Below the pieces are notes generated by a model. That model worked only from the letters and a program-made list of their open reading frames with translations, was not told the DNA's origin and did no database searches. The translations under genes and the position numbers were made by a program. From positions 96,001-160,000 of the forward strand of contig CBDEUM010000034.1 in NCBI GenBank assembly GCA_965242925.1: a stretch of 64,000 nucleotides of DNA, written 5' to 3'. This document shows, in pieces, positions 1 through 64,000 of the stretch. How positions within the stretch are numbered: position 1 is the first letter of the stretch; every line of letters begins with the position of its first letter. The stretch comes from Roseibacillus sp. Its GTDB lineage: Bacteria; Verrucomicrobiota; Verrucomicrobiia; Verrucomicrobiales; Akkermansiaceae.

Positions 1-3000
1 GAGTGCGATCCGCCGGCTCCGGAGTCCCAGGCCGGAGCAGCAGTGGGCGGATTGCGGGAGGCGATCTGGACGCCGTTGAGATAGGCAATGAAGCCGTCGT
101 CGTACTTCATGCGCAAGGTGAGGGTCAGGAGATCACCCGGATTGGCGCCCCCAAAGGGGATGCGCAGGTAGGCGGTCGGGTGCCTGGTGAACATCTCCGT
201 GTGCAGATCGAGAGAGATCTCGTCCTGGTAGCCGCTGCTGTCCTCATATCCCACCCCGGTGGTTCCCGCGAGCCAGGTGGAATCATTGAAGGAGGGGGTG
301 CGCCAGGTGGCGTCCACCGAACCATCGGCGGGCACGAGGGCGCGGACCGGAGCACCGGCGGCCAGCAGGGTCACCGCATTGGTTCCACTGGAGGCGCTGG
401 AAGCGGCAGGATTGATGGCGCCTCCGGTCAGACGGGGATCGGAGCCGTCTGTCGTGTAGTGGACCGTAGAATCGGCTGCAAAGCGCACATTGAAGCCGGG
501 CAGGACCACTCCTCCATGCTGGTTGAACTCGGGGGCATCGAGATCGGGATAGAGGTTGTGGCTGCGCATCTGGCTGAAGACCACGGCCTGCCGGCGAGGA
601 AAGTAGGTGTTCGTCATCCTGGCGTTCTGCGCATCCCAGTGATCCTGCACGGTGCGGAGACCGGACCCCTTGGCGTCGCCCCAGCGGGCCGACTCGGCAA
701 AAAGCGCGGGACGGGCGATTGCAGCCAGCTTGTTCCAGCGGGCGAGGTTGCTGACCACCGTCATGGCTCCGCCGTGGTGATAGTGTTTGTAGACGCGATC
801 GGCAAAGCGCATGCGGTATTCGACATTGGCTCGGAGCGGGATTTCGATCTCGCCCGGCGATTCGGTCCACCAGTTGTGGCCCGGGGAGGTCTGCACCTTG
901 TTGCCGCCGTTGGGATTTCCCCCCGCAAAGGGAATGTCGTTGTCCCAGGTGAAGAACTTAAAGCCATCGGTGCGTCCCCGAATCCGGTCACGGATGACGT
1001 AATAGTTGCCAGGCCAGTCGACCTGAGCGTGGTAGTGGCCGTTGATCACGTAGTCGATGAAGTTGTCGATGTCGATGAGGACGGGATAAGCCCGGTTGGG
1101 AGAGCCGTCCGGATTGTTGCCCTGAATACGCTGATAGTCCGCCGTGGTGCTGAGTCCTGCATTGGCCTCGCTGCGCAGTTGGTTCCACATCGTGATGGTC
1201 CCTGCGGTGGAACGATCCGGACAGCAGAACTTCACGACGTCGTATTGGCTCCTGTCTCCCCCGAGGTATGTTTCCGCGAACGAGTCGTCGGGCCGCTCGG
1301 TGGGATTGTAGAACCCCCAATAGATTCCGTTGAGGTAGACATGGGCGAAGATTCCCCGCACCGCCGGTTGACCCATGTCGAATTGCGCGCGCTTGCACCA
1401 CTCGTCACCTATGTAGAAGGCTGACCCGAAGCCCTGGTATTCCGTGAGCCAGGCATCACGGATGTTGCCCCGGAGGGCGATGGTGTTGAACTCGCCCGGC
1501 CCTTCGTCACCGAGAATGGGATACTGCATCCGGGCATCGCCATATTCCTTCTTGAAGAGAAGCCTCATGTTGAGTTTGGGCGTGGCATTGAGATTCCGGG
1601 ACGTGTAGCCCATGATACGCAGTCCAGCATTGGTCTGGTAGCGCCCCAGACCATCCTCCCCGATGATCTCCACTGAAACCGGCCGCTCCCACTGGGATCC
1701 GCGACCGGAGGGGTTGAGATAGATGCCGGATCCGGAATCAAAGAGATTGTCGCGATCGGTCACGATCGAAATGGTGGGAATAGACTCCAGGGAAGCGACA
1801 ATGGCGGCCCGGGCTTCGCGGGGGGTGAAGGAACGGTTACCTGCGGCCCGGGCATAATCGGTGGAATTCTGATCCATGGCGTAGTCCGCGGTGACACCCC
1901 AATTGGTGGGATAGCCGGCCGGATGACCCTGGGTGGCGACCGCATCGAGGAAGAGGTAGCTGTGGGTGTCGACATTGGTGGGATGGAAACCGGCCTTGAA
2001 GGCGGCCGCCCGCAAGACAGTGGTGGTGCGGATACTGACCGGCCCGGTGTAGACGCTCCCGTGCCTCTCGGTGGGAGTCGATCCGTCGGTGGTATAGCGG
2101 ATCGTTGCGCCCGAGGTGCTGGAAGTGATCACCACCGAAAACGGCGTGCGGTGAAATCCGCGGTCCACGCTGAAACTGGTGTCGGCCACAAAGCCGACGA
2201 CGCCGGTGGGGTCATTGGGAGCGCCCGGGGTGGGGGTGGTGAAGTATCGAGCCGAGGACACATCGTGACTGACTCCGGAAAGGCGCGGGGAGGCAACAAA
2301 ATCGGCGTCGCCCGCGAGCACGTTGAGACCCTGCACCGCCAGGACATTGCCAGTCGGCATGAGGGTGCCCGGAGGCAGGGCGACCTGGAACAGCTCGGCG
2401 CCGTTTCCTTCCGCAGTGGCGGCAGAATTCCAGGCGGGCACCCCCGGGGCATTGCGGTTGGCAATGGGCACGCCGTTGATCCAGGCGGCAAACCCGTCGT
2501 CGTAGCCCATTCCAAGTTGCAGGGTGTCGACCGCGGACGGATCAGCCACCTCAAAGGGAACGCGAACCACGATGCTGGAATTGTTGTTGAGCATGGAGGC
2601 TTCGACATCGGTCTCGATGTCATTGGCCGCATGGGGGCTGTATTTGAAGGTGCCCGCCGCGTATCGATTGGACGGACCACCGTCCTCGCTGGAGGGAAAA
2701 CTTCCGGCATCGCCAAAGCGCGAATTCCCCACGAACTGGATGAGGCTGCCACCCGTATCGATATCGAGTCCGTCAAGCGCGGAAACCCCCTGGTTTCCGT
2801 TCCTTTCACCCGAGCCGTAGCCGTAGGCCACCATGGTGTAGTCTCCCCGGCGCGAGGATGAGAGGCGCAACCAGTGGCTTGAAGCGGGTTCCTCCTTCCA
2901 GTGTTCCGGGATTGGCCCCGGTGAAGCTCTCGGTCGCGAGCACCGATCCTGCGTCGTCTCCACTGCGACTCCAGAGCTGGGCCGTGATGTTGCGGTTCAG

Positions 3001-3738
3001 TCCGTCGGAACCGTCATCAAAGACGCCCAAATCGGTAACCCGGACATCCTGGAGAGCCACGAAGTCCATTCCAAGCGACCCGCTGTAGGATTGGTTGCCC
3101 GGCACTCCCGCTTCCACCAGGTAAGCGGTATGGAATCCTGGCCCACCCCCGAGAACCGGTCCCGGCGAAGTGTTGTAGCCCACTGCCGCCCGGCCGGTGG
3201 TCCACGTGCCATCGTCGAAGCCAGGCTGAATCCAGTCGGGCGAAAGAGTGGCGGCGGGCACCCGGTAACGCGCGTTGGAGCCCGGCACCACCAGCGATTC
3301 CTGCTCAGTCAACAGCCCGTATCCCACATCTTCGCGTTGGGAGGGAACGATAGCATATTCGAAAGCCACCGAGTCATCAGGGCGCAGCAAGGTCAACGGC
3401 TCACCGGAAGCATCGAGTTTGAACGTGGTGTGCAGATGTCCTGCGCCATCGACATGATTCTCGATGGCCTGGCCGGAGGCGAAGACCACGAGATAGCCCC
3501 CGCCGGGAAGGAAAGTTCCCGCCGGAAAGCGCCAGGTTTCCATGTTGTCACGCAAGCCCCACCCAGCCAGAGCGACCTCGGCGGCGTCCGGATTGTGAAT
3601 TTCGATCCAGTCGGGATAGTTGCCGTCTCCGTCCGCGAGGATGCCGCTGTTGGACGCCATGAACTCCGAGATGACGGGTTCAGCCAGGAGGGAGGGGAGG
3701 GCGGCCCATGCAAGTGCTATGGCAATACGGGTGGTCAT
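1..3738 (-). CDS. Secreted lamin-tail-domain (LTD)/CotH kinase multidomain protein; one frameshift at ~2845-2848; runs off the left end of the window
   Basis: ORF 2806..3738 has a signal peptide and LTD (PVISEFMASN...DWIEIHN). Removing one G of the G4 run restores ...LILAPGDYTMVAYG..., and the frame then stays open to position 1. It contains YTTDGS repeats and CotH-like motifs (HVYLNGIYWGFYNPTERPD, DIDNFIDY, DWPGN, WDND). Confidence 0.85.
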
Positions 3739-3811
3739 TGGGGATCTGCGAAGCTAGGCAGGGAAACTGGTGATGCAAGCCAGCTCTCTGATCGGCCCTC
3801 ACCGACGCAGG

Positions 3812-4110
3812 TTGCTCCGGGCCTTCGCGAACGATAAATTCTCTTTCGGCGGTGATGGGCCCCCCGATTTCTCTGGTCCTTCCGGAGGCCCAGTTCACGT
3901 GCACCGAGTCTGCCGACTCCGCACCACCGAGACCGATGAGGAGCATTGCGTTGTTCTGTGTGGCATAGCTGTCCCCGCGGTTGCGCTGGAGGAGATTCTT
4001 TTCCCAGCGCACACACGTAGAGACCCTCCAGGCCGTCACCGTCAACATCGGCAACGGAGAGAGCGGTGTGGATGTTGACCGAATCCGGATAGACCCGCGA
4101 GCGGAGAGGA
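3812..4110 (-). pseudogene. Internally deleted remnant of a CRTAC1/ASPIC-UnbV (FG-GAP) gene
   Basis: Reads DSVNIHTALSVADVDGDGLEGLYVC, then after a frameshift in a GT repeat VRWEKNLLQRNRGD-SYATQNNAMLLIGLG...VNWASG. These match two far-apart parts of the intact 8392..11034 protein. Confidence 0.8.
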
Positions 4111-4301
4111 GGGCTCCCCGCCGCCGCCAGAAGAGTAATCGATCGCCCTCGTGTCTTAATTCCGGTCATATCCAGCTGATCATTCAGGTTTTAAAGCAAC
4201 TCGATACTCGACACCTTCAGCAAGGTGGTATTGGAGTGTTGAATTGTTATCGACGCCTCGAAAGCTCGCCCTGTAAGCTGCGACAAATCCAAACGACCTA
4301 C

Positions 4302-6581
4302 ATGAAAACCCAATCTTTCCTGGTGACGGGATTCCTCGTCGCCTGCCTCTTCTGCTTCGCAGGCACCCTCCAGTCGCATGCCGCCATTGCCTATGGCATC
4401 CCCGCTGGCACGGCCGGAACGCAGGCCTACAACGGAGCCCTTGGCAACGATTTCGACGTCAGCAGCCCCGACGGAATCGTGGTGACCCGCCTGGGGGTCT
4501 TTGATGATGGGTCGAACGGTCTCAACTCCACGATCACGGTGGGAATTTTCGACCGGACCACCGCCACCCTGGTGGGTTCCTCTATTACCTTCAGCGGCGA
4601 CGATGGCTCCCTGGAGGACGCAACCCGCTTCGCTGACCTGACTTCACCGATCTCGCTCCCCGCTGGATTCCAAGGGTCGATCGTGGCCCAGGGCTACAAT
4701 GGCAGTGAACAAAACGGGAATGCCGGGACCGGGTCCACGGTGGGAACAACCGACGATGGTGACGGGGCCATCACTTTCGTGGGCGGGTCGCGCTTTGGTC
4801 CAGGCGGGGTGTTCGCTTACCCCACCAGCGTCGATGGCGGGCCTGCCAACCGCTACCATGCCGGCAACTTTGACTTCACTGTTACCAATGTGGACAGTGA
4901 CAACGATGGCCTGCCCGACCACTGGGAGACTCGATTTGGTCTGGACCCCGCCGACCCCAGCGATGCGGACGACGATGGGGATGGTGACGGCTTGGACAAC
5001 CTCGAAGAATACGAAAACGGAACGGATCCGACCGAGCGCGACAGTGACGGCGACAACCTGAGCGATGGTGAGGAAATCAGCGAAGACAACGGTTTTGTTA
5101 CTGATCCCAACAACGCGGATACAGATGGCGACGGTCTGAATGACGACGTGGAGACCAATACCGGCACGTTCGTCAGTGACACCGACACCGGGACTGATCC
5201 CAACGATTCTGACACGGACAATGACGGTGATCTCGATGGCGACGAGGTTGCCGCTGGCTCCGATCCCCACGATTCCAACGACGGTATTCCTGCGCCCTAC
5301 AAGGGGTTGCTGGCGGTGGACTATCTCACCGGGGGGATCGGCACGCAGAGCTTCGGGGAGGGCCTGGGGCACGATTTCGTGGTTAATGAACCGATTTCGG
5401 TGAACGCCCTCGGCGTGTTTGACAGCGGCGCAGACGGACTGGGACTGGAGTTGTCCGCGGAACTCTGGCAGCGCGATGACGCGGGAACCCCCGAGACCTT
5501 CAACGACGACACGGGCATCCAGCTCGCTTCCCTCCTCTTTACCCCCGGTGATCCGGGGTTCCTCCACAATTCGAACCGCTTCAAGGCCCTGCCCAATCCG
5601 ATCACCCTGGAACCGGGCGCTTACACCGTGGTGGGACGAGGATACGGCAATGCCGAGCAGAACGGCAATGAGGGTACCGGCGGACCCCTGATCGATCACA
5701 AGGACATCGATGAAGGCGACGGACTCATCAGCTTCGTGGGGAATTCACGCTTCGGCGGGGGCGGGGTGGGGGTGCAAGACTTCCCCAGCAGCGTGGACGG
5801 CGGCCCCCCGGTGCGCTACAGCGCCGGCACCTTCGCCTACAAGCTGGCCAAGACCGATCATTTCTTCCTGCGCATCACGGCCACCGGCGACGATCTCGTC
5901 TTGGAGTGGGACAGCAAGTTCGGCAAGGTTTACGACATCCTGAGCAACACGGACCTTTCCGCCACTCCGGTCGAGAACTGGCCAGTGCTACGGGGAGACA
6001 TCCCGGCCACCGCTCCCCTCAACACCGAAACCATTCTCCGTCCTCCCGACGACGAGCGCTACTTCGTGGTGGTGGAAAAGGATGGCCCTCCTCTTTTCGA
6101 AGATGATTTGGAGACCGACAAGGGGTGGACCGCGATCGTGAATGATGCCAACGGTAATACCAACTGGGAGCGTGGCACACCCAGCGGCAGCACTGGTCCT
6201 CTCACCGGTGCCGATGGCTCCGCCAATGCCTGGTCCACCAACCAGGGCGACTATGGGCTGGATTCCGACATCTCCCTGCGCTCGCCGGTAATCGATTTGA
6301 CCGGCGTTCCGACCGCCGACCTGTCCTTCGACGTCTTCAGGGATGCCGATGGCTTTGGCGATACCGCCTCGGTGCGTTTCCTGGACGCAACCGGCCTCAT
6401 CCAACTGGGGTTCAGGCAGGCCATCGACATGACGGTTTTCGACGTTGACTGGTCCAACCTGGTCATCCCGGTAGCACCGGAAGCCGTCGGGCAGAACATC
6501 ATCATCGAAATCAATTTCATCAGCGACAACAGCGCGGACTCCTTCAGCGGGCTCTCCATCGATAACATACGCCTGAACTAG
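4302..6581 (+). CDS. Secreted protein: repeated beta domain, bacterial TSP3-like Ca-binding repeats, second domain copy, C-terminal beta-sandwich (MAM-like) region
   Basis: ATG at 4302 starts a signal peptide (MKTQSFLVTG...SHA). DxDxDGLxD repeats; LFEDD...NWERGTP...LRSPVIDL at the C-terminus. Confidence 0.85.
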   Translation: MKTQSFLVTGFLVACLFCFAGTLQSHAAIAYGIPAGTAGTQAYNGALGNDFDVSSPDGIVVTRLGVFDDGSNGLNSTITVGIFDRTTATLVGSSITFSGDDGSLEDATRFADLTSPISLPAGFQGSIVAQGYNGSEQNGNAGTGSTVGTTDDGDGAITFVGGSRFGPGGVFAYPTSVDGGPANRYHAGNFDFTVTNVDSDNDGLPDHWETRFGLDPADPSDADDDGDGDGLDNLEEYENGTDPTERDSDGDNLSDGEEISEDNGFVTDPNNADTDGDGLNDDVETNTGTFVSDTDTGTDPNDSDTDNDGDLDGDEVAAGSDPHDSNDGIPAPYKGLLAVDYLTGGIGTQSFGEGLGHDFVVNEPISVNALGVFDSGADGLGLELSAELWQRDDAGTPETFNDDTGIQLASLLFTPGDPGFLHNSNRFKALPNPITLEPGAYTVVGRGYGNAEQNGNEGTGGPLIDHKDIDEGDGLISFVGNSRFGGGGVGVQDFPSSVDGGPPVRYSAGTFAYKLAKTDHFFLRITATGDDLVLEWDSKFGKVYDILSNTDLSATPVENWPVLRGDIPATAPLNTETILRPPDDERYFVVVEKDGPPLFEDDLETDKGWTAIVNDANGNTNWERGTPSGSTGPLTGADGSANAWSTNQGDYGLDSDISLRSPVIDLTGVPTADLSFDVFRDADGFGDTASVRFLDATGLIQLGFRQAIDMTVFDVDWSNLVIPVAPEAVGQNIIIEINFISDNSADSFSGLSIDNIRLN

Positions 6582-6947
6582 AACCAGGTATGGCCGGACA
6601 ACGGCAGGGATTGGGTTCCTGTGATGGCATGACGATGGGAAACAATCACCGTTTGGCACCCACCGAGATGTCGCCCGCCGGAAAGGGCGCGGGTCTACGC
6701 CCTTCCTTTCCTCGACCTTGTATTTTCCCAGATATTCAAGGCTCAATTATCATCCGGCCCCTGGCACAGGCGGGAGGCCAATTTATCGAGCTGGAATTTC
6801 AGTTAACGGCAGTCCATTCCATTGCTCCTCGCTGGCACGCCAATCGACCTCTTCAAGGGCACGGCAAGTGCGGGAAAAACCCAAATTAGGGGTTGAACCA
6901 GCGCGACCTAACCCCTTTAATGGTGTCCAAGACCCATTAACTCATTG

Positions 6948-7589
6948 ATGAAGACGCTCCTATCAGTCACCGCGGGGACTGCGCTCTTACTTACCAGCGC
7001 CCTCCAATCGCATGCCGCCATTGCCTACGGCATTGACGCCGGCACGGCTGGTACGCAAGCCTATAACGGAGCGCTCGGCAACGATTTTGACGTCGTCAGC
7101 ACGACCGGAATCTCGGTGACCCGCCTGGGCGTCTTTGATGACTCATCCGATGGTCTCAACTCCACGATTACGGTGGGAATTTTTGACCGGACCGACGGCT
7201 CTCTGGTTGGTTCCTCGATTGCATTCAGTGGTAACGATGGCTCGCTGGAAGGCGGGACCCGCTTCGCTACCCTGCTCTCACCCATCACTCTTCCAGCCGG
7301 ATTCCAAGGATCGGTCGTGGCCCAGGGCTATAATGCCGCTGAGCGAAACGGGAACGGCGGGACCGGATCCACGCCTGGAACGACCGACGACGGTGGCGGC
7401 GCCATCAGTTTTGTGGGTGGTTCGCGCTTTGGGCCAGGCGGGGTGTTTGCTTACCCCACCAGCGTCGATGGCGGGCCTGCTAACCGCTACCATGCCGGCA
7501 ACTTCGACTACGACGTCATTCCCGAGCCCTCCTCCCTGGCCCTTCTTCTTGGTGCCTTCGGATTCGTCGGCTTGCGTCGGCGTCGCTAA
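6948..7589 (+). CDS. PEP-CTERM sorting domain protein A
   Basis: Signal peptide; C-terminus IPEPSSLALLLGAFGFVGLRRRR (PEP, TM helix, Arg cluster). Confidence 0.93.
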   Translation: MKTLLSVTAGTALLLTSALQSHAAIAYGIDAGTAGTQAYNGALGNDFDVVSTTGISVTRLGVFDDSSDGLNSTITVGIFDRTDGSLVGSSIAFSGNDGSLEGGTRFATLLSPITLPAGFQGSVVAQGYNAAERNGNGGTGSTPGTTDDGGGAISFVGGSRFGPGGVFAYPTSVDGGPANRYHAGNFDYDVIPEPSSLALLLGAFGFVGLRRRR

Positions 7590-7625
7590 CAATCGTTTTT
7601 ACCAACCCACGAAACAACTCATCAA

Positions 7626-8255
7626 ATGAAACTCAACCTGGCCTTCTTCAGCTGCGCAGCGATTCTGCTCAGCGCATCATCCCAACTGAGTGCTGCCATC
7701 GCGCTCACCGTCCCCGCTGGAGCGACGTTCAATCAACACCACAATGGATTGCTGGGAATGGATTTCGATGTCACCGGGCCGGACGGGATCATCGTCTCAC
7801 GTCTGGGTGCCTTCGACTCGGGGCAGGATGGAATTCTCGGGACGATCAATGTGGGAATCGTGGACCGCACCACAGGGCTCGTGGTGGGAGAAACCCTTTC
7901 GTTCTCCGGGGACGCCGGCGACGTTGTGGACGGGAGCCGCTTTCTTAACCTCGCGACTCCTATCACGCTGGCCAATGGTTTTCAGGGCTCCATCACGGCG
8001 CAGGGCTACGGTCAGGAAGGCAACGGCAACGGGCAGGTCTCAACGATCGATGACGGCGGCGGTTTGATCAATTTTGTGGGAGGAGCTCGCTGGGGCGGAG
8101 ATGACCCCATCAGCCTGGCGCCGAATGCCGATGGCGGTCCGGCGAATCGCTACTTTGCCGGTACTTTTGATTATCGGGCAGTTCCGGAGCCGGGCTCCCT
8201 GGCCTTACTTCTTGGCGCGGTAGGGCTCTTGGGCCTTCGTCGTCGCCGGGCATAA
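7626..8255 (+). CDS. PEP-CTERM sorting domain protein B
   Basis: Signal peptide; C-terminus VPEPGSLALLLGAVGLLGLRRRRA. Confidence 0.93.
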   Translation: MKLNLAFFSCAAILLSASSQLSAAIALTVPAGATFNQHHNGLLGMDFDVTGPDGIIVSRLGAFDSGQDGILGTINVGIVDRTTGLVVGETLSFSGDAGDVVDGSRFLNLATPITLANGFQGSITAQGYGQEGNGNGQVSTIDDGGGLINFVGGARWGGDDPISLAPNADGGPANRYFAGTFDYRAVPEPGSLALLLGAVGLLGLRRRRA

Positions 8256-8391
8256 GGTCCGCTCCCCATCCGGGAGAGATCCCGCGCCCCATCCGAGGGA
8301 CGGTACGATGTGCCCTTGCGGAGGCGGTAGCCGGGATACTCGTTTGCGAGAGTCCGAAAACTCCTCCTGATCGGACCACTTACTTGGCGTA

Positions 8392-11034
8392 GTGAAACGG
8401 CGGGCGTCATTGAATGGGCAGGTGATCGCAGGGCAGCCGCCCCGGTTGCCACGTCCCGGGAGGCCTTCTCTGTTCCGGCAGGGGAAGCGTTCGTCCCCCG
8501 GACAATCTTCTCGTCTGCCGTCGAGAGATCCCGGAAGGGCGTGCGTTGTGGCCTTGTCCGCCGCGCTGCTCATGCTGGCGGGGTGCGGAGAAAAGGAGTC
8601 CGACCCATCCACCAAAGATTCCGAACAAGCTGATGCCGATCTCGCCGCTTCCCTGGTGGCCTCCGAAGAACTGATCCTCGCCCTGACCCCCCGCCTGAGG
8701 AAATTCGAGCCCAGCTTGTTCTCCTCCTCCAGCCTCTATTACGCACTGGAGAAGTCAGTTCACTCCGATACGCGCTACGCGAACTGGGGCGTAAGAAATA
8801 GAGAGTGGGCCACGCCCGCTTCGGCGCCGGCAGCCAACCCGCCGGCCCTCGACGACCTCGTGACTCCGCCGGAGGGAACGTTCCCGACCCTCTCCCGGCC
8901 TCGGTTGGCCATTGTGTCCGCACGTTTCCATGCCGCTCGGACTCAATTCCGAACGGAAATACAGTGTAGCGCCTCGGCCCCGGGAGTTTGGATTCGCTCC
9001 CGCCATACCGTTGCCTGGATCAAGAGCGGCCGTTCGCCTTCCGCGTGGCAGATCTCGGCCTGGCACCAGACCAGGCTCACCGTGTCACAAAGCCCCACCC
9101 CCCTCTTTGAGGAGGTCCTCGACAAGGCCGTTCCCGATCCGCAATCCTTGGCCGCGGCCCGCACCTCGCTGCACCAGAAAATCCTGGTGGATGGCTACTT
9201 TGGCGGAACCCGTCCCCCTCTTCCAAAAGGCTACAGCGACACCCGCTTCTTCGCGGACTCGACCAACATTCACCCCGCCCTCTCGGTGGTCGACGTCGAT
9301 GGCGACGGCCACGATGATCTCTACGTCTGCGTCCGCTGGGGCAGAAACCTGCTCCTCCGCAATAGGGGCGATGGCACGTTTGAGGAGTGCGCTGCCCGCT
9401 ACGGGCTCGACATCGACGGACGAAACACAGTGGCCCTTTTTGCCGATTTCGATAACGATGGCGATCCCGATCTGTTGCTCGGCCGCAGCCTGGAACGAAG
9501 CCTCTTTCTGGTGAATGTGGGGGGACGCTTTGAGCCTCATCCCGAGCCGGTTTCGAACGGTTCTCTGCCCTGGTTGGTCACCTCTGCCTCTGCCGCCGAT
9601 TTCAACAATGATGGTCTGTTGGATCTCTATATTTGCACTTACAGTCCGCTTGACATCAGTTCCCGGACCTCCGGGTTGCCGGACCGGAGCAGCCTGGAGT
9701 GGGCCCGGCGCTTCCTTCCCGCTGAGCAAGCCGCCGAAGTCGTCCGCCGGCGGGCTGGCGCCCACAGCTATCTCTCTCAGGTGGGCCCTCCCAACGTTCT
9801 CCTCCTGGGACGAGGAACGCACTTTGAGATCGCACCGGATGCCGCAACGCTCCTCGGCTACCGCAACAGCTTCCATGCGGCCTGGAGTGATTTCGATCAG
9901 GATGGCGACCAGGATCTCTACGTCGCCAACGACTTCGCTCCCGATCACTTCTTTCGAAACGAAGGGGCCGAGGGATTCAGCGAGGTTGCCAGAGAGATCG
10001 GGCTTGACGGCCTGGGCTTTGCGATGGGGGCGGCCTGGGGTGACTATGACGGCGATGGGTGGGACGATGTCTATGTCTCCAACATGTACTCGAAGGCGGG
10101 CCGCCGCATCACCGGCCGAATCCCCGGACTCGACCGCCGATTCTCCGCCATCTCGGGCGGCAACTTCCTCTACCGCAATCGCGGAGATGGAACCCTGGAG
10201 CGGGTTTCGGGAGCCGACGACAAACCCGTCCCCGTCCACGACGCCGGCTGGTCGTGGGGTGGACAATTCTGCGATTTCGATAACGACGGACACCTCGACC
10301 TTTATGTTTCCAGCGGCTTCTACACGCCTCCACCGGGGGAGGATATCGGAGTCGATTTGTGAAGTTGCCTTTGGCGCTCGGTCGTGCGCTCCGACAGTTC
10401 CCTGCCTCCGGATTTTCGCGCCGAAAAGACTTGGACGACCGATCCCAATACCGGGGCCCACGCGCCTGCCCTCAATCGAACGGATTTCTACAATGGTCCG
10501 GATTACCACCGGCATTCCTACAGCGGTTACGAGCACAACAAATTTTATCTGAATGTCGGCGGGAAGACCTTTTCAGACCTCTCTGGAGTCTCCGGGGTCG
10601 ACAACATCGCGGACGGTCGAAGCTGGTGTGCTCTCGACTACGACCAGGACGGCTGGACCGATATCGCGCTGGTCAACTCGAATCACCCCCTGCTGAATCT
10701 CTACCGAAATCGGATGGGCGAGCGGTCCAAGAACAATCATCTCAAAATTCGCCTGCTCGGCGGGGCGCGAGCTGGCGAGCGGTCCATGGCATGGAGCAAT
10801 CGTGACGCGGTGGGCGCCGTGGTAGAAATCACGACCGGCTCTCGCACGCTGCGGCGCGTTCGCCAACTGGGAGAAGGCTATGCCGCCCAGAACAGCGCCA
10901 CCCTGACGATCGGGATTGGTGAGGCGCTCGCTGCGGAATCACTTCGGGTCACCTGGCCTTCGGGGAAGACCACCAAGATCATGACCCCGATCCCGGCAGG
11001 AGTGGTTCTCACCCTCAAGGAACGTCCGGACTAA
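8392..11034 (+). CDS. CRTAC1/ASPIC-UnbV family FG-GAP repeat lipoprotein; candidate selenoprotein (in-frame TGA at 10360-10362); true start probably downstream of 8392
   Basis: Lipobox LAGC (Cys codon 8584) and many DxDxDGxxDL repeats. ORFs 8392..10362 and 10384..11034 share a frame and are separated only by the TGA and 7 sense codons. C-terminal ASPIC/UnbV motif GEGYAAQNS...VTWPSG. Confidence 0.85.
10363..10394 (+). promoter_or_regulatory. Candidate bacterial SECIS element
   Basis: GCGC(10374-77) pairs with GCGC(10386-89), with a C-G pair closing a GGUC loop at +18..+21 after the UGA; lower stem UUGG/CCGA is possible. The loop sequence and spacing resemble the E. coli fdhF SECIS. Confidence 0.65.
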
Positions 11035-11149
11035 GAACGGATCAGGTTTGGTTTACCACCCCTGATATTCTTCGATTCAACGCTACGTTATCGTTCGTAT
11101 TTGCTCGTTTCAACTGGACCCATTTTTCGAAGATAGACAGGATTGGTCA

Positions 11150-14100
11150 ATGAAACTCAATCTGCCGTTGATCAGCTGCGCAGCGATTTTGCTCAGCGCA
11201 TCATCCCAACTGAGTGCTACCATCGCACTCACCGTCCCTGCTGGAGCGACGTTCAATCAACACCACAATGGATTGCTTGGAATGGATTTCGATGTCAACG
11301 GGCCGGACGGGATTATCGTCACACGTCTGGGCGCCTTCGACTCGGGACAGGATGGCATTCTCGGGACGATCATTGTAGGAATCGTGGACCGCGCCACCGG
11401 AAACGTGGTGGGAGAAACCCTTTCGTTCTCCGGGGACGCCGGCGACGTTGTGGACGGGAGCCGCTTTCTCGCCCTCACCACGCCCCTGGTATTACCCAAT
11501 GGTTTTCAGGGTTCCATCACCGCGCAGGGCTACGGTCAGGAAGGCAACGGCAACGGGCAGGTCTCAACGATCGATGACGGCGACGGCTTGATCACGTTCG
11601 TGGGAGGAGCCCGCTGGGGCGGAGATGACCCCCTGACCCTGGCGACGAATGCTGATGGCGGCCCGGCCAATCGCTACTTTGCCGGCACCTTTGAATTCCT
11701 GAGCGAGGATCTGAGCGAGGACACCGATGGGGATGGGTTGCCCAATGCCTGGGAAGAGACCTTCGGCTTGAATCCCAGTGATCCTGACGATGCCGATGAT
11801 GACGGCGACGGCGATGGTCTGAACAACACGGAGGAGTTTGAGAACAACACCGATCCCACCGAGCGGGACACAGATGGTGATGACCTGACCGATGGTGAAG
11901 AGGTCAACACTGCCATGACCGATCCAACCAAGAGGGATAGCGACGGCGATGGCCTGTGGGACAGCGTTGAAACCAATACTCGCTCCTTTACGAGTTGGAC
12001 CGGTGATTTGGAAGATCCAGACGTTCCCCAAACAGGGGACACCGGATCCGATCCCAATGATACCAATACCGACGATGACGGGTTTTCAGACGGCGCGGAA
12101 GTCGCCGCGGGCTTTGACCCGAATGATCCGAACAGCGGTCCGCCGTCATCCCAACTGAGTGCTGCCATCGCACTCACCGTCCCCGCTGGAGCGACGTTCA
12201 ATCAACACCACAATGGATTGCTGGGAATGGATTTCGATGTCACCGGGCCGGACGGGATCATCGTCACACGTCTGGGCGCCTTCGACTCGGGGCAGGATGG
12301 AATTCTCGGGACGATCAATGTAGGAATCGTGGACCGCGCCACCGGAAACGTGGTGGGAGAAACCCTTTCGTTCTCCGGGGACGCCGGCGACGTTGTGGAC
12401 GGCAGCCGCTTTCTCGCCCTCACCACGCCCCTCATATTACCCAATGGTTTTCAGGGTTCCATCACGGCGCAGGGCTACGGTCAGGAAGGCAACGGCAACG
12501 GGCAGGTCTCAACGATCGATGACGGCAATGGCTTGATCACGTTCGTGGGAGGAGCTCGCTGGGGCGGAGATGACCCCCTGACCCTGGCGCCGAATGCTGA
12601 TGGCGGCCCGGCGAATCGCTATTTTGCCGGCACCTTTGAATTCCTGAGCGAGGACACCGATGGGGATGGGTTGCCTGATGCCTGGGAAGAGACCTTCGGC
12701 TTGAATCCCAGTGATCCTGACGATGCCGATGATGACGGCGACGGCGATGGTCTGAACAACACGGAGGAGTTTGAGAACAACACCGATCCCACCGAGCGGG
12801 ACACGGATGGTGATGACCTGACCGATGGTGAAGAGGTCAACACTGCCATGACCGATCCAACCAGGAGGGATAGCGACGGCGATGGCCTGTGGGACAGCGT
12901 TGAAACCAATACTCGCTCCTTCACGAGTTGGACCGGTGATTTGGAAGATCCAGATGTTCCCCAAACAGGGGATACCGGATCCGATCCCAATGATACCAAT
13001 ACCGACGATGACGGGTTTTCAGACGGCGAGGAGGTCGCGGCAGGCTTTGACCCGAATGATCCGGACAGCGGTCCGTCGCTCTCCTTCCAAGGCATGCTGG
13101 CGATCGACTACCTGGAGCCAGGAGTCGGAACGCAGGAATTTGCGGAAGGACTGGGACACGACTTCCTCGTGATCGGCGAGGCGATCGAAGTCACCGCGCT
13201 TGGCGTATTCGACAGTGGGGCGGATGGTCTCAACCGGGAGCTCACCTCCGAGCTCTGGGTGCGGGACGACAACAACTTGGGGACGTCGTTGCTGGCATCC
13301 CTCTCCTTCGTCCCGGGGGCACCCGGGCTGCTGCACCATTCGAACCGGATCAAATCTCTCCCCATCCCACTCGTCCTCGAGCCGGGCGCCTACACAATTG
13401 TCGGTCGGGGCTATGGGGCGGGTGAGCCGAACGGGAATACCGGTGGTCCTGGATCAGACCTCAAGCCCATCAATGATGGAGGCGGACGGATCGAGTTCGT
13501 GGGCGGTGCCCGTTGGGGGGGCGGTGGGATTGGTGGCGCCGTTGGATTCCCACAAAATGTTGATGGCGGACCGCCGGTGCGCTATGCGGCGGGGACCTTT
13601 GCCTTCCGGACTGAGCCGCCGCCTAAATTGTTCTGGCGAATTTCCTCGAGCGGGGACGATCTCATCTTCGAGTGGGAGAGCAGATTAGGGAAGGTCTACG
13701 ACATCTTAAGCAACGACGATCTCTCCGATCACCCGGCAGCAGGCTGGCCCCTCTTCCGCGGAGACATTGCCGGGACCCCTCCCTTGAATGTCGAGACCTC
13801 CCTTCGCCCCCCCGACGAAAAACGCTACTTCGTGCTGGTCGAGAGGGACGGTCCGCCTCTTTTCGAAGATGATTTTGAGACTGACAAAGGGTGGACCGCG
13901 ATCGTGAACGATGCCAACGGCAATACCAACTGGGAGCGCGGCACCCCCGGCGGCAGCACTGGACCGCTCACCGGCGCCGATGGCTCCGCCAATGCCTGGT
14001 CCACCAACCAGGGAGACTACGGACCGGATTCCGACATCGCCCTGCGCTCGCCGCTTATTGATTTGACCGGTATTCCGACCGCCGAATTGTCCCTCGACGC

Positions 14101-14353
14101 CTTCAGGGACGCCGATGGCTTCGCCGACACCGCCTCGGTGCGCTTTCTGGACGCAACCGGCCTCACCCAGTTGGGGTTCGAGCACCCCATCGACATGACT
14201 GTCTTCGACGGTGACTGGACCAACCTGGTCATCCCGGTGGCACCAGAAGCCCTCGGGGAGAGCATCATCATCGAAATCAATTTTATCAGCGACAACAGCG
14301 AGGACACCTTCAGCGGGCTCTCCATTGACAACGTCAGCGTGAGTGCCGAGTAG
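11150..14353 (+). CDS. Secreted protein: two tandem (beta domain + TSP3-like repeats) units, a third domain copy and a C-terminal beta-sandwich; paralog of 4302..6581
   Basis: Signal peptide almost identical to that of PEP-CTERM B; DTDGDGLP repeats; C-terminal ~160 aa closely match the 4302 gene. Confidence 0.9.
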   Translation: MKLNLPLISCAAILLSASSQLSATIALTVPAGATFNQHHNGLLGMDFDVNGPDGIIVTRLGAFDSGQDGILGTIIVGIVDRATGNVVGETLSFSGDAGDVVDGSRFLALTTPLVLPNGFQGSITAQGYGQEGNGNGQVSTIDDGDGLITFVGGARWGGDDPLTLATNADGGPANRYFAGTFEFLSEDLSEDTDGDGLPNAWEETFGLNPSDPDDADDDGDGDGLNNTEEFENNTDPTERDTDGDDLTDGEEVNTAMTDPTKRDSDGDGLWDSVETNTRSFTSWTGDLEDPDVPQTGDTGSDPNDTNTDDDGFSDGAEVAAGFDPNDPNSGPPSSQLSAAIALTVPAGATFNQHHNGLLGMDFDVTGPDGIIVTRLGAFDSGQDGILGTINVGIVDRATGNVVGETLSFSGDAGDVVDGSRFLALTTPLILPNGFQGSITAQGYGQEGNGNGQVSTIDDGNGLITFVGGARWGGDDPLTLAPNADGGPANRYFAGTFEFLSEDTDGDGLPDAWEETFGLNPSDPDDADDDGDGDGLNNTEEFENNTDPTERDTDGDDLTDGEEVNTAMTDPTRRDSDGDGLWDSVETNTRSFTSWTGDLEDPDVPQTGDTGSDPNDTNTDDDGFSDGEEVAAGFDPNDPDSGPSLSFQGMLAIDYLEPGVGTQEFAEGLGHDFLVIGEAIEVTALGVFDSGADGLNRELTSELWVRDDNNLGTSLLASLSFVPGAPGLLHHSNRIKSLPIPLVLEPGAYTIVGRGYGAGEPNGNTGGPGSDLKPINDGGGRIEFVGGARWGGGGIGGAVGFPQNVDGGPPVRYAAGTFAFRTEPPPKLFWRISSSGDDLIFEWESRLGKVYDILSNDDLSDHPAAGWPLFRGDIAGTPPLNVETSLRPPDEKRYFVLVERDGPPLFEDDFETDKGWTAIVNDANGNTNWERGTPGGSTGPLTGADGSANAWSTNQGDYGPDSDIALRSPLIDLTGIPTAELSLDAFRDADGFADTASVRFLDATGLTQLGFEHPIDMTVFDGDWTNLVIPVAPEALGESIIIEINFISDNSEDTFSGLSIDNVSVSAE
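11201..13075 (+). repeat. Near-identical intragenic tandem duplication, period 945 bp
   Basis: tcatcccaactgagtgc starts at both 11201 and 12146. The copies differ by scattered substitutions and a 12-nt indel (LSEDLSED versus LSED). Confidence 0.92.
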
Positions 14354-14478
14354 ATCTCGACTGACCAAATAATCAACAAACCTTGCCAGGCGGTGAAGTC
14401 CACAGGCATTCACAAGTTTGCCGTGCGGTGTCTGTTGGAATTTTCGGGAAAGCAGTCTATGCTTCCCCGGTCCCCCTG

Positions 14479-17400
14479 ATGCACCCTCCCTTCCGTCTGC
14501 TCTTCTGTCGAGTCCCCCAATTGGTGGCGACCCGAATGGTGGCTTGCCTGCTATTCGGAACAGCACCGCTTTTGGCCAATCCCTTCATCTCCGAGTTTAT
14601 GGCGGACAATGGCTCCACCCTGGCCGATGAGGACGGCGAGTTTCCGGACTGGATCGAGATTACCAACAGCGGAACGGAGCCGGTCGATCTCGCCGGCTGG
14701 CACCTCACCGACGACGAGACCAAGCCCACCAAGTGGACGTTCCCCGGTCCCGCCTCACTGGCAGGAGGGCAGTCGCTGGTCGTCTTCGCGTCGGGCAAGA
14801 ACCGCCACCGACCTGGCAGACCCCTCCACACCAACTTCGCTCTCAATCAAAGCGGAGAGTTCCTGGCCCTGGTGGCCCCGGATGGCGCCACGCTGGCAAG
14901 CCGCTTCTCGCCCTACCCCCCCCAGGAACTCGACCTCTCCTACGGAGTGGGACTGGGTCCCGCGGCTGTGACCACTCTCCTGATTGAGGACGACTCCCAG
15001 GCCCTCCTGCTGGTTCCCTCCGGCCCGGTTGACGACTCCTGGCGGGGCGGAGAACCCTTCAATGAAAACTCCTGGACCCCCGTGCAACTGGGCGTGGGCT
15101 TCAACACCGGGGGTGGCGCGGTGATCGGTGGGGGAGGGGGGGAAACCACCATCGCCTACGGCGTGGCGGATGGGACCTCCGGCACGCAGGTATTCGGGGG
15201 AGGACTGGGGATGGACTTCGCCGTCCTCGAGTCAATCTCGGTGAAAAAGCTCGGTGTCTTCGATGACGATTCGGACGGACTGAACCGCACCATTACGGCC
15301 GAGCTTTGGTCGCGGGACGGCAACGGTAGCGGCATCGTGCTGGCCAGCGAAACCTTCACTTCCGGCAACCCCGGAACCCTCGAAGCGGGTCATCGCTTCA
15401 AGTCCCTTTCCTCCCCGCTCACGCTGGAACCGGGCCCCTACACCATCGTGGCCCACGGCTACGGAGGTGATGAACGCAATGGCAACTCGGGCGGCAACGG
15501 GGACTTTGCCACCTCGAACGACGGAGGGGGCCTGATCCAGTTCGTGGGCTCCAGCCGCTTCGGCTCTGCGGGCGGGGCCTGGCCGGATAGCGAGGACGGG
15601 GGCGGACCGGCCCGCTACGGGGCAGGCACCTTCACCTTTGCGGCCGTCGGCGACAGCCTGATTCGGACCGATCTGGAATCCGGGATGCATGGCCAGAACG
15701 CCTCCGCTCTGTTGCGGATCCCCTTTTCCTACGCCGGACCGGAACTTGCTACCACTCTCACTCTTGAGATCGCCTACGACGATGGATTCACCGCCTGGCT
15801 CAACGGCCAGCTACTCACTTCGCGCAATGCCTCCACCGATCCCGCTTGGAACAATGTCGCCAGCGCTGCAGGGAATGCGGTGGAGACCATCGTGCTGCCC
15901 TCGACCGCCTTGACGATTGGCGACAACGTTCTCGCCGTCCAGGGAATGAACCTGCATGGAGACGATCCGGACTTCATGGTTGCTCCCCAACTCTCCGCCG
16001 CTTTCTCCCGCTTCGAACGTCTCTACTTCTCCAATCCAACCCCCGGCCAACCCAACGGCCAGGGCGAGCAAGGCACCGGGATCGTGATCAACGAAATCCA
16101 CTACGACCCCTCTTCAGACACCGCACCGGCCGAGTTCCTCGAACTCTACAACGCGGGAGCGCGCACGGTGAATCTCACCGGATGGCGCCTGACCGGGGCG
16201 GTGGACTACACCTTCCCGGCCAACACCGGACTGGCCCCTGACCGCTACCTCGTGGTGGCTCTGAATGCGCCCTTCTTCGAGGCGGAGTTCAGCGGGGTTC
16301 CGGTTCACGCGCCCTTCCTGGGCCGGCTCAGCAACAACGGGGAAACCGTGGAGCTGCGCAACAACCTCGATGAAGCCATCGACAGGGTGAATTACGCCGT
16401 GGGCGCACCCTGGCCCGTGGCGGGCAACGATCCCTATCCCTCGATCCAACTGCTCCATCCCGGGCAGGACAATGATTTGGCGGGCAGTTGGCGAGCCGCT
16501 CCACCTACGCCGGGAGCACTCAACGCCGTCTTCTCAGTCGATACTCCACCACAGGTGCGCCAGGTCAATCACCTGCCTCTCGCCCCCGCCAGCGGGGAAG
16601 AAGTGGTGGTCAGCTGTAAGGTCACTGATCCCGATGGGGTGGCCTCGGTCACGCTGGAATACCAGACCGTGCTGCCGGGGCGCTACCTTCGCCTCAGCGA
16701 CGCTACCTTTGAGACAAGCTGGGATAGGCTGCCGATGTCACTCCTTCCCACTGGCCAGAGCACCTATCAGGCGACCCTGCCCGCCGACCTCCAGCGCCAC
16801 CGTCAACTTATTCGCTACCGCATCGTGGCTGAAGATTCCTTCGGGGCAACCGTGAGGCTTCCGCTGCCCAGCGACCCCTCCGTCAACTTTGCCTACTTCG
16901 TCTACAATGGCGTCCCGGGTTGGCGGGGAGCCATCATTCCGGGCGAAACTCCCGTTCTCGATTTCAGTGCGGAGGCAATGAACCACCTTCCGACCTACCA
17001 TCTCATCGCGAATGCTGAGGACGTGAGCGCGTCCCAGTACAACCGCTCCTTCAACGACAAGGTCTACCGCTTCGAAGGGGCCCTGGTCTACGACGGTGTA
17101 GTTTATGACCACATGCGCTACCGTGTTCGCGGTCATGGCTCGACCTACAACACCGGAAAGAACAAGTGGAAGCTGCGTTTCAATCGCGGACACCTCTTCC
17201 AGGGACGCGACGACTACGGGCGCCCCTACCGGGAAAAGGTGCGAACCCTGAACTGGAGCGCTCTCTCCAGCCCCTGGAACCCCGCCAATCGCGGAGCAGC
17301 TGGATTGGATGAAGCGCTGGCCTTCCGGCTCTGGCGCATGGCCGGCATCCCTGCTGCCAACACCAACTATTTCCATCTTCGTATCATCGACGGCGCGCGG

Positions 17401-19518
17401 GAGACGAACCGGGGAAATCAGTTCGAAGGCGACAACTGGGGTCTCTATCTCGCCCTTGAGCAAACGGACCGCCGTTTTCTCGACGAGCGCGGGTTACCCG
17501 ATGGGAATACCTTCAATATGCACTTTGGCTCGAGCAACATCGTCAATCAGGCTTACCGCCAGCCGTCCAACCGCAGCGACCTCTTCACATTCAACGGAGC
17601 CAGCTCCCGGGGATACAATCGAGCTAATCCGGTGCAACCGGTGGCCTGGTGGAATCGCACGGTGGACCTGGAAAGCTACTTTTCCTATCGGGCGATTCTG
17701 GAAGCGGTCAATCACTCCGACCTGCGCGACAAGGAAAACTCCATCCTTTACCACGACCCCACCAAACGGCGGTGGACCATGATCCCGTGGGACGTTGACC
17801 TGCTCTACGAAGAGTTCGATCGCTGGGGGCCAAACGCGGTGCAAAGCCCCGCCACCCTCGAGCAATTCCGCAAGGCGCTCACTCATCCCGAGATCAACAT
17901 CCGCTTTCAAAACCGCGCCCGGGAGTTGCAGGACCTTCTCCTCAATAGCGACCAGGGATGGACTCTCGTCGACGAATTGGCCAGCGTTCTGGGCAGCTCC
18001 GACGGCAATCTCGGCATGGCGGAATTGGACGCTGCCCGTTGGAATGGAGATCCGCAGACAAGACGGGTCGAGGGATCGAGTCCCAATCCGAAAGCCTACT
18101 TCTTCATGAACCCCTACACCTCGACGCGCTTCCCCGCCAAGAGGCGCACCCTCATTTCCGGAGACTTCCCGGGCATGGTGGACTGGGTGAAAAAGTTCAT
18201 TGTGCCACGGGGCTTTGGCGGGGGGCGACTCCGCGACATGACGCGGGATTCCCGCATTCCGGAGACACCAGTCATCTCCTACACCGGATCGAACGGCTTC
18301 CCGGCGGTTGGGTTGCGACTCAGGAGCAACGCCTTTGCACCTGGAAACGGGGGCGCGTCATTCGCGGCCATGGAATGGCGCATCGGTGAGGTCCGTCATC
18401 CGGACGTGCCTGGTTTCGAGGAAGGAGAACCGTGGCGCTATGAGATCGAGGCCACCTGGAGCTCGGGCGAATTAAATGTCTTTCAAGACGAGATCGCGGT
18501 GCCCGCTGTCGCGGTGCAAGTCGGTCGCCTCTATCGAGGCCGGGTGAGACACCGGGGTGACGACGGGCGCTGGAGTCATTGGTCCGCCCCCCTGGAATTC
18601 ACGACCGCGAATCCCGATCTCCAACCCTACCTGACGGGTCTCGTAATCAGCGAGGTGATGTATAATCCCGCCGATGATAATCAGGAACTCGAGTTCATTG
18701 AAGTGCGAAACGTGGGGCCGTCCACCCTTGATCTCTCAGACGTGCGCTTCAGCAACGGGATTGAGTTCTCCTTTGCGGCCTCGAGCATCACAAGTCTGGC
18801 GGCTGGCAGCAGGGCCCTGGTAGTGCGCAACGAGGCCGTCTTCGAAGCGCATTACGGTGCCAATCTGCCCGTGGCAGGCGAATATCGCCTCTCCGCCTCC
18901 AACAATCTGAGTAATGCCGGGGAACGCGTGACGCTCTCCCTGGGCGCAGACAGCATTATCCGGGATTTCAGCTATCGCGACAACCGACCCTGGCCAAGCG
19001 GTGCCGACGGCACGGGCTACTCGCTGGTCCTGAGGGCACCCGAATCCCTCCCCGATCACAGCCTCGCCGTCAACTGGCGCAGCAGCGCCCTGCCCGACGG
19101 TAATCCTGGCAGCTCCGATGCCCTTCCTGAGTTCACCGGCGATCCCCACCGGGACGACGATCAAGATGGCCTGATGGCTCTCCTGGAACACGCCCTGGGT
19201 GGCGATCCCGCCACCGCCGAGTCCGAATTGGTTCCTGCCGCTTCCGTCATGAACCTCGAAGTGGAGGGCACCTTTGACAATTACCTCACCATCAGTGCCC
19301 GGCGGATGTTGGGGGCCGACGACGTGACCCTCATCGCGCAGATCAGCGGGAACCTCGTCGACTGGTCGAGCGCTCCGGAGCGCGTGGTCCTGGTGAGCGA
19401 GGTCCCGAATGCAGATGGCACTTCGATCATGACCTGGCGCAGCGCCCGTCCTATGGCGGAGGCTCCCCAGGAGTTTCTGCGAATTGAAGCTTCCATTCAG
19501 CGGATCCCACTCAGGTAG
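14479..19518 (+). CDS. Large secreted LTD/CotH kinase multidomain protein
   Basis: Three LTDs (ISEFMADN, INEIHYDP, ISEVMYNP), a CotH region (YRVRGHGS, KWKLRFN, WGLYLALEQ, IPWDVD) and one copy of the repeated beta domain. Start is uncertain (14479 or 14536). Confidence 0.88.
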   Translation: MHPPFRLLFCRVPQLVATRMVACLLFGTAPLLANPFISEFMADNGSTLADEDGEFPDWIEITNSGTEPVDLAGWHLTDDETKPTKWTFPGPASLAGGQSLVVFASGKNRHRPGRPLHTNFALNQSGEFLALVAPDGATLASRFSPYPPQELDLSYGVGLGPAAVTTLLIEDDSQALLLVPSGPVDDSWRGGEPFNENSWTPVQLGVGFNTGGGAVIGGGGGETTIAYGVADGTSGTQVFGGGLGMDFAVLESISVKKLGVFDDDSDGLNRTITAELWSRDGNGSGIVLASETFTSGNPGTLEAGHRFKSLSSPLTLEPGPYTIVAHGYGGDERNGNSGGNGDFATSNDGGGLIQFVGSSRFGSAGGAWPDSEDGGGPARYGAGTFTFAAVGDSLIRTDLESGMHGQNASALLRIPFSYAGPELATTLTLEIAYDDGFTAWLNGQLLTSRNASTDPAWNNVASAAGNAVETIVLPSTALTIGDNVLAVQGMNLHGDDPDFMVAPQLSAAFSRFERLYFSNPTPGQPNGQGEQGTGIVINEIHYDPSSDTAPAEFLELYNAGARTVNLTGWRLTGAVDYTFPANTGLAPDRYLVVALNAPFFEAEFSGVPVHAPFLGRLSNNGETVELRNNLDEAIDRVNYAVGAPWPVAGNDPYPSIQLLHPGQDNDLAGSWRAAPPTPGALNAVFSVDTPPQVRQVNHLPLAPASGEEVVVSCKVTDPDGVASVTLEYQTVLPGRYLRLSDATFETSWDRLPMSLLPTGQSTYQATLPADLQRHRQLIRYRIVAEDSFGATVRLPLPSDPSVNFAYFVYNGVPGWRGAIIPGETPVLDFSAEAMNHLPTYHLIANAEDVSASQYNRSFNDKVYRFEGALVYDGVVYDHMRYRVRGHGSTYNTGKNKWKLRFNRGHLFQGRDDYGRPYREKVRTLNWSALSSPWNPANRGAAGLDEALAFRLWRMAGIPAANTNYFHLRIIDGARETNRGNQFEGDNWGLYLALEQTDRRFLDERGLPDGNTFNMHFGSSNIVNQAYRQPSNRSDLFTFNGASSRGYNRANPVQPVAWWNRTVDLESYFSYRAILEAVNHSDLRDKENSILYHDPTKRRWTMIPWDVDLLYEEFDRWGPNAVQSPATLEQFRKALTHPEINIRFQNRARELQDLLLNSDQGWTLVDELASVLGSSDGNLGMAELDAARWNGDPQTRRVEGSSPNPKAYFFMNPYTSTRFPAKRRTLISGDFPGMVDWVKKFIVPRGFGGGRLRDMTRDSRIPETPVISYTGSNGFPAVGLRLRSNAFAPGNGGASFAAMEWRIGEVRHPDVPGFEEGEPWRYEIEATWSSGELNVFQDEIAVPAVAVQVGRLYRGRVRHRGDDGRWSHWSAPLEFTTANPDLQPYLTGLVISEVMYNPADDNQELEFIEVRNVGPSTLDLSDVRFSNGIEFSFAASSITSLAAGSRALVVRNEAVFEAHYGANLPVAGEYRLSASNNLSNAGERVTLSLGADSIIRDFSYRDNRPWPSGADGTGYSLVLRAPESLPDHSLAVNWRSSALPDGNPGSSDALPEFTGDPHRDDDQDGLMALLEHALGGDPATAESELVPAASVMNLEVEGTFDNYLTISARRMLGADDVTLIAQISGNLVDWSSAPERVVLVSEVPNADGTSIMTWRSARPMAEAPQEFLRIEASIQRIPLR

Positions 19519-19521
19519 AGA

Positions 19522-21003
19522 TTATTGGGAGCGTTTTTTGCGGTTTTTTCTTACCGCAGGGAACTTGGGTGCACCGCCAAGGTACTTGGGCCGGTCGAAA
19601 GCCTCTGCGCCTTTGCCAAGCACCCTTGGGTCGTGAGTCGCTTTGAGGGCGCTCTCCAGGGTGTCCTTAAGTTGGTTCAGGACTTCTGAGCTTTCAGGGC
19701 TATCCGCAATATTGTGCAGTTGATCCGGATCTTTCCTGAGGTCGTAGAGTTCAAGGGCCGGCCGTTTGGAAAAGGAGAGATCGTATTTCATCCGGTATTC
19801 TTCGTTCTTGTCCCTATTATCGACCATATGAGTCTTGGTCGGCCCGTTATCGCAGTCCGCAAGCCATGCGCCCGGGATGGTGGCAATTTTGTGATTCGGA
19901 GTCCCCGCGGGCCAGCGGTCGGGCCGAAAATTCCGGATGAAGAGGTGATCGTAAGTGCGGATGGCACGCATGGGAGTGCCTCCGGTGTCGGGAGCCTCCT
20001 GAGCAAGAACGTGCCGTTCCTTGCCCATGATCACATGATCGCGAATCCCCGGTTGGATCCTCCCGCTTCCAGGGTCCCTGAAAATCGGCATCAAACTGCG
20101 TCCAGTCATGGCTTCGAGGGGGTCCAGGCCGGCTGCCTCAAGAAAGGTCGGAGCGAGATCGGTAGTGCTTACGAAGTCGTCGACCACGCGACCCCTTTTG
20201 ATCACCTTGGGCCATTGGATTGCCAATGGCACACGCGCGCCAGAATCGTAGAGGTTCGATTTGCAGCGGGGGAAGGGCATGCCGTGATCTCCGGTGACTA
20301 CAACAATGGTATTTTCAAGAACCTTCAGCGCCTTGAGCCTGGCGAGAAACTGTCCGAGTTCGCGATCGAAGCGCTGCACCTCAAAGTAATAGTCGGCGAC
20401 GTCTCCGCGAATCTCCGGGCTGTCCGGGTAGTGCTTGAAGAGTTGGATTTCGCTGAGATTCATTCCACTCTCCCTGCCCGAGTGCAATTTGTAACCCCGG
20501 TGGGGATCACTGGCGCCGAACCAGAAGCAGAAGGGGTTTCCTTCATCCTTCTCCCTCCATTCATCTAAAAAGGCCTCGGGATTCTTGAAGCGCTTTCCGG
20601 AGGGGTAGCGTTTCCAGTTGGAGGCATTGCCCGGACCCCAGGACTTGCGCCAGCTACCCGTGAAGTAGCCCTTGTCCTCGAGAAGGTGGGGATAAGTCTG
20701 ATGCCTGGTGTCGAGAACACTCCAGAGGTTGCCTCCGCCTCCCAGTCGCCAATGGTATTGGCCGGTCAGGATGGCATTGCGGGAGGGAGTGCAGGAGGGA
20801 GAGGAAATATAGGCGTGGTGAAAGAGGATTCCATTTCTGGCAATGGCATCGAAGGTGGGCGTCTGGCAGACCTTATCATTTCCATAGATGCTGGCGTGGG
20901 GCCAGCCCCAGTCGTCGGCGATCGCGAAGACGATGTTGGGACGGTCGGCTGCGGCCAGAGCGGAGAAAACGACAAAATAGAGAATCGCAATACGGCCAGC
21001 CAT
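19522..21003 (-). CDS. Sulfatase (formylglycine-dependent, S1)
   Basis: PNIVFAIADD, CTPSR motif, GDHG, ELYDL. Confidence 0.95.
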   Translation of the reverse strand: MAGRIAILYFVVFSALAAADRPNIVFAIADDWGWPHASIYGNDKVCQTPTFDAIARNGILFHHAYISSPSCTPSRNAILTGQYHWRLGGGGNLWSVLDTRHQTYPHLLEDKGYFTGSWRKSWGPGNASNWKRYPSGKRFKNPEAFLDEWREKDEGNPFCFWFGASDPHRGYKLHSGRESGMNLSEIQLFKHYPDSPEIRGDVADYYFEVQRFDRELGQFLARLKALKVLENTIVVVTGDHGMPFPRCKSNLYDSGARVPLAIQWPKVIKRGRVVDDFVSTTDLAPTFLEAAGLDPLEAMTGRSLMPIFRDPGSGRIQPGIRDHVIMGKERHVLAQEAPDTGGTPMRAIRTYDHLFIRNFRPDRWPAGTPNHKIATIPGAWLADCDNGPTKTHMVDNRDKNEEYRMKYDLSFSKRPALELYDLRKDPDQLHNIADSPESSEVLNQLKDTLESALKATHDPRVLGKGAEAFDRPKYLGGAPKFPAVRKNRKKRSQ

Positions 21004-21098
21004 GGGGCGACTCTAGGCGAGATCCGGGGAAGAAAAATCAGATTCTGCTACCCTGATCGCCAAGGAAAAGATGCCCCTGCGCTGGCGATCAGAACCCT

Positions 21099-22016
21099 CT
21101 ACCTGTTAACCAGAGCGGCTAACCATTCCTTGCACAACAAACCGAGATGATTGAGTGAGCCCGAGTGAGGAATGAGGGACAAGTCCCTCCAATCCCATGG
21201 TCCCAGGCTGGAATCAGCTGGCAGGGGCTCGAGGCGCAGTTCTGCACTTGAAGCCAAGCGCATGGCTCGACGCATGTGCCATGTGGAAGTGATCAGTCCG
21301 ATCTTCTTCCACCCTCGCAATTCAGCAACCTCGGCGATTGAAGCCATTTCTTCCTTGGTATTGCGTCCCCGAAGTAAAACGATATCCCGTTCAGGAACAC
21401 CGACTTCAGTGAATATCGTGAGGGTTTGGCGTCTTGGGTCGTGGATTTCCTCTTTCCATTCGTCCGTCCGGATACCGGAGCATCCGAGCAGTGGGGTTCG
21501 CCCGGTGTGGTAGAGACGGGAGGCCAACATGACGCGATCGCCACCGTCGTTTAAGACGGGGGTTTTGTTGTGATCCAGCGATGTTCCGCCACCCAGAACA
21601 ATGACGATGTCAAATGGGCCTTCTTCAAGAGGCTTGATCGACGCGTACGGTTTTTGCCACCAGCGCATTAAGGAGGCAGTCAGTTCTCCATTGCCACTGA
21701 TCATGAAAAGGAGCAGGCATGCCGACAGGCTTCTGGTCCAGAAACGGTCATGCTTGTGCCATGCGTAGCCCGTGAGCGTAAGCAGGCTGATCCAAATTAG
21801 CCCAAAAGGATTGGCAATACTGGTGACCGCGCGTTGCATGGATAGAAGACCCGGCCACAGCAGGATGCCCGCGAGAAGGAACGCCCCTCCCAGAACTGCG
21901 ACGGTGATCCACCGACGGGATCGGCAATGGTGGCGCTGCAACCACAGAGCAAAGGCGATGAAAGCGGCAATTAAGAAACAATTGAAACCCAGCACGGGGA
22001 AAATCCTTAATAGCAT
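21099..22016 (-). CDS. YdcF/ElyC-like (DUF218) membrane protein
   Basis: N-terminal TM helices; IVLGGG, NTKEE and ITSTWHMRRA motifs. Confidence 0.88.
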   Translation of the reverse strand: MLLRIFPVLGFNCFLIAAFIAFALWLQRHHCRSRRWITVAVLGGAFLLAGILLWPGLLSMQRAVTSIANPFGLIWISLLTLTGYAWHKHDRFWTRSLSACLLLFMISGNGELTASLMRWWQKPYASIKPLEEGPFDIVIVLGGGTSLDHNKTPVLNDGGDRVMLASRLYHTGRTPLLGCSGIRTDEWKEEIHDPRRQTLTIFTEVGVPERDIVLLRGRNTKEEMASIAEVAELRGWKKIGLITSTWHMRRAMRLASSAELRLEPLPADSSLGPWDWRDLSLIPHSGSLNHLGLLCKEWLAALVNR

Positions 22017-22070
22017 AAACCATTAATGCGAACTCAAACTGGAACAGTACACCAGATCGGCGCCACAGGA

Positions 22071-23033
22071 TTACTGGGCGGCGGGGATGATCTTCATCTT
22101 CTCTAGCCAAGCGAGTGACCCTCGTTGCCACGCATCCCACATTGGACCTTTGTAGCCGTTCAAACCATGACCGCCGGAGGGTAGTTCCAGGTATTCGGAA
22201 GGGACCTTGGAGATCTGCAGGGCAGCGTGAAAAAGACGGCTGTTTTCCGGAGCCACGAGCCGGTCATCCCTGGCATGCGCAAGGAAGCAGGGACATGTCC
22301 TGGAGGTGACCTGTGTCTCGTTGGAGTAGAGAGCAACCAATTCTGCACTCGGAGAAGCTCCCAGGAGATTGCGACGGGAACCCCCGTGCGTCTGTGCGCC
22401 CATGGTTATCACCGGGTAGACAAGGATCGCAAAATCGGGACGACAGCTTTGGCGGTCGATGGAAGAAGTGGCTGCCGGATCGCCGTCATCAAAGTGAGTA
22501 GCAACGGTGGATGCGAGATGGCCACCGGCAGAGAATCCTATGACCCCGAGCCGTTTGGGGTCACAGTGCCACTCCCTTACACCGCGGTCGCGCACGATAC
22601 GGAGGGCCCGTTGGGCGTCAAGAAGAGGGACGGATGAGCGCCCCCTCGGTAGTCGGTATTGCAGCACGATCCCGGTGATGCCGTGGGTGTTGAGCCACTT
22701 CGCGATCCCATGCCCTTCCGGGCCGATGACCACTCCGCCATAGCCCCCTCCGGGGCAGATGAGAGCAGCGACGCCATTGGGATGAACGGGTTGGTGAATG
22801 GTAATGGTGGCATTGGCCTGATCAAAGGTGCCATCCCCATCAGGAGCCTTCCGGGCCGGCCAGAGAGCCATGCTCAAAGGCTTTGAATTGTGTTGAATCA
22901 ATTGGCCTGTAAAGGCGGAGCCAGCGCCCGACTCCTCGGGGGTTCCAGCCTTGGAGATGCCTGGAAGTTCGTCCGCAGGAGAAATGCCGGCAAGCAGAAG
23001 AGCGAGGAACAGAGTGGGGATGAAGTGCTGCAT
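22071..23033 (-). CDS. Secreted alpha/beta hydrolase (carbohydrate esterase-like)
   Basis: CPGGGY oxyanion motif, GFSAGG nucleophile motif, DDRLV, GGHG. Confidence 0.9.
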   Translation of the reverse strand: MQHFIPTLFLALLLAGISPADELPGISKAGTPEESGAGSAFTGQLIQHNSKPLSMALWPARKAPDGDGTFDQANATITIHQPVHPNGVAALICPGGGYGGVVIGPEGHGIAKWLNTHGITGIVLQYRLPRGRSSVPLLDAQRALRIVRDRGVREWHCDPKRLGVIGFSAGGHLASTVATHFDDGDPAATSSIDRQSCRPDFAILVYPVITMGAQTHGGSRRNLLGASPSAELVALYSNETQVTSRTCPCFLAHARDDRLVAPENSRLFHAALQISKVPSEYLELPSGGHGLNGYKGPMWDAWQRGSLAWLEKMKIIPAAQ

Positions 23034-23101
23034 GGGATAGGAAGGAGTAATCTCAGAGAGGGCCGGGTGCAATCTCCTTGAGCCGATCATTGAACAGGAA
23101 A

Positions 23102-24406
23102 TTATTTGGCCTGTAGAACGCGTATCAGGAATATCTGCCGGGTTTCATTCCCAGCAAGGCCCGGCACCAGGATTGCGTCATTGCTGCGGTTCCAGCGGGG
23201 CGCAGGATCAATACGGATATCACCGCCGAAGGCACCCTTGTCCAACCCCTTGCTCCGGCCAAAGGCCCCGTCAGTTCTGCGGAAAACCGTGTAGTGGTTT
23301 TTGCTCCCCTTCTTGTAGCCATTGACAAACATTTCGCCATCAGGAGAGAGCGCGATATCGCCTTCCGGGTTTGGGAATAATACGGGTGAGCCCATTCTCC
23401 CCACGACCTTCTTCCGATCCACGTCATAGCGAACCTGATCCTTGCCCTTTCTGCCTATCAGGATATTGCCCAGATCCCATTCGGGATGACCGCCAATATG
23501 TGTTTGGTGCAAAGTTAAGCCGGAACCGTCGGTGTGGATGGAGCAGGGGATATTGATCTTGTTACCTTTCTTTCCGCTCCAGCCCCCGCGCACAAAGAAG
23601 TAGAGCCGTGTGCCCGTTCGGTTGAGCAGCGTGTGGTTGATGAACAGGCCGCTGTGATTCAATTTGGGATTTTGCTCCAGGAGCAGTTCATGGAGATCCT
23701 TATAGGAGACTAGCAGTTTTTTTTCACCGGTCTTGATATCCACCTTGAAGATCCCGTCATTGGCCGGCGCGATTTCCCCCTTTGACCAATCCAGGGCATC
23801 CGGGTAACCGGTCACCAGCCTGAGGCGAGCCAACCGCCCATAGTTGAGCCCCATGAAGAAGGCCCCATCAGCACTGACACCTCCATTGCCTATGGGGGTG
23901 TCCTCGTAGCGATATTCACGGAGGCGTTTTTTGTTCTTCAGGTCATACAGCACGGTAAAGACCCTGCCGGTTTCAGGGTCGCGGTCATTGAAGAAGAACT
24001 GCGATTCGGCCTCCTTGGGGTGCCAGTAAAACATGGTGCCCTGCTGGGGGTTCCAGCCGTGGGTTTTATCGAGCTCAATGACCCGGTTCTCCTGCCTTGT
24101 ATCAAGGACGCAAACCGTGGCCGCCTCACCGGGCTGGGGCATACGGTCGATCCGGTCAATCTGGAGGCAGAGAATATAGCGGCCGCCGGCGTTCCACGGG
24201 ATGGTCTGGCACTGGCCGATGTAACCGAAAAAATGGTGACGGGTGCCTGCAGTTAACTGCTCGACTTGCAGAGCCAGGGCGGGAGGCTGGTCCTCGACCC
24301 GGGCACCTTGCTCCTTGAAGAAGGAGATGAATTTCTGTTCGCCTGCTAACAAAGGCTTGCAGACAATGAGGAACAGGACAGTCCAAAACCAGGGAAAAAC
24401 CTTCAT
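23102..24406 (-). CDS. Secreted beta-propeller protein (TolB/oligogalacturonide lyase-like)
   Basis: Signal peptide from MKVFPWFW; HHFFGY, WNPQQG, GGHPEW and DPAPRW motifs. Confidence 0.7.
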   Translation of the reverse strand: MKVFPWFWTVLFLIVCKPLLAGEQKFISFFKEQGARVEDQPPALALQVEQLTAGTRHHFFGYIGQCQTIPWNAGGRYILCLQIDRIDRMPQPGEAATVCVLDTRQENRVIELDKTHGWNPQQGTMFYWHPKEAESQFFFNDRDPETGRVFTVLYDLKNKKRLREYRYEDTPIGNGGVSADGAFFMGLNYGRLARLRLVTGYPDALDWSKGEIAPANDGIFKVDIKTGEKKLLVSYKDLHELLLEQNPKLNHSGLFINHTLLNRTGTRLYFFVRGGWSGKKGNKINIPCSIHTDGSGLTLHQTHIGGHPEWDLGNILIGRKGKDQVRYDVDRKKVVGRMGSPVLFPNPEGDIALSPDGEMFVNGYKKGSKNHYTVFRRTDGAFGRSKGLDKGAFGGDIRIDPAPRWNRSNDAILVPGLAGNETRQIFLIRVLQAK

Positions 24407-24419
24407 GGCTTTGCTTCCT

Positions 24420-25703
24420 TCAGCTTTCCAGTCCACGAATGGCGGAGTTGGTGCTGCTGCCGAATTTTTCGATCTCCACTCCCATGCGCTGGGCCAGCGG
24501 GACGAAGAGGTTGGCGAAGGGGGTGTTGTTGTCCTTGTCATGGGCAACATGGCGGCCGTGTTTGTAGCCGCCGCCGGCAAGCAGGATGGGCAGGTTGCGC
24601 CAGCTGTGTGAAGAGGCGTTCCCGAGGTTGGAACCGAATAGGATGGCGGTGTGGTCCAGTAAATGCCCACCGGCCTCCCTGACGTCCTTGAGCTTGGTGA
24701 GGAATTCACTAAACACCTCGAATTCCGCAGCCTCAATTCTGGTCAATTCGGCAATCTTGGTTTCCTCTTTCCCGTGGTGGGAGAGCATGTGCCAGTCGGT
24801 GCGCACGCCGGGGATATTGTTAGGGACCGCATTCATGCTGCCGAGAGAGAAGGTGATTACACGGGTGGAATCAGTTTGGAACGCCAGCAGGATAAGGTCA
24901 TATAATAGGCGTTGCTTTGCGAGGATGTCGGTACGATCGGCGATCTCCCGGGGTTCTTTCTGGTCGACCGCGGGCTTGGGGTGCCTAGCCCACTGTTTAT
25001 TCTGGCGCAGGCGCACCTCAAGTTCGCGCACGGAGGTAAAGTATTCGGCGAGTTTCTCGCGGTCGCGCGCGCCAAGTGTGACATTAAGCGCCTTGGCATC
25101 ACCCCGCACCGTGTCGAGAATGCTGCGGCCGCGCTCAAGATTTTTCATCTCTTCAGCAACTTCTTTTTCAGTGCCATTTACAAACATCTGACGGAAGAGC
25201 TTTGCGGGATGACTTTGGGAGGGGATTCGTACGCCGTTGGCGGTCCAGGAAAGCGATTTGCTGTTAGTCCCAATGGAGAGTGAGGGAAACCGCGTAGCTG
25301 CTCCGATATGCCGAGCCATTAACTGATCGATTGAGATGGTGTTTTTAAACCCGGCCAATCCCGGGCGCGGCGCACTGGTAAGCCATGTGAGTTCGCTGTC
25401 GTGGCCGCTGGCACCGTTGGAACTCGGATGGGACAGACCTGAGAACACCGTAAAATCCTTCCGATGCTCCTCGAGTTTCTGCAAGTAGAGAGGAGCTTGG
25501 TAACCCGCTCCGGTTTCGGTTGGAATGAAGTTAGGTGCGTGAAAACCAAGCCCGGCATTCATCGCTACAAATCGCTTGGGCGCAGTAGGCCCCGCAGCAA
25601 AGGCGGGAGTCATTGCGCTTAGAAACGGTAGAGCCACGGTGGCACCGGAGCCCTTGAGGAAGGCGCGGCGTTTCAGTGAGTTTTTGGTGGCGATGTAGCT
25701 CAT
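24420..25703 (-). CDS. DUF1552 domain protein
   Basis: RRAFLKG...LPFL N-terminus; TISIDQ, AFQTDSTRV, WHMLSHH, NLPILLAGG. Confidence 0.92.
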   Translation of the reverse strand: MSYIATKNSLKRRAFLKGSGATVALPFLSAMTPAFAAGPTAPKRFVAMNAGLGFHAPNFIPTETGAGYQAPLYLQKLEEHRKDFTVFSGLSHPSSNGASGHDSELTWLTSAPRPGLAGFKNTISIDQLMARHIGAATRFPSLSIGTNSKSLSWTANGVRIPSQSHPAKLFRQMFVNGTEKEVAEEMKNLERGRSILDTVRGDAKALNVTLGARDREKLAEYFTSVRELEVRLRQNKQWARHPKPAVDQKEPREIADRTDILAKQRLLYDLILLAFQTDSTRVITFSLGSMNAVPNNIPGVRTDWHMLSHHGKEETKIAELTRIEAAEFEVFSEFLTKLKDVREAGGHLLDHTAILFGSNLGNASSHSWRNLPILLAGGGYKHGRHVAHDKDNNTPFANLFVPLAQRMGVEIEKFGSSTNSAIRGLES

Positions 25704-25704
25704 G

Positions 25705-28155
25705 TTACTTGTTCAGGAAAATATTGGATTGAATAATACGGTGAAAGAGGTCGCGAAGGCGATGTTTGTTTCGGGCGGTATCGGTGACGATGCGATCGAG
25801 CTCGGCGCGATCTGAGAATCCCAGTTCGCGGCCAGTGGCAAAGGTGAGCAGCTTGCCGGCAAAGGCACGGGCGAGTCGGTCATCGTGCTTGGCGAGGTAA
25901 TCGCGGTAGGCGCGGAAATCACGATAGCTGCTGCCATCGAGAAACTTGCCGGAGCTATCCACTGCAGGCCCGAGGCGGTACACTACCTTCCGGCCGCGGA
26001 CGACGGCGTTTACCTTATCGCTGTCCTTACTGCGGTTGCGGAAGTGATCGCGGTGCAGGCCGATTACGTCGAAACTCTCCAGTGCGAACCCAAGGGGATC
26101 AATGTGGTCATGGCAGGAGGCGCAGCTGGCGACATTACGGTGTTTATCTAATAGCTCTCGCAGGGTGGCAGCACCACGGATGTCGGGCTCCACCCCGGGT
26201 ATATTCGGCGGCGGTGGGGTGGGGGTGATGCCGAGGATACGCTCCATGACATAGACCCCACGTACTACGGGTGAGGTGGCCGAGCCGTTGGCCGAGACTT
26301 TCATCACGCTGCCCTGACCGAGGAAGCCGCCGCGCCAACTATTCGCAGGTAATGCCACCTTTCGAAATTGTGAACCGACTACTCCATCGATGCCATAGTG
26401 TTCAGCCAAGCGATCATTGATCATGGCAAAATCGGTCTTCACGATGGCAGACGCGGGATGATTGCCGGCGATTAACTCGTGCAAAAATGCCTCCGTTTCG
26501 CGTGGCATTGAAAAGCGCAAGTAAGGCTCGTATTCCGGATACAGCGTGCGGTCGGGTATGGTGAAATCCATGTCGCGTAGATTCAGCCAGGCCTCGGTGA
26601 AATCGGTGATGAATCGCTCGAAGCGTTTGTCTTTGAGCAACCGCTCGGTTTGCGCGCGGAGATTGGCGCGCAGTTTTCCGGCACGGGCAAGGCTCAGCAA
26701 CCCAGCATCCGGTGCAGTGCGTGTGAGAAAATAGGAGAGCCGACTGGCGAGTGCGTAGTCATCCAGTGCTCCGGCCGGTTCACGTAAGTAAAGGAAATGC
26801 GGTGAACTCAACACTGCGACGGCTGCCGTGCGCAGTGCGGGCTCAAACGTCTCGCTTCTGGCGCGTTCGGCTTGAAAGAGCTTCACGTAGGGGGCTACCT
26901 CCTGTGGACCCACCGGGCGGCGAAAGGCGGCATTCACCAAGCGGCTGAGCGCTTGTTCGGCATCGGCCTTTTCATTGGCTGATTTGATTTCGAACTGCGG
27001 TTTGTACTTCGACTTATTCCGTTCATTCGGGTTGCGAGGCGGAATCTCCACGCGATTGATGCCCTCCAAGATCAGTTTGTGGCCCGCGGATGGGAATTCA
27101 CCCACCAAGGGCCCCTCAACTTCCACCGAGTGAATCGCTAATCCCGGGCCCTTGTACTCTTTTGCGTGAATTTTCTTCGGGCGTCTCCTGCCTAGGTCCG
27201 AGTCCGAAATGCCGTAGGGCTCGACTTGGATCATGTATCCGTCTCCCATGAAGGCCGTCAGTTCTACGACATGCGTCTTGCCGGGAGCGCCGGGTGGAAA
27301 GGAAAAGTATCCGAAGATAGGATTTTCGACTCCTCTCTTGAAGGTTTTCGCGCCCACGGAAAATGTGATCGGGGTCTCAGACTGGTAGGCGAAGCCGCGC
27401 ACCCTGACCCGGTAGAATCCCTCACCACGCGTGTTCGCCGTTCGAATCATGCCTGTTGGGTACCCATACGGCGAAAATCGCACCACCGAGCCGTCCTGTA
27501 GCTTCAGCCGGTTGTCGCCCAAGTAGCGGTCCAGTTTTTCGTCGTCCGTGTACCGCCCTACGCGTTTCTGCGGTTTGGGAGCATCGGTGAACTTGGCGAT
27601 CGCCGTGTCCAGGACAGCTCCGGCGGCTTTGAGGTACATCTGCATGTGCTGCATCGAAACGCCCAGCGCGTGCCCGATGTTATCAAACTCATGTGATCGT
27701 CCGTCCTCCGGAAGCATATCTTTCAGTTCCAGGGACGTGCCGAACATGTCATTCATCGTGTTCTCATATTCACGCCGATTGAGCCGCCGAAGTATTGTTC
27801 CCTTCTCATGTGCATGCTGGGTGAGCAGGGCCTGGCCAAGGTTTTTGCGGATCAGGGAGATTTCTGCAGGAGTTGGCCGGTGCTTTACCTTGGCCGGTGG
27901 CATCTCGCCCTTGTCCACCCGGTCAAAGATCTGCTCCCATTTGGCAAAAGTTGCATCTTCACCCAGTTCGTGTCCCAGTTTTTCCAGATCCAGACCGCCC
28001 TTGGCGGCACCCTCCCCATGACACTCATAACAGTGCGTGGTTAGCACCGGTTGCAGCTTTAAGGCGAAAGAGTCATCGGTCTTCCCGGCGGATGCCGGTT
28101 GCCCTGCGCACCACAAGCCCACCACTGCCGTGATCATGAGAATGAGGCGCTGCAT
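25705..28155 (-). CDS. DUF1592/DUF1588-type cytochrome c protein
   Basis: CYECH and CASCH heme motifs; RRLNRREYENT, LASRLSYFL, TSPVVRG, IDPLGFALE. Confidence 0.92.
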   Translation of the reverse strand: MQRLILMITAVVGLWCAGQPASAGKTDDSFALKLQPVLTTHCYECHGEGAAKGGLDLEKLGHELGEDATFAKWEQIFDRVDKGEMPPAKVKHRPTPAEISLIRKNLGQALLTQHAHEKGTILRRLNRREYENTMNDMFGTSLELKDMLPEDGRSHEFDNIGHALGVSMQHMQMYLKAAGAVLDTAIAKFTDAPKPQKRVGRYTDDEKLDRYLGDNRLKLQDGSVVRFSPYGYPTGMIRTANTRGEGFYRVRVRGFAYQSETPITFSVGAKTFKRGVENPIFGYFSFPPGAPGKTHVVELTAFMGDGYMIQVEPYGISDSDLGRRRPKKIHAKEYKGPGLAIHSVEVEGPLVGEFPSAGHKLILEGINRVEIPPRNPNERNKSKYKPQFEIKSANEKADAEQALSRLVNAAFRRPVGPQEVAPYVKLFQAERARSETFEPALRTAAVAVLSSPHFLYLREPAGALDDYALASRLSYFLTRTAPDAGLLSLARAGKLRANLRAQTERLLKDKRFERFITDFTEAWLNLRDMDFTIPDRTLYPEYEPYLRFSMPRETEAFLHELIAGNHPASAIVKTDFAMINDRLAEHYGIDGVVGSQFRKVALPANSWRGGFLGQGSVMKVSANGSATSPVVRGVYVMERILGITPTPPPPNIPGVEPDIRGAATLRELLDKHRNVASCASCHDHIDPLGFALESFDVIGLHRDHFRNRSKDSDKVNAVVRGRKVVYRLGPAVDSSGKFLDGSSYRDFRAYRDYLAKHDDRLARAFAGKLLTFATGRELGFSDRAELDRIVTDTARNKHRLRDLFHRIIQSNIFLNK

Positions 28156-28332
28156 ATTGTAAAGATAGTGACGTCCCCATCGGTGTGCAAATCGGAACTT
28201 CCTTTCGGTGAGCGAGTCAATCACTTCAAAAGCATTATGATAATGAGGATTTCTCATTGCCTGCCTTGTCGGGGATCATCGCTGCTGTTTGACAATCCCG
28301 CGGTTCGGCGATGAGATGGCTTGGTTGCCTAG

Positions 28333-29936
28333 ATGAAGCTGCACACATTCCTGTTTTTTTGCCTGACAGTGAGCCTTGAGGCGGCGAGCAGGCCGAACAT
28401 TGTCTTCATCCTCGCCGATGACCTCGGTATTGGGGATGTGAAATGCTACGGCGGTGAACGGAGCTTGATCGAGACGCCCAATATCGATCGGTTGGCGCGC
28501 GAGGGATTGCGTTTTACAGATGCGCATGTGCAGGCCTCGGTGTGCGTGCCTACCCGTGTCGCCATCATGACCGGGCGGTATCCCTGGCGCTTTGGCCCTC
28601 CGCAACGTGGCGGGCCGTGGGGTTTTCTGGGGCCGCGTTTTGACACGGATACCTTTACCCTGGGCAAATTGTTTCGCGCGGCGGAGTATCGTACGGGCTA
28701 CGTGGGGAAATGGCATCTCGGCACCAGGATGGTGACCAAGGATGGCAAGGAGCAGGGGCCTTCGAACGTAAATTACAGCAAGCCCATCACAGTGGGACCC
28801 TTGCAACATGGCTTTGATAAGAGCTTCATTCTTCCGGGCTCACTGGATATGTATCCCTATGCCTATGTGCGCAATAATGTCTGGCAGGGGGATGTGAGCG
28901 CGCAAAAGGGGTGGAGTGCCTTTAATCGCGTGGGGCCGGCGGAAAAGGATTTTGAGGATCACGAGGTGATCGAGACCTTGTATGGGGAGGCGGAAAACTT
29001 TATTGGCAACCAATCGGTCAACCAGCCGTTTTTTTTGTTCCTCGCACTCACGGCTCCCCATACGCCGACCAGTCCTGGCAAGGCTTGGCTCGGCAAGAGC
29101 AACCTTGGGGTCTATGGCGATTTCGTGATGGAGGTGGACAGTGCCGTGACACGCGTTCGTGCGGCCCTGGCAAGACCGCAACTGACGGACAACACGCTGA
29201 TCTTGTTTGCCTCGGATCATGGTGCTGCCCCGTATGCTGGAAATATCCTCAAGGCTACGCCGAATCAGCTGCGCCTGCTGGAAAAGAAAGGGCATTACAG
29301 CAGCGGAGCGTATCGTGGCTATAAGTTCAGCGTTTATGAGGGCGGGTTGCGTGTGCCACTGATTGCCCATTGGCCAGGAGTGAGATCGGCGCCGGCGGCA
29401 CGAATGACTCCCTTGTGGGGCTGTGTGATCTGATGGCGACCTTTGCCGACCTGGCCGGGATTGACCTTGATTTAGAGCAGGCACCGGACTCGGTCAGCTT
29501 CGCAAGGCTCTTAACTGATTCGGGGGCAAAAGGTGCGCGACAGAACCTGATCATGCAGTCGATTGGCCCATTCGTGGTGCGTGACGGGGACTGGAAACTC
29601 TGCCTGTGTCCAGGCAGTGGTTCGCACCTTGAGCATGGCAATACTCCGAGGAGGGATGATGCTTGGCGTAAAAGTCTCAAGAAATTCGGCAAAGTGCCAA
29701 CATGGAAGGATCTTTCCAGGGCACCATTTGTGCAACTCTTCAATCTGGCTGATGATCCCCATGAGGACCGTAACCTTGCTGCTCAGGAGTCAAAGCGTGT
29801 GGATCAAATGGTTGCCTTGCTGCGTCAGCAGGTCTCCTCAGGGCGCAGCACGCCAGGACCGGGTATCAACCCCGAACGTTCGCGCATAAACATCAACCAG
29901 CGTTTGCCGGATTTTGTGCGTAAGCTGTTGAAGTAG
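28333..29936 (+). CDS. Arylsulfatase, frameshifted at ~29378-29385
   Basis: PNIVFILADD, CVPTR, GKWHLG and YEGGLRVP in ORF 28333..29433. The C-terminal part (LCDLMATFADL, QLFNLADDP) is in another frame, 29370..29936. Confidence 0.88.
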
Positions 29937-29967
29937 ATTATCCCAGGTGCGAGGATGTGATTACTGC

Positions 29968-32067
29968 ATGATGAAGCGGCAGATATTACTCCATGGGATC
30001 CTTGCACTGGTTGGCTGGCATCCGCTGGCCGCGAAGCCAGCTGATGACAAGGTTTTTGCCGGGCTGATTCAACCGGTGTTTCAGCAAAGCTGTGTCAAGT
30101 GCCATGGCCGGGACGGGAAGGTGAAGGGCAAGGTGAACCTGCTCAAGATTGCAGGGGTCGCGGACCTGGTCTCCGACCTTGAGCGTCTCGAGACGATTAT
30201 TGACGCGCTTGATGAGCATGAGATGCCACCGGAGAAGGAACCGGAACTCAAGCCCGGGGTGCGCGATCAACTGGTACTGGAACTGCGCAAGCTCCTTCAC
30301 GCCGGGGCGAAGGCGGGGAAGGGCTACGCGCCCACGCCCATCCGCAGGATGAACCGTTTCCAGTATAACAATGCGGTCATGGACCTGCTGAAGCTGAAGG
30401 TCGTGGTCTTTCCCCTCCCGGAGAAGATGATGCGCGACCGCTCCGGTTATTTCCGTCCGGAAACCGGCAAGATGCCCGATCAGCTGGTGGTCAGCAGCCG
30501 CCAGCTTGGCAAATCCGCCCTCATTGAGCCCCGCCTGGCGGGAGTGGGACCCTTTCCGCAGGACCTGCGCGCTGAGCACGGCTTTGATAACCGCGCCGAT
30601 CACCTGACACTCTCGCCCATGCTGATGGAGGCCTTCTTCAAGCTCAGCCGGCGCATTGTACAGAGTCCGAACTTCGACAAGCGGACGGTGGGGATCTGGC
30701 AGGAGTTTTTTGTTCCTCCCGGAAGGAACGCGGAGCTGGAGAACGAGGTGCGGAAGCGACTGCGGGTTTTCCTGGGCCGGGCCTTCCGTCAGCCGGTGGA
30801 GAAGGACCTGCTGGAGAGCTACGTCGGGCACGTGATGGGACAACTCAAGTCGGGCAAGGCATTTCCCGAGGCAATGAAGGAAGCGGTCTCGGCGGTGCTG
30901 GCCTCACCACAGTTCCTCTATCTCTACGATAAGCCTTCCGCAGGTGGTGAAGTCGAGTTGCTGGACGGTTACGGGCTGGCCTCCCGCCTGTCGTTCTTCC
31001 TGTGGGGAAGTATTCCGGATGACAAGCTCCTGGAACTGGCGGCCAGTGGCAAACTGGTGGAGCCGGAGGTGCTGGCGGGGCAGGTCAAGCGGATGCTGCT
31101 CGACCGGAAGCTCAAGCGCTTCTGCGACAGCTTCCCGGCCCAGTGGCTACAGCTGGAACGCATCATTTCATCGTTGCCGGATGAAACGATCTACCGGGAT
31201 TTCTATTACTCGCCTCCCAATTACCGGACCAGCATGGACATGATGATGGAGCCGCTCCTGTTGTTTGAGACGGTGTTGATCGAGAACCGCTCCATCCTTG
31301 AGTTCATCGACGCGGACTACACCTACCGGACGCCCCGCCTGCGCAAGTGGCACGGGGAACCGACCAAGGAGAGGCTTGGCGGGCCGGTGACCCTGAACTT
31401 CAAGCGTCAACCGGTGTCCGATAAGCGGCACGGGGGCGTGATCACCAACGCGGCGGTGATGACGATGACCTCCGGTCCGGACGAGACCCAGCCCATCACG
31501 CGCGGGGCCTGGATCGCGGGGGTGATCTTCAATGACCCGCCCGATCCTCCGCCCGCGGACGTGCCCCCCCTGGGCCGGAAGGAGGAGGGAGGGGAGGACC
31601 TGACCATGCGTGAGCGCTTTGCAGCCCATCGCGAGCGTGCTGATTGTGCGGGCTGCCATGCGCAGCTTGATCCCCTTGGGTTTGCCTTTGAGAATTTCGA
31701 TCCCGTCGGGCGCTGGCGGGAGAAATATGAAAACGGCCGGGAGGTCGATGCCTCAGGGACCCTTTTCCGCAAGCACAGGTTCGGCAACGTGGTGGAGTTC
31801 AAGCAGGCGATCCTGGAAGAGAAGGACAGGTTCACCCGGGCTTTTGCCGAGCACCTGCTTTCCTTTGCCCTCGGGCGTGAGATTACCCCCGCGGACTCGC
31901 CCGCTCTCGACGACATGGTTACGCAGACGATTTCGGCTAATTACAGTATCAGGACCCTGATCGAGGGGGTGACGCAGAGTGCCCCGTTCGTGAGCCGGGC
32001 GAATGCGATTTCGCGAAAAACGTCCTCATCCAGCGAACCAAATCCTGCTATAACGGAAAAACAGTGA
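29968..32067 (+). CDS. DUF1592/DUF1588-type cytochrome c protein
   Basis: CVKCH and CAGCH; RRMNRFQYNN, LASRLSFFLW, PITRGAW, LDPLGFAFE. Confidence 0.92.
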   Translation: MMKRQILLHGILALVGWHPLAAKPADDKVFAGLIQPVFQQSCVKCHGRDGKVKGKVNLLKIAGVADLVSDLERLETIIDALDEHEMPPEKEPELKPGVRDQLVLELRKLLHAGAKAGKGYAPTPIRRMNRFQYNNAVMDLLKLKVVVFPLPEKMMRDRSGYFRPETGKMPDQLVVSSRQLGKSALIEPRLAGVGPFPQDLRAEHGFDNRADHLTLSPMLMEAFFKLSRRIVQSPNFDKRTVGIWQEFFVPPGRNAELENEVRKRLRVFLGRAFRQPVEKDLLESYVGHVMGQLKSGKAFPEAMKEAVSAVLASPQFLYLYDKPSAGGEVELLDGYGLASRLSFFLWGSIPDDKLLELAASGKLVEPEVLAGQVKRMLLDRKLKRFCDSFPAQWLQLERIISSLPDETIYRDFYYSPPNYRTSMDMMMEPLLLFETVLIENRSILEFIDADYTYRTPRLRKWHGEPTKERLGGPVTLNFKRQPVSDKRHGGVITNAAVMTMTSGPDETQPITRGAWIAGVIFNDPPDPPPADVPPLGRKEEGGEDLTMRERFAAHRERADCAGCHAQLDPLGFAFENFDPVGRWREKYENGREVDASGTLFRKHRFGNVVEFKQAILEEKDRFTRAFAEHLLSFALGREITPADSPALDDMVTQTISANYSIRTLIEGVTQSAPFVSRANAISRKTSSSSEPNPAITEKQ

Positions 32068-33461
32068 GACCTGCTTCAAGACGATCCTTCCTGCGCGGCA
32101 TGGGTGGAGCCACCCTGGCCCTGCCGTGGATGGAGAGTTTCGGTCGGGAGGCCGCGGTCGCGGAACCCGCCCAGCGCATTGCATGGTTTTATGTGCCGAT
32201 CGGAGTGGTGCGCCGCGGGTTCTTTCCCGGGGAGGCAGCAGCGGGAATCCCGAAATTTACCGGTAGCCGCAAGAAGATGGCGGAGGGCGTCACGCAGATC
32301 CCGGTGGGAGCCCGTCCCCTCGAACTGACGCCCACCATGAAGCCCCTCGAGAAGATGAGGGAGAAGGTCACCCTGATCACCGGGATGGACCGGACCTTCC
32401 AGCCGGGCACGGACGTGCACGCGCAGTGCGCCTCCTGCTTCCTCACCAGTGCCAGTGCCTTCGCGGTGACCCAGTCCCCCTATCCACTCGCTCGCAGCCT
32501 TGATCACGTCATCGCGGATACGACCGGGGAGAAGACCCCGTTCCGGACCCTCGAATTCAGCTGCAACAGCCATAAGGACAACAAGGAGTCCATGTATTTT
32601 GACAACATCTCCTGGTACGGGACCGGGCACGTGGCACCTTCCCTGCGTGACCCGCGCAAGGCCTACCGCCGCCTGTTCGGGACCAAGGAGATCAAGGCCT
32701 ACCGCAATATCACCGACCTCGTGCTGGAGAACGCCCGTTCCCTCCGGCGTCAGCTCGGCTACAGTGACCAGCAGAAGTTCAACGAGTATTTCGACTCCAT
32801 CCGCACCATTGAGGAGCAGACGGAAAAACTCGAGGAGATGCGGGGGCAGCTGGCCAAGGCCAGGATCGAGGAGCCCCCGGAGGCCCATCTGCCGCGGGGG
32901 GAATACATCCGCCTGATGGGAGACCTGATGGTGGTGGCCCTGCAGACCGGCCTGACCAATGTCGCCACCTTCATGGTCGGTCCCGAGCGCTGGGACACGC
33001 CGTATCTCTTTGAGAGCCTCTTTGAAAAACCGCGCAGTCATCACGGAATGTCCCATAACCAGGGCAAGTTCATCGATGACCTGCTCAAGGTCGACCACTT
33101 CCACATGGAGCAGTTTGCCTACCTCCTGGAGAAGATGGATACCATCAGGGAGGCCAACGGGACTTCCCTCCTCGACAACACGATCTTCACCTATGGGTCC
33201 GGGCTGGGGGATGGTGCCACGCACCAGTACAGTGCCCTGCCGATTGTCGTGGCCGGATCCGGTGGCGGTCGACTCGCCACCGGCCAGCATATTAACCTCT
33301 CCGCCAACTCGGGCGCCGTTCCCAAGGAGGACGGCAAGTATCAAAAAGTCGAGGGCGGCACGCCGCTGGCCAACCTCTGGCTGACCCAGGCACAGGCCAT
33401 GGGAGTGAAGATAGAACGCTTTGCCGACAGCACGGGCACCCTGTCGCAATTGACGGCCTGA
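32064..33461 (+). CDS. DUF1552 domain protein
   Basis: SRRSFLRG...LPWMES, ALQTGLTNV, HHGMSH, LPIVVAG; start overlaps the upstream stop (GTGA). Confidence 0.92.
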   Translation: MRPASRRSFLRGMGGATLALPWMESFGREAAVAEPAQRIAWFYVPIGVVRRGFFPGEAAAGIPKFTGSRKKMAEGVTQIPVGARPLELTPTMKPLEKMREKVTLITGMDRTFQPGTDVHAQCASCFLTSASAFAVTQSPYPLARSLDHVIADTTGEKTPFRTLEFSCNSHKDNKESMYFDNISWYGTGHVAPSLRDPRKAYRRLFGTKEIKAYRNITDLVLENARSLRRQLGYSDQQKFNEYFDSIRTIEEQTEKLEEMRGQLAKARIEEPPEAHLPRGEYIRLMGDLMVVALQTGLTNVATFMVGPERWDTPYLFESLFEKPRSHHGMSHNQGKFIDDLLKVDHFHMEQFAYLLEKMDTIREANGTSLLDNTIFTYGSGLGDGATHQYSALPIVVAGSGGGRLATGQHINLSANSGAVPKEDGKYQKVEGGTPLANLWLTQAQAMGVKIERFADSTGTLSQLTA

Positions 33462-33543
33462 GGCCGGGGGAGAGCAGGCCAGGGGATTCAACAATTCGAC
33501 TTGTTCCCTGTCCAGGGACGGTGATCTGCTCCAGAGTCCGGTC

Positions 33544-34560
33544 ATGAAAATCGAGCTTCCAGGCGTTCTCCAGTTCCTGTTGGCGGGGGCTTTCGTCTTC
33601 CTCCTTCCGGGTTGCGGTGGAGGGGACAGGGAGCAGGAGACGGAGGCAGTGACTTCCGGGGAGGAGAACCCGGAAGAGGGCGCCAGCCTGCAGGATTTCC
33701 TCCCGGGCAAGGCGGTGGTGGGGGAGTTTGGGGAAGTAGAGATATTTGAAGGCAGTATGCGGTTTCTCTTCGCCGAGGGAGGGGAATTTACCCTCAGTCA
33801 AGTTGGGAGGCACGACCGGAAGGCATCCGGGACCTACGAGGTGAAAGGTCCGGCGGTTGTCATCAGGATCGAGGACGAGCAGGACATCGGGGTCCTGAAG
33901 TTTCCCGGCGGCCTCCCAGTGGTGGGCGGGGAGATCCGACTCGAATCCGGGGAGGATAAGATCGTCAAAGGGCGCATCACGGCGGTCCAAGCCCACGTCA
34001 TCTACGGTCAGGTGCCCCGGACCTCTGCAGATTTAATGAAGCTGCTGGGCACTCCTCTCAACGAGCGTGAGAAGCAATACGTGGGCCGCTGGACCGGAGG
34101 GGATCAGGAGGGCCAGTGGGCGCAAATTGTTCGCGAGGATCACACCTACTCCTATTTGCACAGGGGGACGGAGTATGATGTAAAGGATGGCGATGTGGTC
34201 TCGGGTAATGGACACGGGATCTGGACCATTGCGAATGACGTTATTTACTTAGGGGGTTTCGTGTGGGATGGGAAAAAGGTATCCATCGGGCGCGAGAATT
34301 GGGAGCCCTATGCCTTGGAGATTCTCTCCCTGGAAGCGGGAAAAGTGGTTTGTATCAGCGGAGCGGTTACCGAAGAGGGAGAATCCCTGAAGAGCGTGGA
34401 GCGTCGCATCGAGGAATTCGAGGAACCGGAAATGAAGCCTTTCAACACCCCGGAGGCGTTGAAGGGTTTTGATGTCTTGAAAGCCTATGAAGAGGCGAAG
34501 GACCCTGAGGGGGAGGAGGATGCGCCGACTGAGGAGGAAAGTGCCGCGGGGAGTTCATAG
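33544..34560 (+). CDS. Acidic hypothetical lipoprotein
   Basis: Hydrophobic stretch followed by an LPGC lipobox; long Glu-rich ORF. Confidence 0.7.
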   Translation: MKIELPGVLQFLLAGAFVFLLPGCGGGDREQETEAVTSGEENPEEGASLQDFLPGKAVVGEFGEVEIFEGSMRFLFAEGGEFTLSQVGRHDRKASGTYEVKGPAVVIRIEDEQDIGVLKFPGGLPVVGGEIRLESGEDKIVKGRITAVQAHVIYGQVPRTSADLMKLLGTPLNEREKQYVGRWTGGDQEGQWAQIVREDHTYSYLHRGTEYDVKDGDVVSGNGHGIWTIANDVIYLGGFVWDGKKVSIGRENWEPYALEILSLEAGKVVCISGAVTEEGESLKSVERRIEEFEEPEMKPFNTPEALKGFDVLKAYEEAKDPEGEEDAPTEEESAAGSS

Positions 34561-34801
34561 ACAGGAGGAGTCGTCACACTCCTGCACATGAGGCCTCTCT
34601 CGCAACCTGCCGGAAGGCCCCAAAAGCCAGGATCTACAACGGGCTTTTCTCACCCTCCGGCTCTACCGGCGCGAACCACACGACACAGGCAGACTCACAC
34701 CCTTCGTCCCAAGTCCGGATCCCGGGCGGGGAGAATCAATAGCCGACAGTTCGTGAAGACTGTGCGTCCTGCGCGGGAGCCTGAGTCAGAGGCACGCCGC
34801 C

Positions 34802-35739
34802 TTACTTCATGGTGTTGTCCTTGAGCGGCTTCCCATTGGTGGTGAGGACCTGGAAGTGGTGGAAGCCGTGTTTGCCTCCGCTGTATGTCCAGACAACCTT
34901 CTTGTCCCTCGTCACCTCGGTGAGTTTCACGCGATCACCAGTGGCATGGTAACTGGTGATCACCGTGTTTCCATTGGGAAGGCGCTGCACTCCACAGGCG
35001 TCGTCCAGGAGGTCTCTCTCCAATGTCCTGCGTTGTCCACTTTCCAGACAATCTTGCCCGCGCCATCGACCTCAATCACGCGGTTCCCGTTGGTGCATCC
35101 GATCAGGGTGTTCCCATCCGCCAGTCGAATGGCGGTAAAGGGCCAGTCCCGTTTCTCCCGGCCCCGGTCGTCGGTCGGAAAGGTCTTCAGGACCTTCCCG
35201 GTCCCGGGGTCGTATTCCTTGACCGCGAAATCGAGAAGGTGAGGGGCGATATAATTCCCATTCGGGAGTCGCCGCAACATACGGGTCTGCATGTGGCTGT
35301 TCTGCTTCTGGCAGGACAACAGCATGTCGTGAAGGACCTCCCCCTTGCGGTTGATCGTCCGGGCGCGTGGCTGAGGACCTAGTTCCGCAACAAGGAAGTT
35401 TCCGTCAGGAAGAAGTTGCACGGTACTGATCTCCTTCTGTTGTCCCTGGTAGGAGAACACCGTCCTGTTGGATGCGCGTTCGATTTCGGCAACTCCGCCT
35501 TTCGGGTATTCCTTGCAGGGATAAACCGCCAGCAGGACATTGCCATTGGGTAGAACCCAGCCATCACTGGCCGGAAGATCGATTTTCCATGAGACTTTGC
35601 CGTCCTCACCAATGATGGAAGAGCGGGCGCCCTTTCCAAGTCCCAGGAAGGAGTGCATGATCTTCCCCTTGTGGTGATCCGAGTAAAGCGGAGAGGCGAA
35701 AAGGAAGAAGAGGAGAAAAGCTGCGCGGGTGATCCTCAT
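34802..35739 (-). CDS. Secreted beta-propeller protein (arylsulfotransferase/PQQ-like repeats), frameshifted at ~35010-35030
   Basis: Repeated [RL]LP[ND]GNxL motifs continue across ORFs 34960..35790 and 34802..35023, which are in different frames. Confidence 0.75.
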
Positions 35740-35946
35740 GGATTGAGGCAGGAGGGAAGGCAGTCCGAAATCAGGGTGGAGGATTTGCATGTCAGTCCTG
35801 ATTTAGCACATCGACGGAGGAGGGGGAAGCAACTCTCATTCTCCCCAAATCTTCGCCGGAGAACAGGCGAGGATCATCAGCATCGCACCGGGAGGGAAAT
35901 ATCCTGGGAAACAGGATCCGGAGAAGCTGCACCGTGGCCCTGCGGG

Positions 35947-38900
35947 TTACTTGCGGCGTGTAGCCTTGTAACGACCTTCAATATCCAGGCCCTCGCCATT
36001 CAACTTGTGTTGAAAGCCGCCTTTGAGGGTGACGGATGCAGGGGTTTTCGCGATGGTCTTTTTCGTCCAGATGACCTCATCGCCATTGCGCAGAATGCAT
36101 CGGCCATCAGCAAGGAATTCCCGCGTGTAGCTCCCGAGATACTCCCATGTGCCGAGCAGGACGTGTCCCTTCAGGCTCACCGCGGGACGGTGAGCCGGAT
36201 TCTCAATCACTGGCACGGGGATCTCCAGGCCCTCCGGCAAGGCGGTTCCGGCCGGAGGAAGTCTGCGTAGGCGGATATTTCGGAACTCAATCGGAGCTCC
36301 TTCGGATTCGAGACAGAGAAAGCCGGAGGCGGGATTGATTCTGTTCCCTCCGGAGACTTCCTCTCCATTCACCCAGAGCCGGACTTCACCGTCAAGGGCA
36401 CGCACGTAATAGTGGTTCCACCTGTTGATCCCCAGCGTTGTTTCTTTCGAAGGAAAACTTCTCCGCCCGTTGGGGGCCACCGGCGGGAAGGGGGTCATCT
36501 TTATGGGGCCAACCGGGAAGACATCGCCATGGCTGGTGAACCAGTCGCTCTTCTTCTTATACTGGGCCTCATAGACCTCACGATAACCGAGATCCAGCAC
36601 CTGAACCTCAATGCCGTGGGGCAGTCGACCCCGGCCTTTCGCCAGATTTACAATGGATTGCGGGGTCGCCCAGACGAAGACGCCCGAGTTGCCGCCCTTC
36701 TTCTTGTGCATCCACATGCAGGAAAACTCGAAGTTGGTCAGGGGCTCGCGATAGCGAATCACGCCGGTTGGACGCCCGGAGCACCAGACATGACCGCCTT
36801 CCCAGCGCCACGTATCCGTCCAACAGTTGACATTGAGGAAGTCTTTCTTCGTCAATTCAATCCAGCCCCGGCCAATGCCCCGACTGAATGCCGGCTTAAT
36901 CTCCCCCGGAGGTGGAGCCGGTTTGCCGGTGGCACCGCCCATGAGATACTCAGCGATATCGCGCACATCCTGGCTTGAGAGGCCCATGGTCGACGCGGAG
37001 GGCATCCAGGAGTGGTTCTCCAGATACTGAATCTTCGCGTGTGGTCGACGATGGGGGACCTTGAGAGTCAGGCCGCCAATCGTCCTGACGCGGATCGCTC
37101 CGGCATGCCAGCTGTAGCCTCTGGACACACCTTCCAGGCGATGTTTGCCCTGGGTCACGACAAGAGGCTTGTCGTAGCCGTGAGCGAGCTCGGAAGAGGG
37201 TGTCACCAGGGCGCGGATCACCGTCTTTGCATCCCGCAACGTCCCCCAGTTGCTGATCTCCGGTCCGAAGGCGACACCTGCGTCGTTAATCCTGTGGCAG
37301 ATCAGACAGGAGGCGGCCTTGGCCTGGCCATTTCTCACGTCCGGTTCCAGGGCGGCGATCTCGTCGACAGATGCCAGTTCTGTCTTTCTGCCGTAATCCC
37401 CGGGGAAGGTGTAACTCTGAGTCAGCGCAATTGGGGGAGGATCGTTGATATCCTTTTCGATGAACTCACCAATGATCGCCTGGAACTCCTCATCCCGGAA
37501 GGCCGGGAGCTCACTGAAACGCTTCATGGCCGCGGCGTTACGCTTTCGTTCGTCCTCGGTGTAGCAGAGCGCGAAGGTGTAAGCGAGGCGGCGGAACTCT
37601 TCGATGCCCGTGTCCTGCGTCGTCATGCACTGCTCCAGATCGGACAGGGCCTGTGGCGATCGCATCCGCCAGGCCAGGTTCTTCTCTCGCCGGGTCCAGC
37701 TCTTGGGATCCGCCTGGGTGGGCCGGACAAGTTTTTCGTAGATCACCGCGCTGCGTCCATCGCAGACCGTGCCGATGGCTTCGAGATACCAGCGATTCCT
37801 GCCATCATACCCGGCGATGAGCTTGCCCAGGGGCTCAAGAGCCTTTTCGAGTTCGATGTCACGCAAGGGATGCAGGATCTCACGGCGCACCGCGGGGCAG
37901 GGATCGTCCGCCAGGAGCCTGACGAGAGGAAGAATGGGTTCCCTGCCGGCCAGGCGCAGAGCACGGAAGGCGATGATGCGTTCCTGGGCATCCTCTGACC
38001 TCAGCTGTGCCCTCACGTAGTCTGGACCCCTGGCATCCCTGAGTTGGGCAAGGATGAATACCGCCCGGGCGCAGTAGTAGGGATTGCCAGTGTTGGCCTT
38101 GATGAAACCCAACAGGGCGCCCGCGGCACCCGGCATGGTTTTCAGTTTATCCTGCGCGACCCAGCGAACGCCGGGGGCCGGGCTCTTCAGGGCATCGAGC
38201 AACCCAGCTTGAGAAGCAAAGTCGATCTCCGGTGGTTGCACGCGCTTCTCGTCGATGCGGTGCAGACGGAAGATCGCTCCTTCGGAATTCCCGGAGCCAC
38301 GGCCGTTGACGTGCGAATTCCAGTCAGTGATAAAGAGCGAACCGTCCGTGCTTGCCACGACGTCTGACGGCAGGAACCCTGAGGCCGATCGGTTGTCAGA
38401 CCCTCGGTCGGTCGCAAAAAAGGACTTGTCGAGATCAATCAGTTCCACCTGTGCATCCTTCAGCTCGGGCCGGAAGCGGAACAGGGCCCGGTGGACCGTT
38501 TCGCAAACGAGATAACTGCCTCGAAAGGCCGCCCCCAGTTCGTCGCCTTCGATGAAATAGTCGCCGGTGGGCGCTCCCGGACCCCAGAGATTGCCCGGCG
38601 GCGTCACGCCGGGGAAATGTTCGCGCCAGTGGCCCTCGTCGCGGCGCAGTGAGGACTTGTTGTGCCGCTCATAGGCATTCTTCACGATCTCCTGGGTTAC
38701 CAGCTTTCTTTCCCAACTCTTGGCAGAGTCTTCCCAGGAGCGATTCCCGTCCTCCAGGCAGGCATACCCGAAATTGGAATACTCCATCACCCAGGCCGCA
38801 CGGGCGTGGACCGGGTCGTCGTTGTCTGCTTGCAGAATATCACCAAAGGAGGTCACCAGCATCCCGTGTGGATTGCGTGCGTTCTGGAAAATGACCTCGG

Positions 38901-39576
38901 CATTGTGTCCATTTGGATCCATCCGCATCCCGAAGCCCCCGACGTAGAGACGCCCGTCATGACTGGTCTTCCCAATGCTGGCCGGGTTTTGACTGTAGTA
39001 GGAACTGGAGTGGATCCGGCGACCGTCCGCCATTGTTACATCCGCCCCCGTGTTGCCGTGGTTCACATACCATTTTCCGCTCGGGCCCGGCACGACGGCG
39101 TGCAGGGCATGGTCATGGGATCTGCCGTGGAATCCCTTGGCAATAATCACTTCACTGTCGATCTCCGGATCAAAGGAGTCGTCACGGTTGACGTCGGTGT
39201 AGACATGAATGTTCGGAGCCATCGACACGACGATGACATTATCGAAAACGCTGATCCCCATCGGTTTCGATCTGTAGGTCGGACCAAAGAGCTTCACGGA
39301 GTCGGCCCGGCCGTCGTTGTCAGTGTCCGCGAGGATCTTGATGCGGGCGTGCGGCACATTCGCCTTGCCGGAGTGCTGGAGATCCTCAGTCACCCACACG
39401 CGCCCTCTACTGTCCACGTCCATGGCCACTGGGCTGTGGATCATGTCGGTGCCGGCCCATAAAACGGCCTTTAATCCCTCAGCGACCGTAAAACTCTTCA
39501 GCGCGTCGTTCTGTTGAGCAGATATCGCGCCAGTGCAGAGCACCGACATGCATGTGATAAAGACAGCAGATTTCAT
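35947..39576 (-). CDS. PVC-type heme-binding CxxCH protein (propeller, HEAT repeats, cytochrome c) with a DUF1080 domain
   Basis: SPVAMDVDSRGRVWV, ILADTDNDGRAD, RNPHG, HEAT-like helices, CLICH...GPEIS, GNSGVF...EVQVLD...LESEG. Confidence 0.9.
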   Translation of the reverse strand: MKSAVFITCMSVLCTGAISAQQNDALKSFTVAEGLKAVLWAGTDMIHSPVAMDVDSRGRVWVTEDLQHSGKANVPHARIKILADTDNDGRADSVKLFGPTYRSKPMGISVFDNVIVVSMAPNIHVYTDVNRDDSFDPEIDSEVIIAKGFHGRSHDHALHAVVPGPSGKWYVNHGNTGADVTMADGRRIHSSSYYSQNPASIGKTSHDGRLYVGGFGMRMDPNGHNAEVIFQNARNPHGMLVTSFGDILQADNDDPVHARAAWVMEYSNFGYACLEDGNRSWEDSAKSWERKLVTQEIVKNAYERHNKSSLRRDEGHWREHFPGVTPPGNLWGPGAPTGDYFIEGDELGAAFRGSYLVCETVHRALFRFRPELKDAQVELIDLDKSFFATDRGSDNRSASGFLPSDVVASTDGSLFITDWNSHVNGRGSGNSEGAIFRLHRIDEKRVQPPEIDFASQAGLLDALKSPAPGVRWVAQDKLKTMPGAAGALLGFIKANTGNPYYCARAVFILAQLRDARGPDYVRAQLRSEDAQERIIAFRALRLAGREPILPLVRLLADDPCPAVRREILHPLRDIELEKALEPLGKLIAGYDGRNRWYLEAIGTVCDGRSAVIYEKLVRPTQADPKSWTRREKNLAWRMRSPQALSDLEQCMTTQDTGIEEFRRLAYTFALCYTEDERKRNAAAMKRFSELPAFRDEEFQAIIGEFIEKDINDPPPIALTQSYTFPGDYGRKTELASVDEIAALEPDVRNGQAKAASCLICHRINDAGVAFGPEISNWGTLRDAKTVIRALVTPSSELAHGYDKPLVVTQGKHRLEGVSRGYSWHAGAIRVRTIGGLTLKVPHRRPHAKIQYLENHSWMPSASTMGLSSQDVRDIAEYLMGGATGKPAPPPGEIKPAFSRGIGRGWIELTKKDFLNVNCWTDTWRWEGGHVWCSGRPTGVIRYREPLTNFEFSCMWMHKKKGGNSGVFVWATPQSIVNLAKGRGRLPHGIEVQVLDLGYREVYEAQYKKKSDWFTSHGDVFPVGPIKMTPFPPVAPNGRRSFPSKETTLGINRWNHYYVRALDGEVRLWVNGEEVSGGNRINPASGFLCLESEGAPIEFRNIRLRRLPPAGTALPEGLEIPVPVIENPAHRPAVSLKGHVLLGTWEYLGSYTREFLADGRCILRNGDEVIWTKKTIAKTPASVTLKGGFQHKLNGEGLDIEGRYKATRRK

Positions 39577-39712
39577 CAAGGTCTCCGTTCCGGGGCGATG
39601 TTGCCATCTGAAACACGGCTCGAGCAACCCCCTCTTTCTGCCCCGGGGCCGGACGACTGGGGGAAGGCCTGTTTTTCCCGGAAACCCGCTGATGCGCCAC
39701 CCGTCAACTCGC

Positions 39713-41194
39713 TCACTTCGCGGGTTTCTCAAGAACCCAGTCCGGGGTTCCGAACCAATCGTGCATCTCCTTGGTGAACGGGGCCACGACTTCCTTCGGT
39801 TCCGGAAAGACACCACGATCACCCGTTTCGGCCATCCAGGTGTCAAGGGCGGCACTCATGGCAACGAGTGCCGCGCGATGGGCGGGGTTTTTCGATTGCG
39901 CAAGATTCACAATTTCGTGGGGATCCTTCAGCGTGTCATAGAGGAGCTCGTAGGGCATCGGCTGCATCAGTTGCAGGGCCGCCCCCCTGAGTTTGCCCTC
40001 GGCCATGAGGGTTCTCATCACGGGCTTGATCCGGAAACATTTCTCCTTGTATCGATTCAGCGTGAAAAAACCCTCCCCCTCACTGTAATTGCGGATGTAG
40101 TGGTAGCGGTCACCTCTTACTGATCGCATCCTGAGCGCGGTTTCATCAATGCGGTCACGGGCACTGAAGGCAAAACGACGGGGCTGATCGATCTCCCGGC
40201 CCAGGAAACGTCTTCCCTGCATGCCAAGTGGCTTTGTGATTCCGGCCATCGCAAGGGTGGTAGCGGTCAGGTCAATGAGGCTGATGACTTGCTCATTGAC
40301 CCCTCCCACCTTGTGCTGGGCCGGGGCAGGCACACTTTCCGGGTAGTAGATGATCATGGGGACATGGATGCCCGAATCCCACAACCAGTGAATGCCCCTG
40401 GGCTCCATCCTGCCATTGTCACCAAAGAAGATCACGATCGTGTTGTCAGCCACCCCATCTTTCTCCAGTTGCTCCAGAATCCATCCCACCCGGATGTCCA
40501 TGCCGGAAACGGAATTCAGGTAGCGGGACCACTCTTCCCTCACGATGGGATGTTCCGGATAGTAGGGAGGAGGCGTCACATTCCCGGGGGTGGCGACCTG
40601 GGGGTGTTGCTCCTCTCCGTCCCAGGTGACCCGGTCATGCCTGTAGGTCTGACGGTCATAAATGTCGTACTCGTTTTCCACCATGTTGATCATGGCGAAG
40701 AAAGGCTGGTCCCCCTTGAGCTTGGCCCAGTCCGTGGTGTGGTAGAGGGGTCCCTCGTTCACGAAGTTGAGGTCGAGCTTGCCGGTCCCCACGCGACGCT
40801 TCCCGATCATCTTGATGTTTGCTGTGACATAGCCCACATCGGAAAGGCGATGGGTAATGGGCCTCACCCCTTCCGGCAACCGGAAGTCATCGTCCCGGTG
40901 CGAGCGCATGTGGTGGGTGTCGGTGGTCGTGGCATACATGCCCACCATGAAGGCCGAGCGACTCGGAGCGCAGACCGGGGAGGTGGAATAGACATTGGTG
41001 TAGCGCTGTCCCTTCCTGGCCAGGCTGTCGAGATTAGGGGTCGCCACGTTTTCCATCCCGTAAATCCCAAGATCGAGACAGAGATTCTCCCCGACAATCC
41101 AGAGAAGGTTTGGCTTTTTGGCAGCAGCAGGGCCTTGGCCTGCCACCGCAATGAGCAGGGTGCAGAGAAATAGAACAGGTCGGTATCGTTTCAT
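39713..41194 (-). CDS. Sulfatase (S1)
   Basis: PNLLWIVGEN, CAPSR, GDNG, RDRIDE. Confidence 0.94.
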   Translation of the reverse strand: MKRYRPVLFLCTLLIAVAGQGPAAAKKPNLLWIVGENLCLDLGIYGMENVATPNLDSLARKGQRYTNVYSTSPVCAPSRSAFMVGMYATTTDTHHMRSHRDDDFRLPEGVRPITHRLSDVGYVTANIKMIGKRRVGTGKLDLNFVNEGPLYHTTDWAKLKGDQPFFAMINMVENEYDIYDRQTYRHDRVTWDGEEQHPQVATPGNVTPPPYYPEHPIVREEWSRYLNSVSGMDIRVGWILEQLEKDGVADNTIVIFFGDNGRMEPRGIHWLWDSGIHVPMIIYYPESVPAPAQHKVGGVNEQVISLIDLTATTLAMAGITKPLGMQGRRFLGREIDQPRRFAFSARDRIDETALRMRSVRGDRYHYIRNYSEGEGFFTLNRYKEKCFRIKPVMRTLMAEGKLRGAALQLMQPMPYELLYDTLKDPHEIVNLAQSKNPAHRAALVAMSAALDTWMAETGDRGVFPEPKEVVAPFTKEMHDWFGTPDWVLEKPAK

Positions 41195-41266
41195 TGTCGG
41201 GAAATCCTTTCAGGAGATTGATGAATCAGGGTGGAGGAGCTGGTTCAACCTGTCGCCGGTTCAGCC

Positions 41267-41866
41267 CTAGTCGGTCGTCTTGAGGTTGCGGAACCGGATC
41301 CAGCGCACTTTCTCATCGGAGCCGTCCTGGGTAAAGAGAGCAAAGTGGCTCTGGCCGGCACCGGGCAACTCGCATTGGCCGGCAACCTTGAACTGGTTGT
41401 TTCCTCCCATGGCGTAGCTGGCAACGACCTTGTGCCCCTCGACCTTCAACCGCAGACCAGTCGATTTTCCCTCCACCTTGATCTTGGCAAACACCTGTCC
41501 TTTCCCGCCGACCTCCCGCGCCAGGACGACATAGTAGTCTCCCTCGATGAACTCGTTGATGTATTTCACGAAGTGATCGTCATCGCGGTAGACCAGCAGG
41601 CCGCCCTGTTCGTACTTGGTCTCTGGTTCGACATGGCTCACCAGGACGCTGGCGGTCCTGCCCTCCGCCGCACTTTTCTCGACCAGGATGTTCCGGGCCC
41701 CCGTGCCGCTCCAGATCCGAGCCTTCTGGGCCCGTAGTTCGAGCACTCCGTCACGCATCCGGTGCCCCTTGGGGTCCTCCCGCACCCATCTCCAACCCGG
41801 ATAGGGTGAATCTGCGAGAGAGGGGAGAATGAGATTGCAGGCGCAGAGCAAGATGAGGATCTTCAT
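41267..41866 (-). CDS. Secreted ConA-like beta-sandwich protein (DUF1349-like)
   Basis: Signal peptide; WRWVREDP, YEQGGLLVYRDDDHFVK. Confidence 0.65.
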   Translation of the reverse strand: MKILILLCACNLILPSLADSPYPGWRWVREDPKGHRMRDGVLELRAQKARIWSGTGARNILVEKSAAEGRTASVLVSHVEPETKYEQGGLLVYRDDDHFVKYINEFIEGDYYVVLAREVGGKGQVFAKIKVEGKSTGLRLKVEGHKVVASYAMGGNNQFKVAGQCELPGAGQSHFALFTQDGSDEKVRWIRFRNLKTTD

Positions 41867-41917
41867 CAACCTAACCGTAACGCGAACCCGGCGATGGACA
41901 AGAACCCATGCCGTGAC

Positions 41918-42367
41918 TCAGGGGGAGGACTCGCCTTCTTCTCGGGAACGCTCAAGCTCCAGTAGAAATTCTCCAACAGGTCCGGTCCTGCTGGCCTCTT
42001 CATCCGCTGCACGTTCCTTGTGGATGGCGACTGCGATGACCATCATGTAGCCTAGGAAACATCCTGCGATTAGAAGCGCCTTGCGCCACGGAACATAAAA
42101 AAACCGGTGAAGAAGGGGAGTGAGGGGAAGAAAGAAGAGGAGAAGAATCAGGACCTGGCTAAAACCCCAGTACCAGTTCATCAGGAGACGGCAGAGAGCG
42201 AACTGCGGCAGGAAGACGATGATCGCCTTCGGATTGAGGTAGTAGAAGAAGACGCCGGAGCGTGCAGTAGTGGGTTCCCAATCCGCCTCATGCCGGGCAA
42301 AGAGGAACATCAGCACGAGAAGCACGATCAGGTCGATAAAAATAGAGCCCGTGTAAACATCATTCAT
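41918..42367 (-). CDS. Hypothetical membrane protein
   Basis: About four hydrophobic segments; co-oriented with its neighbours. Confidence 0.6.
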   Translation of the reverse strand: MNDVYTGSIFIDLIVLLVLMFLFARHEADWEPTTARSGVFFYYLNPKAIIVFLPQFALCRLLMNWYWGFSQVLILLLFFLPLTPLLHRFFYVPWRKALLIAGCFLGYMMVIAVAIHKERAADEEASRTGPVGEFLLELERSREEGESSP

Positions 42368-42480
42368 CTTCGTGCCGAGGAGGGAGACTCCTCTCCATAC
42401 GGGACCGTAACAGCAGCGCTCCGCCGGATGAACTGAAATCGGTAGTTCCCCAGCAAGGTGGTGGCGCTGAGACTTTGCCC

Positions 42481-43728
42481 TCAGCGCTTCCGGTCAAGGC
42501 CGGCCCAGATGGCCTTGATCGTTTCCTCCTGTCGCATCCCCCTGGGAGAGGTCATGCTGGCGGTATAGTGCTTGAAGCGGCGCAGGGGCAACTGGAAGAA
42601 ACCATTTGGATCGGTCTCGCGCACCCACTGATAGGCATAACGGAGCCATTCATTCCGATAGTCCTCGGGCTGTTTAATGAACCAGTTGATTTCATCCCAC
42701 CCCCAGACGTGAATTTTGTCACCGGCGCGGTATTCGCCGGGATGATCAGAAGGCCCGAAATTGTCGATCTCCACGATGTAGGGCAATGACTCACAGCGCC
42801 AACCGCTGGGGGACAACCCACCCTTGCTCCGGCCGTAGATGGCATCGCTGAACCCCTTCTCCAAAATGGCCTTGTGGGGTTGTCCCTGCAGGGACTTGGG
42901 ACGGGAAGGGAAGGAGTGCAGATCAAACATGAGTTTCCCGGCGTGCACGATTCCTCCGCTGGGCACATGGGCATCAATGAGAACGAGGTGACGACGGGCG
43001 TGCTTTTTCGCGTAGGAACGGATCCGGGACATGAGATCCTGCCAGTGTCGATGATCCCGGTCCCAGTCGTCCATGATTTCAACCTGTCCCAGGTGAATGG
43101 CCTCGAGCCCCATGTCGATCCACCGCTTGGCCACATAGAAGAACCACATCCTGGTCTCGAGGCGACTCATGTCGGGCACGGAGGCATTCTCATACCAGTG
43201 ATTATGGCGATGTCGGAAGCCATAGAGCATGGCCTTGTAATTGAAATTGCGTGGCTCCCGGGAGAGCCCGAACTCCTCAAGCACCGAGGCCGGGATGCAA
43301 ATCTTGCTCACGTCGGTGGTGACCACTTCGAAAATGGCTCCCTGCAGGATCAGGTCGGGATCCATCTCATGGAGGCGTTTGACAAAAGGGGCGCCTTTCG
43401 CAACCAACTCGTCGATACGGGACTCATTGCCCCACATCCAGATCACGCGACCGGCAAACTTAACCCCCGTATTCTGCATCATGCGGAGGTCATCATCGGA
43501 GGCCAGGTGCAGGAGGGAGGCCACGGTGGCGCTCCGGGCGAGGTAGTTCTCCAGCACGGGACGGGAGATTTTCCCGTCGAAGTGGTAATCGACTTTTCCT
43601 ATGATCTTCTCCCCGGCCTGAAGAGGAGCAAGGGTGGAGACAAGAAGGAGAATCGCGGGCAGGCAGAAGATCTGCCAGGGACGAAAGACTCCGGGCACGG
43701 AGCAGGGGACAGGTTCAAACCCAGACAT
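42481..43728 (-). CDS. Secreted hypothetical protein (possibly a glycoside hydrolase-like barrel)
   Basis: Signal-like segment ending LQA; aromatic-rich 415-aa ORF. The fold is a guess. Confidence 0.65.
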   Translation of the reverse strand: MSGFEPVPCSVPGVFRPWQIFCLPAILLLVSTLAPLQAGEKIIGKVDYHFDGKISRPVLENYLARSATVASLLHLASDDDLRMMQNTGVKFAGRVIWMWGNESRIDELVAKGAPFVKRLHEMDPDLILQGAIFEVVTTDVSKICIPASVLEEFGLSREPRNFNYKAMLYGFRHRHNHWYENASVPDMSRLETRMWFFYVAKRWIDMGLEAIHLGQVEIMDDWDRDHRHWQDLMSRIRSYAKKHARRHLVLIDAHVPSGGIVHAGKLMFDLHSFPSRPKSLQGQPHKAILEKGFSDAIYGRSKGGLSPSGWRCESLPYIVEIDNFGPSDHPGEYRAGDKIHVWGWDEINWFIKQPEDYRNEWLRYAYQWVRETDPNGFFQLPLRRFKHYTASMTSPRGMRQEETIKAIWAGLDRKR

Positions 43729-44279
43729 GTACTTGGGGGCCTTTTAGATGCTCCCCGTGCAGGGCGGCAAGTTCAACCTGTACAAGAAAAGAGGCAGCTT
43801 CCTCAAGGGAGTGAGATCGCTAAAGTCTTTAGTCTAGTATTTGTATTTTTTGCAGAACCTTGGATCTCACTCCCTCGATTGACTGCCTGTTGTTGATACA
43901 ACCGCACCATCGGCCGGCGATTTTCAAATTTCTTCAATTAATCCCGAATGAGGCTCCAAAGTGAGCATTGCACTTGAAGCGAATTGGCCAGTCCGCTTGT
44001 CAATAGCCGTCTGGGGGCCCGTGAAAGTTCGCGGCGGTTCGTAATCGGTCAGGCACTTCGGCAAGGCCTGCTGGAGCACGTGTAAGCCCCCTCGGCGAGC
44101 TTGTTGAATTGACTGGGAGCGGTTGACCGAATTTCCCCTGATCCATTCTATGCGTAGAATACATTCCGCGAATCATAGTAGTGATGACATGTTGACGATT
44201 CAGCACCCCGCATCTACATGTCATAATGAGAGGCAGTTCGGCCCGTGTTGGAATAGCAGAAAACTCCCGAAACCGCCGC

Positions 44280-47150
44280 ATGTTGCCATTCCAGGTCCTG
44301 CTATGGGCTGCGATTCTAGGACCTGCTAGCACATCCCTGGGAAATAACGCTCCTGAAGCGACGGCAACCACCACTTCCGCTACTGCCACCTCCACTCCGA
44401 ATGGCCCCGGGGAGGAGCTTTCCTTCAACCTGAGATGGGAGCAAACGGGGACGGCGGAGGGCATCATCACCGGCAGAATCACCTTCCCGGCAGACACGGT
44501 GGGCAACCCGCCCCTCTTGACAGATCCCTCCACCGCAGTGGCCGGGAGCACTCTGGTTCTCAGACGCGAGGGACAGACCTTCATCTACCAGGATGCCGGG
44601 GTTGTTTTCAGTGCTGTCCAACAACTTGATTTCTCTCACGAGATCGTTACCCAGTCCGGCTTCTCTGACTTCAACATCTTCACCGGGGACGGTGAGTTCA
44701 CGGGACTCAACCCGGGGGTTCTGGGCAGCTCAGATCGTATTTATCACCTGGTCAGCATGGCCCCGGGGATCTCAGGGCAACTGGTGGCAACCGATCCCGA
44801 CCCCGATTCCTCCCTGGTCTACAGTCTGGACGAACCGATTGCCGGGTTGGCCATCAACCCGGACGGCAGTTACACCTTCGACCCCTCGGGCCCCGTCCAC
44901 GTGTCTCTGGGGGAGGGGGAAGTCCTGGCGGTGATTGCCGACTGGACAGTCACGGACAACGAGGGAGCGTCGGCCTCGAGCACCCTCACTATCACCGTGA
45001 ACGGGGCCAACGATGAACCGGTGGCCAATGCTGCCACCGCCACTGATCCTGTCAGCGGGCAGTTGGCAGCCAGCGACGTGGATGACAATGCGATGCTCAC
45101 CTTTGCCCTGGATGCCCCGGTGCCGGGCTTGGTCGTCAACGAAGACGGCAGTTACACCTTTGACTCCTCGGATCCCGCCTATGCTGAACTGGTAACGGGT
45201 GAATCGATTGAGGTGATCGCCAACTGGATCGTCACCGATAACGAGGGGGCAACCGCCCCCAGCACCCTCACCATCACGGTGAATGGGTTCAATGATACTC
45301 CTGAAGCGACGGCAACCACCACTTCCGCTACTGCCACCTCCACTCCGAATGGCCCCGGGGAGGAGCTTTCCTTCAACCTGAGATGGGAGCAAACGGGGAC
45401 GGCGGAGGGCATCATCACCGGCAGAATCACCTTCCCGGCAGACACGGTGGGCAACCCGCCCCTCTTGACAGATCCCTCCACCGCAGTGGCCGGGAGCACT
45501 CTGGTTCTCAGACGCGAGGGACAGACCTTCATCTACCAGGATGCCGGGGTTGTTTTCAGTGCTGTCCAACAACTTGATTTCTCTCACGAGATCGTTACCC
45601 AGTCCGGCTTCTCTGACTTCAACATCTTCACCGGGGACGGTGAGTTCACGGGACTCAACCCGGGGGTTCTGGGCAGCTCAGATCGTATTTATCACCTGGT
45701 CAGCATGGCCCCGGGGATCTCAGGGCAACTGGTGGCAACCGATCCCGACCCCGATTCCTCCCTGGTCTACAGTCTGGACGAACCGATTGCCGGGTTGGCC
45801 ATCAACCCGGACGGCAGTTACACCTTCGACCCCTCGGGCCCCGTCCACGTGTCTCTGGGGGAGGGGGAAGTCCTGGCGGTGATTGCCGACTGGACAGTCA
45901 CGGACAACGAGGGAGCGTCGGCCTCGAGCACCCTCACTATCACCGTGAACGGGGCCAACGATGAACCGGTGGCCAATGCTGCCACCGCCACTGATCCTGT
46001 CAGCGGGCAGTTGGCAGCCAGCGACGTGGATGACAATGCGATGCTCACCTTTGCCCTGGATGCCCCGGTGCCGGGCTTGGTCGTCAACGAAGACGGCAGT
46101 TACACCTTTGACTCCTCGGATCCCGCCTATGCTGAACTGGTAACGGGTGAATCGATTGAGGTGATCGCCAACTGGATCGTCACCGATAACGAGGGGGCAA
46201 CCGCCCCCAGCACCCTCACCATCACGGTGAATGGGTTCAATGATACTCCTGAAGCGACGGCAACCACCACTTCCGCTACTGCCACCTCCACTCCGAATGG
46301 CCCCGGGGAGGAGCTTTCCTTCAACCTGAGATGGGAGCAAACGGGGACGGCGGAGGGCATCATCACCGGCAGAATCACCTTCCCGGCAGACACGGTGGGC
46401 AACCCGCCCCTCTTGACAGATCCCTCCACCGCAGTGGCCGGGAGCACTCTGGTTCTCAGACGCGAGGGACAGACCTTCATCTACCAGGATGCCGGGGTTG
46501 TTTTCAGTGCTGTCCAACAACTTGATTTCTCTCACGAGATCGTTACCCAGTCCGGCTTCTCTGACTTCAACATCTTCACCGGGGACGGTGAGTTCACGGG
46601 ACTCAACCCGGGGGTTCTGGGCAGCTCAGATCGTATTTATCACCTGGTCAGCATGGCCCCGGGGATCTCAGGGCAACTGGTGGCAACCGATCCCGACCCC
46701 GATTCCTCCCTGGTCTACAGTCTGGACGAACCGATTGCCGGGTTGGCCATCAACCCGGACGGCAGTTACACCTTCGACCCCTCGGGCCCCGTCCACGTGT
46801 CTCTGGGGGAGGGGGAAGTCCTGGCGGTGATTGCCGACTGGACAGTCACGGACAACGAGGGAGCGTCGGCCTCGAGCACCCTCACTATCACGGTGACAGG
46901 CAGCGCTCCGCCTCCTCTTGAGATCATCAATCTTACGGACAACATCACTTCGGAAGGATTCAACTCCTTGACGATTACCTTCTCGTCTCTCCTCGGAAGA
47001 GCATATGCTGCGGAGCGCTCGAGGGATCTCATTCACTGGAACCACCTGCGTGATATTATCGGTGAGGAGAGCACCACTGACTTCACCGACGATGATCCTA
47101 TCCATGATGGCCAGCCCGTATTCTACCGGGTGAAGGAGGTCAGCCCCTAG
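44280..47150 (+). CDS. VCBS/Ig-like repeat adhesin
   Basis: Signal peptide; repeats SGQLxAxDxD...GLxxNxDGSYTFD...LTITVNGxNDxP; C-terminal SRDLIHW...FYRV domain. Confidence 0.88.
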   Translation: MLPFQVLLWAAILGPASTSLGNNAPEATATTTSATATSTPNGPGEELSFNLRWEQTGTAEGIITGRITFPADTVGNPPLLTDPSTAVAGSTLVLRREGQTFIYQDAGVVFSAVQQLDFSHEIVTQSGFSDFNIFTGDGEFTGLNPGVLGSSDRIYHLVSMAPGISGQLVATDPDPDSSLVYSLDEPIAGLAINPDGSYTFDPSGPVHVSLGEGEVLAVIADWTVTDNEGASASSTLTITVNGANDEPVANAATATDPVSGQLAASDVDDNAMLTFALDAPVPGLVVNEDGSYTFDSSDPAYAELVTGESIEVIANWIVTDNEGATAPSTLTITVNGFNDTPEATATTTSATATSTPNGPGEELSFNLRWEQTGTAEGIITGRITFPADTVGNPPLLTDPSTAVAGSTLVLRREGQTFIYQDAGVVFSAVQQLDFSHEIVTQSGFSDFNIFTGDGEFTGLNPGVLGSSDRIYHLVSMAPGISGQLVATDPDPDSSLVYSLDEPIAGLAINPDGSYTFDPSGPVHVSLGEGEVLAVIADWTVTDNEGASASSTLTITVNGANDEPVANAATATDPVSGQLAASDVDDNAMLTFALDAPVPGLVVNEDGSYTFDSSDPAYAELVTGESIEVIANWIVTDNEGATAPSTLTITVNGFNDTPEATATTTSATATSTPNGPGEELSFNLRWEQTGTAEGIITGRITFPADTVGNPPLLTDPSTAVAGSTLVLRREGQTFIYQDAGVVFSAVQQLDFSHEIVTQSGFSDFNIFTGDGEFTGLNPGVLGSSDRIYHLVSMAPGISGQLVATDPDPDSSLVYSLDEPIAGLAINPDGSYTFDPSGPVHVSLGEGEVLAVIADWTVTDNEGASASSTLTITVTGSAPPPLEIINLTDNITSEGFNSLTITFSSLLGRAYAAERSRDLIHWNHLRDIIGEESTTDFTDDDPIHDGQPVFYRVKEVSP
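44351..46891 (+). repeat. 948-bp tandem repeat, about 2.7 copies, apparently identical
   Basis: tcctgaagcgacggc starts at 44351, 45299 and 46247. Even the off-frame ORFs recur with identical translations at a 948-nt offset. Confidence 0.95.
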
Positions 47151-47159
47151 CTCGCAGAT

Positions 47160-49100
47160 TCAGGAGACCGCGGTGCGGTAGTCACCGTTACGGCGGGTTT
47201 TTCCCTCGGCATCCATGCGTTCGAGAAGAGGCATGATGACCCGTCGACTGGTAGCAAGATGCTGACGCAGGTCACTGGCGGTGGCCTGACCCTGCGACTG
47301 GAGGAAGTCGAGAATTTGTTCACACGCCTGATCATAGCTCTGGGTCAGGATGATGACCTTGTCGGTCAACTCAGTGACAATTCCACCTCGAATAAGGAAG
47401 GAGAGGGCGCGTTGCGAGGATGTCCCGGTGGCCAGTTCAGCCCGACCCGGAGGGCTCAGCGGTTCCCGTCGCAAAGTTTGCTGGATCTTCTCGGCGGCGG
47501 CCCGGATGTCATCGGCAAGTGCTGGAGAAAAGGCCTCTTCCGCCAGAATCGTTCCCTGCTGAATAATGCCCCGCTCCCCAAGGTGTTCCACCATAAGATC
47601 AAAGAGGCCAGGATCGGGCAATCCATCCTGAACGCTTTGCCGGAGATCCTCCAGGTGGAGTCCAGGCAGATCGGCATTCTTCCTGTGGTAATCCGCCACC
47701 AAGCCCGCAGCCCGGGTGAGCAACCCCTCCCACCATGTCGCCGCGGCCAGATGACTGCCAAGTTCACAGGCGACCCCTTCGGCGAGAAGTTTCTCTACGA
47801 CCTCATCGATTTCCCCGTCAGAAAACCTCAGGCGCAGTTTCAGTCCGGCAAGTTCAACCAGGGAATCACGCTCCAGGGCAGAAGTCAGGAGAACCGACAA
47901 ATCGTCTGGAGCCTCCGCCCGCTGCCGCAGGAATCGCACTTGTTCCTCGTTGCGCAATCGCCGCCGACTGGCATCGGCGTCGAGGACCAGCGCTCCCCCC
48001 ACGGTGGCCTCTCCCGACCAGTCGCGAAGGACGACATGATCTCCCACCATCATGAAGCGCGGTTCATCGAGTCGCAGTTGTGCCAGCATGGTCTGGCCGG
48101 CGGAGATGCTCCTGCCCTCGATAAAATAGATGCGCGCCCCGGTGGATCCTGATCCGTGGTGTACCCGTACGCGGCGTCCCGACGGAAGGTCACGCCTGGT
48201 GGCCAATTGACCCGGTATTTCCCGGCTCAGTCGCCGCATGCTGATGTTGACTGTATCCGCCGGCGTCCCCGCCTGTGATCCAGTGAGGAGGCCGCCCCGA
48301 CCCACGCCGGAGCGATCCCTGGCGGAGACCTGTAACTCAGGGAGATTCAGCGCGGTACGCATGCCCGGATGAGCGACCTCCACCGATTGACTGTCATTCT
48401 GGATCGTGCGGACGTGCGCCGCCAGTCCATCCGGTTGCAGCGATACGTCGTCGCCCACGACAAGAGTACCCCCGGAAAGAGTTCCCGTGACCACGGTGCC
48501 GATCCCTTTCACAGAAAACGCCCGGTCCACCGGTAGGAGGGGCTTGCCAAAATCGGCCACCGGGGGAGCCGAAACCAGCTGGGAACACAGCGCCGTCCGC
48601 AACTGTTCGATGCCCTCGCCCGTAAGAGAGGAAACCGGAACGATGGGAGCGTTCTCGAGTATGGTGTCCCGGAGGCTGTCCCTCACAAATTCAATGGAGA
48701 AGTCAAGATCCTCAGCGAGATCCGACTTCGTGAGGGCCACTACGCAACGCTCGACCCCGAGGAATGTCAGGATGTGCAGGTGTTCCTCCGACTGAGGCAT
48801 CCAACCGTCATCCGCTGCAACCACAAAGAGGGCTATATCCATTCCTCCCACACCCGCCACCATGTTATTAACGAAGTCGGCGTGACCAGGAACATCCACG
48901 ATTCCCAGTTCGAACACCGTTTCTGCCTCGGAATCGTCCCGCAGGGAAAGGTGAGCAAAGCCCAGTTCAATGGTCACTCCACGCCTCTGCTCCTCGGGGA
49001 GCCGGTCAGGGTCAGTCCCGGTCAAGGCTTTCACGAGAGACGACTTCCCATGATCGATATGACCAGCCGTCCCGAGAATATAGCGCCGCTCGTTACTCAT
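47160..49100 (-). CDS. selB: Selenocysteine-specific elongation factor SelB
   Basis: GTAGHIDHGKSSLVKALTG, DRLPEEQRRGVTIELGF, DVPGH, MPQSEEHL; C-terminal winged-helix SRRVIMPLLE...TRRNGDYR. Confidence 0.96.
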   Translation of the reverse strand: MSNERRYILGTAGHIDHGKSSLVKALTGTDPDRLPEEQRRGVTIELGFAHLSLRDDSEAETVFELGIVDVPGHADFVNNMVAGVGGMDIALFVVAADDGWMPQSEEHLHILTFLGVERCVVALTKSDLAEDLDFSIEFVRDSLRDTILENAPIVPVSSLTGEGIEQLRTALCSQLVSAPPVADFGKPLLPVDRAFSVKGIGTVVTGTLSGGTLVVGDDVSLQPDGLAAHVRTIQNDSQSVEVAHPGMRTALNLPELQVSARDRSGVGRGGLLTGSQAGTPADTVNISMRRLSREIPGQLATRRDLPSGRRVRVHHGSGSTGARIYFIEGRSISAGQTMLAQLRLDEPRFMMVGDHVVLRDWSGEATVGGALVLDADASRRRLRNEEQVRFLRQRAEAPDDLSVLLTSALERDSLVELAGLKLRLRFSDGEIDEVVEKLLAEGVACELGSHLAAATWWEGLLTRAAGLVADYHRKNADLPGLHLEDLRQSVQDGLPDPGLFDLMVEHLGERGIIQQGTILAEEAFSPALADDIRAAAEKIQQTLRREPLSPPGRAELATGTSSQRALSFLIRGGIVTELTDKVIILTQSYDQACEQILDFLQSQGQATASDLRQHLATSRRVIMPLLERMDAEGKTRRNGDYRTAVS

Positions 49101-49320
49101 CGGAATGGTTAACTGGTCCAACGATCCGGGCTTTCTCGAAATCGTAGGGAGTCAATTCGAGATGGACACGACTTCTCATGGCGAGTTCCTCCGCCAGTCC
49201 TGCAAGGCGACCGGGCAGGTGTCCGATCACCAGTTTCCCGTTTGGCAGTTCCACACGAAAGACGCGACCCGGCAGGACTTCGCAGATCTCACCGGTGGTC
49301 ACGATAGGAGGTTCGGACAT
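49093..49320 (-). CDS. infA: Divergent translation initiation factor IF-1-like protein
   Basis: GEICEVLPGRVFRVELPNG...GH...G...ELTPYDFEKARI matches the IF-1 S1 fold; overlaps the selB start by 8 nt. Confidence 0.82.
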   Translation of the reverse strand: MSEPPIVTTGEICEVLPGRVFRVELPNGKLVIGHLPGRLAGLAEELAMRSRVHLELTPYDFEKARIVGPVNHSDE

Positions 49321-49791
49321 AGGGAACGCGGAGGGCTCAGCATGAGACGCGGATGAGTGGACTGCAACCGCTTTAGGTTGCCCCTGCCAACAGGGACAGC
49401 TCGCAAGGAATGTCCACAGGTGCTGATCGGAAAAGGATTCCAGAGCTCGAGTGATCGTAGCTGACAGGGGCCCATATCTCTGGATTTCGAGTCACGGAAT
49501 GGGGCATATGGCGACTGAGAGAGACCGCAAGCGTGGCGCATTTGGCAAAAAAATCCGAGGGATGAGGAATCGTAGAGACATCATGACATGAATCGGGATC
49601 TGATCGTTCCGGGTCTTCAACATCGATTTCCGGCAATTCAGGTCCGGAAATTCAATGATGGCAGCTCTCCCCGGCCCATTTTGCCCTGTTAGATAGTCCC
49701 GCCCTCCGACTTGACTCCGGGAAAAGCTGAAGCATGATGAGGGCACCACGAAATGCGGTTTTTCCCGCCGTTCCGTCCATCTCCGTTTAGC

Positions 49792-50193
49792 ATGAAAACC
49801 AAGCATATTTCCCTCTCCCTGGCTCTTATCGCCACTCTTTTGAGTTCCTGTTACTATCCCTATCCGCCAAATCCAAACGGTCCGCGGGGTGGATATCCGG
49901 ATCCGGCCGCCAACAGCGACCTCACTTCAGAGGAGCAGGAGGGCATCCGGGAGGCACGCGACAAGGTCCGGGAAGGCGAGACCGGTGATGATCCTTCACC
50001 AGATCCCCAGGATCCCGCCTCCAACCCTCCGGCGCGAAAAGATTATCGGGTGGCTGTCCCTATCCCGGGCAAGGAGGGGTTCGTCTTTAATCCCTTTACG
50101 AATGATCCGGTCGATGTCCGGGCCATTCCTCCGGGAACTTTGGTGCGCGATCCGAACGATCCGGACCCGGATCACAAGTTCCGGGTTCCCTGA
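49792..50193 (+). CDS. Pro-rich hypothetical lipoprotein
   Basis: LSSC lipobox; C-terminal PGKEGFVFNPF...DVRAIPPGTLVRDP...KFRVP. Confidence 0.75.
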   Translation: MKTKHISLSLALIATLLSSCYYPYPPNPNGPRGGYPDPAANSDLTSEEQEGIREARDKVREGETGDDPSPDPQDPASNPPARKDYRVAVPIPGKEGFVFNPFTNDPVDVRAIPPGTLVRDPNDPDPDHKFRVP

Positions 50194-50271
50194 GGTAGAA
50201 ACCCTCCCTGAGACGCCTCTATTCACTGGGCCTTGTCAGAAGGGCCTGGCCTTGGTTTGCTCACCGCTCGT

Positions 50272-51132
50272 GTGACTGATTTTCGCCGCATTGCTGTTCT
50301 GGGACCCGGTGTATTGGGTGGCTCGGTGGCATTGGCTGTCGGGAAGCACCACCCCGGCAGTTCGGTCGTTCTCTGGGGCCGCAATCCGGAGCGAGTGACA
50401 GAAATCCGTGCCACTGGTTTCAAAGATGCTACCGATGATCTCTCCCTTGCTGTCCGCGATGCTGAGCTGGTCATCCTCGCCGTTCCGGTTGGTGCGCTGA
50501 AAGCGCTCGGCAGACAAGTGGTTGAGGCCGGTCTGGCCGAGGGCGCCTGCCTGACCGATGTCGGCAGCATCAAGATCCACCCCCATGAATCACTCGGCAA
50601 GGACATGAAGGAGCGAGGCGTCTCCTTTATCGGAAGTCATCCGATGGCCGGGTCCGAGCGCACGGGATTCGGAGCTGCTGATGCGGATCTTTTTGTCGGA
50701 GCTCCGTGCATTCTTACCAACGAAAACGAACAACCGGAAGACGAAGTACAACGACTAATGGGGTTCTGGACCGGCCTTGGAGCCAGATCGGTCGTGATGA
50801 GCGCCAGTGAGCATGACCGTCTGGCAGGCCGCATCAGTCATCTGCCCCACATTCTCTCTTCCATTTGTGCCCTGGTTGCTCTTGAGAATGCGAAAGACGG
50901 TAGATTTGCGGGGCAGGGATTGCGTGACACCAGCAGGGTTGCGGCAGGCGACCCCGCAATGTGGGTCGAGATTCTCGTGAAGAACCGGCACCGGATAACG
51001 GAGCCTCTGCGGGAGAGTGCGTCCATCCTCAACCGTTTCGCCGATTGTCTGGCGACTGGGGACGAAGAGGCCGTCTTGAAGCTTCTGGAAGAAGGGCAGA
51101 TGCGGCGTCAAACCCTTGACCGGATAGAGTGA
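50272..51132 (+). CDS. tyrA: Prephenate/arogenate dehydrogenase
   Basis: GPGVLGGS Rossmann motif, TDVGSIK, HPMAGSE, HD...SHLPH, DTSRVA. Confidence 0.92.
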   Translation: MTDFRRIAVLGPGVLGGSVALAVGKHHPGSSVVLWGRNPERVTEIRATGFKDATDDLSLAVRDAELVILAVPVGALKALGRQVVEAGLAEGACLTDVGSIKIHPHESLGKDMKERGVSFIGSHPMAGSERTGFGAADADLFVGAPCILTNENEQPEDEVQRLMGFWTGLGARSVVMSASEHDRLAGRISHLPHILSSICALVALENAKDGRFAGQGLRDTSRVAAGDPAMWVEILVKNRHRITEPLRESASILNRFADCLATGDEEAVLKLLEEGQMRRQTLDRIE

Positions 51133-52454
51133 TGAGAGATGCCAACTCATTGCAGGTAAGCTCTATAGGAGGTTTGTCGGCCGAGCTCACAGTGCCTGGT
51201 GACAAGAGCATTTCGCACCGGTCCGCCATTATCGCGGGTCTCTCCAACGGCCCTTGCTGCCTTCGTAATTACCTCCCCAGCGAGGATTGTCTTAATACCC
51301 TTCGGGCGATGGAGAGTCTCGGTGTCAATTGCGACTATCTTGAGACCAACGAACATGGCCCAATCGAAGTGATTGTCCACGGCAGGAGGATGCAACTCGT
51401 CCCTCCAAGCGGGCCCATCGACTGCGGAAACTCAGGCACGGGAATGCGCCTTCTCGCGGGGGTGCTGGCTGGTCAGGAGTTCGGGTGCACCCTTACTGGG
51501 GATGAATCGCTCTCTTCCCGTCCCATGGGACGAATCATGCGCCCCTTGGAGCGCATGGGGGCACGCATCGACGGGATGGGAATGAACGAGGGGTGTGCAC
51601 CCCTCGTCTTTCATGGGGGACAGCTTGAACCCATTCATTACGTCATGCCGATGGCAAGCGCGCAGGTGAAGAGCGCGATCCTCCTGGCCGGACTGTTCGC
51701 CAAGGGTAAAACCACAGTGGAGCAACCGGCCGAGACCAGGGATCACACCGAGCGCATGCTCGCCATGTTCCGGGTCCGCACGGTGCGGAAGGGGAACGAA
51801 ATCACGATCTACGGAGGACAGGTTCCGGAGGCTGTCGATGTTGACATCCCCGGGGACATCTCCAGTGCCGCTTTCTGGATCGTTGCCGCTGCCGCCAAAC
51901 GAAAATCAAGACTTCTCATCAGGAACGTAGGACTGAATCCCACCCGCACAGCTTTGCTCAATGTCCTGCTGCGCATGGGCGCCAGAATCAAGGACACGGT
52001 GCGCACTCCCGGTGATCAGGAGGAACCTGCCGGAAATCTGGAGGTTGGGGGCGGAACCCTCAGCGGCACGGAGATTCGGAAAGACGAGATACCCAATCTC
52101 ATCGATGAAATACCCGTTCTGGCGGTAGCGGGTGCTCTCGCCGGAGGGACCATGACGATTCGTAATGCGGCTGAATTGAGAGTTAAGGAAACCGATCGGA
52201 TCCGAGCAGTGGTGGACAACCTGCGGGCCATGGGCGCGGATGTGACCGAACATGATGACGGCATGAGCGTGATCGGCGGCAACAGGTTGCGTGGTGCAAC
52301 TCTGGACTGTTTCGGGGATCATCGAATCGCGATGGCTTTTACCATAGCAGGACTCTTCGCGGAGGGAGAGACCGTAATCCAGGACACGAAGTGCATCGCG
52401 ACATCCTATCCGGGTTTCGAAAGGGATCTGAAACAGATTTGCGACCAGAGTTAG
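51132..52454 (+). CDS. aroA: EPSP synthase
   Basis: PGDKSISHR, DCGNSGT, SAQVKSA, RDHTE, ELRVKETDR, DHRIAM. Confidence 0.97.
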   Translation: MRDANSLQVSSIGGLSAELTVPGDKSISHRSAIIAGLSNGPCCLRNYLPSEDCLNTLRAMESLGVNCDYLETNEHGPIEVIVHGRRMQLVPPSGPIDCGNSGTGMRLLAGVLAGQEFGCTLTGDESLSSRPMGRIMRPLERMGARIDGMGMNEGCAPLVFHGGQLEPIHYVMPMASAQVKSAILLAGLFAKGKTTVEQPAETRDHTERMLAMFRVRTVRKGNEITIYGGQVPEAVDVDIPGDISSAAFWIVAAAAKRKSRLLIRNVGLNPTRTALLNVLLRMGARIKDTVRTPGDQEEPAGNLEVGGGTLSGTEIRKDEIPNLIDEIPVLAVAGALAGGTMTIRNAAELRVKETDRIRAVVDNLRAMGADVTEHDDGMSVIGGNRLRGATLDCFGDHRIAMAFTIAGLFAEGETVIQDTKCIATSYPGFERDLKQICDQS

Positions 52455-52462
52455 CGTTTGCC

Positions 52463-53146
52463 ATGTCTTCTCCAACCCCTTCATTTGACGCCATTGCCAT
52501 CGATGGCCCGGCCGCTTCCGGCAAGAGCACGGTGGCGAAGGTGCTGGCCGAACGACTGGACCTTGTCATGGTAAACTCCGGAGAGATGTACCGGGCCGTA
52601 ACGCTGGCCGTCGTGCAGCAGGGAGTGGATCTGGGCAACCCGGTCGCCGTGGGAAATCATCTGAAGGAAATCAATTTGTGCTGCGTCGTCGAAAACGGCG
52701 GCTCCCAGATTCTGCTGGACGGGGAGTATCCCGGTAGCGCCCTTCGGTCCGACGATGTGAATGCGGCCGTCTCGGCGGTAGCAGCTGTGCCTGAAGTGCG
52801 TCATCTTCTGGTCGCTCTTCAGCGTGAACTCCTGCAGCACGGTGATCTCGTGATGGAAGGTCGCGACATCGGATCGGTCGTCTTCCCCGACACTCCCTAT
52901 AAAATCTACATTGAAGCCTCCGAGGAGGTCCGGCGGGAGCGCCGGGCTGCCGAGGGACAAATGGATTCCGTTAGCGACCGGGACCGCCAGGACAGCGCCC
53001 GAGAGACATCTCCTCTCGTTGTGCCGGACGGGGCCGAGGTAATTGACAGTTCTCAAATGGCAATTGAAGAAGTGGTGGAGGCGGCTCTGGAAGTCCTGGG
53101 TGCCCGGGGTTGGTTCAATCGCGAGTCAGAGAGGAACCGCCCATGA
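52463..53146 (+). CDS. cmk: Cytidylate kinase
   Basis: IAIDGPAASGKST, MYRAVT, EGRDIGSVVFP, RDRQD. Confidence 0.95.
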   Translation: MSSPTPSFDAIAIDGPAASGKSTVAKVLAERLDLVMVNSGEMYRAVTLAVVQQGVDLGNPVAVGNHLKEINLCCVVENGGSQILLDGEYPGSALRSDDVNAAVSAVAAVPEVRHLLVALQRELLQHGDLVMEGRDIGSVVFPDTPYKIYIEASEEVRRERRAAEGQMDSVSDRDRQDSARETSPLVVPDGAEVIDSSQMAIEEVVEAALEVLGARGWFNRESERNRP

Positions 53147-53754
53147 GGACGCTTTACTGGATTACCAGGGCCTTGGCCCGTACGGCCTTTGCCTCGTCCG
53201 GAGGGGATATCGAAATCATCAATCGCGGCAAACGCATCCACGAGGGCGGCGCTATCGTCGCGGCTAATCATACGAGCTACCTCGATCCCCCCATCGTGGC
53301 ATGTGCCTATAATTCCCCGATTTCCTTTCTGGCCAGAAAATCCCTCTTTCGGAGTTTCGGGGCATGGCTCTATCCGCGGCTCAATACCGTTCCCATCGAC
53401 CGCGAGCATGCTGATCTCCAGAGCATAAAAATCATCCTGCGGAAACTGAAGAACGGCGAACGTCTCCTGATGTTCCCGGAGGGGACGCGCAGCGCAGATG
53501 GCAGGTTGCAGGAGGCCAAGGCAGGCATCGGCATGCTGGTGGCCAAGAGCGGCGTTCCGGTTCAGCCGGTGCGCATTTTCGGTGCCCATGAATCATGGCC
53601 CAAAGGGGGGAAATTCCGCCCTCATCGCATTCAGGTGGTCATTGGCGATCCCGTTGCTTTTGACCCCGGGGATCTCAAGGAGAAATCGCGGGAGGCCTAC
53701 CAGCGAATTGCTGACCAGTTGATGGGGGCTATTGCGGAATTGAAAGTGGAGTAA
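53143..53754 (+). CDS. plsC: 1-acyl-sn-glycerol-3-phosphate acyltransferase
   Basis: NHTSYLD and FPEGTRS motifs. Confidence 0.9.
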   Translation: MRTLYWITRALARTAFASSGGDIEIINRGKRIHEGGAIVAANHTSYLDPPIVACAYNSPISFLARKSLFRSFGAWLYPRLNTVPIDREHADLQSIKIILRKLKNGERLLMFPEGTRSADGRLQEAKAGIGMLVAKSGVPVQPVRIFGAHESWPKGGKFRPHRIQVVIGDPVAFDPGDLKEKSREAYQRIADQLMGAIAELKVE

Positions 53755-53788
53755 TCAGGCTCGATCGACACGGTGGGCAGTGCCGGAA

Positions 53789-55225
53789 TTACTCCTCGTC
53801 CCGGATTATCTCCCAGGCCCGGCCCACGCGCAGGATTACGTCCTCCGCAAGATGAGGGCCAAGAATCTGCAGTCCGACGGGCAATGCGCTGCCTTCCCGT
53901 TCCACCGTGCCACAAGGCACGCTAAGCCCGCAAATCCCGGCCAGGTTTGCGCTGATGGTGTAGATATCGGCGAGGTAATCCTGGAGGGGGTTATCGGCGA
54001 ACTCACCGATTCTGCGGGGCAGGGTAGGGCTTACCGGGCCAACCAGGGCGTCCACCCGCTGGAAAGCCTGCTGATATTCCTGCTGAATAAGAGTGCGGGC
54101 CTTCTGAGCGCGGAGATAGTATTTCCCACTGTAGCCGGAGCTGAGAACATAGGTGCCAAGTATAATGCGTCTCTTCACCTCCGGACCGAAGCCTCTGGCC
54201 CGACTGCCGCGGTACATCGCGATAACGCCTTCGCCGTTATCGACACGATTGCCGTAGCGCACGCCATCATAGCGGCTGAGATTTGATGAGGCCTCGGCCG
54301 GGGCCAGGATATAGTAGGTTGCAACCGCGAATGAGGTCGACGGCAGCGAGATATCAACCAACTCCGCGCCCTCTGCTTCAAATTTGCCAAGGGCTTCCTC
54401 GATCCGGGCGCGCACGGCCGGATCAAGGCCCTCGTCGGCAAAATATTCCCGGGGCACACCCAGTTTCATTCCCGACACACCCCGCTGGAGTCCAGCGGTG
54501 TAGTCGGGCACTTCCGCATCAAGGCAGGTTGAATCCCGTTTATCTCCACCCGCGATGACTCGAAGAAGGAGTGCGGAATCCTCCACCGTCCTGGTAAGGG
54601 GCCCGATCTGGTCAAGAGAGGATGCAAAGGCCACCAGTCCGTAGCGGGAGACACGCCCATAGGATGGCTTCAATCCCACCACGCCACAGTGACTGGCGGG
54701 CTGCCTAATGGAACCCCCGGTATCCGATCCAAGCGCGGCGACAGCCATGTCCGCAGCCACCACCGCTGCGGAGCCACCAGAAGACCCGCCGGGAATCCGG
54801 TCGTGAGCATGGGGGTTTCTGGTCTGCTGGAGGGCCGAGTTCTCAGTCGACGATCCCATCGCGAACTCATCGAGATTGGTCCGCCCATAGAGAACCGCAC
54901 CCGCCTCCTTGAGCCGGGCCGATACAGTTGCATCGTAAGGCGAGAGATAACCACCTTCCAGGAACCGGGAGGCGCAGCTGCATGGATGGTCCTCCACGTT
55001 GATATTGTCCTTCAGGGCAATGGGAATCCCCCCGAGCGGCCTGGCCAGGTCGACCGCCTCGGCATCAACGAGAGCCTTCTCGAAGTCGGAACTGAGGTAA
55101 CCGCCGATCGTCTCATTCTGTGCAGAGATGGCAGTCCCCACAGACTCCACGATCTCGCGAGGGGTCGTCTCTCCCGCAAGGAGCATGCGCCGGAGGTTGG
55201 CAATGCTGGTAGTGGCCAGGTTCAC
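53789..55225 (-). CDS. gatA: Asp/Glu-tRNA amidotransferase subunit A
   Basis: NLDEFAMGSSTE, GGSSGGSA, SDTGGSIRQPA, EVKRRIILG. Confidence 0.96.
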   Translation of the reverse strand: MNLATTSIANLRRMLLAGETTPREIVESVGTAISAQNETIGGYLSSDFEKALVDAEAVDLARPLGGIPIALKDNINVEDHPCSCASRFLEGGYLSPYDATVSARLKEAGAVLYGRTNLDEFAMGSSTENSALQQTRNPHAHDRIPGGSSGGSAAVVAADMAVAALGSDTGGSIRQPASHCGVVGLKPSYGRVSRYGLVAFASSLDQIGPLTRTVEDSALLLRVIAGGDKRDSTCLDAEVPDYTAGLQRGVSGMKLGVPREYFADEGLDPAVRARIEEALGKFEAEGAELVDISLPSTSFAVATYYILAPAEASSNLSRYDGVRYGNRVDNGEGVIAMYRGSRARGFGPEVKRRIILGTYVLSSGYSGKYYLRAQKARTLIQQEYQQAFQRVDALVGPVSPTLPRRIGEFADNPLQDYLADIYTISANLAGICGLSVPCGTVEREGSALPVGLQILGPHLAEDVILRVGRAWEIIRDEE

Positions 55226-55236
55226 GACATGAAGGA

Positions 55237-55542
55237 CTAGGAATCCACCACCTTGGGGACTCGCACCTGATCCAGGGCTGTGTCCGGTGCATTACGCAGG
55301 AACTGCTCACGGGTGAGGCTCTTGTCGGTCTCATCCTCTCGGAAGCAATCAAGGATCGGAGCCGGGTGCGCCGTTGGCTCCACACCTTCCACTTCAAGCG
55401 ACGAGAGGGTGTCGACAAAAGCCAGAATCTCACTCAGTTGTTTCTGGAACTGAGCAGTTTCCTCCTCGGTCAGATCCAGTCGGGCCAGTCCGGCTACATA
55501 GCCGACATCAATTTCCGGAGCCGCACTTTGCCTTTCGCTCAC
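55237..55542 (-). CDS. gatC: Asp/Glu-tRNA amidotransferase subunit C
   Basis: YVAGLARL...VEPTAH...RED...NAP...VPKV; lies directly upstream of gatA; probable GTG start. Confidence 0.92.
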   Translation of the reverse strand: MSERQSAAPEIDVGYVAGLARLDLTEEETAQFQKQLSEILAFVDTLSSLEVEGVEPTAHPAPILDCFREDETDKSLTREQFLRNAPDTALDQVRVPKVVDS

Positions 55543-55635
55543 GCGCGGATGTTCGGGAGAAAGCTCAAGGTTTAAAGTATAAAGTTCACCGTTTATGGAA
55601 CCAGGAACTGGAAATCCAGGCATGAACGGATCACT

Positions 55636-55965
55636 TCACACTGCTTGCAGAACGGAATAGATCCAGAAGGAGAGCATCAGAATGGCCGTGACGAGCAGGA
55701 TAAAGAGGAAAGCGCTCTTGGTCTGGTAACGATGCTCATTGCGGATCTCTCCACGACTGAGCCGGGAGTAGAATTTGTGTTCTCGGCGGCGGTCTTCCAA
55801 GTCATCAGGCGGGGGCATGGTAGTGATTTCCTCCTCCATTTCACGCCGGATACGCTCAGGCGCCCCTTCAATGAAATCCTCAAGCTCACTGATGCGGGAG
55901 ATCAGTCGTTCTTCGCGCGAACTGAGGGGACAGTTAACCTTCGGCTTGTTCCGGAAGAATCCCAT
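55636..55965 (-). CDS. Small hypothetical protein with a C-terminal TM helix
   Basis: Charged helical region followed by one TM segment; TAATG overlap with the upstream gene. Confidence 0.7.
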   Translation of the reverse strand: MGFFRNKPKVNCPLSSREERLISRISELEDFIEGAPERIRREMEEEITTMPPPDDLEDRRREHKFYSRLSRGEIRNEHRYQTKSAFLFILLVTAILMLSFWIYSVLQAV

Positions 55966-56594
55966 TATTTATACAGGAGAATGACAAGAGCCACGGTACC
56001 CAGCACGAGCAGGGGAAGGTTGTAGGCCAAGCCAGATCGGAAATTGGCCCCAAACCCACTTCCCGCTCCACTTCCCAACTTGGTCCCGGAGGCGGGGTTG
56101 CCGAAGATTCCACGGGTTCGCCCACCGGCAAAATGAGTCACCGCACTCTCGAACTCCTCTTCAGCCTGTTCCAGCATGCAGAGGGCCCGACTCAGCTCGG
56201 TAGTGAAAGACTCTCGTTGCCAGCCTTCGGGTTCCACTTTCTCGATGCGGATCAGGTGGGCAGCGAAGGACTGCCTGGTCTGCTCAAGATCCTCGAGTTC
56301 CTGGCGCAGCTCGAAGAGTTCGCGATCGATCGTCGTCACTGATCCGGAAAGTCGTTCGGTGAGCTCTATCTGACCGTCGAGGAATTCCTCTTTGCGCTGG
56401 TTCAGCTCATCCATCTCGCACTTCTGGCGCTCCAGCTGTTCCCGTTGGTGCTGAAGCACTTCCAACTGTTGTTGCGCGTCCCGCAACTGCCCCTCAAAGT
56501 CTTCGTTCTCTGCCCGGGTGCGGGAGTCAGCATCCAGATTCATCTGAGTCTCCTTGAGCCTGAGGTGATGTGTGTGTTCGGTTCCAGCAGTCAT
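55965..56594 (-). CDS. Coiled-coil protein with a C-terminal TM anchor
   Basis: Glu/Gln/Leu heptads and a hydrophobic C-terminus; start uncertain. Confidence 0.72.
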   Translation of the reverse strand: MTAGTEHTHHLRLKETQMNLDADSRTRAENEDFEGQLRDAQQQLEVLQHQREQLERQKCEMDELNQRKEEFLDGQIELTERLSGSVTTIDRELFELRQELEDLEQTRQSFAAHLIRIEKVEPEGWQRESFTTELSRALCMLEQAEEEFESAVTHFAGGRTRGIFGNPASGTKLGSGAGSGFGANFRSGLAYNLPLLVLGTVALVILLYK

Positions 56595-56930
56595 GGCAAT
56601 CTCCCAAGTGGATTTTGAAAAGGTTAGGGACGGCATCGGAGAATACCCGTAGGCCGTATTTTTAGCTAGTAGATATTTTAGATTTGTTAATAAAACAGGC
56701 GACAGTTCCCGCGGTTGCGGCATTTTTCCCGCCTAGGCGCAAAAATCGTGGCCGGGATCACGTGCCAACGCTCCGCTGGGTGCGGTTCAATCCTTTTCAC
56801 GGCATTCGCCTTATTGCGGCCGGTGATTATGGTCTTGTGACCGGGCCACAAGTGGGACTCCCGGGACGGTGGAGTGATCGATCAGAAAAGAAGCAGTCCG
56901 AAGTTGGAGGCCGTTTACAGGAACAAATGG

Positions 56931-58046
<1,116 letters not shown>

Positions 58047-58132
58047 TTAGCGTGTCTCCGGGGGGAGGGAAATGGAATTCGCCCGGGATTTTGTAGTCGA
58101 GTTTCGAAGATCATGCGACAGGCTCCCTCCGA

Positions 58133-59110
58133 GTGCACGTTCTCATCGACTTTCTCTGGCTCCTCCTTGGTCTGATGCTCCTCTTCCTTGGAGGTGAATG
58201 GCTGGTAAGGGGAGCAAGGGAGATTTCCCTCAAGATGGGCATAGCGCCCCTCGTGGTGGGCCTGACCGTGGTGGCCTTCGGGACGAGCGCCCCCGAACTT
58301 CTTGTGAGCCTGCAGGCCAACCTGAAGGATCCGCCCAAGGGGGACATGGCGCTTGGGAACGTGGTCGGATCCAACATCTGCAACCTTGCCCTCATTCTCG
58401 GCGTGGGTGCGGTAATTCGACCCATTTTTGTGCAGGGGCAGGTCTTGAAGCGGGAAATGCCCCTCCTGCTGATCATCTCCGCCATCTTCGTGTGGTTGCT
58501 TCACGATGGCACAATTGGCCGAGGGGAAGGCCTGGTGCTTTTTGCGGGAGTAATCACTTACACCTTGATCAGCCTGCGGCAATCTCGGCGGGCGTCTCGA
58601 AACCTTGATCGCGCTGCCCTCCCGAACGACCAGGCTGAAACCTTCCAGTCGAAGAGTGAGGGAAGGATGCTTTATGACGTCGGGTTCATCCTGCTGGGGA
58701 TGGGAGCACTGGTCTACGGAGCAGATCGCCTGGTGTCGGGCGGCAGCAGCATCGCCCGGAATTTTGGCGTTTCCGAGGCTACCATAGCGTTGACCGTGGT
58801 GGCGTTCGGAACCTCTCTCCCGGAACTCGCCACCTCGATAGTGGCCTCCCTGCGAAGGCAGGGAGACATCATTATCGGCAATGCGGTGGGGTCCTGCATC
58901 TTCAACATCCTTTGCGTGGTTGGCTTGACCGCTACCGTTTCTCCCCTGACGAGCACGCCTGAGCTGAAGGACTTGGATCTCTGGGTCATGCTGACGCTCA
59001 CTGTCACGCTCTTTCCCTTGCTCTGGAGGCGGCGAACGCTTGGGCGGGGGGAGGGGGGGCTCCTGCTCGCCGTGTATGCGAGTTACGTGTGCTATCTGGT
59101 CCTGCGCTGA
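58133..59110 (+). CDS. Ca2+/Na+ antiporter (YrbG/CaCA family)
   Basis: Two alpha repeats: GTSAPE...GNVVGSN and GTSLPE...GNAVGS. Confidence 0.93.
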   Translation: MHVLIDFLWLLLGLMLLFLGGEWLVRGAREISLKMGIAPLVVGLTVVAFGTSAPELLVSLQANLKDPPKGDMALGNVVGSNICNLALILGVGAVIRPIFVQGQVLKREMPLLLIISAIFVWLLHDGTIGRGEGLVLFAGVITYTLISLRQSRRASRNLDRAALPNDQAETFQSKSEGRMLYDVGFILLGMGALVYGADRLVSGGSSIARNFGVSEATIALTVVAFGTSLPELATSIVASLRRQGDIIIGNAVGSCIFNILCVVGLTATVSPLTSTPELKDLDLWVMLTLTVTLFPLLWRRRTLGRGEGGLLLAVYASYVCYLVLR

Positions 59111-60019
59111 TCAATTCTGGGGCAGGGGGACAGGTTTTCCTTCCTGCTGTTGAGGCAGATCGTGTCCCTCCTTCTCCCGACATGATGAAGCCACTTCGGC
59201 AAACGGCCCGTCCTGTTCCTCCCTCCGTGTCGCACGGATGGAACTGAGCATCCGGCGGGTGGTGTCGAGGAACCATGACGCGTCCCTGTCGGTGAACTCG
59301 TCGCAACTGTGGACGGCGCGATTGCGCGCGATACGAAGTTCGTGGAAGATTCCCACGCAGTTTTCCGGAATGATGCCAGCACGCGCCGCGAGGGGAATGA
59401 GTTGATTGGCGCGGTTACTGCCGACATGAACGTTGTCGTCCAGGAGGGCTCGCTGCAAAGCGCTTTCAATGCACCGGTAGGCCTCCAGAGCCACCAGATC
59501 ATGATGCCCGGCCCCCATAAGTTCCTCCGCGCGTTGAAAGTGTGCCTTGGACTGGTAAGTAATCCGGTCCACATTGTCCGCCCGGTCCCTGCGATTCATG
59601 TGGGCAGATGCCAGTTTGGCAATAAGAAGGCCTGCTCCGGCGGCAAGGGAGGCGATAGCCAGCTTGGAGATCTCGCCTGCGAGAGGAGAACTCGAAATCC
59701 AGACCACGCCTTCGGCCACCTTGATGGAGAGCGCCACGATAGCGAAAACCGGTGGAAAAAGCAGGGCGGTAGCGTAAAAGAAGTTTCCCGCGCGATGCGC
59801 GAGACCGAAGGGATTGTCGGAGATAAAGTCGATCGCGTAAAAGTAGATCACGCAACCCAGCAGACCGAGCATGAGGAAGTAAATCATCCGGAACTGCAGG
59901 ACGGTGCCGAAGAAGGAGAAACCAGCGTCACCGAAGTCCCTTACCACCGAATGGATAGCAAAGAGAACGGCTACCAGGGCGAGGGCGAAGACAATCTTGG
60001 CTTTGGCAAAATCACTCAC
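59111..60019 (-). CDS. Four-TM membrane protein with a C-terminal HEPN/DUF4145-like domain
   Basis: Four hydrophobic segments, then a helical domain with AYRCIESAL and an RNRAVH (Rx4H) motif. Confidence 0.65.
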   Translation of the reverse strand: MSDFAKAKIVFALALVAVLFAIHSVVRDFGDAGFSFFGTVLQFRMIYFLMLGLLGCVIYFYAIDFISDNPFGLAHRAGNFFYATALLFPPVFAIVALSIKVAEGVVWISSSPLAGEISKLAIASLAAGAGLLIAKLASAHMNRRDRADNVDRITYQSKAHFQRAEELMGAGHHDLVALEAYRCIESALQRALLDDNVHVGSNRANQLIPLAARAGIIPENCVGIFHELRIARNRAVHSCDEFTDRDASWFLDTTRRMLSSIRATRREEQDGPFAEVASSCREKEGHDLPQQQEGKPVPLPQN

Positions 60020-60131
60020 AGGAAGGGTGAACCAGTTCGTGGGGATCGAACAATAAGCTGATCCTGATCGTTTGGAAAGGTAAATTACCTCCCTTCGGGA
60101 GGCGTCGGGAAGGTGACCTGCCCCTGCGGGG

Positions 60132-61301
60132 TCACATCAGTAACGAACCGAGTTCCTGCCCTTCCGGATAAAGGAACTCCTTTCCCTCGTAATTACGGAG
60201 GAGAGTATTTCTGTCATCGCTACGGACCACATAGTCCGGATTGAGGGGGATCTTCCCGCCTCCCCCGGGAGCATCGATCACGAACTGGGGGATGGCATAT
60301 CCGGTGGTATGGCCGCGCAAACCCTCAATGATCTCGAGACCGGTTTGGATCGGGGTGCGGAGATGGGCCGATCCTTTGATGAGATCACACTGGTACAGGT
60401 AGTAGGGTTTCACCCGGCACAGAAGGAGCTTGTGAACCAGCGCCCTTTGAACCTCCACACTGTCGTTCACTCCCCTGAGGAGAACAGATTGATTTCCCAG
60501 CGGAATTCCCGCGTCGGCCAGACGCTCGAGGCCCTCCCGGACCTCAGTCGTCAACTCGCGCGGATGATTACAATGGATCGAAAGGAAGAGGGGATGATAC
60601 CGGCTCAGGATTTTGCAGAGTTCCGGAGTGATTCGCTGGGGAAGAAAAACCGGCAAGCGGCTTCCAATTCGCAGAAACTGGATATGCTCGATCCTGCGCA
60701 ACCGGGACAGTATGCGCTCAAGTCTGGCGTCGGAGAGGAGCAGGGGATCTCCTCCGGAGAGAAGGACATCACGGACCTCCGGGGTGTTTTCCAGATACTC
60801 GAAGGCAGCCTCCCACTGAGTTTCCAGATGTTGCTCGCCCACCCCCGAGACCACCCTCGAGCGGGTGCAGTAACGACAGTAGGAAGCACAACGGTCGGTG
60901 ACCAGAAAGAGGACTCGATCCGGATAGCGGTGAACCAGTCCTGGAACGGGCATGTGGCTGTCCTCCCCACAGGGATCAGTCATCTCGTGCGGGTCCGTAA
61001 AGGTTTCCTCGACCCGGGGGATAATCTGCCGGCGGACGGGGCAACCGGGGTTGTCTGCCTCTATCAGGTTGAAATAATGGGGGGTGACCGCTGAGGCCAG
61101 TTTCGTTCCGGTGAGCAGGATCCCCGAACGTTCCTCCTCGCTGAGCCTCAGGTGCTCCTCAATCCGGTCCAGGCTCTGCACCCGGTTCTTGAGCTGCCAG
61201 CGATAGTCCGCCCACTGGGCAGGAGAGACATCCCGTCCAGACCAGTATCCCGGCGCCGCAGAACTGAATCTGACTTCGGTGTCGTAATCAAAGGAGGCCA
61301 T
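60132..61301 (-). CDS. kamA: KamA family radical SAM protein (lysine 2,3-aminomutase-like)
   Basis: HRYPDR, CASYCRYC, SGGDPL, NQSVLL, PYYLYQCD, PGGGGK (PLP lysine). Confidence 0.9.
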   Translation of the reverse strand: MASFDYDTEVRFSSAAPGYWSGRDVSPAQWADYRWQLKNRVQSLDRIEEHLRLSEEERSGILLTGTKLASAVTPHYFNLIEADNPGCPVRRQIIPRVEETFTDPHEMTDPCGEDSHMPVPGLVHRYPDRVLFLVTDRCASYCRYCTRSRVVSGVGEQHLETQWEAAFEYLENTPEVRDVLLSGGDPLLLSDARLERILSRLRRIEHIQFLRIGSRLPVFLPQRITPELCKILSRYHPLFLSIHCNHPRELTTEVREGLERLADAGIPLGNQSVLLRGVNDSVEVQRALVHKLLLCRVKPYYLYQCDLIKGSAHLRTPIQTGLEIIEGLRGHTTGYAIPQFVIDAPGGGGKIPLNPDYVVRSDDRNTLLRNYEGKEFLYPEGQELGSLLM

Positions 61302-61312
61302 CAGAGGGGCCG

Positions 61313-61375
61313 AATTTACGGAAGAAAAGTGTCTTGTCAAAAGTCGGTTGACAAAAAAACGGAGAACTTTACATT
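61313..61375. promoter_or_regulatory. Back-to-back divergent sigma70-type promoters
   Basis: Plus strand: TTGACA(61348)-N16-TACATT. Minus strand: TTGACA(61340)-N16-TAAATT. Confidence 0.6.
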
Positions 61376-61413
61376 TAAGGCGTCTTAACTATAGGAGGAT
61401 AGAGTCTTAACAC

Positions 61414-62163
61414 ATGTTTTCACAAGCACTGCGTGATATTGCACGCCCAACATACGCCGAAATTCTTGCAACGCTGAAACGATCGGACGGAATGGCCGTC
61501 TCCGAATTGGCGAAAGAGCTCAAAATGAGCTATATGGGGGTTAAACAACACTGCGTCAACCTCGAGAAGAAGGGTTACCTCAAGACTTGGCGGGTTCCTC
61601 GCACCCAGGTGGGACGTCCAGAAAAACTGTATCGGCTGACGGATGCCTGCGACGACCTTTTCCCCCAAGCCGGCGCGTCGCTGACTCTTCAGCTTCTGCA
61701 GGGAGTAAAACAGCTCTACGGTGAATCCGCACCGGAGAAGATGCTGTTCCACCACTTTGAGGACCAGCGCCAGCGTTGGAGTGAGATGATGAGGGGTTCC
61801 TCTTCCCTCGCTGAGAAGGCAACCAAGCTCGCCGAATTGCGGGATTCGGAAGGCTGTTTCAGCAAGTGCACCTACGAAGCAAGGGATGGACTTCGGTTAG
61901 AGGAGTATCATCATCCGATGGCCGCAATCTATGAAACCTATCCCAGCGCGATCCGCATGGAAGTGCAGATGATGGAGCAACTCCTGGGAACGCGCCTGAC
62001 CCGCAAGACGGTTGATGCAGGCAAGGGCCGCGAACTGATCGTTTATGAAATTTCCTCGCTCGGTTCCCCAGCAGAGCGAGGCGTCTTCAATGGTGTCCAA
62101 ACCGATGCCAACCCTCGCACGGGCGCGAATCCCGGCAAAGTGCCCACGTTTCTTGAGATGTAG
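61414..62163 (+). CDS. SufR-like winged-helix transcriptional regulator
   Basis: HTH (ELAKELKMSYMGVKQH), GRPEKLYRLT, FPQ; AGGAGG upstream. Confidence 0.85.
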   Translation: MFSQALRDIARPTYAEILATLKRSDGMAVSELAKELKMSYMGVKQHCVNLEKKGYLKTWRVPRTQVGRPEKLYRLTDACDDLFPQAGASLTLQLLQGVKQLYGESAPEKMLFHHFEDQRQRWSEMMRGSSSLAEKATKLAELRDSEGCFSKCTYEARDGLRLEEYHHPMAAIYETYPSAIRMEVQMMEQLLGTRLTRKTVDAGKGRELIVYEISSLGSPAERGVFNGVQTDANPRTGANPGKVPTFLEM

Positions 62164-62188
62164 GGAGCTGGCGCCCTCCAGATTCATC

Positions 62189-62220
62189 AAACCCCGGACA
62201 ATTCCCGTCCGGGGTTTTTT
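62189..62220 (+). terminator. Rho-independent terminator
   Basis: aaaccccggac-N7-gtccggggttt ending in a T6 tract, just after the regulator stop codon. Confidence 0.8.
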
Positions 62221-62318
62221 CTGAGCGGACTCCAGCACCCTCCGGTCATGCCTGCGATCCCTGACGGATTACAGGATGCGCCCAATGCCAGGGAAGACCT
62301 CGCAATGGCGGAAGATTG

Positions 62319-63224
62319 TTAGCCGAGAGGGGAAGGATATTCCCCTGCGGTGACCAGTTCACTGATGGTTTTCATCACCGCGGGTTTGTCCTCGCGATGA
62401 GTCACACCGAACCATGATCCCCCGGAGGAGAGAACCCGGCAGGAAGCCTCTCCGCTCTTGAGGAGAAGATCTGCCACTGTCGGAATATGGCACTCTCCAC
62501 TGGCTGGATCGTCGCAGGTTTCCAGGAAGGTTTGAAGATTCGCTTCGAGTTGAGTGAAGAAAACCGGGGTGAATCCCCAGAAGTTCATCGAGACCAGAAC
62601 GTTCTCTGCGAGTTCCCGCTCCGATCCGTCCGCCGCAGATCCCAGCAACCGACCGTCCTCCCGACGCGTGATTTTTATGATTTCCTCCACATCTTTCAGG
62701 AGCCCGTCCGCATGGGAGGTCACCCCCCGATTCACTCCGCCATGCTCCGAAAGGGTGTTCTTCAAATGGTATCCCACCAGGCAATAACAACTGGAATCAG
62801 GCTCCGTCTCGGCGAGGAAGGCAGCTCCCCGGGCGTAGGCGTCCCGACCGTAGAAATCGTCAGCATTAATGGCGACGAAGGGATCGCTCACTTCATGGCG
62901 GGCCGAATAAACGGCGTGCGCGGTGCCCCACGGCTTTGTTCGCGCCTCGGGAGGAGCTAAACCCGCCGGAAGGTCGTCGAGGCGTTGGAAGGCATAGGCC
63001 ACCTCGATCCGATCCTTGAAACGGGCCCCGACGCTCGCCTCGAAGGCCTCCGCGAATTCTTCCCGAATCACAAAGACCACCCTCTTAAACCCGCAGCGAA
63101 TGGCATCGTAAAGCGAGTAGTCCAGGATGGTCTCTCCGTGGGGGCCCATGGGGTCAATCTGTTTCAGCCCGCCATAACGGCTCCCCAGGCCGGCAGCGAG
63201 AACAAGCAAGGTAGGTTTGTGCAT
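62319..63224 (-). CDS. Sugar-phosphate nucleotidyltransferase family protein
   Basis: LAAGLGSRYGGLKQ, KPWGTAHA, INADDFYG, SMNFWGF. Confidence 0.9.
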   Translation of the reverse strand: MHKPTLLVLAAGLGSRYGGLKQIDPMGPHGETILDYSLYDAIRCGFKRVVFVIREEFAEAFEASVGARFKDRIEVAYAFQRLDDLPAGLAPPEARTKPWGTAHAVYSARHEVSDPFVAINADDFYGRDAYARGAAFLAETEPDSSCYCLVGYHLKNTLSEHGGVNRGVTSHADGLLKDVEEIIKITRREDGRLLGSAADGSERELAENVLVSMNFWGFTPVFFTQLEANLQTFLETCDDPASGECHIPTVADLLLKSGEASCRVLSSGGSWFGVTHREDKPAVMKTISELVTAGEYPSPLG

Positions 63225-63344
63225 ACGGAATCCGGGGCGGTTTTAGGGGGATGGAGAGGGGGCATGCAACGGGAATTTGCAGGAGTCCTGTTGCCCCGGG
63301 GAAAACACGTTGCGAATCCGCTCCCACGCCCCTTAGAGTGCGGC

Positions 63345-64000
63345 GTGCCTCAGGTTGATAGGGAATCCAGAGTCGCTGCCCCGCCGGAGACCTGGGAGGA
63401 TCATGTTCGGCGAACCTTTCGCGCCATGGTGACGGCCCGCACCCTTGAATCTAAATTGGCCAGCCTCTACAAGGCAGGCAAGATCGTGGGGGGGGTCTAC
63501 ATTGGCCCCGGACAGGAGGCCGTGAGCGCTTCCATCGGTTCGTGCCTCACCTGGGATCACGACATCTTTGGCGCCTTGATCCGCGACCAGGGCGGACGCA
63601 CGGCCTTTGGTGAGCCAATGCTGGATGCCACCCGCTCCTATCTCGGCTCAATCAAGGGGCCGTCACGAGGCCGGGATGGAAATATTCACCGGGGACACCC
63701 GACCGAAGGTCTTCCCGCAATGATCAGTCACCTGGGTGCAATGGTCTCCGTGGTGGCCGGCATGCTGTTCGCCCGGAGAATCCAGGGCAGACTCGACGGC
63801 GTAGTGGGGGCAGCCAGCGTCGGTGACGGAGCCAGTTCCACCGGATCTTTTCACGAGGCCATGAATCTTGCCGCGGTCGAGAACCTGCCCCTGGTAGTGA
63901 TCCTGGCCAACAACCAGTTCGCTTACTCCACTCCGACCGATCGCCAATTTGCCTGCCGGTCGCTGGTCGACCGCGCCCTCGGTTACGGAATCGCGGGACA
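63345..64000 (+). CDS. TPP-dependent 2-oxoacid dehydrogenase E1 alpha subunit (partial; runs off the right end; start uncertain)
   Basis: Not in the ORF track; translated by hand: LYKAGKIVGGVYIGPGQEA, MISHLG, GDGASSTGSFHEAMNLAAV...NNQFAYS. Confidence 0.9.
   Translation, partial: MPQVDRESRVAAPPETWEDHVRRTFRAMVTARTLESKLASLYKAGKIVGGVYIGPGQEAVSASIGSCLTWDHDIFGALIRDQGGRTAFGEPMLDATRSYLGSIKGPSRGRDGNIHRGHPTEGLPAMISHLGAMVSVVAGMLFARRIQGRLDGVVGAASVGDGASSTGSFHEAMNLAAVENLPLVVILANNQFAYSTPTDRQFACRSLVDRALGYGIAG

What the first reader, a model, noticed from the sequence alone, without database searches (positions are those of the whole stretch)
1..19518. Surface-protein island built on one ~165-aa domain repeated 9 times in 6 genes
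Seen: copies at about 2640-3130 (minus strand), 4380-4880, 5305-5845, 7014-7515, 7692-8175, 11216-11700, 12161-12645, 13090-13610 and 15150-15645. They share Q-x3-G-x-LG[MNH]DF, LG[VA]FD, GY...NGN, F-V-G-x-x-R[FW]G and DGG[PG]xxRYxAGxF. The domain sits in three architectures: PEP-CTERM, Asp-rich TSP3 scaffold and LTD-CotH kinase. Inference: the N-terminal half looks DUF4082-like, while the strongly conserved NGN and DGGPxxRY motifs suggest a ligand- or Ca-binding site or a self-assembly module. Together with the Sec candidate, this may be a dedicated envelope or matrix system.
Basis: partly seen in the sequence, partly recalled or inferred. Interest (0 to 1): 0.78.

Follow-up and report, generated by a model that had tools for sequence, protein, structure and literature searches.

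The report
Lectin-tagged secreted-kinase surface cassettes
A marine bacterium puts one predicted sugar-binding domain on two kinase-like enzymes, two membrane-anchor-tagged proteins and two multi-copy scaffolds encoded side by side, and repeats this gene layout around its genome with other domains, which likely lets each set of exported proteins gather on, and modify, its own target at the cell surface.

Summary
In detail: nine copies of a 160-178 aa domain lie in six neighbouring genes, and there are no others in the genome. One copy is split by a frameshift that four sequencing runs lack, so it is probably an assembly error. The domain is not DUF4082 proper but a sister family. Its confident model has a PHR-type beta-sandwich fold, shared with the Cwp84 lectin-like and AcXE CBM-like domains. 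It is widespread in exported proteins, mainly of PVC bacteria.

The island is two of many paralogous cassettes in this genome: CRTAC1/ASPIC propeller, LTD-X-CotH kinase, X-PEP-CTERM and multi-X scaffold. X changes between cassettes. For 13 of 28 PEP-CTERM proteins the best homolog is a neighbour (0.45 expected). The four X domains Pfam recognises are all lectin or CBM folds. The domain travels with the same two kinase lineages across Verrucomicrobiota and Planctomycetota, so it is not a local expansion.

Best reading: X is a glycan-binding address that brings an anchor, a multivalent cross-linker and an exported kinase to one ligand. Binding, kinase activity and selenocysteine insertion are untested. 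My literature searches found no description of the cassette.

The parts
1..3738 (-). Gene A: signal-peptide-like start, LTD, domain X, CHB_HEX_C/Fn3-associated, CotH kinase, LTD; continues about 1 kb beyond the window start
   Evidence: signal peptide by inspection
2637..3129 (-). Domain X copy in gene A (kinase-type lineage), split in this assembly by a one-base frameshift at 2845
3683..4190 (-). Remnant of a CRTAC1/ASPIC gene (both ends only); a full-length gene lies at this position in G014
4302..6581 (+). Gene B scaffold: signal-peptide-like start, X, TSP3 Asp-rich repeats, X, C-terminal constant region, choice-of-anchor J
4386..4880 (+). Domain X copy B1 (84% identical to the copy in gene C)
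5310..5843 (+). Domain X copy B2
6945..7589 (+). Gene C: X plus PEP-CTERM sorting signal (domain at 7020-7514; this copy was modelled)
7626..8255 (+). Gene D: X plus PEP-CTERM (domain at 7698-8177; 89-91% identical to E1 and E2)
8392..11034 (+). CRTAC1-like FG-GAP/ASPIC-UnbV protein with a lipobox-like LAGC and an in-frame TGA at 10360-10362 (candidate selenocysteine, D-L-U-S-C)
   Evidence: lipobox by inspection
11150..14353 (+). Gene E scaffold: X-TSP3-X-TSP3-X-choice-of-anchor J (domains at 11222-11701, 12167-12646, 13097-13609)
14383..19518 (+). Gene F: LTD, X (15151-15642), LTD, CotH kinase, LTD; likely start at or after 14479

Best explanation
The repeated unit is a predicted PHR-fold beta-sandwich, a sister family of DUF4082, that likely binds a glycan and so acts as a shared address tag, bringing the cassette's PEP-CTERM protein, multivalent scaffold and CotH kinase-like enzyme to the same surface or matrix ligand, where the kinase would phosphorylate that glycan or the proteins gathered on it. 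Shown: nine copies, their architectures, and the same gene layout repeated across the genome with different shared domains. Also shown: linkage of this domain to the same two kinase lineages across phyla. Predicted: the fold. Inferred: export of all six proteins, glycan binding (possibly Ca-assisted), co-localisation, and catalysis. Most speculative: the single VTC/DUF4956 gene pair supplies the phosphate donor outside the cytoplasm.
For: Fold: model pLDDT 95.6, pTM 0.91. VIA-align Z 10.0/9.5/9.0 to PHR domains, 9.3 to a cyanophage A4 capsid chain, 8.7 to the Ca-bound Cwp84 lectin-like domain, 7.3 and 6.8 to the N-terminal domains of a PVA esterase and PbeAcXE. In PbeAcXE that domain's Arg25/Asn26/Arg139 bind the uronic acid (PMC9105624, passages). 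Conserved polar residues (Q13 87%, D40 99%, E/D108 97%, N112 89%, R136 88%, D150 85%, Y/F157 96% of 443 non-redundant copies) fit a binding site. Slot evidence: of 20 of the 28 PEP-CTERM proteins scanned, 4 have a recognisable mature domain and all 4 are lectin/CBM folds (LamG twice above cut-off; F5/8C and L-type lectin below cut-off). Cassette grammar: 13 of 28 PEP-CTERM proteins have their best non-PEP homolog within 12 kb, against 0.45 expected. 8 of 40 scaffolds have their best kinase/LTD match within 15 kb, against 0.46 expected. Co-inheritance: 11 of 12 full-length CotH domains from X-containing loci of other genomes are closest to gene A or F among 31 paralogs, two of them unfused to X. 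X also sits on T9SS-tailed GDSL-esterase and beta-helix proteins and on RTX/cadherin adhesins. F aligns to B. cereus CotH with the D, N and WD residues in register (E 0.0025). Exosortase and VTC are present in the genome. DUF4956 occurs in 32 of 41 CotH-positive and 0 of 19 CotH-negative relatives (kin not independent).
Against: The three PHR matches rank first, second and fourth, and the PHR-bearing protein MYCBP2 is listed among non-carbohydrate-binding fold neighbours in PMC4089489. For Cwp84 the authors did not show sugar binding and note that the usual binding region is absent (PMC4089489, passages). Foldseek gave no match at E <= 0.001, and Z 7-10 is only modestly above the tool's stated typical best of 7-8. 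The invariant positions include few exposed-type aromatics and no Trp, unlike many CBMs (the comparison is recalled). 16 of 20 scanned PEP-CTERM domains have no Pfam family, so the slot argument rests on four cases. 9 of 28 PEP-CTERM proteins have no partner, and only 4 of 28 share X with a neighbouring kinase/LTD protein. Only 12 of 71 related loci have X fused to CotH. In G029 and G052 regions 0 of 5 PEP-CTERM proteins share a domain with a neighbour. Gene A's kinase domain has no PDB sequence hit. SelA was not found.
Confidence: 0.48

Rival explanations
1. X is a protein-protein docking module. Kinase-type X copies bind scaffold-type or PEP-type X copies directly, so the scaffold recruits its own kinase (scaffoldin-like) or the copies polymerise into a coat that the kinase phosphorylates.
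For: Copies fall into role-specific lineages: kinase copies are closer to kinase copies of other families (gene A 72% to L121) than to their own scaffold (51%). PHR domains top the fold list. The A4 cement protein gp25 is a trimer (PMC12002296, passages; that chain Z is gp25 is my inference). B. subtilis/B. cereus CotH is a protein kinase needed for coat integrity (PMC12189002, passages).
Against: The same slot is filled by unrelated lectin folds in sister cassettes, which is simpler to explain by a shared ligand than by repeated invention of docking pairs. X also occurs on enzymes and adhesins with no partner gene seen.
Confidence: 0.2
2. X binds a foreign glycan (algal particle or host surface). 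The cassettes are a repertoire of adhesins for different substrates, and the kinases are only co-targeted.
For: Close relatives of the stretch occur in seawater and marine metagenomes (4 runs laid). There are 24 different X families among 28 PEP-CTERM proteins. The distribution is patchy, 4 of 19 congeners. X occurs in RTX/cadherin adhesins.
Against: No glycoside hydrolase or transporter lies within the cassettes of the window. The reading does not explain why specific kinase lineages stay linked to X.
Confidence: 0.15
3. X is a Ca-stabilised structural module of an acidic, phosphorylated, Ca-rich matrix with no specific ligand.
For: Conserved Asp/Glu/Asn residues, Asp-rich TSP3 repeats and FG-GAP propellers alongside, and a structural Ca in Cwp84. 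By range arithmetic only, Cwp84's Ca ligands E448 and N487 fall near E108 and N155.
Against: A spacer role does not explain single-domain PEP-CTERM versions or cassette-specific swapping of X.
Confidence: 0.09
4. Neutral local shuffling: neighbouring secreted genes share domains only through tandem duplication and gene conversion.
For: D, E1 and E2 are 89-97% identical at DNA level, and E2 is preceded by a signal-peptide remnant.
Against: Kinase and scaffold copies diverged long ago yet stay linked in several families and two phyla. A Planctomycetales locus pairs X-PEP-CTERM with the closest relative of the window's UGA-containing CRTAC1 among 43 paralog ORFs.
Confidence: 0.08

Closest known systems
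DUF4082 (PF13313)
   Same: Weak sequence match over the N-terminal ~95 residues; top Atlas hit 0.94; all ten top fold neighbours of X are among the top eleven of a DUF4082 model; mobile, repeated in large proteins.
   Different: Below the gathering score; C-terminal half has its own motifs; PF13313 finds nothing in this genome; DUF4082 itself is uncharacterised (2 papers mention it, listing only).
PHR domain (PF08005) / Cwp84 lectin-like domain / AcXE CBM-like domain
   Same: Same predicted beta-sandwich topology, Z 6.8-10, rmsd 3.3-3.7, 132-140 residues aligned.
   Different: 9-17% identity; no sequence hit to any PDB chain; ligand unknown.
PEP-CTERM/exosortase system (PMC1569441)
   Same: Genes C and D carry the signal above cut-off; one exosortase is in the genome.
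   Different: Here each anchored protein is often paired with a large neighbour carrying the same domain; not mentioned in the passages read.
CotH kinase, and cotH/poly-phosphate polymerase/DUF4956 accessory genes of Gram-positive pel loci (10.1101/768473)
   Same: CotH domains with catalytic-type residues; one VTC and one DUF4956 gene, adjacent to another X-type kinase on contig C14; a link to a polysaccharide locus is the precedent.
   Different: About 30 large multidomain CotH proteins per genome, in a non-sporulating Gram-negative group, tagged with variable domains; no pel genes were sought.
Cellulosome scaffoldins and myxobacterial TraA/TraB (both recalled)
   Same: A multivalent scaffold beside enzymes; a variable domain with a C-terminal sorting tag beside a TSP3-repeat protein.
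   Different: No cohesin, dockerin, OmpA or beta-barrel domain in the nine window ORFs scanned; the enzymes are kinase-like.

Membership tests
DUF4082 (PF13313) | Score at or above the gathering threshold of 28.4 bits for a domain copy | tested here: not met
   1 of 7 copies hits, 23.7 bits; 16 of 108 alignment members hit at E <= 0.1, best 5.3e-5; 4 of 48 multi-copy homologs pass on whole-protein score; 0 matches in the genome
DUF4082 (PF13313) | Full-length profile homology | tested here: inconclusive
   hhalign E 0.0043, probability 7.9%, 72 columns, N-half only; the DUF4082 side was 13 copies from one genome
DUF4082 (PF13313) | Same fold | tested here: met
   Same set of top structural neighbours; indirect, and the DUF4082 model has pLDDT 66.5
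PHR-like beta-sandwich fold | Whole-domain structural match | tested here: met
   Z 10.0, rmsd 3.3, 140 aligned to 3no8_B
PHR domain (PF08005) | Sequence match to the Pfam model | tested here: not met
   1 of 108 members, E 0.015
Carbohydrate-binding module / lectin | Demonstrated binding to a carbohydrate | not testable with these tools
   Only fold, slot and domain-context evidence
PEP-CTERM/exosortase substrates | PEP motif, hydrophobic helix, basic tail; exosortase in the genome | tested here: met
CotH kinases | PF08757 above cut-off | tested here: met
   57.7 and 80 bits against 23.8
CotH kinases | Catalytic D, N and metal-binding D retained | tested here: met
   Gene F aligned to 5JD9; gene A by motif inspection only
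CotH kinases | Phosphotransfer activity | not testable with these tools
   needs an assay
Choice-of-anchor families (NCBIfam) | Domain X matches a choice-of-anchor model | tested here: not met
   The only such hit (J, NF038128) is at the C-terminus of B and E, outside X
Cellulosome | Cohesin repeats on the scaffold and dockerins on the enzymes | tested here: not met
   none in 9 window ORFs
TraA/TraB kin recognition | MYXO-CTERM receptor with Cys-rich repeats, plus beta-barrel/OmpA partner (recalled) | tested here: not met
   no OmpA or barrel domain; MYXO-CTERM scores below cut-off
Bacterial selenoproteins (CRTAC1-like gene) | In-frame UGA at a conserved site with a downstream hairpin | tested here: met
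   13 of 27 CRTAC ORFs end in TGA-AGT at the same site; hairpin starting 11-14 bases on in 9 of 13; the same UGA in a Planctomycetales locus
Bacterial selenoproteins (CRTAC1-like gene) | SelA, SelB, SelC, SelD in the genome | tested here: inconclusive
   SelB, SelD and tRNA-Sec found; SelA not found in an 89.9% complete genome

The most novel reading that the evidence does not exclude
PVC bacteria run an undescribed, paralogous family of extracytoplasmic phosphorylation cassettes. Each pairs a CotH kinase lineage with an interchangeable lectin-type address domain that is also placed on an exosortase-anchored protein and a multivalent scaffold. Some cassettes add a selenocysteine-containing CRTAC1 propeller, and one VTC/DUF4956 module fuels them all. 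This would give one cell dozens of separately addressed ways to phosphorylate surface or matrix glycans and proteins.
Probability: 0.3. Interest if true: 0.86.

Novelty: new variant of a known kind. Interest (0 to 1): 0.64.

Why it matters
Many Verrucomicrobiales carry about 20-50 CotH kinase genes, and most PEP-CTERM proteins have no assigned function. The cassette layout offers a testable rule for pairing them: the shared domain names the likely target and partners of each kinase. It also supplies a compact, well-modelled PHR/DUF4082-fold domain whose ligand can be sought directly. It points to a candidate family of exported selenoproteins. If the kinases act on glycans or matrix proteins outside the cell, this bears on how marine bacteria build their coats and attach to particles.

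Tried and rejected
Sequence search of the PDB with the domain alignment: 0 hits at E <= 10. Foldseek on the PDB: no match at E <= 0.001. Viral contigs: 56 pattern hits, none a relative; BFVD gave 5 matches at E <= 0.001, none with an informative name. Rfam on the window: 0 matches. Expression is untested: the RNA runs held only 10-14% of the words and no read layout was obtained for them.

Rejected: gene A as a pseudogene. Rejected: simple local expansion. Rejected: membership of DUF4082 or a choice-of-anchor family. Weak Binary_toxB hits on gene E lie in the Asp-rich TSP3 repeats and are below cut-off. A weak domain hit in G004 (L187) was not reproduced.

The tree is the quick method, with many open forks; only identities and starred groups were used. 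The phylum survey (5 of 300) scored only 10 candidates per genome and may undercount.

Paper searches were read as listings of at most 25 rows. None described the cassette, the CotH expansion or a CRTAC1 selenoprotein. Subscription journals and supplements were not seen.

Full report
Observation. The window is G000:C34:96001-160000. The closest relatives of its proteins come from records labelled Roseibacillus, so it is probably a marine Verrucomicrobiales genome; near-identical DNA is in seawater and marine metagenomes. Nine copies of the domain (called X here) were recovered at the stated places, 37-97% identical. No further copy exists in the 42 contigs. They lie in two LTD-X-CotH proteins (A, F), two X-TSP3-choice-of-anchor J scaffolds (B with two copies, E with three) and two X-PEP-CTERM proteins (C, D). 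All six have signal-peptide-like starts by inspection. The frameshift in gene A is absent from 4 of 4 runs laid on it, and the orthologs are intact, so it is most likely an assembly error.

What X is. One of 7 copies hits DUF4082, at 23.7 bits against a cut-off of 28.4; 16 of 108 aligned relatives hit weakly. Profile comparison with 13 DUF4082 copies from one genome covers only the N-half (E 0.0043). The model is confident (pLDDT 95.6). Its best structural matches are PHR domains (Z 9-10), a cyanophage A4 capsid chain (9.3), the Cwp84 lectin-like domain (8.7), viral structural proteins, and the N-terminal domains of two esterases. A DUF4082 model returns the same set. X is therefore a sister family of DUF4082 with a PHR-type fold. 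It is widespread: 400 representatives at E <= 1e-30, 1175 at 1e-10 and 2832 at 1e-3. The 71 genome loci kept are mostly Verrucomicrobiota and Planctomycetota, with a few from other phyla. It is patchy: 13 of 60 relatives, including 4 of 19 congeners, and 5 of 300 across the phylum. It occurs in up to six copies per protein, with Fn3, TSP3, RTX, cadherin, dockerin, T9SS tails, a GDSL esterase or beta-helices. Across 443 non-redundant copies the conserved non-core residues are Q13, D22, D40, D/N44, R57, R81, Y104, E108, N112, R136, D150 and Y157.

The larger pattern. The genome holds 31 CotH, 42 choice-of-anchor J, 43 CRTAC1/ASPIC and 28 PEP-CTERM open frames (some are pieces of split genes). 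PEP-CTERM genes lie within 5 kb of a scaffold (15 of 28), a kinase (13 of 28) or a CRTAC1 gene (15 of 28), against 7-10% of the genome being that close. The mature domain of 19 of 28 PEP-CTERM proteins has a non-PEP homolog in the genome. For 16 one lies within 12 kb, and for 13 the best does, against 0.45 expected; those 13 represent 11 domain families. Nine have no partner, and only 4 share their domain with a neighbouring kinase or LTD protein. From the scaffold side, 17 of 40 hit a kinase/LTD protein and 8 have the best hit within 15 kb, against 0.46 expected. The cassette just upstream of the window has the same layout with a LamG domain. Of 20 PEP-CTERM proteins scanned, four have a recognisable domain: LamG twice, and F5/8 type C and L-type lectin below cut-off. 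A further one gave unnamed Atlas clusters with weak galactose-binding and malectin leads. In regions chosen around CotH/ASPIC hits of other genomes, the best partner was in the same region for 3 of 4 (G004), 2 of 7 (G045), 1 of 3 (G049), 0 of 3 (G029) and 0 of 2 (G052) PEP-CTERM proteins. The window thus holds two tandem cassettes: A, a CRTAC1 remnant, B, C; and D, CRTAC1, E, F.

Not a local expansion. G014 and G008 carry similar clusters. Among 71 loci, 12 have X fused to CotH, 16 have a CotH gene, 12 have two or more X genes and 8 have CRTAC1 (loci are 2-20 kb and six come from three congeners). Kinase-borne copies are closer to kinase copies of other families than to their own scaffolds (72% against 51% for gene A, quick tree). 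Of 18 candidate kinase frames from X loci, 12 gave a full CotH domain, and 11 of these are closest to gene A (7) or F (4) among 31 paralogs. Two of them lack X but sit beside an X scaffold. For the fused cases this partly reflects plain orthology. A Planctomycetales locus pairs X-PEP-CTERM with the closest relative of the window's CRTAC1, with the same UGA; three other neighbouring CRTAC1 genes and one ASPIC fragment tested were not orthologous. Within a cassette, recent duplication or conversion is also seen: D, E1 and E2 are 89-97% identical as DNA.

Mechanism. I commit to X as a glycan-binding address. The anchored single-copy form would tether the ligand, the scaffold would cross-link it, and the kinase would be delivered to it. 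The support is indirect: fold neighbours, the lectin folds in the same slot elsewhere, and carriage on polysaccharide-type enzymes. PbeAcXE's homologous-fold domain contacts a sugar (PMC9105624, passages). Cwp84's binds Ca, but sugar binding was not shown (PMC4089489, passages). A4 gp25 was called a CBM on structural similarity (PMC12002296, passages). CotH is a Fam20C-like atypical kinase (PMC12189002, passages); that a Fam20 member phosphorylates a sugar is recalled. The phosphate donor outside the cytoplasm is unexplained. Earlier notes of this scan pointed to a VTC/DUF4956 pair. I confirmed one of each beside another cassette kinase, and DUF4956 in 32 of 41 CotH-positive and 0 of 19 CotH-negative relatives (not independent). 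The same gene trio accompanies Gram-positive pel polysaccharide loci (10.1101/768473, passages). Direct X-X docking remains the main rival and could not be tested.

Selenocysteine candidate. Thirteen of 27 CRTAC1 frames stop at TGA-AGT at one site, with a hairpin just downstream in 9 of 13. tRNA-Sec, SelB and a UGA-containing SelD are present; SelA was not found.

Novelty. Every fixed part belongs to a known family, and X has a known fold. The cassette layout with an interchangeable shared domain was not found in my ten paper searches (listings only, open-access library, no supplements). For PMC1569441 I saw passages only. Other agents' notes on this genome describe the same layout; I saw them after reaching it, and they are not independent support. 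Verdict: a real and conserved genomic system, a new variant of PEP-CTERM/CotH surface gene clusters, with function inferred. Interest 0.64.

Noticed in passing
G000:C34:83577-94864 (just upstream of the window; L164): A third cassette with the same layout but a LamG domain shared by kinase, PEP-CTERM protein and scaffold; in G014 it lies downstream of the X cassette instead.
   Followed up: yes
window 47160-49121 (-): SelB elongation factor, not adjacent to other sel genes; SelA not found in the genome.
   Followed up: partly
G000:C14:573853-574776 (L171): SelD with its own in-frame TGA.
   Followed up: no
G000, 13 loci: A paralog family of CRTAC1/ASPIC genes all split by TGA at the same D-L-x-S-x-x-W motif; 11 continue into long ASPIC-containing frames of 201-699 aa at once, and one (C37) is broken shortly after.
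   Followed up: partly
G000:C14:153154-154459: Single DUF4956 and VTC genes divergent from an X-type LTD-CotH kinase and its scaffold.
   Followed up: partly
window 44226-47150 (+): 974-aa protein with three near-identical ~316-aa repeats containing Ig/cadherin-like stretches; a likely adhesin.
   Followed up: no
window about 12140-12166: The second domain copy of gene E is preceded by a remnant of the signal peptide shared with genes D and E, a trace of duplication from a gene start.
   Followed up: partly
window 4116: One base is left out in contigs of two runs, inside the CRTAC1 remnant; like 2845 it may be an assembly error.
   Followed up: no
P0120 / L089 (Myxococcales): Two X copies separated by Cys-rich repeats behind a MYXO-CTERM-like stretch, recalling TraA-type architecture.
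   Followed up: no
L013, L014, L051 (G033, G026, G345): Divergent X copies repeat every ~470 aa in giant proteins of about 5000 aa.
   Followed up: no
window 24420-32067: Planctomycete-type cytochrome c/DUF1552-like gene pairs and sulfatases follow the island (recognised by eye from the ORF list, not scanned).
   Followed up: no

Follow-up and report, generated by a model that had tools for sequence, protein, structure and literature searches.

Positions 8392-11034 on the forward strand of the window (the whole 64,000-nucleotide stretch of Roseibacillus sp. DNA that was analysed) translate as a single frame, which reads ...EDIGVDL*SCLWRSVVR... and has one internal stop only. The two ORFs annotated here are thus one frame with an in-frame TGA at 10360-10362, in accordance with the earlier note on this DNA. 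The features of the locus and the selB gene of the same window are as follows.

8392..11034, forward strand: read-through gene for a CRTAC1-like FG-GAP / ASPIC-UnbV protein, 880 codons from the first in-frame start
8548..8586, forward strand: candidate lipoprotein signal peptide with lipobox L-A-G-C, recognised by eye, Cys codon at 8584-8586
9289..10359, forward strand: FG-GAP propeller blades upstream of the TGA (Pfam FG-GAP_3, E 2.8e-39; FG-GAP, E 1e-22)
10360..10362, forward strand: in-frame TGA, presumably read as selenocysteine (Sec), from column conservation and public runs
10366..10368, forward strand: Cys codon at +2 (U-S-C), candidate resolving cysteine, present in 14/20 tail-less Sec forms
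10373..10390, forward strand: SECIS-like hairpin, its GGUC loop at 10380-10383, +18..+21 after the TGA
10807..11001, forward strand: ASPIC/UnbV domain, wholly downstream of the TGA (PF07593, E 1.1e-14; residues 149-213 of the downstream part)
11032..11034, forward strand: true stop TAA, from translation of the frame
47160..49121, reverse strand: selB, Sec-specific elongation factor of 653 aa, about 37 kb downstream (TIGR00475, 287.5 bits)

The start of the gene is uncertain: the first in-frame start lies at 8392, and a GTG at 8548 stands directly before the signal sequence. A lipobox-like LLMLAG-C at the N-terminus was judged by eye, and from the start at 8548 the n-region would be without positive charge. 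Signal sequences ending in L-x-x-C, again judged by eye, are found in 8 of the 10 other copies in the same genome and in neither the L113 nor the L121 ORF as delimited. Matches to PF13517, PF01839 and PF07593 all exceed their cut-offs, and FG-GAP repeats followed by UnbV_ASPIC are the domain make-up of the CRTAC1 / ASPIC-UnbV family. The part downstream of the TGA contributes one more FG-GAP_3 repeat together with the UnbV_ASPIC domain, as the earlier note had described it. Stored database products of this family (P0020, P0038 and P0082; 604-613 aa) stop at ...GVDL. Runs from RNA libraries cover small shares of the stretch, and one of them (X15) consists of short pieces, apparently from relatives.

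The AF2 model of the joined sequence is predicted as one domain assembly (pLDDT 91.1, pTM 0.93), and its best Foldseek match is CRTAC1 (9etn_A; E 9.8e-28, TMq 0.62, TMt 0.73). The PDB sequence search returned only 9etn as well (E 3.5e-12), in an alignment that leaves the Sec-holding stretch uncovered. The propeller is of the FG-GAP type, which binds Ca, and contains many invariant Asp. Residue 426 of the model is Sec; it lies in the first turn of a helix (425-435) just past the last upstream blade, and on both the Pfam assignment and the model its position would be an insert of the propeller, outside any thioredoxin fold.

The TGA recurs at the same column far beyond this gene. Within the same genome it is present in 13 loci (11 distinct copies), all 20 of the relatives' loci examined have it, and in a cross-phylum scan the column is TGA in 26 of 80 loci, distributed over Verrucomicrobiota, Planctomycetota and a Nannocystaceae genome. 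Identity among the genes that share the column falls to about 25-30%, and they come from more than one phylum. An order-wide search gave family matches in 23 of 41 genomes, and among the matches listed those that span the column have exactly one TGA. Whenever a stop occupies the column it is TGA and never TAA or TAG (49/49 distinct sequences). A phylum-wide pattern scan matched only 4 of 401 genomes, our own (11 sites) and three others (1 site each), which suggests that the TGA form is lineage-restricted within Verrucomicrobiota as sampled. TGA also serves as an ordinary stop in this genome, with 7 of 10 paralogues terminating on it.

The codon was confirmed in public sequence data: four runs aligned to the stretch show no other letter at 10360-10362, and one of the four is a contig of an independent study that covers 10330-10760 with the TGA intact. 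Of the variant places listed, 16 of 19 upstream and 17 of 19 downstream of the TGA are third codon positions (computed by hand), and amino-acid identity downstream goes along with that upstream (L016, 76% vs 68%; L035, 67.5% vs 62%). We conclude from these alignments that the TGA is inherited, not a product of error or gene decay, and that purifying selection acts on the part downstream.

A hairpin with GCGC arms and a GGUC loop at +18..+21, as previously claimed, is found just after the TGA. Its arms (10374-10377 and 10386-10389) flank the loop, and the pairs are 10373-10390 (G.U), 10374-10389, 10375-10388, 10376-10387, 10377-10386 and the loop-closing 10379-10384. Below the latter the focal hairpin has a U.U mismatch (10378-10385) at a position that is paired in most relatives; among class-1 sequences, 7 of 24 lack this pair. 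Taken alone, the focal sequence folds no better than shuffles (MFE of 10350-10430, z +1.54), and the weight of the hairpin hence rests on comparison with other sequences. Synonymous sites of the loop codons are frozen (Val +7, GTC in 46/48; Val +8, GTG in 43/45), unlike those of the Val residues at -7 and -3, for which codon use is mixed. In class 2 the stem pair 18-28 occurs as five pair types (GU 8, AU 7, GC 2, CG 1 and UG 1; 0/19 unpaired), with a covariation score of 0.181 vs 0.086 in shuffles, 2 of 500 shuffles scoring as high. Covariation in class 1 is thin: its lone double-sided change, CG to AU, came at the cost of two amino-acid changes and is matched by 24 of 500 shuffles. The hairpin is thus conserved, which the earlier note had named as a sign in favour of its reading, with its pairing kept through changes on both arms, indicating an RNA under constraint.

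Two other genes of the same genome serve as controls. In FdhA (CSRA-U-HAPTV) a stem of 6 bp carries a GGUCU loop, with GGUC at +19..22, and the site matches the Rfam model SECIS_3 with 51.3 bits (E 8e-10), below the gathering score. SelD has its own UGA, followed by a hairpin with a GGUCC loop. No Rfam match at E<=10 was obtained for 10200-10600, which says little about the focal site because the SelD site of the same genome is likewise without a match.

The machinery for Sec insertion is largely present. The selB gene that the earlier note placed in the window scores above the TIGR00475 cut-off of 242 bits, and the genome has tRNA-Sec (anticodon tca) and selD. Of the components that had been expected, only selA was not found in the assembly, with either TIGR00474 or PF03841. 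The assembly is of metagenome type (42 contigs, 89.9% complete, 3.2% contamination), and 11 of the 12 same-genus genomes searched have selA; we therefore read its absence as a presumed assembly gap. Among 41 genomes of the order, SelB is above the cut-off in 21 of the 23 family-positive genomes and missing from 14 of the 18 family-negative ones, and TGA-bearing genomes of other lineages have it in 7 of 7 cases. The two family-positive genomes without SelB above the cut-off (G013 and G015) are both incomplete, and G013 has tRNA-Sec. The expectation that TGA forms would occur only in selABC-positive genomes therefore holds for SelB in nearly all genomes, those two excepted. TGA forms seem to be almost confined to SelB-positive genomes, a phyletic pattern that fits recoding as Sec.

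The residues that replace Sec are not those that had been predicted. Instead of the alternation of Cys and TGA proposed in the earlier note, homologues have Glu, Asn, Ser, Ala, Asp or Gly and only few Cys at the column. In 248 rows of the strict-pattern alignment, from which all column and tail counts are taken, the residues are E 113, U 47, N 25, S 24, A 18, D 6, G 6, C 5, Y 2, Q 1 and R 1. Cys thus accounts for just 5 of the 201 non-Sec rows, where Glu, Asn, Ser and Ala dominate, and this is atypical for a catalytic Sec. Class 2 also has Asn, Ser, Ala or Gly at the column, and no properly aligned homologue has Trp there. The earlier note had listed both a variable column and a missing selA as counter-evidence; both were indeed observed, and neither refutes the Sec reading.

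The U-S-C motif noted earlier is present in the focal gene but does not extend to the family, whose invariant motif is D-[L]-U-S-x-x-W. A further conserved motif is S-x-S-G-x-E-x-N. Among Sec forms, Cys at +2 is confined to tail-less subfamilies, including that of the focal gene: it is found in 14/20 tail-less Sec forms (six are without it), 0/26 tail-bearing Sec forms and 1/201 non-Sec forms. The tail in question is a separate C-terminal domain, fused in the longer paralogues, AhpC/TSA-Redoxin-like and, in nearly all Sec forms, bearing CxxC; the focal gene has no such thioredoxin-like domain. Among tail-bearing forms the CxxC is found in 25/26 with Sec, 2/5 with Cys and 8/161 of the others. 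Independent pairs on supported branches all point in the same direction (four for Sec with CxxC, two for Cys +2 with the tail, none opposite), and the sign tests on these contrasts are not significant (p 0.25 and p 0.5, respectively). Because Sec co-occurs almost perfectly with either a CxxC thioredoxin-like tail or Cys +2, it may be a redox-active residue, for which we see the chances as roughly even.

Taken together, these comparisons make it very probable that the locus is one gene whose UGA is recoded as Sec through SelB and the hairpin, yielding a presumably exported propeller protein; the redox role is a separate matter with a grade of its own. The comparative evidence hence supports the core of the earlier note, namely a read-through gene with UGA as Sec, a GGUC hairpin and a presumably exported CRTAC1/ASPIC-UnbV lipoprotein as product. 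SelB with Sec-tRNA(Sec) would bind the hairpin at 10373-10390, with the GGUC loop 18-21 nt past the UGA, and selenocysteine would be inserted at 10360-10362. The product, about 830-880 residues long, would combine a CRTAC1-like propeller and ASPIC/UnbV in a single protein with an N-terminal lipoprotein-type signal.

Three other explanations of the codon itself have to be weighed against this. A lone stop inside a gene that is otherwise intact is what a fresh pseudogene commonly looks like, and the assembly is an incomplete one of metagenome type. Nevertheless, the same codon stands at the same column in dozens of genes across phyla, it is found in independent runs, and selection is purifying downstream of it. 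Column conservation (in own, relatives' and cross-phylum loci) and the public runs therefore refute both an error of sequencing or assembly and a recently inactivated gene, and the probability of this explanation is next to nil. Another reading is that the UGA terminates and that the downstream part is made by re-initiation, for instance at the conserved GUG 21 nt downstream, the gene being split and the hairpin serving to couple its halves. Gene callers do give two ORFs, and the GTG at 10384, which opens a 216-aa ORF, is the nearly invariant codon of the loop (43/45). However, the downstream piece, which lacks a signal peptide, would be left in the cytoplasm and parted from the presumably exported N-terminal piece, and yet the two form one assembly in the model. 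Moreover, this reading leaves unexplained why all 49 distinct sequences use TGA as the stop, why TGA forms track SelB and why the hairpin resembles the FdhA and SelD SECIS elements of the same genome, and we regard it as very improbable. The same low probability applies to decoding of the UGA as Trp, Cys, Gly or Arg without SelB, by near-cognate decoding or a reassigned code. Hairpins are able to stimulate read-through, and reassignment of UGA to Trp has been reported in some Verrucomicrobiota (PMC13462651). Against this, TGA is a normal stop of the paralogues, no properly aligned homologue has Trp at the column, and it would have to be coincidence that TGA forms go with SelB and that the loop is SECIS-like.

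What Sec does in the protein is a more balanced question. Sec may be inserted and act as a metal ligand or structural residue, at the site of Glu or Asp in non-Sec forms, which concerns function only and is compatible with recoding. Glu is the commonest non-Sec residue at the column (113/248 rows) and, like selenolate, an anionic ligand; the FG-GAP propeller itself binds Ca and has many invariant Asp, and the redox correlation rests on few independent contrasts. On the other hand, the Asn, Ser, Ala and Gly of class 2 are not ligands, and a structural role gives no obvious reason for Sec to co-occur with the CxxC tail or Cys +2. We therefore hold the metal-ligand or structural role to be rather unlikely, if still a serious contender. 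In its full form, the redox reading describes a large family of redox enzymes that would depend on selenium, be exposed at the surface and have a CRTAC1-type propeller as their scaffold, with Sec as the ancestral catalytic residue. In the tail-less subfamily the oxidised selenium would form a selenenylsulfide with the Cys of U-S-C and so be resolved, and in the longer paralogues the fused thioredoxin-like CxxC domain would take that resolving role, so that the oxidised form is recycled either way. Lineages that lost Sec would have put in Glu, Ser, Asn or Ala, after which the CxxC decayed. This joint reading is tentative, and we place it somewhat short of an even chance.

The earlier note left open whether the family had been reported before. 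It has, only as 'selenoprotein gene candidates': Kim et al. 2016 (PLoS One, PMC4807772, Table S9) list four of these, each as two genes split by UGA, and 3 of the 4 gave a positive result in bSECISearch. Their domain make-up is the same as that of the focal gene, to which we liken them by description. The paper lists the four without further analysis, and the main-text passages covered here do not discuss them; the prior record of the family is thus limited to candidates in a supplementary table. The family-wide column, the covariation of the hairpin, the SECIS controls of the same genome, the co-occurrence with SelB, the 13-copy expansion and the pattern of Cys +2 vs thioredoxin tail are new relative to that paper. 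The family is missing from the main text of the recent selenoprotein catalogues and reviews examined, and terms for it were not found in four supplementary files of deep-Sep (PMC12013277). Our literature search gave no relevant paper that ties selenocysteine or selenoproteins to CRTAC1, ASPIC or FG-GAP, and a search on the CRTAC1 propeller structure gave nothing useful on function.

Standard gene callers split these genes, and TGA-ending products sit in the protein collection, so that the size and architecture of the family are misrecorded. Many selenoprotein finders rely on the logic of Sec/Cys pairs; relatives with Glu, Asn, Ser or Ala fall outside it, which may explain why the family has been overlooked. 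If the Sec reading is true, this one family, present in at least three phyla, would comprise most of the selenoproteins identified in this marine bacterium, the others noted being FdhA and SelD. If the tentative redox reading also holds, the family would be the dominant part of the selenoproteome in marine Verrucomicrobiales and Pirellulales and bring selenium chemistry to the cell surface of abundant ocean bacteria. The pattern of Cys +2 vs thioredoxin tail offers a testable handle on the biochemistry of CRTAC1-like proteins.

Three known systems can be compared with the focal gene. E. coli fdhF is the archetype of UGA recoding by SelB and SECIS, with a GGUC-loop hairpin shortly after the UGA. 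As in SelB/SECIS genes generally, the focal gene has an in-frame UGA and a coding, G+C-rich hairpin with GGUC about 18-22 nt downstream, in a genome that has selB, selD and tRNA-Sec. It differs from the archetype in its U.U mismatch, in the lack of an Rfam SECIS match, in homologues that are mostly non-Cys and in its host protein, which is apparently a propeller lipoprotein destined for export rather than an oxidoreductase of the cytoplasm or the Tat pathway. With CRTAC1 (cartilage acidic protein 1, 9etn) and the bacterial CRTAC1 family the focal protein shares the FG-GAP propeller plus UnbV/ASPIC; many bacterial members are extended by thioredoxin-like and TPR tails, whereas the focal gene is without the thioredoxin-like one. 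To our knowledge, mammalian CRTAC1 is not a selenoprotein. Thiol and selenol oxidoreductases (CxxC, CxxU, UxxC) have Sec or Cys at the N-terminus of a helix, and the focal Sec likewise appears to lie at the beginning of a helix, close to a Cys (U-S-C), its paralogues having a fused CxxC domain. In contrast to the CxxU and UxxC selenoproteins of the thioredoxin fold, the focal Sec would be located in a propeller insert, with the spacing UxC.

The two annotated ORFs of the CRTAC1-like gene are one reading frame, as translation from 8392 shows TGA to be the sole internal stop, and, judging from sequence comparison, this UGA is very probably a selenocysteine (Sec) codon in a presumably exported protein. 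FG-GAP repeats flank the stop on both sides in Pfam and the ASPIC/UnbV domain lies wholly downstream of it, in agreement with the earlier note, which had assigned an FG-GAP repeat and ASPIC/UnbV to the downstream half. Its factual statements on the sequence (frame, domains, hairpin and selB) all proved correct, the GCGC/GCGC hairpin with its GGUC loop and selB being located where it had placed them.

Features of the focal gene and of the Sec machinery in the window
8392-11034, + strand: focal read-through frame with a single internal stop and a final TAA at 11032-11034
10360-10362, + strand: in-frame TGA in the context ...EDIGVDL-TGA-SCLWRSVVR
10380-10383, + strand: GGTC loop (+18 to +21 after the TGA), between GCGC 10374-10377 and GCGC 10386-10389
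47160-49121, - strand: selB

The suggested extracytoplasmic lipoprotein would fit a candidate lipobox (L-A-G-C), spotted by eye near the N-terminus, and L-x-x-C ends in 8 of 10 other paralogues inspected in this genome, but the start codon is ambiguous (8392 or 8548). The best structural match of the AF2 model is murine CRTAC1 (9etn_A, E 9.8e-28), followed by integrin and lectin FG-GAP propellers; sequence similarity to 9etn stops short of the Sec region. Two small PEP-CTERM-motif proteins are encoded directly upstream (6945-7589 and 7626-8255, + strand), and the downstream neighbour (11150-14353, + strand) encodes 1067 aa with bacterial TSP3 (Ca-binding) repeats and a weak, below-cut-off match to the Ca-binding domain of binary-toxin B components.

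When the read-through product was searched by tblastn against all contigs of the assembly, a stop fell in one and the same alignment column at 13 loci, which share the motif D-L-*-S-x-x-W-R-x-V-V. Two of these loci repeat others exactly or almost exactly on a different contig (the C17 copy of C12:51079 and C37 of C28), which may reflect assembly redundancy. Most of the twelve further copies measure 1160-1365 aa and carry thioredoxin-like and TPR tails.

Further TGA loci in the genome of the window (L113-L122; contig:position)
C12:51079, C12:89967, C13:132387, C13:146637, C17:49805, C20:16543
C22:99699, C28:4493, C29:2749, C30:153375, C30:361056, C37:896

The focal gene has matches in 23 of 41 related genomes, with exactly one TGA in each column-spanning match among the matches listed; the sole match with none is a fragment confined to sequence downstream of the column. 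Direct inspection showed TGA at the column in all 20 fetched loci of relatives, and a scan of species-representative genomes found it in 26/80 loci, belonging to Verrucomicrobiales/Akkermansiaceae, Limisphaerales, Pirellulaceae, Mariniblastus, other Planctomycetota and one Nannocystaceae genome. A strict DNA pattern of the site occurs 11 times in the genome of the window and once each in three others of 400 genomes sampled across the phylum; read backwards, it gave zero matches in the same sample. The window sequence is present in sequencing runs of 14 seawater studies. The raw-data check proposed in the earlier note left the codon unaltered, no alternative letter appearing at the TGA in four public runs compared with the window, and a contig from an independent study spans 10330-10760 across it. 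By hand count of the listed variants, 16/19 variant places upstream and 17/19 downstream of the TGA fall at third codon positions, and amino-acid identity to orthologues is alike on both sides. Taken together, these comparisons argue that the focal TGA is an inherited family feature and no accident.

Two TGA family members with different open-frame lengths stand side by side in six places (G008:C50, G003:C66, G002:C27, G009:C183, G006:C525 and G037:C57; genome:contig); we guess that they may be tail-less and tail-bearing forms working as a pair. The TGA form of the Nannocystaceae genome (L057) has the motif DF-U-TFLWRQLAAH and the hairpin loop AGUUG instead of GGUC, and its genome has SelB.

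By itself the focal hairpin shows no folding advantage over shuffled sequence (z +1.54), and Rfam gives no match at the site. Family hairpins were sorted into two registers. Class 1 (24 sequences; W-R-T/S-V-V-R, focal gene included) forms up to 6-7 stem pairs below a GGUC tetraloop, while class 2 (19 sequences; W-R-Q-V-V-S) has the stem GGCGNC/GNCGCC and the loop A-GGUC-GU. The conservation that the earlier note looked for is found in class 2, where pair 18-28 is unpaired in 0/19 (GU 8, AU 7, GC 2, CG 1, UG 1) and the synonymous third base of an Arg codon changes in step with the first position of a Ser/Ala/Pro codon (covariation score 0.181 vs 0.086 for shuffles; 2/500 shuffles as high). It is also seen in the loop codons, which are synonymously frozen (Val +7 GTC 46/48, Val +8 GTG 43/45, Gln +6 CAG 21/21), unlike Val codons at other positions of these sequences, whose usage is mixed. 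Covariation in class 1 is thin, however: its level is matched by 24/500 shuffles, and the nearly invariant stem shows a single double-arm change (C-G to A-U), costing two amino-acid replacements. At one pair, usually A-U, the focal gene and its nearest relatives show U.U, and 7/24 class 1 sequences are unpaired there.

Controls come from the same genome. Formate dehydrogenase alpha (FdhA, C22:63568, L123) has its UGA in the canonical ...CSRA-U-HAPTV... context, with a 6-bp stem and GGUCU loop (GGUC at +19..22) that reaches 51.3 bits (E 8e-10) against Rfam SECIS_3, under the gathering score of 63. In the selD gene (C14:573883, L124), which has its own in-frame UGA, a GGUCC-loop stem lies further downstream. 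A post-UGA GGUC-loop hairpin is therefore common to three gene families of this genome that are unrelated to one another, and because Rfam misses the SelD site too, its null result at the focal site says little.

Concerning the machinery sought (selA, selC and selD), tRNA-Sec and selD were found together with selB, but selA was not found in the 89.9% complete assembly; it is present in 11/12 same-genus genomes searched. The predicted confinement of TGA to Sec-decoding genomes is largely borne out: in the set of 41 genomes from the order, SelB scores above the curated cut-off in 21/23 family-positive ones, the two exceptions both being incomplete (tRNA-Sec is in one), and 14/18 family-negative genomes are without SelB. 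In other lineages SelB occurs in 7/7 TGA-bearing genomes, and two of three genomes examined with non-TGA forms are without it, one having it. In a complete related genome (G033:C1:4458538-4482575) two CRTAC1-like TGA genes flank selB (4466932-4468140) and tRNA-Sec (4469579-4469671) within ~12 kb either side, and the family may be linked with the sel locus there. In the window, a 974-aa ORF (44226-47150, + strand) converges on selB.

A clean Sec/Cys alternation at the column was not borne out. The closest full-length database homologues have Glu in 112/120, Asp in 2 and Ser in 1, the remaining entries being three products ending at TGA and two outside the search pattern; homologues of the long class-2 paralogues have Asn, Ser, Ala, Gly, Glu, Asp and, in 5, Cys. 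A tally of this column in 248 rows gives E 113, U 47, N 25, S 24, A 18, D 6, G 6, C 5, Y 2, Q 1 and R 1. The earlier note had counted variable residues against recoding; they do vary, yet we do not consider recoding refuted, because it rests on the TGA, hairpin, control and phyletic evidence. The variation implies instead that the fold can do without the residue at the Sec site. In a quick FastTree tree, midpoint-rooted only, the Glu clade is nested within Sec forms as (L019,(L018,(Glu clade))), L019 and L018 being loci, with local supports of 99-100, and the only Ser form pairs with a Sec form as its sister, which suggests that Sec was lost rather than gained.

The two U-S-C (Sec-Ser-Cys) copies of this genome, the focal gene and one on C13, terminate just past the UnbV domain. 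Its other paralogues (U-S-F/N/V) have an AhpC-TSA/Redoxin-like domain beyond UnbV and mostly TPR repeats, with CxxC in eight tails and CxxS in one at the expected place. In the wider set, tail-bearing forms have CxxC in 25/26 with Sec, 2/5 with Cys and 8/161 others, and Cys at +2 occurs in 14/20 tail-less Sec, 0/26 tail-bearing Sec and 1/201 non-Sec forms. The AF2 model (649 residues, pLDDT 91.1, pTM 0.93) puts Sec in the first turn of helix 425-435. These distributions and the helix-start position fit a redox-active selenol, which would be recycled by the vicinal Cys (+2) or by the fused thioredoxin-like domain. Six tail-less Sec forms without Cys at +2 count against this, as do the few independent contrasts (Sec/CxxC and Cys+2/tail), which amount to 4 and 2 supported-branch pairs with no case in the opposite direction and do not reach significance. 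Sec may, with lower probability, be a metal ligand instead. From sequence and model we give redox chemistry an even chance.

Full-text literature searches for a link of ASPIC, FG-GAP or CRTAC1 to selenoproteins or selenocysteine returned nothing relevant. By term search, FG-GAP, ASPIC, UnbV, CRTAC and propeller go unmentioned in the main text of three overviews (PMC13188914, PMC12013277, PMC9312934), as do FG-GAP, ASPIC, UnbV, CRTAC1 and VCBS in four supplements of PMC12013277. Kim et al. 2016 (PMC4807772, Table S9) list four candidates, each annotated as two genes, with a SECIS for 3/4 and the residue of the closest hit given as G; the main-text passages covered here do not discuss them. The CRTAC1-like Sec family is almost undocumented; it has expanded into many paralogues, and its non-Sec relatives show an unusual pattern. 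The proposed recoding mechanism of the focal gene is the ordinary bacterial one.
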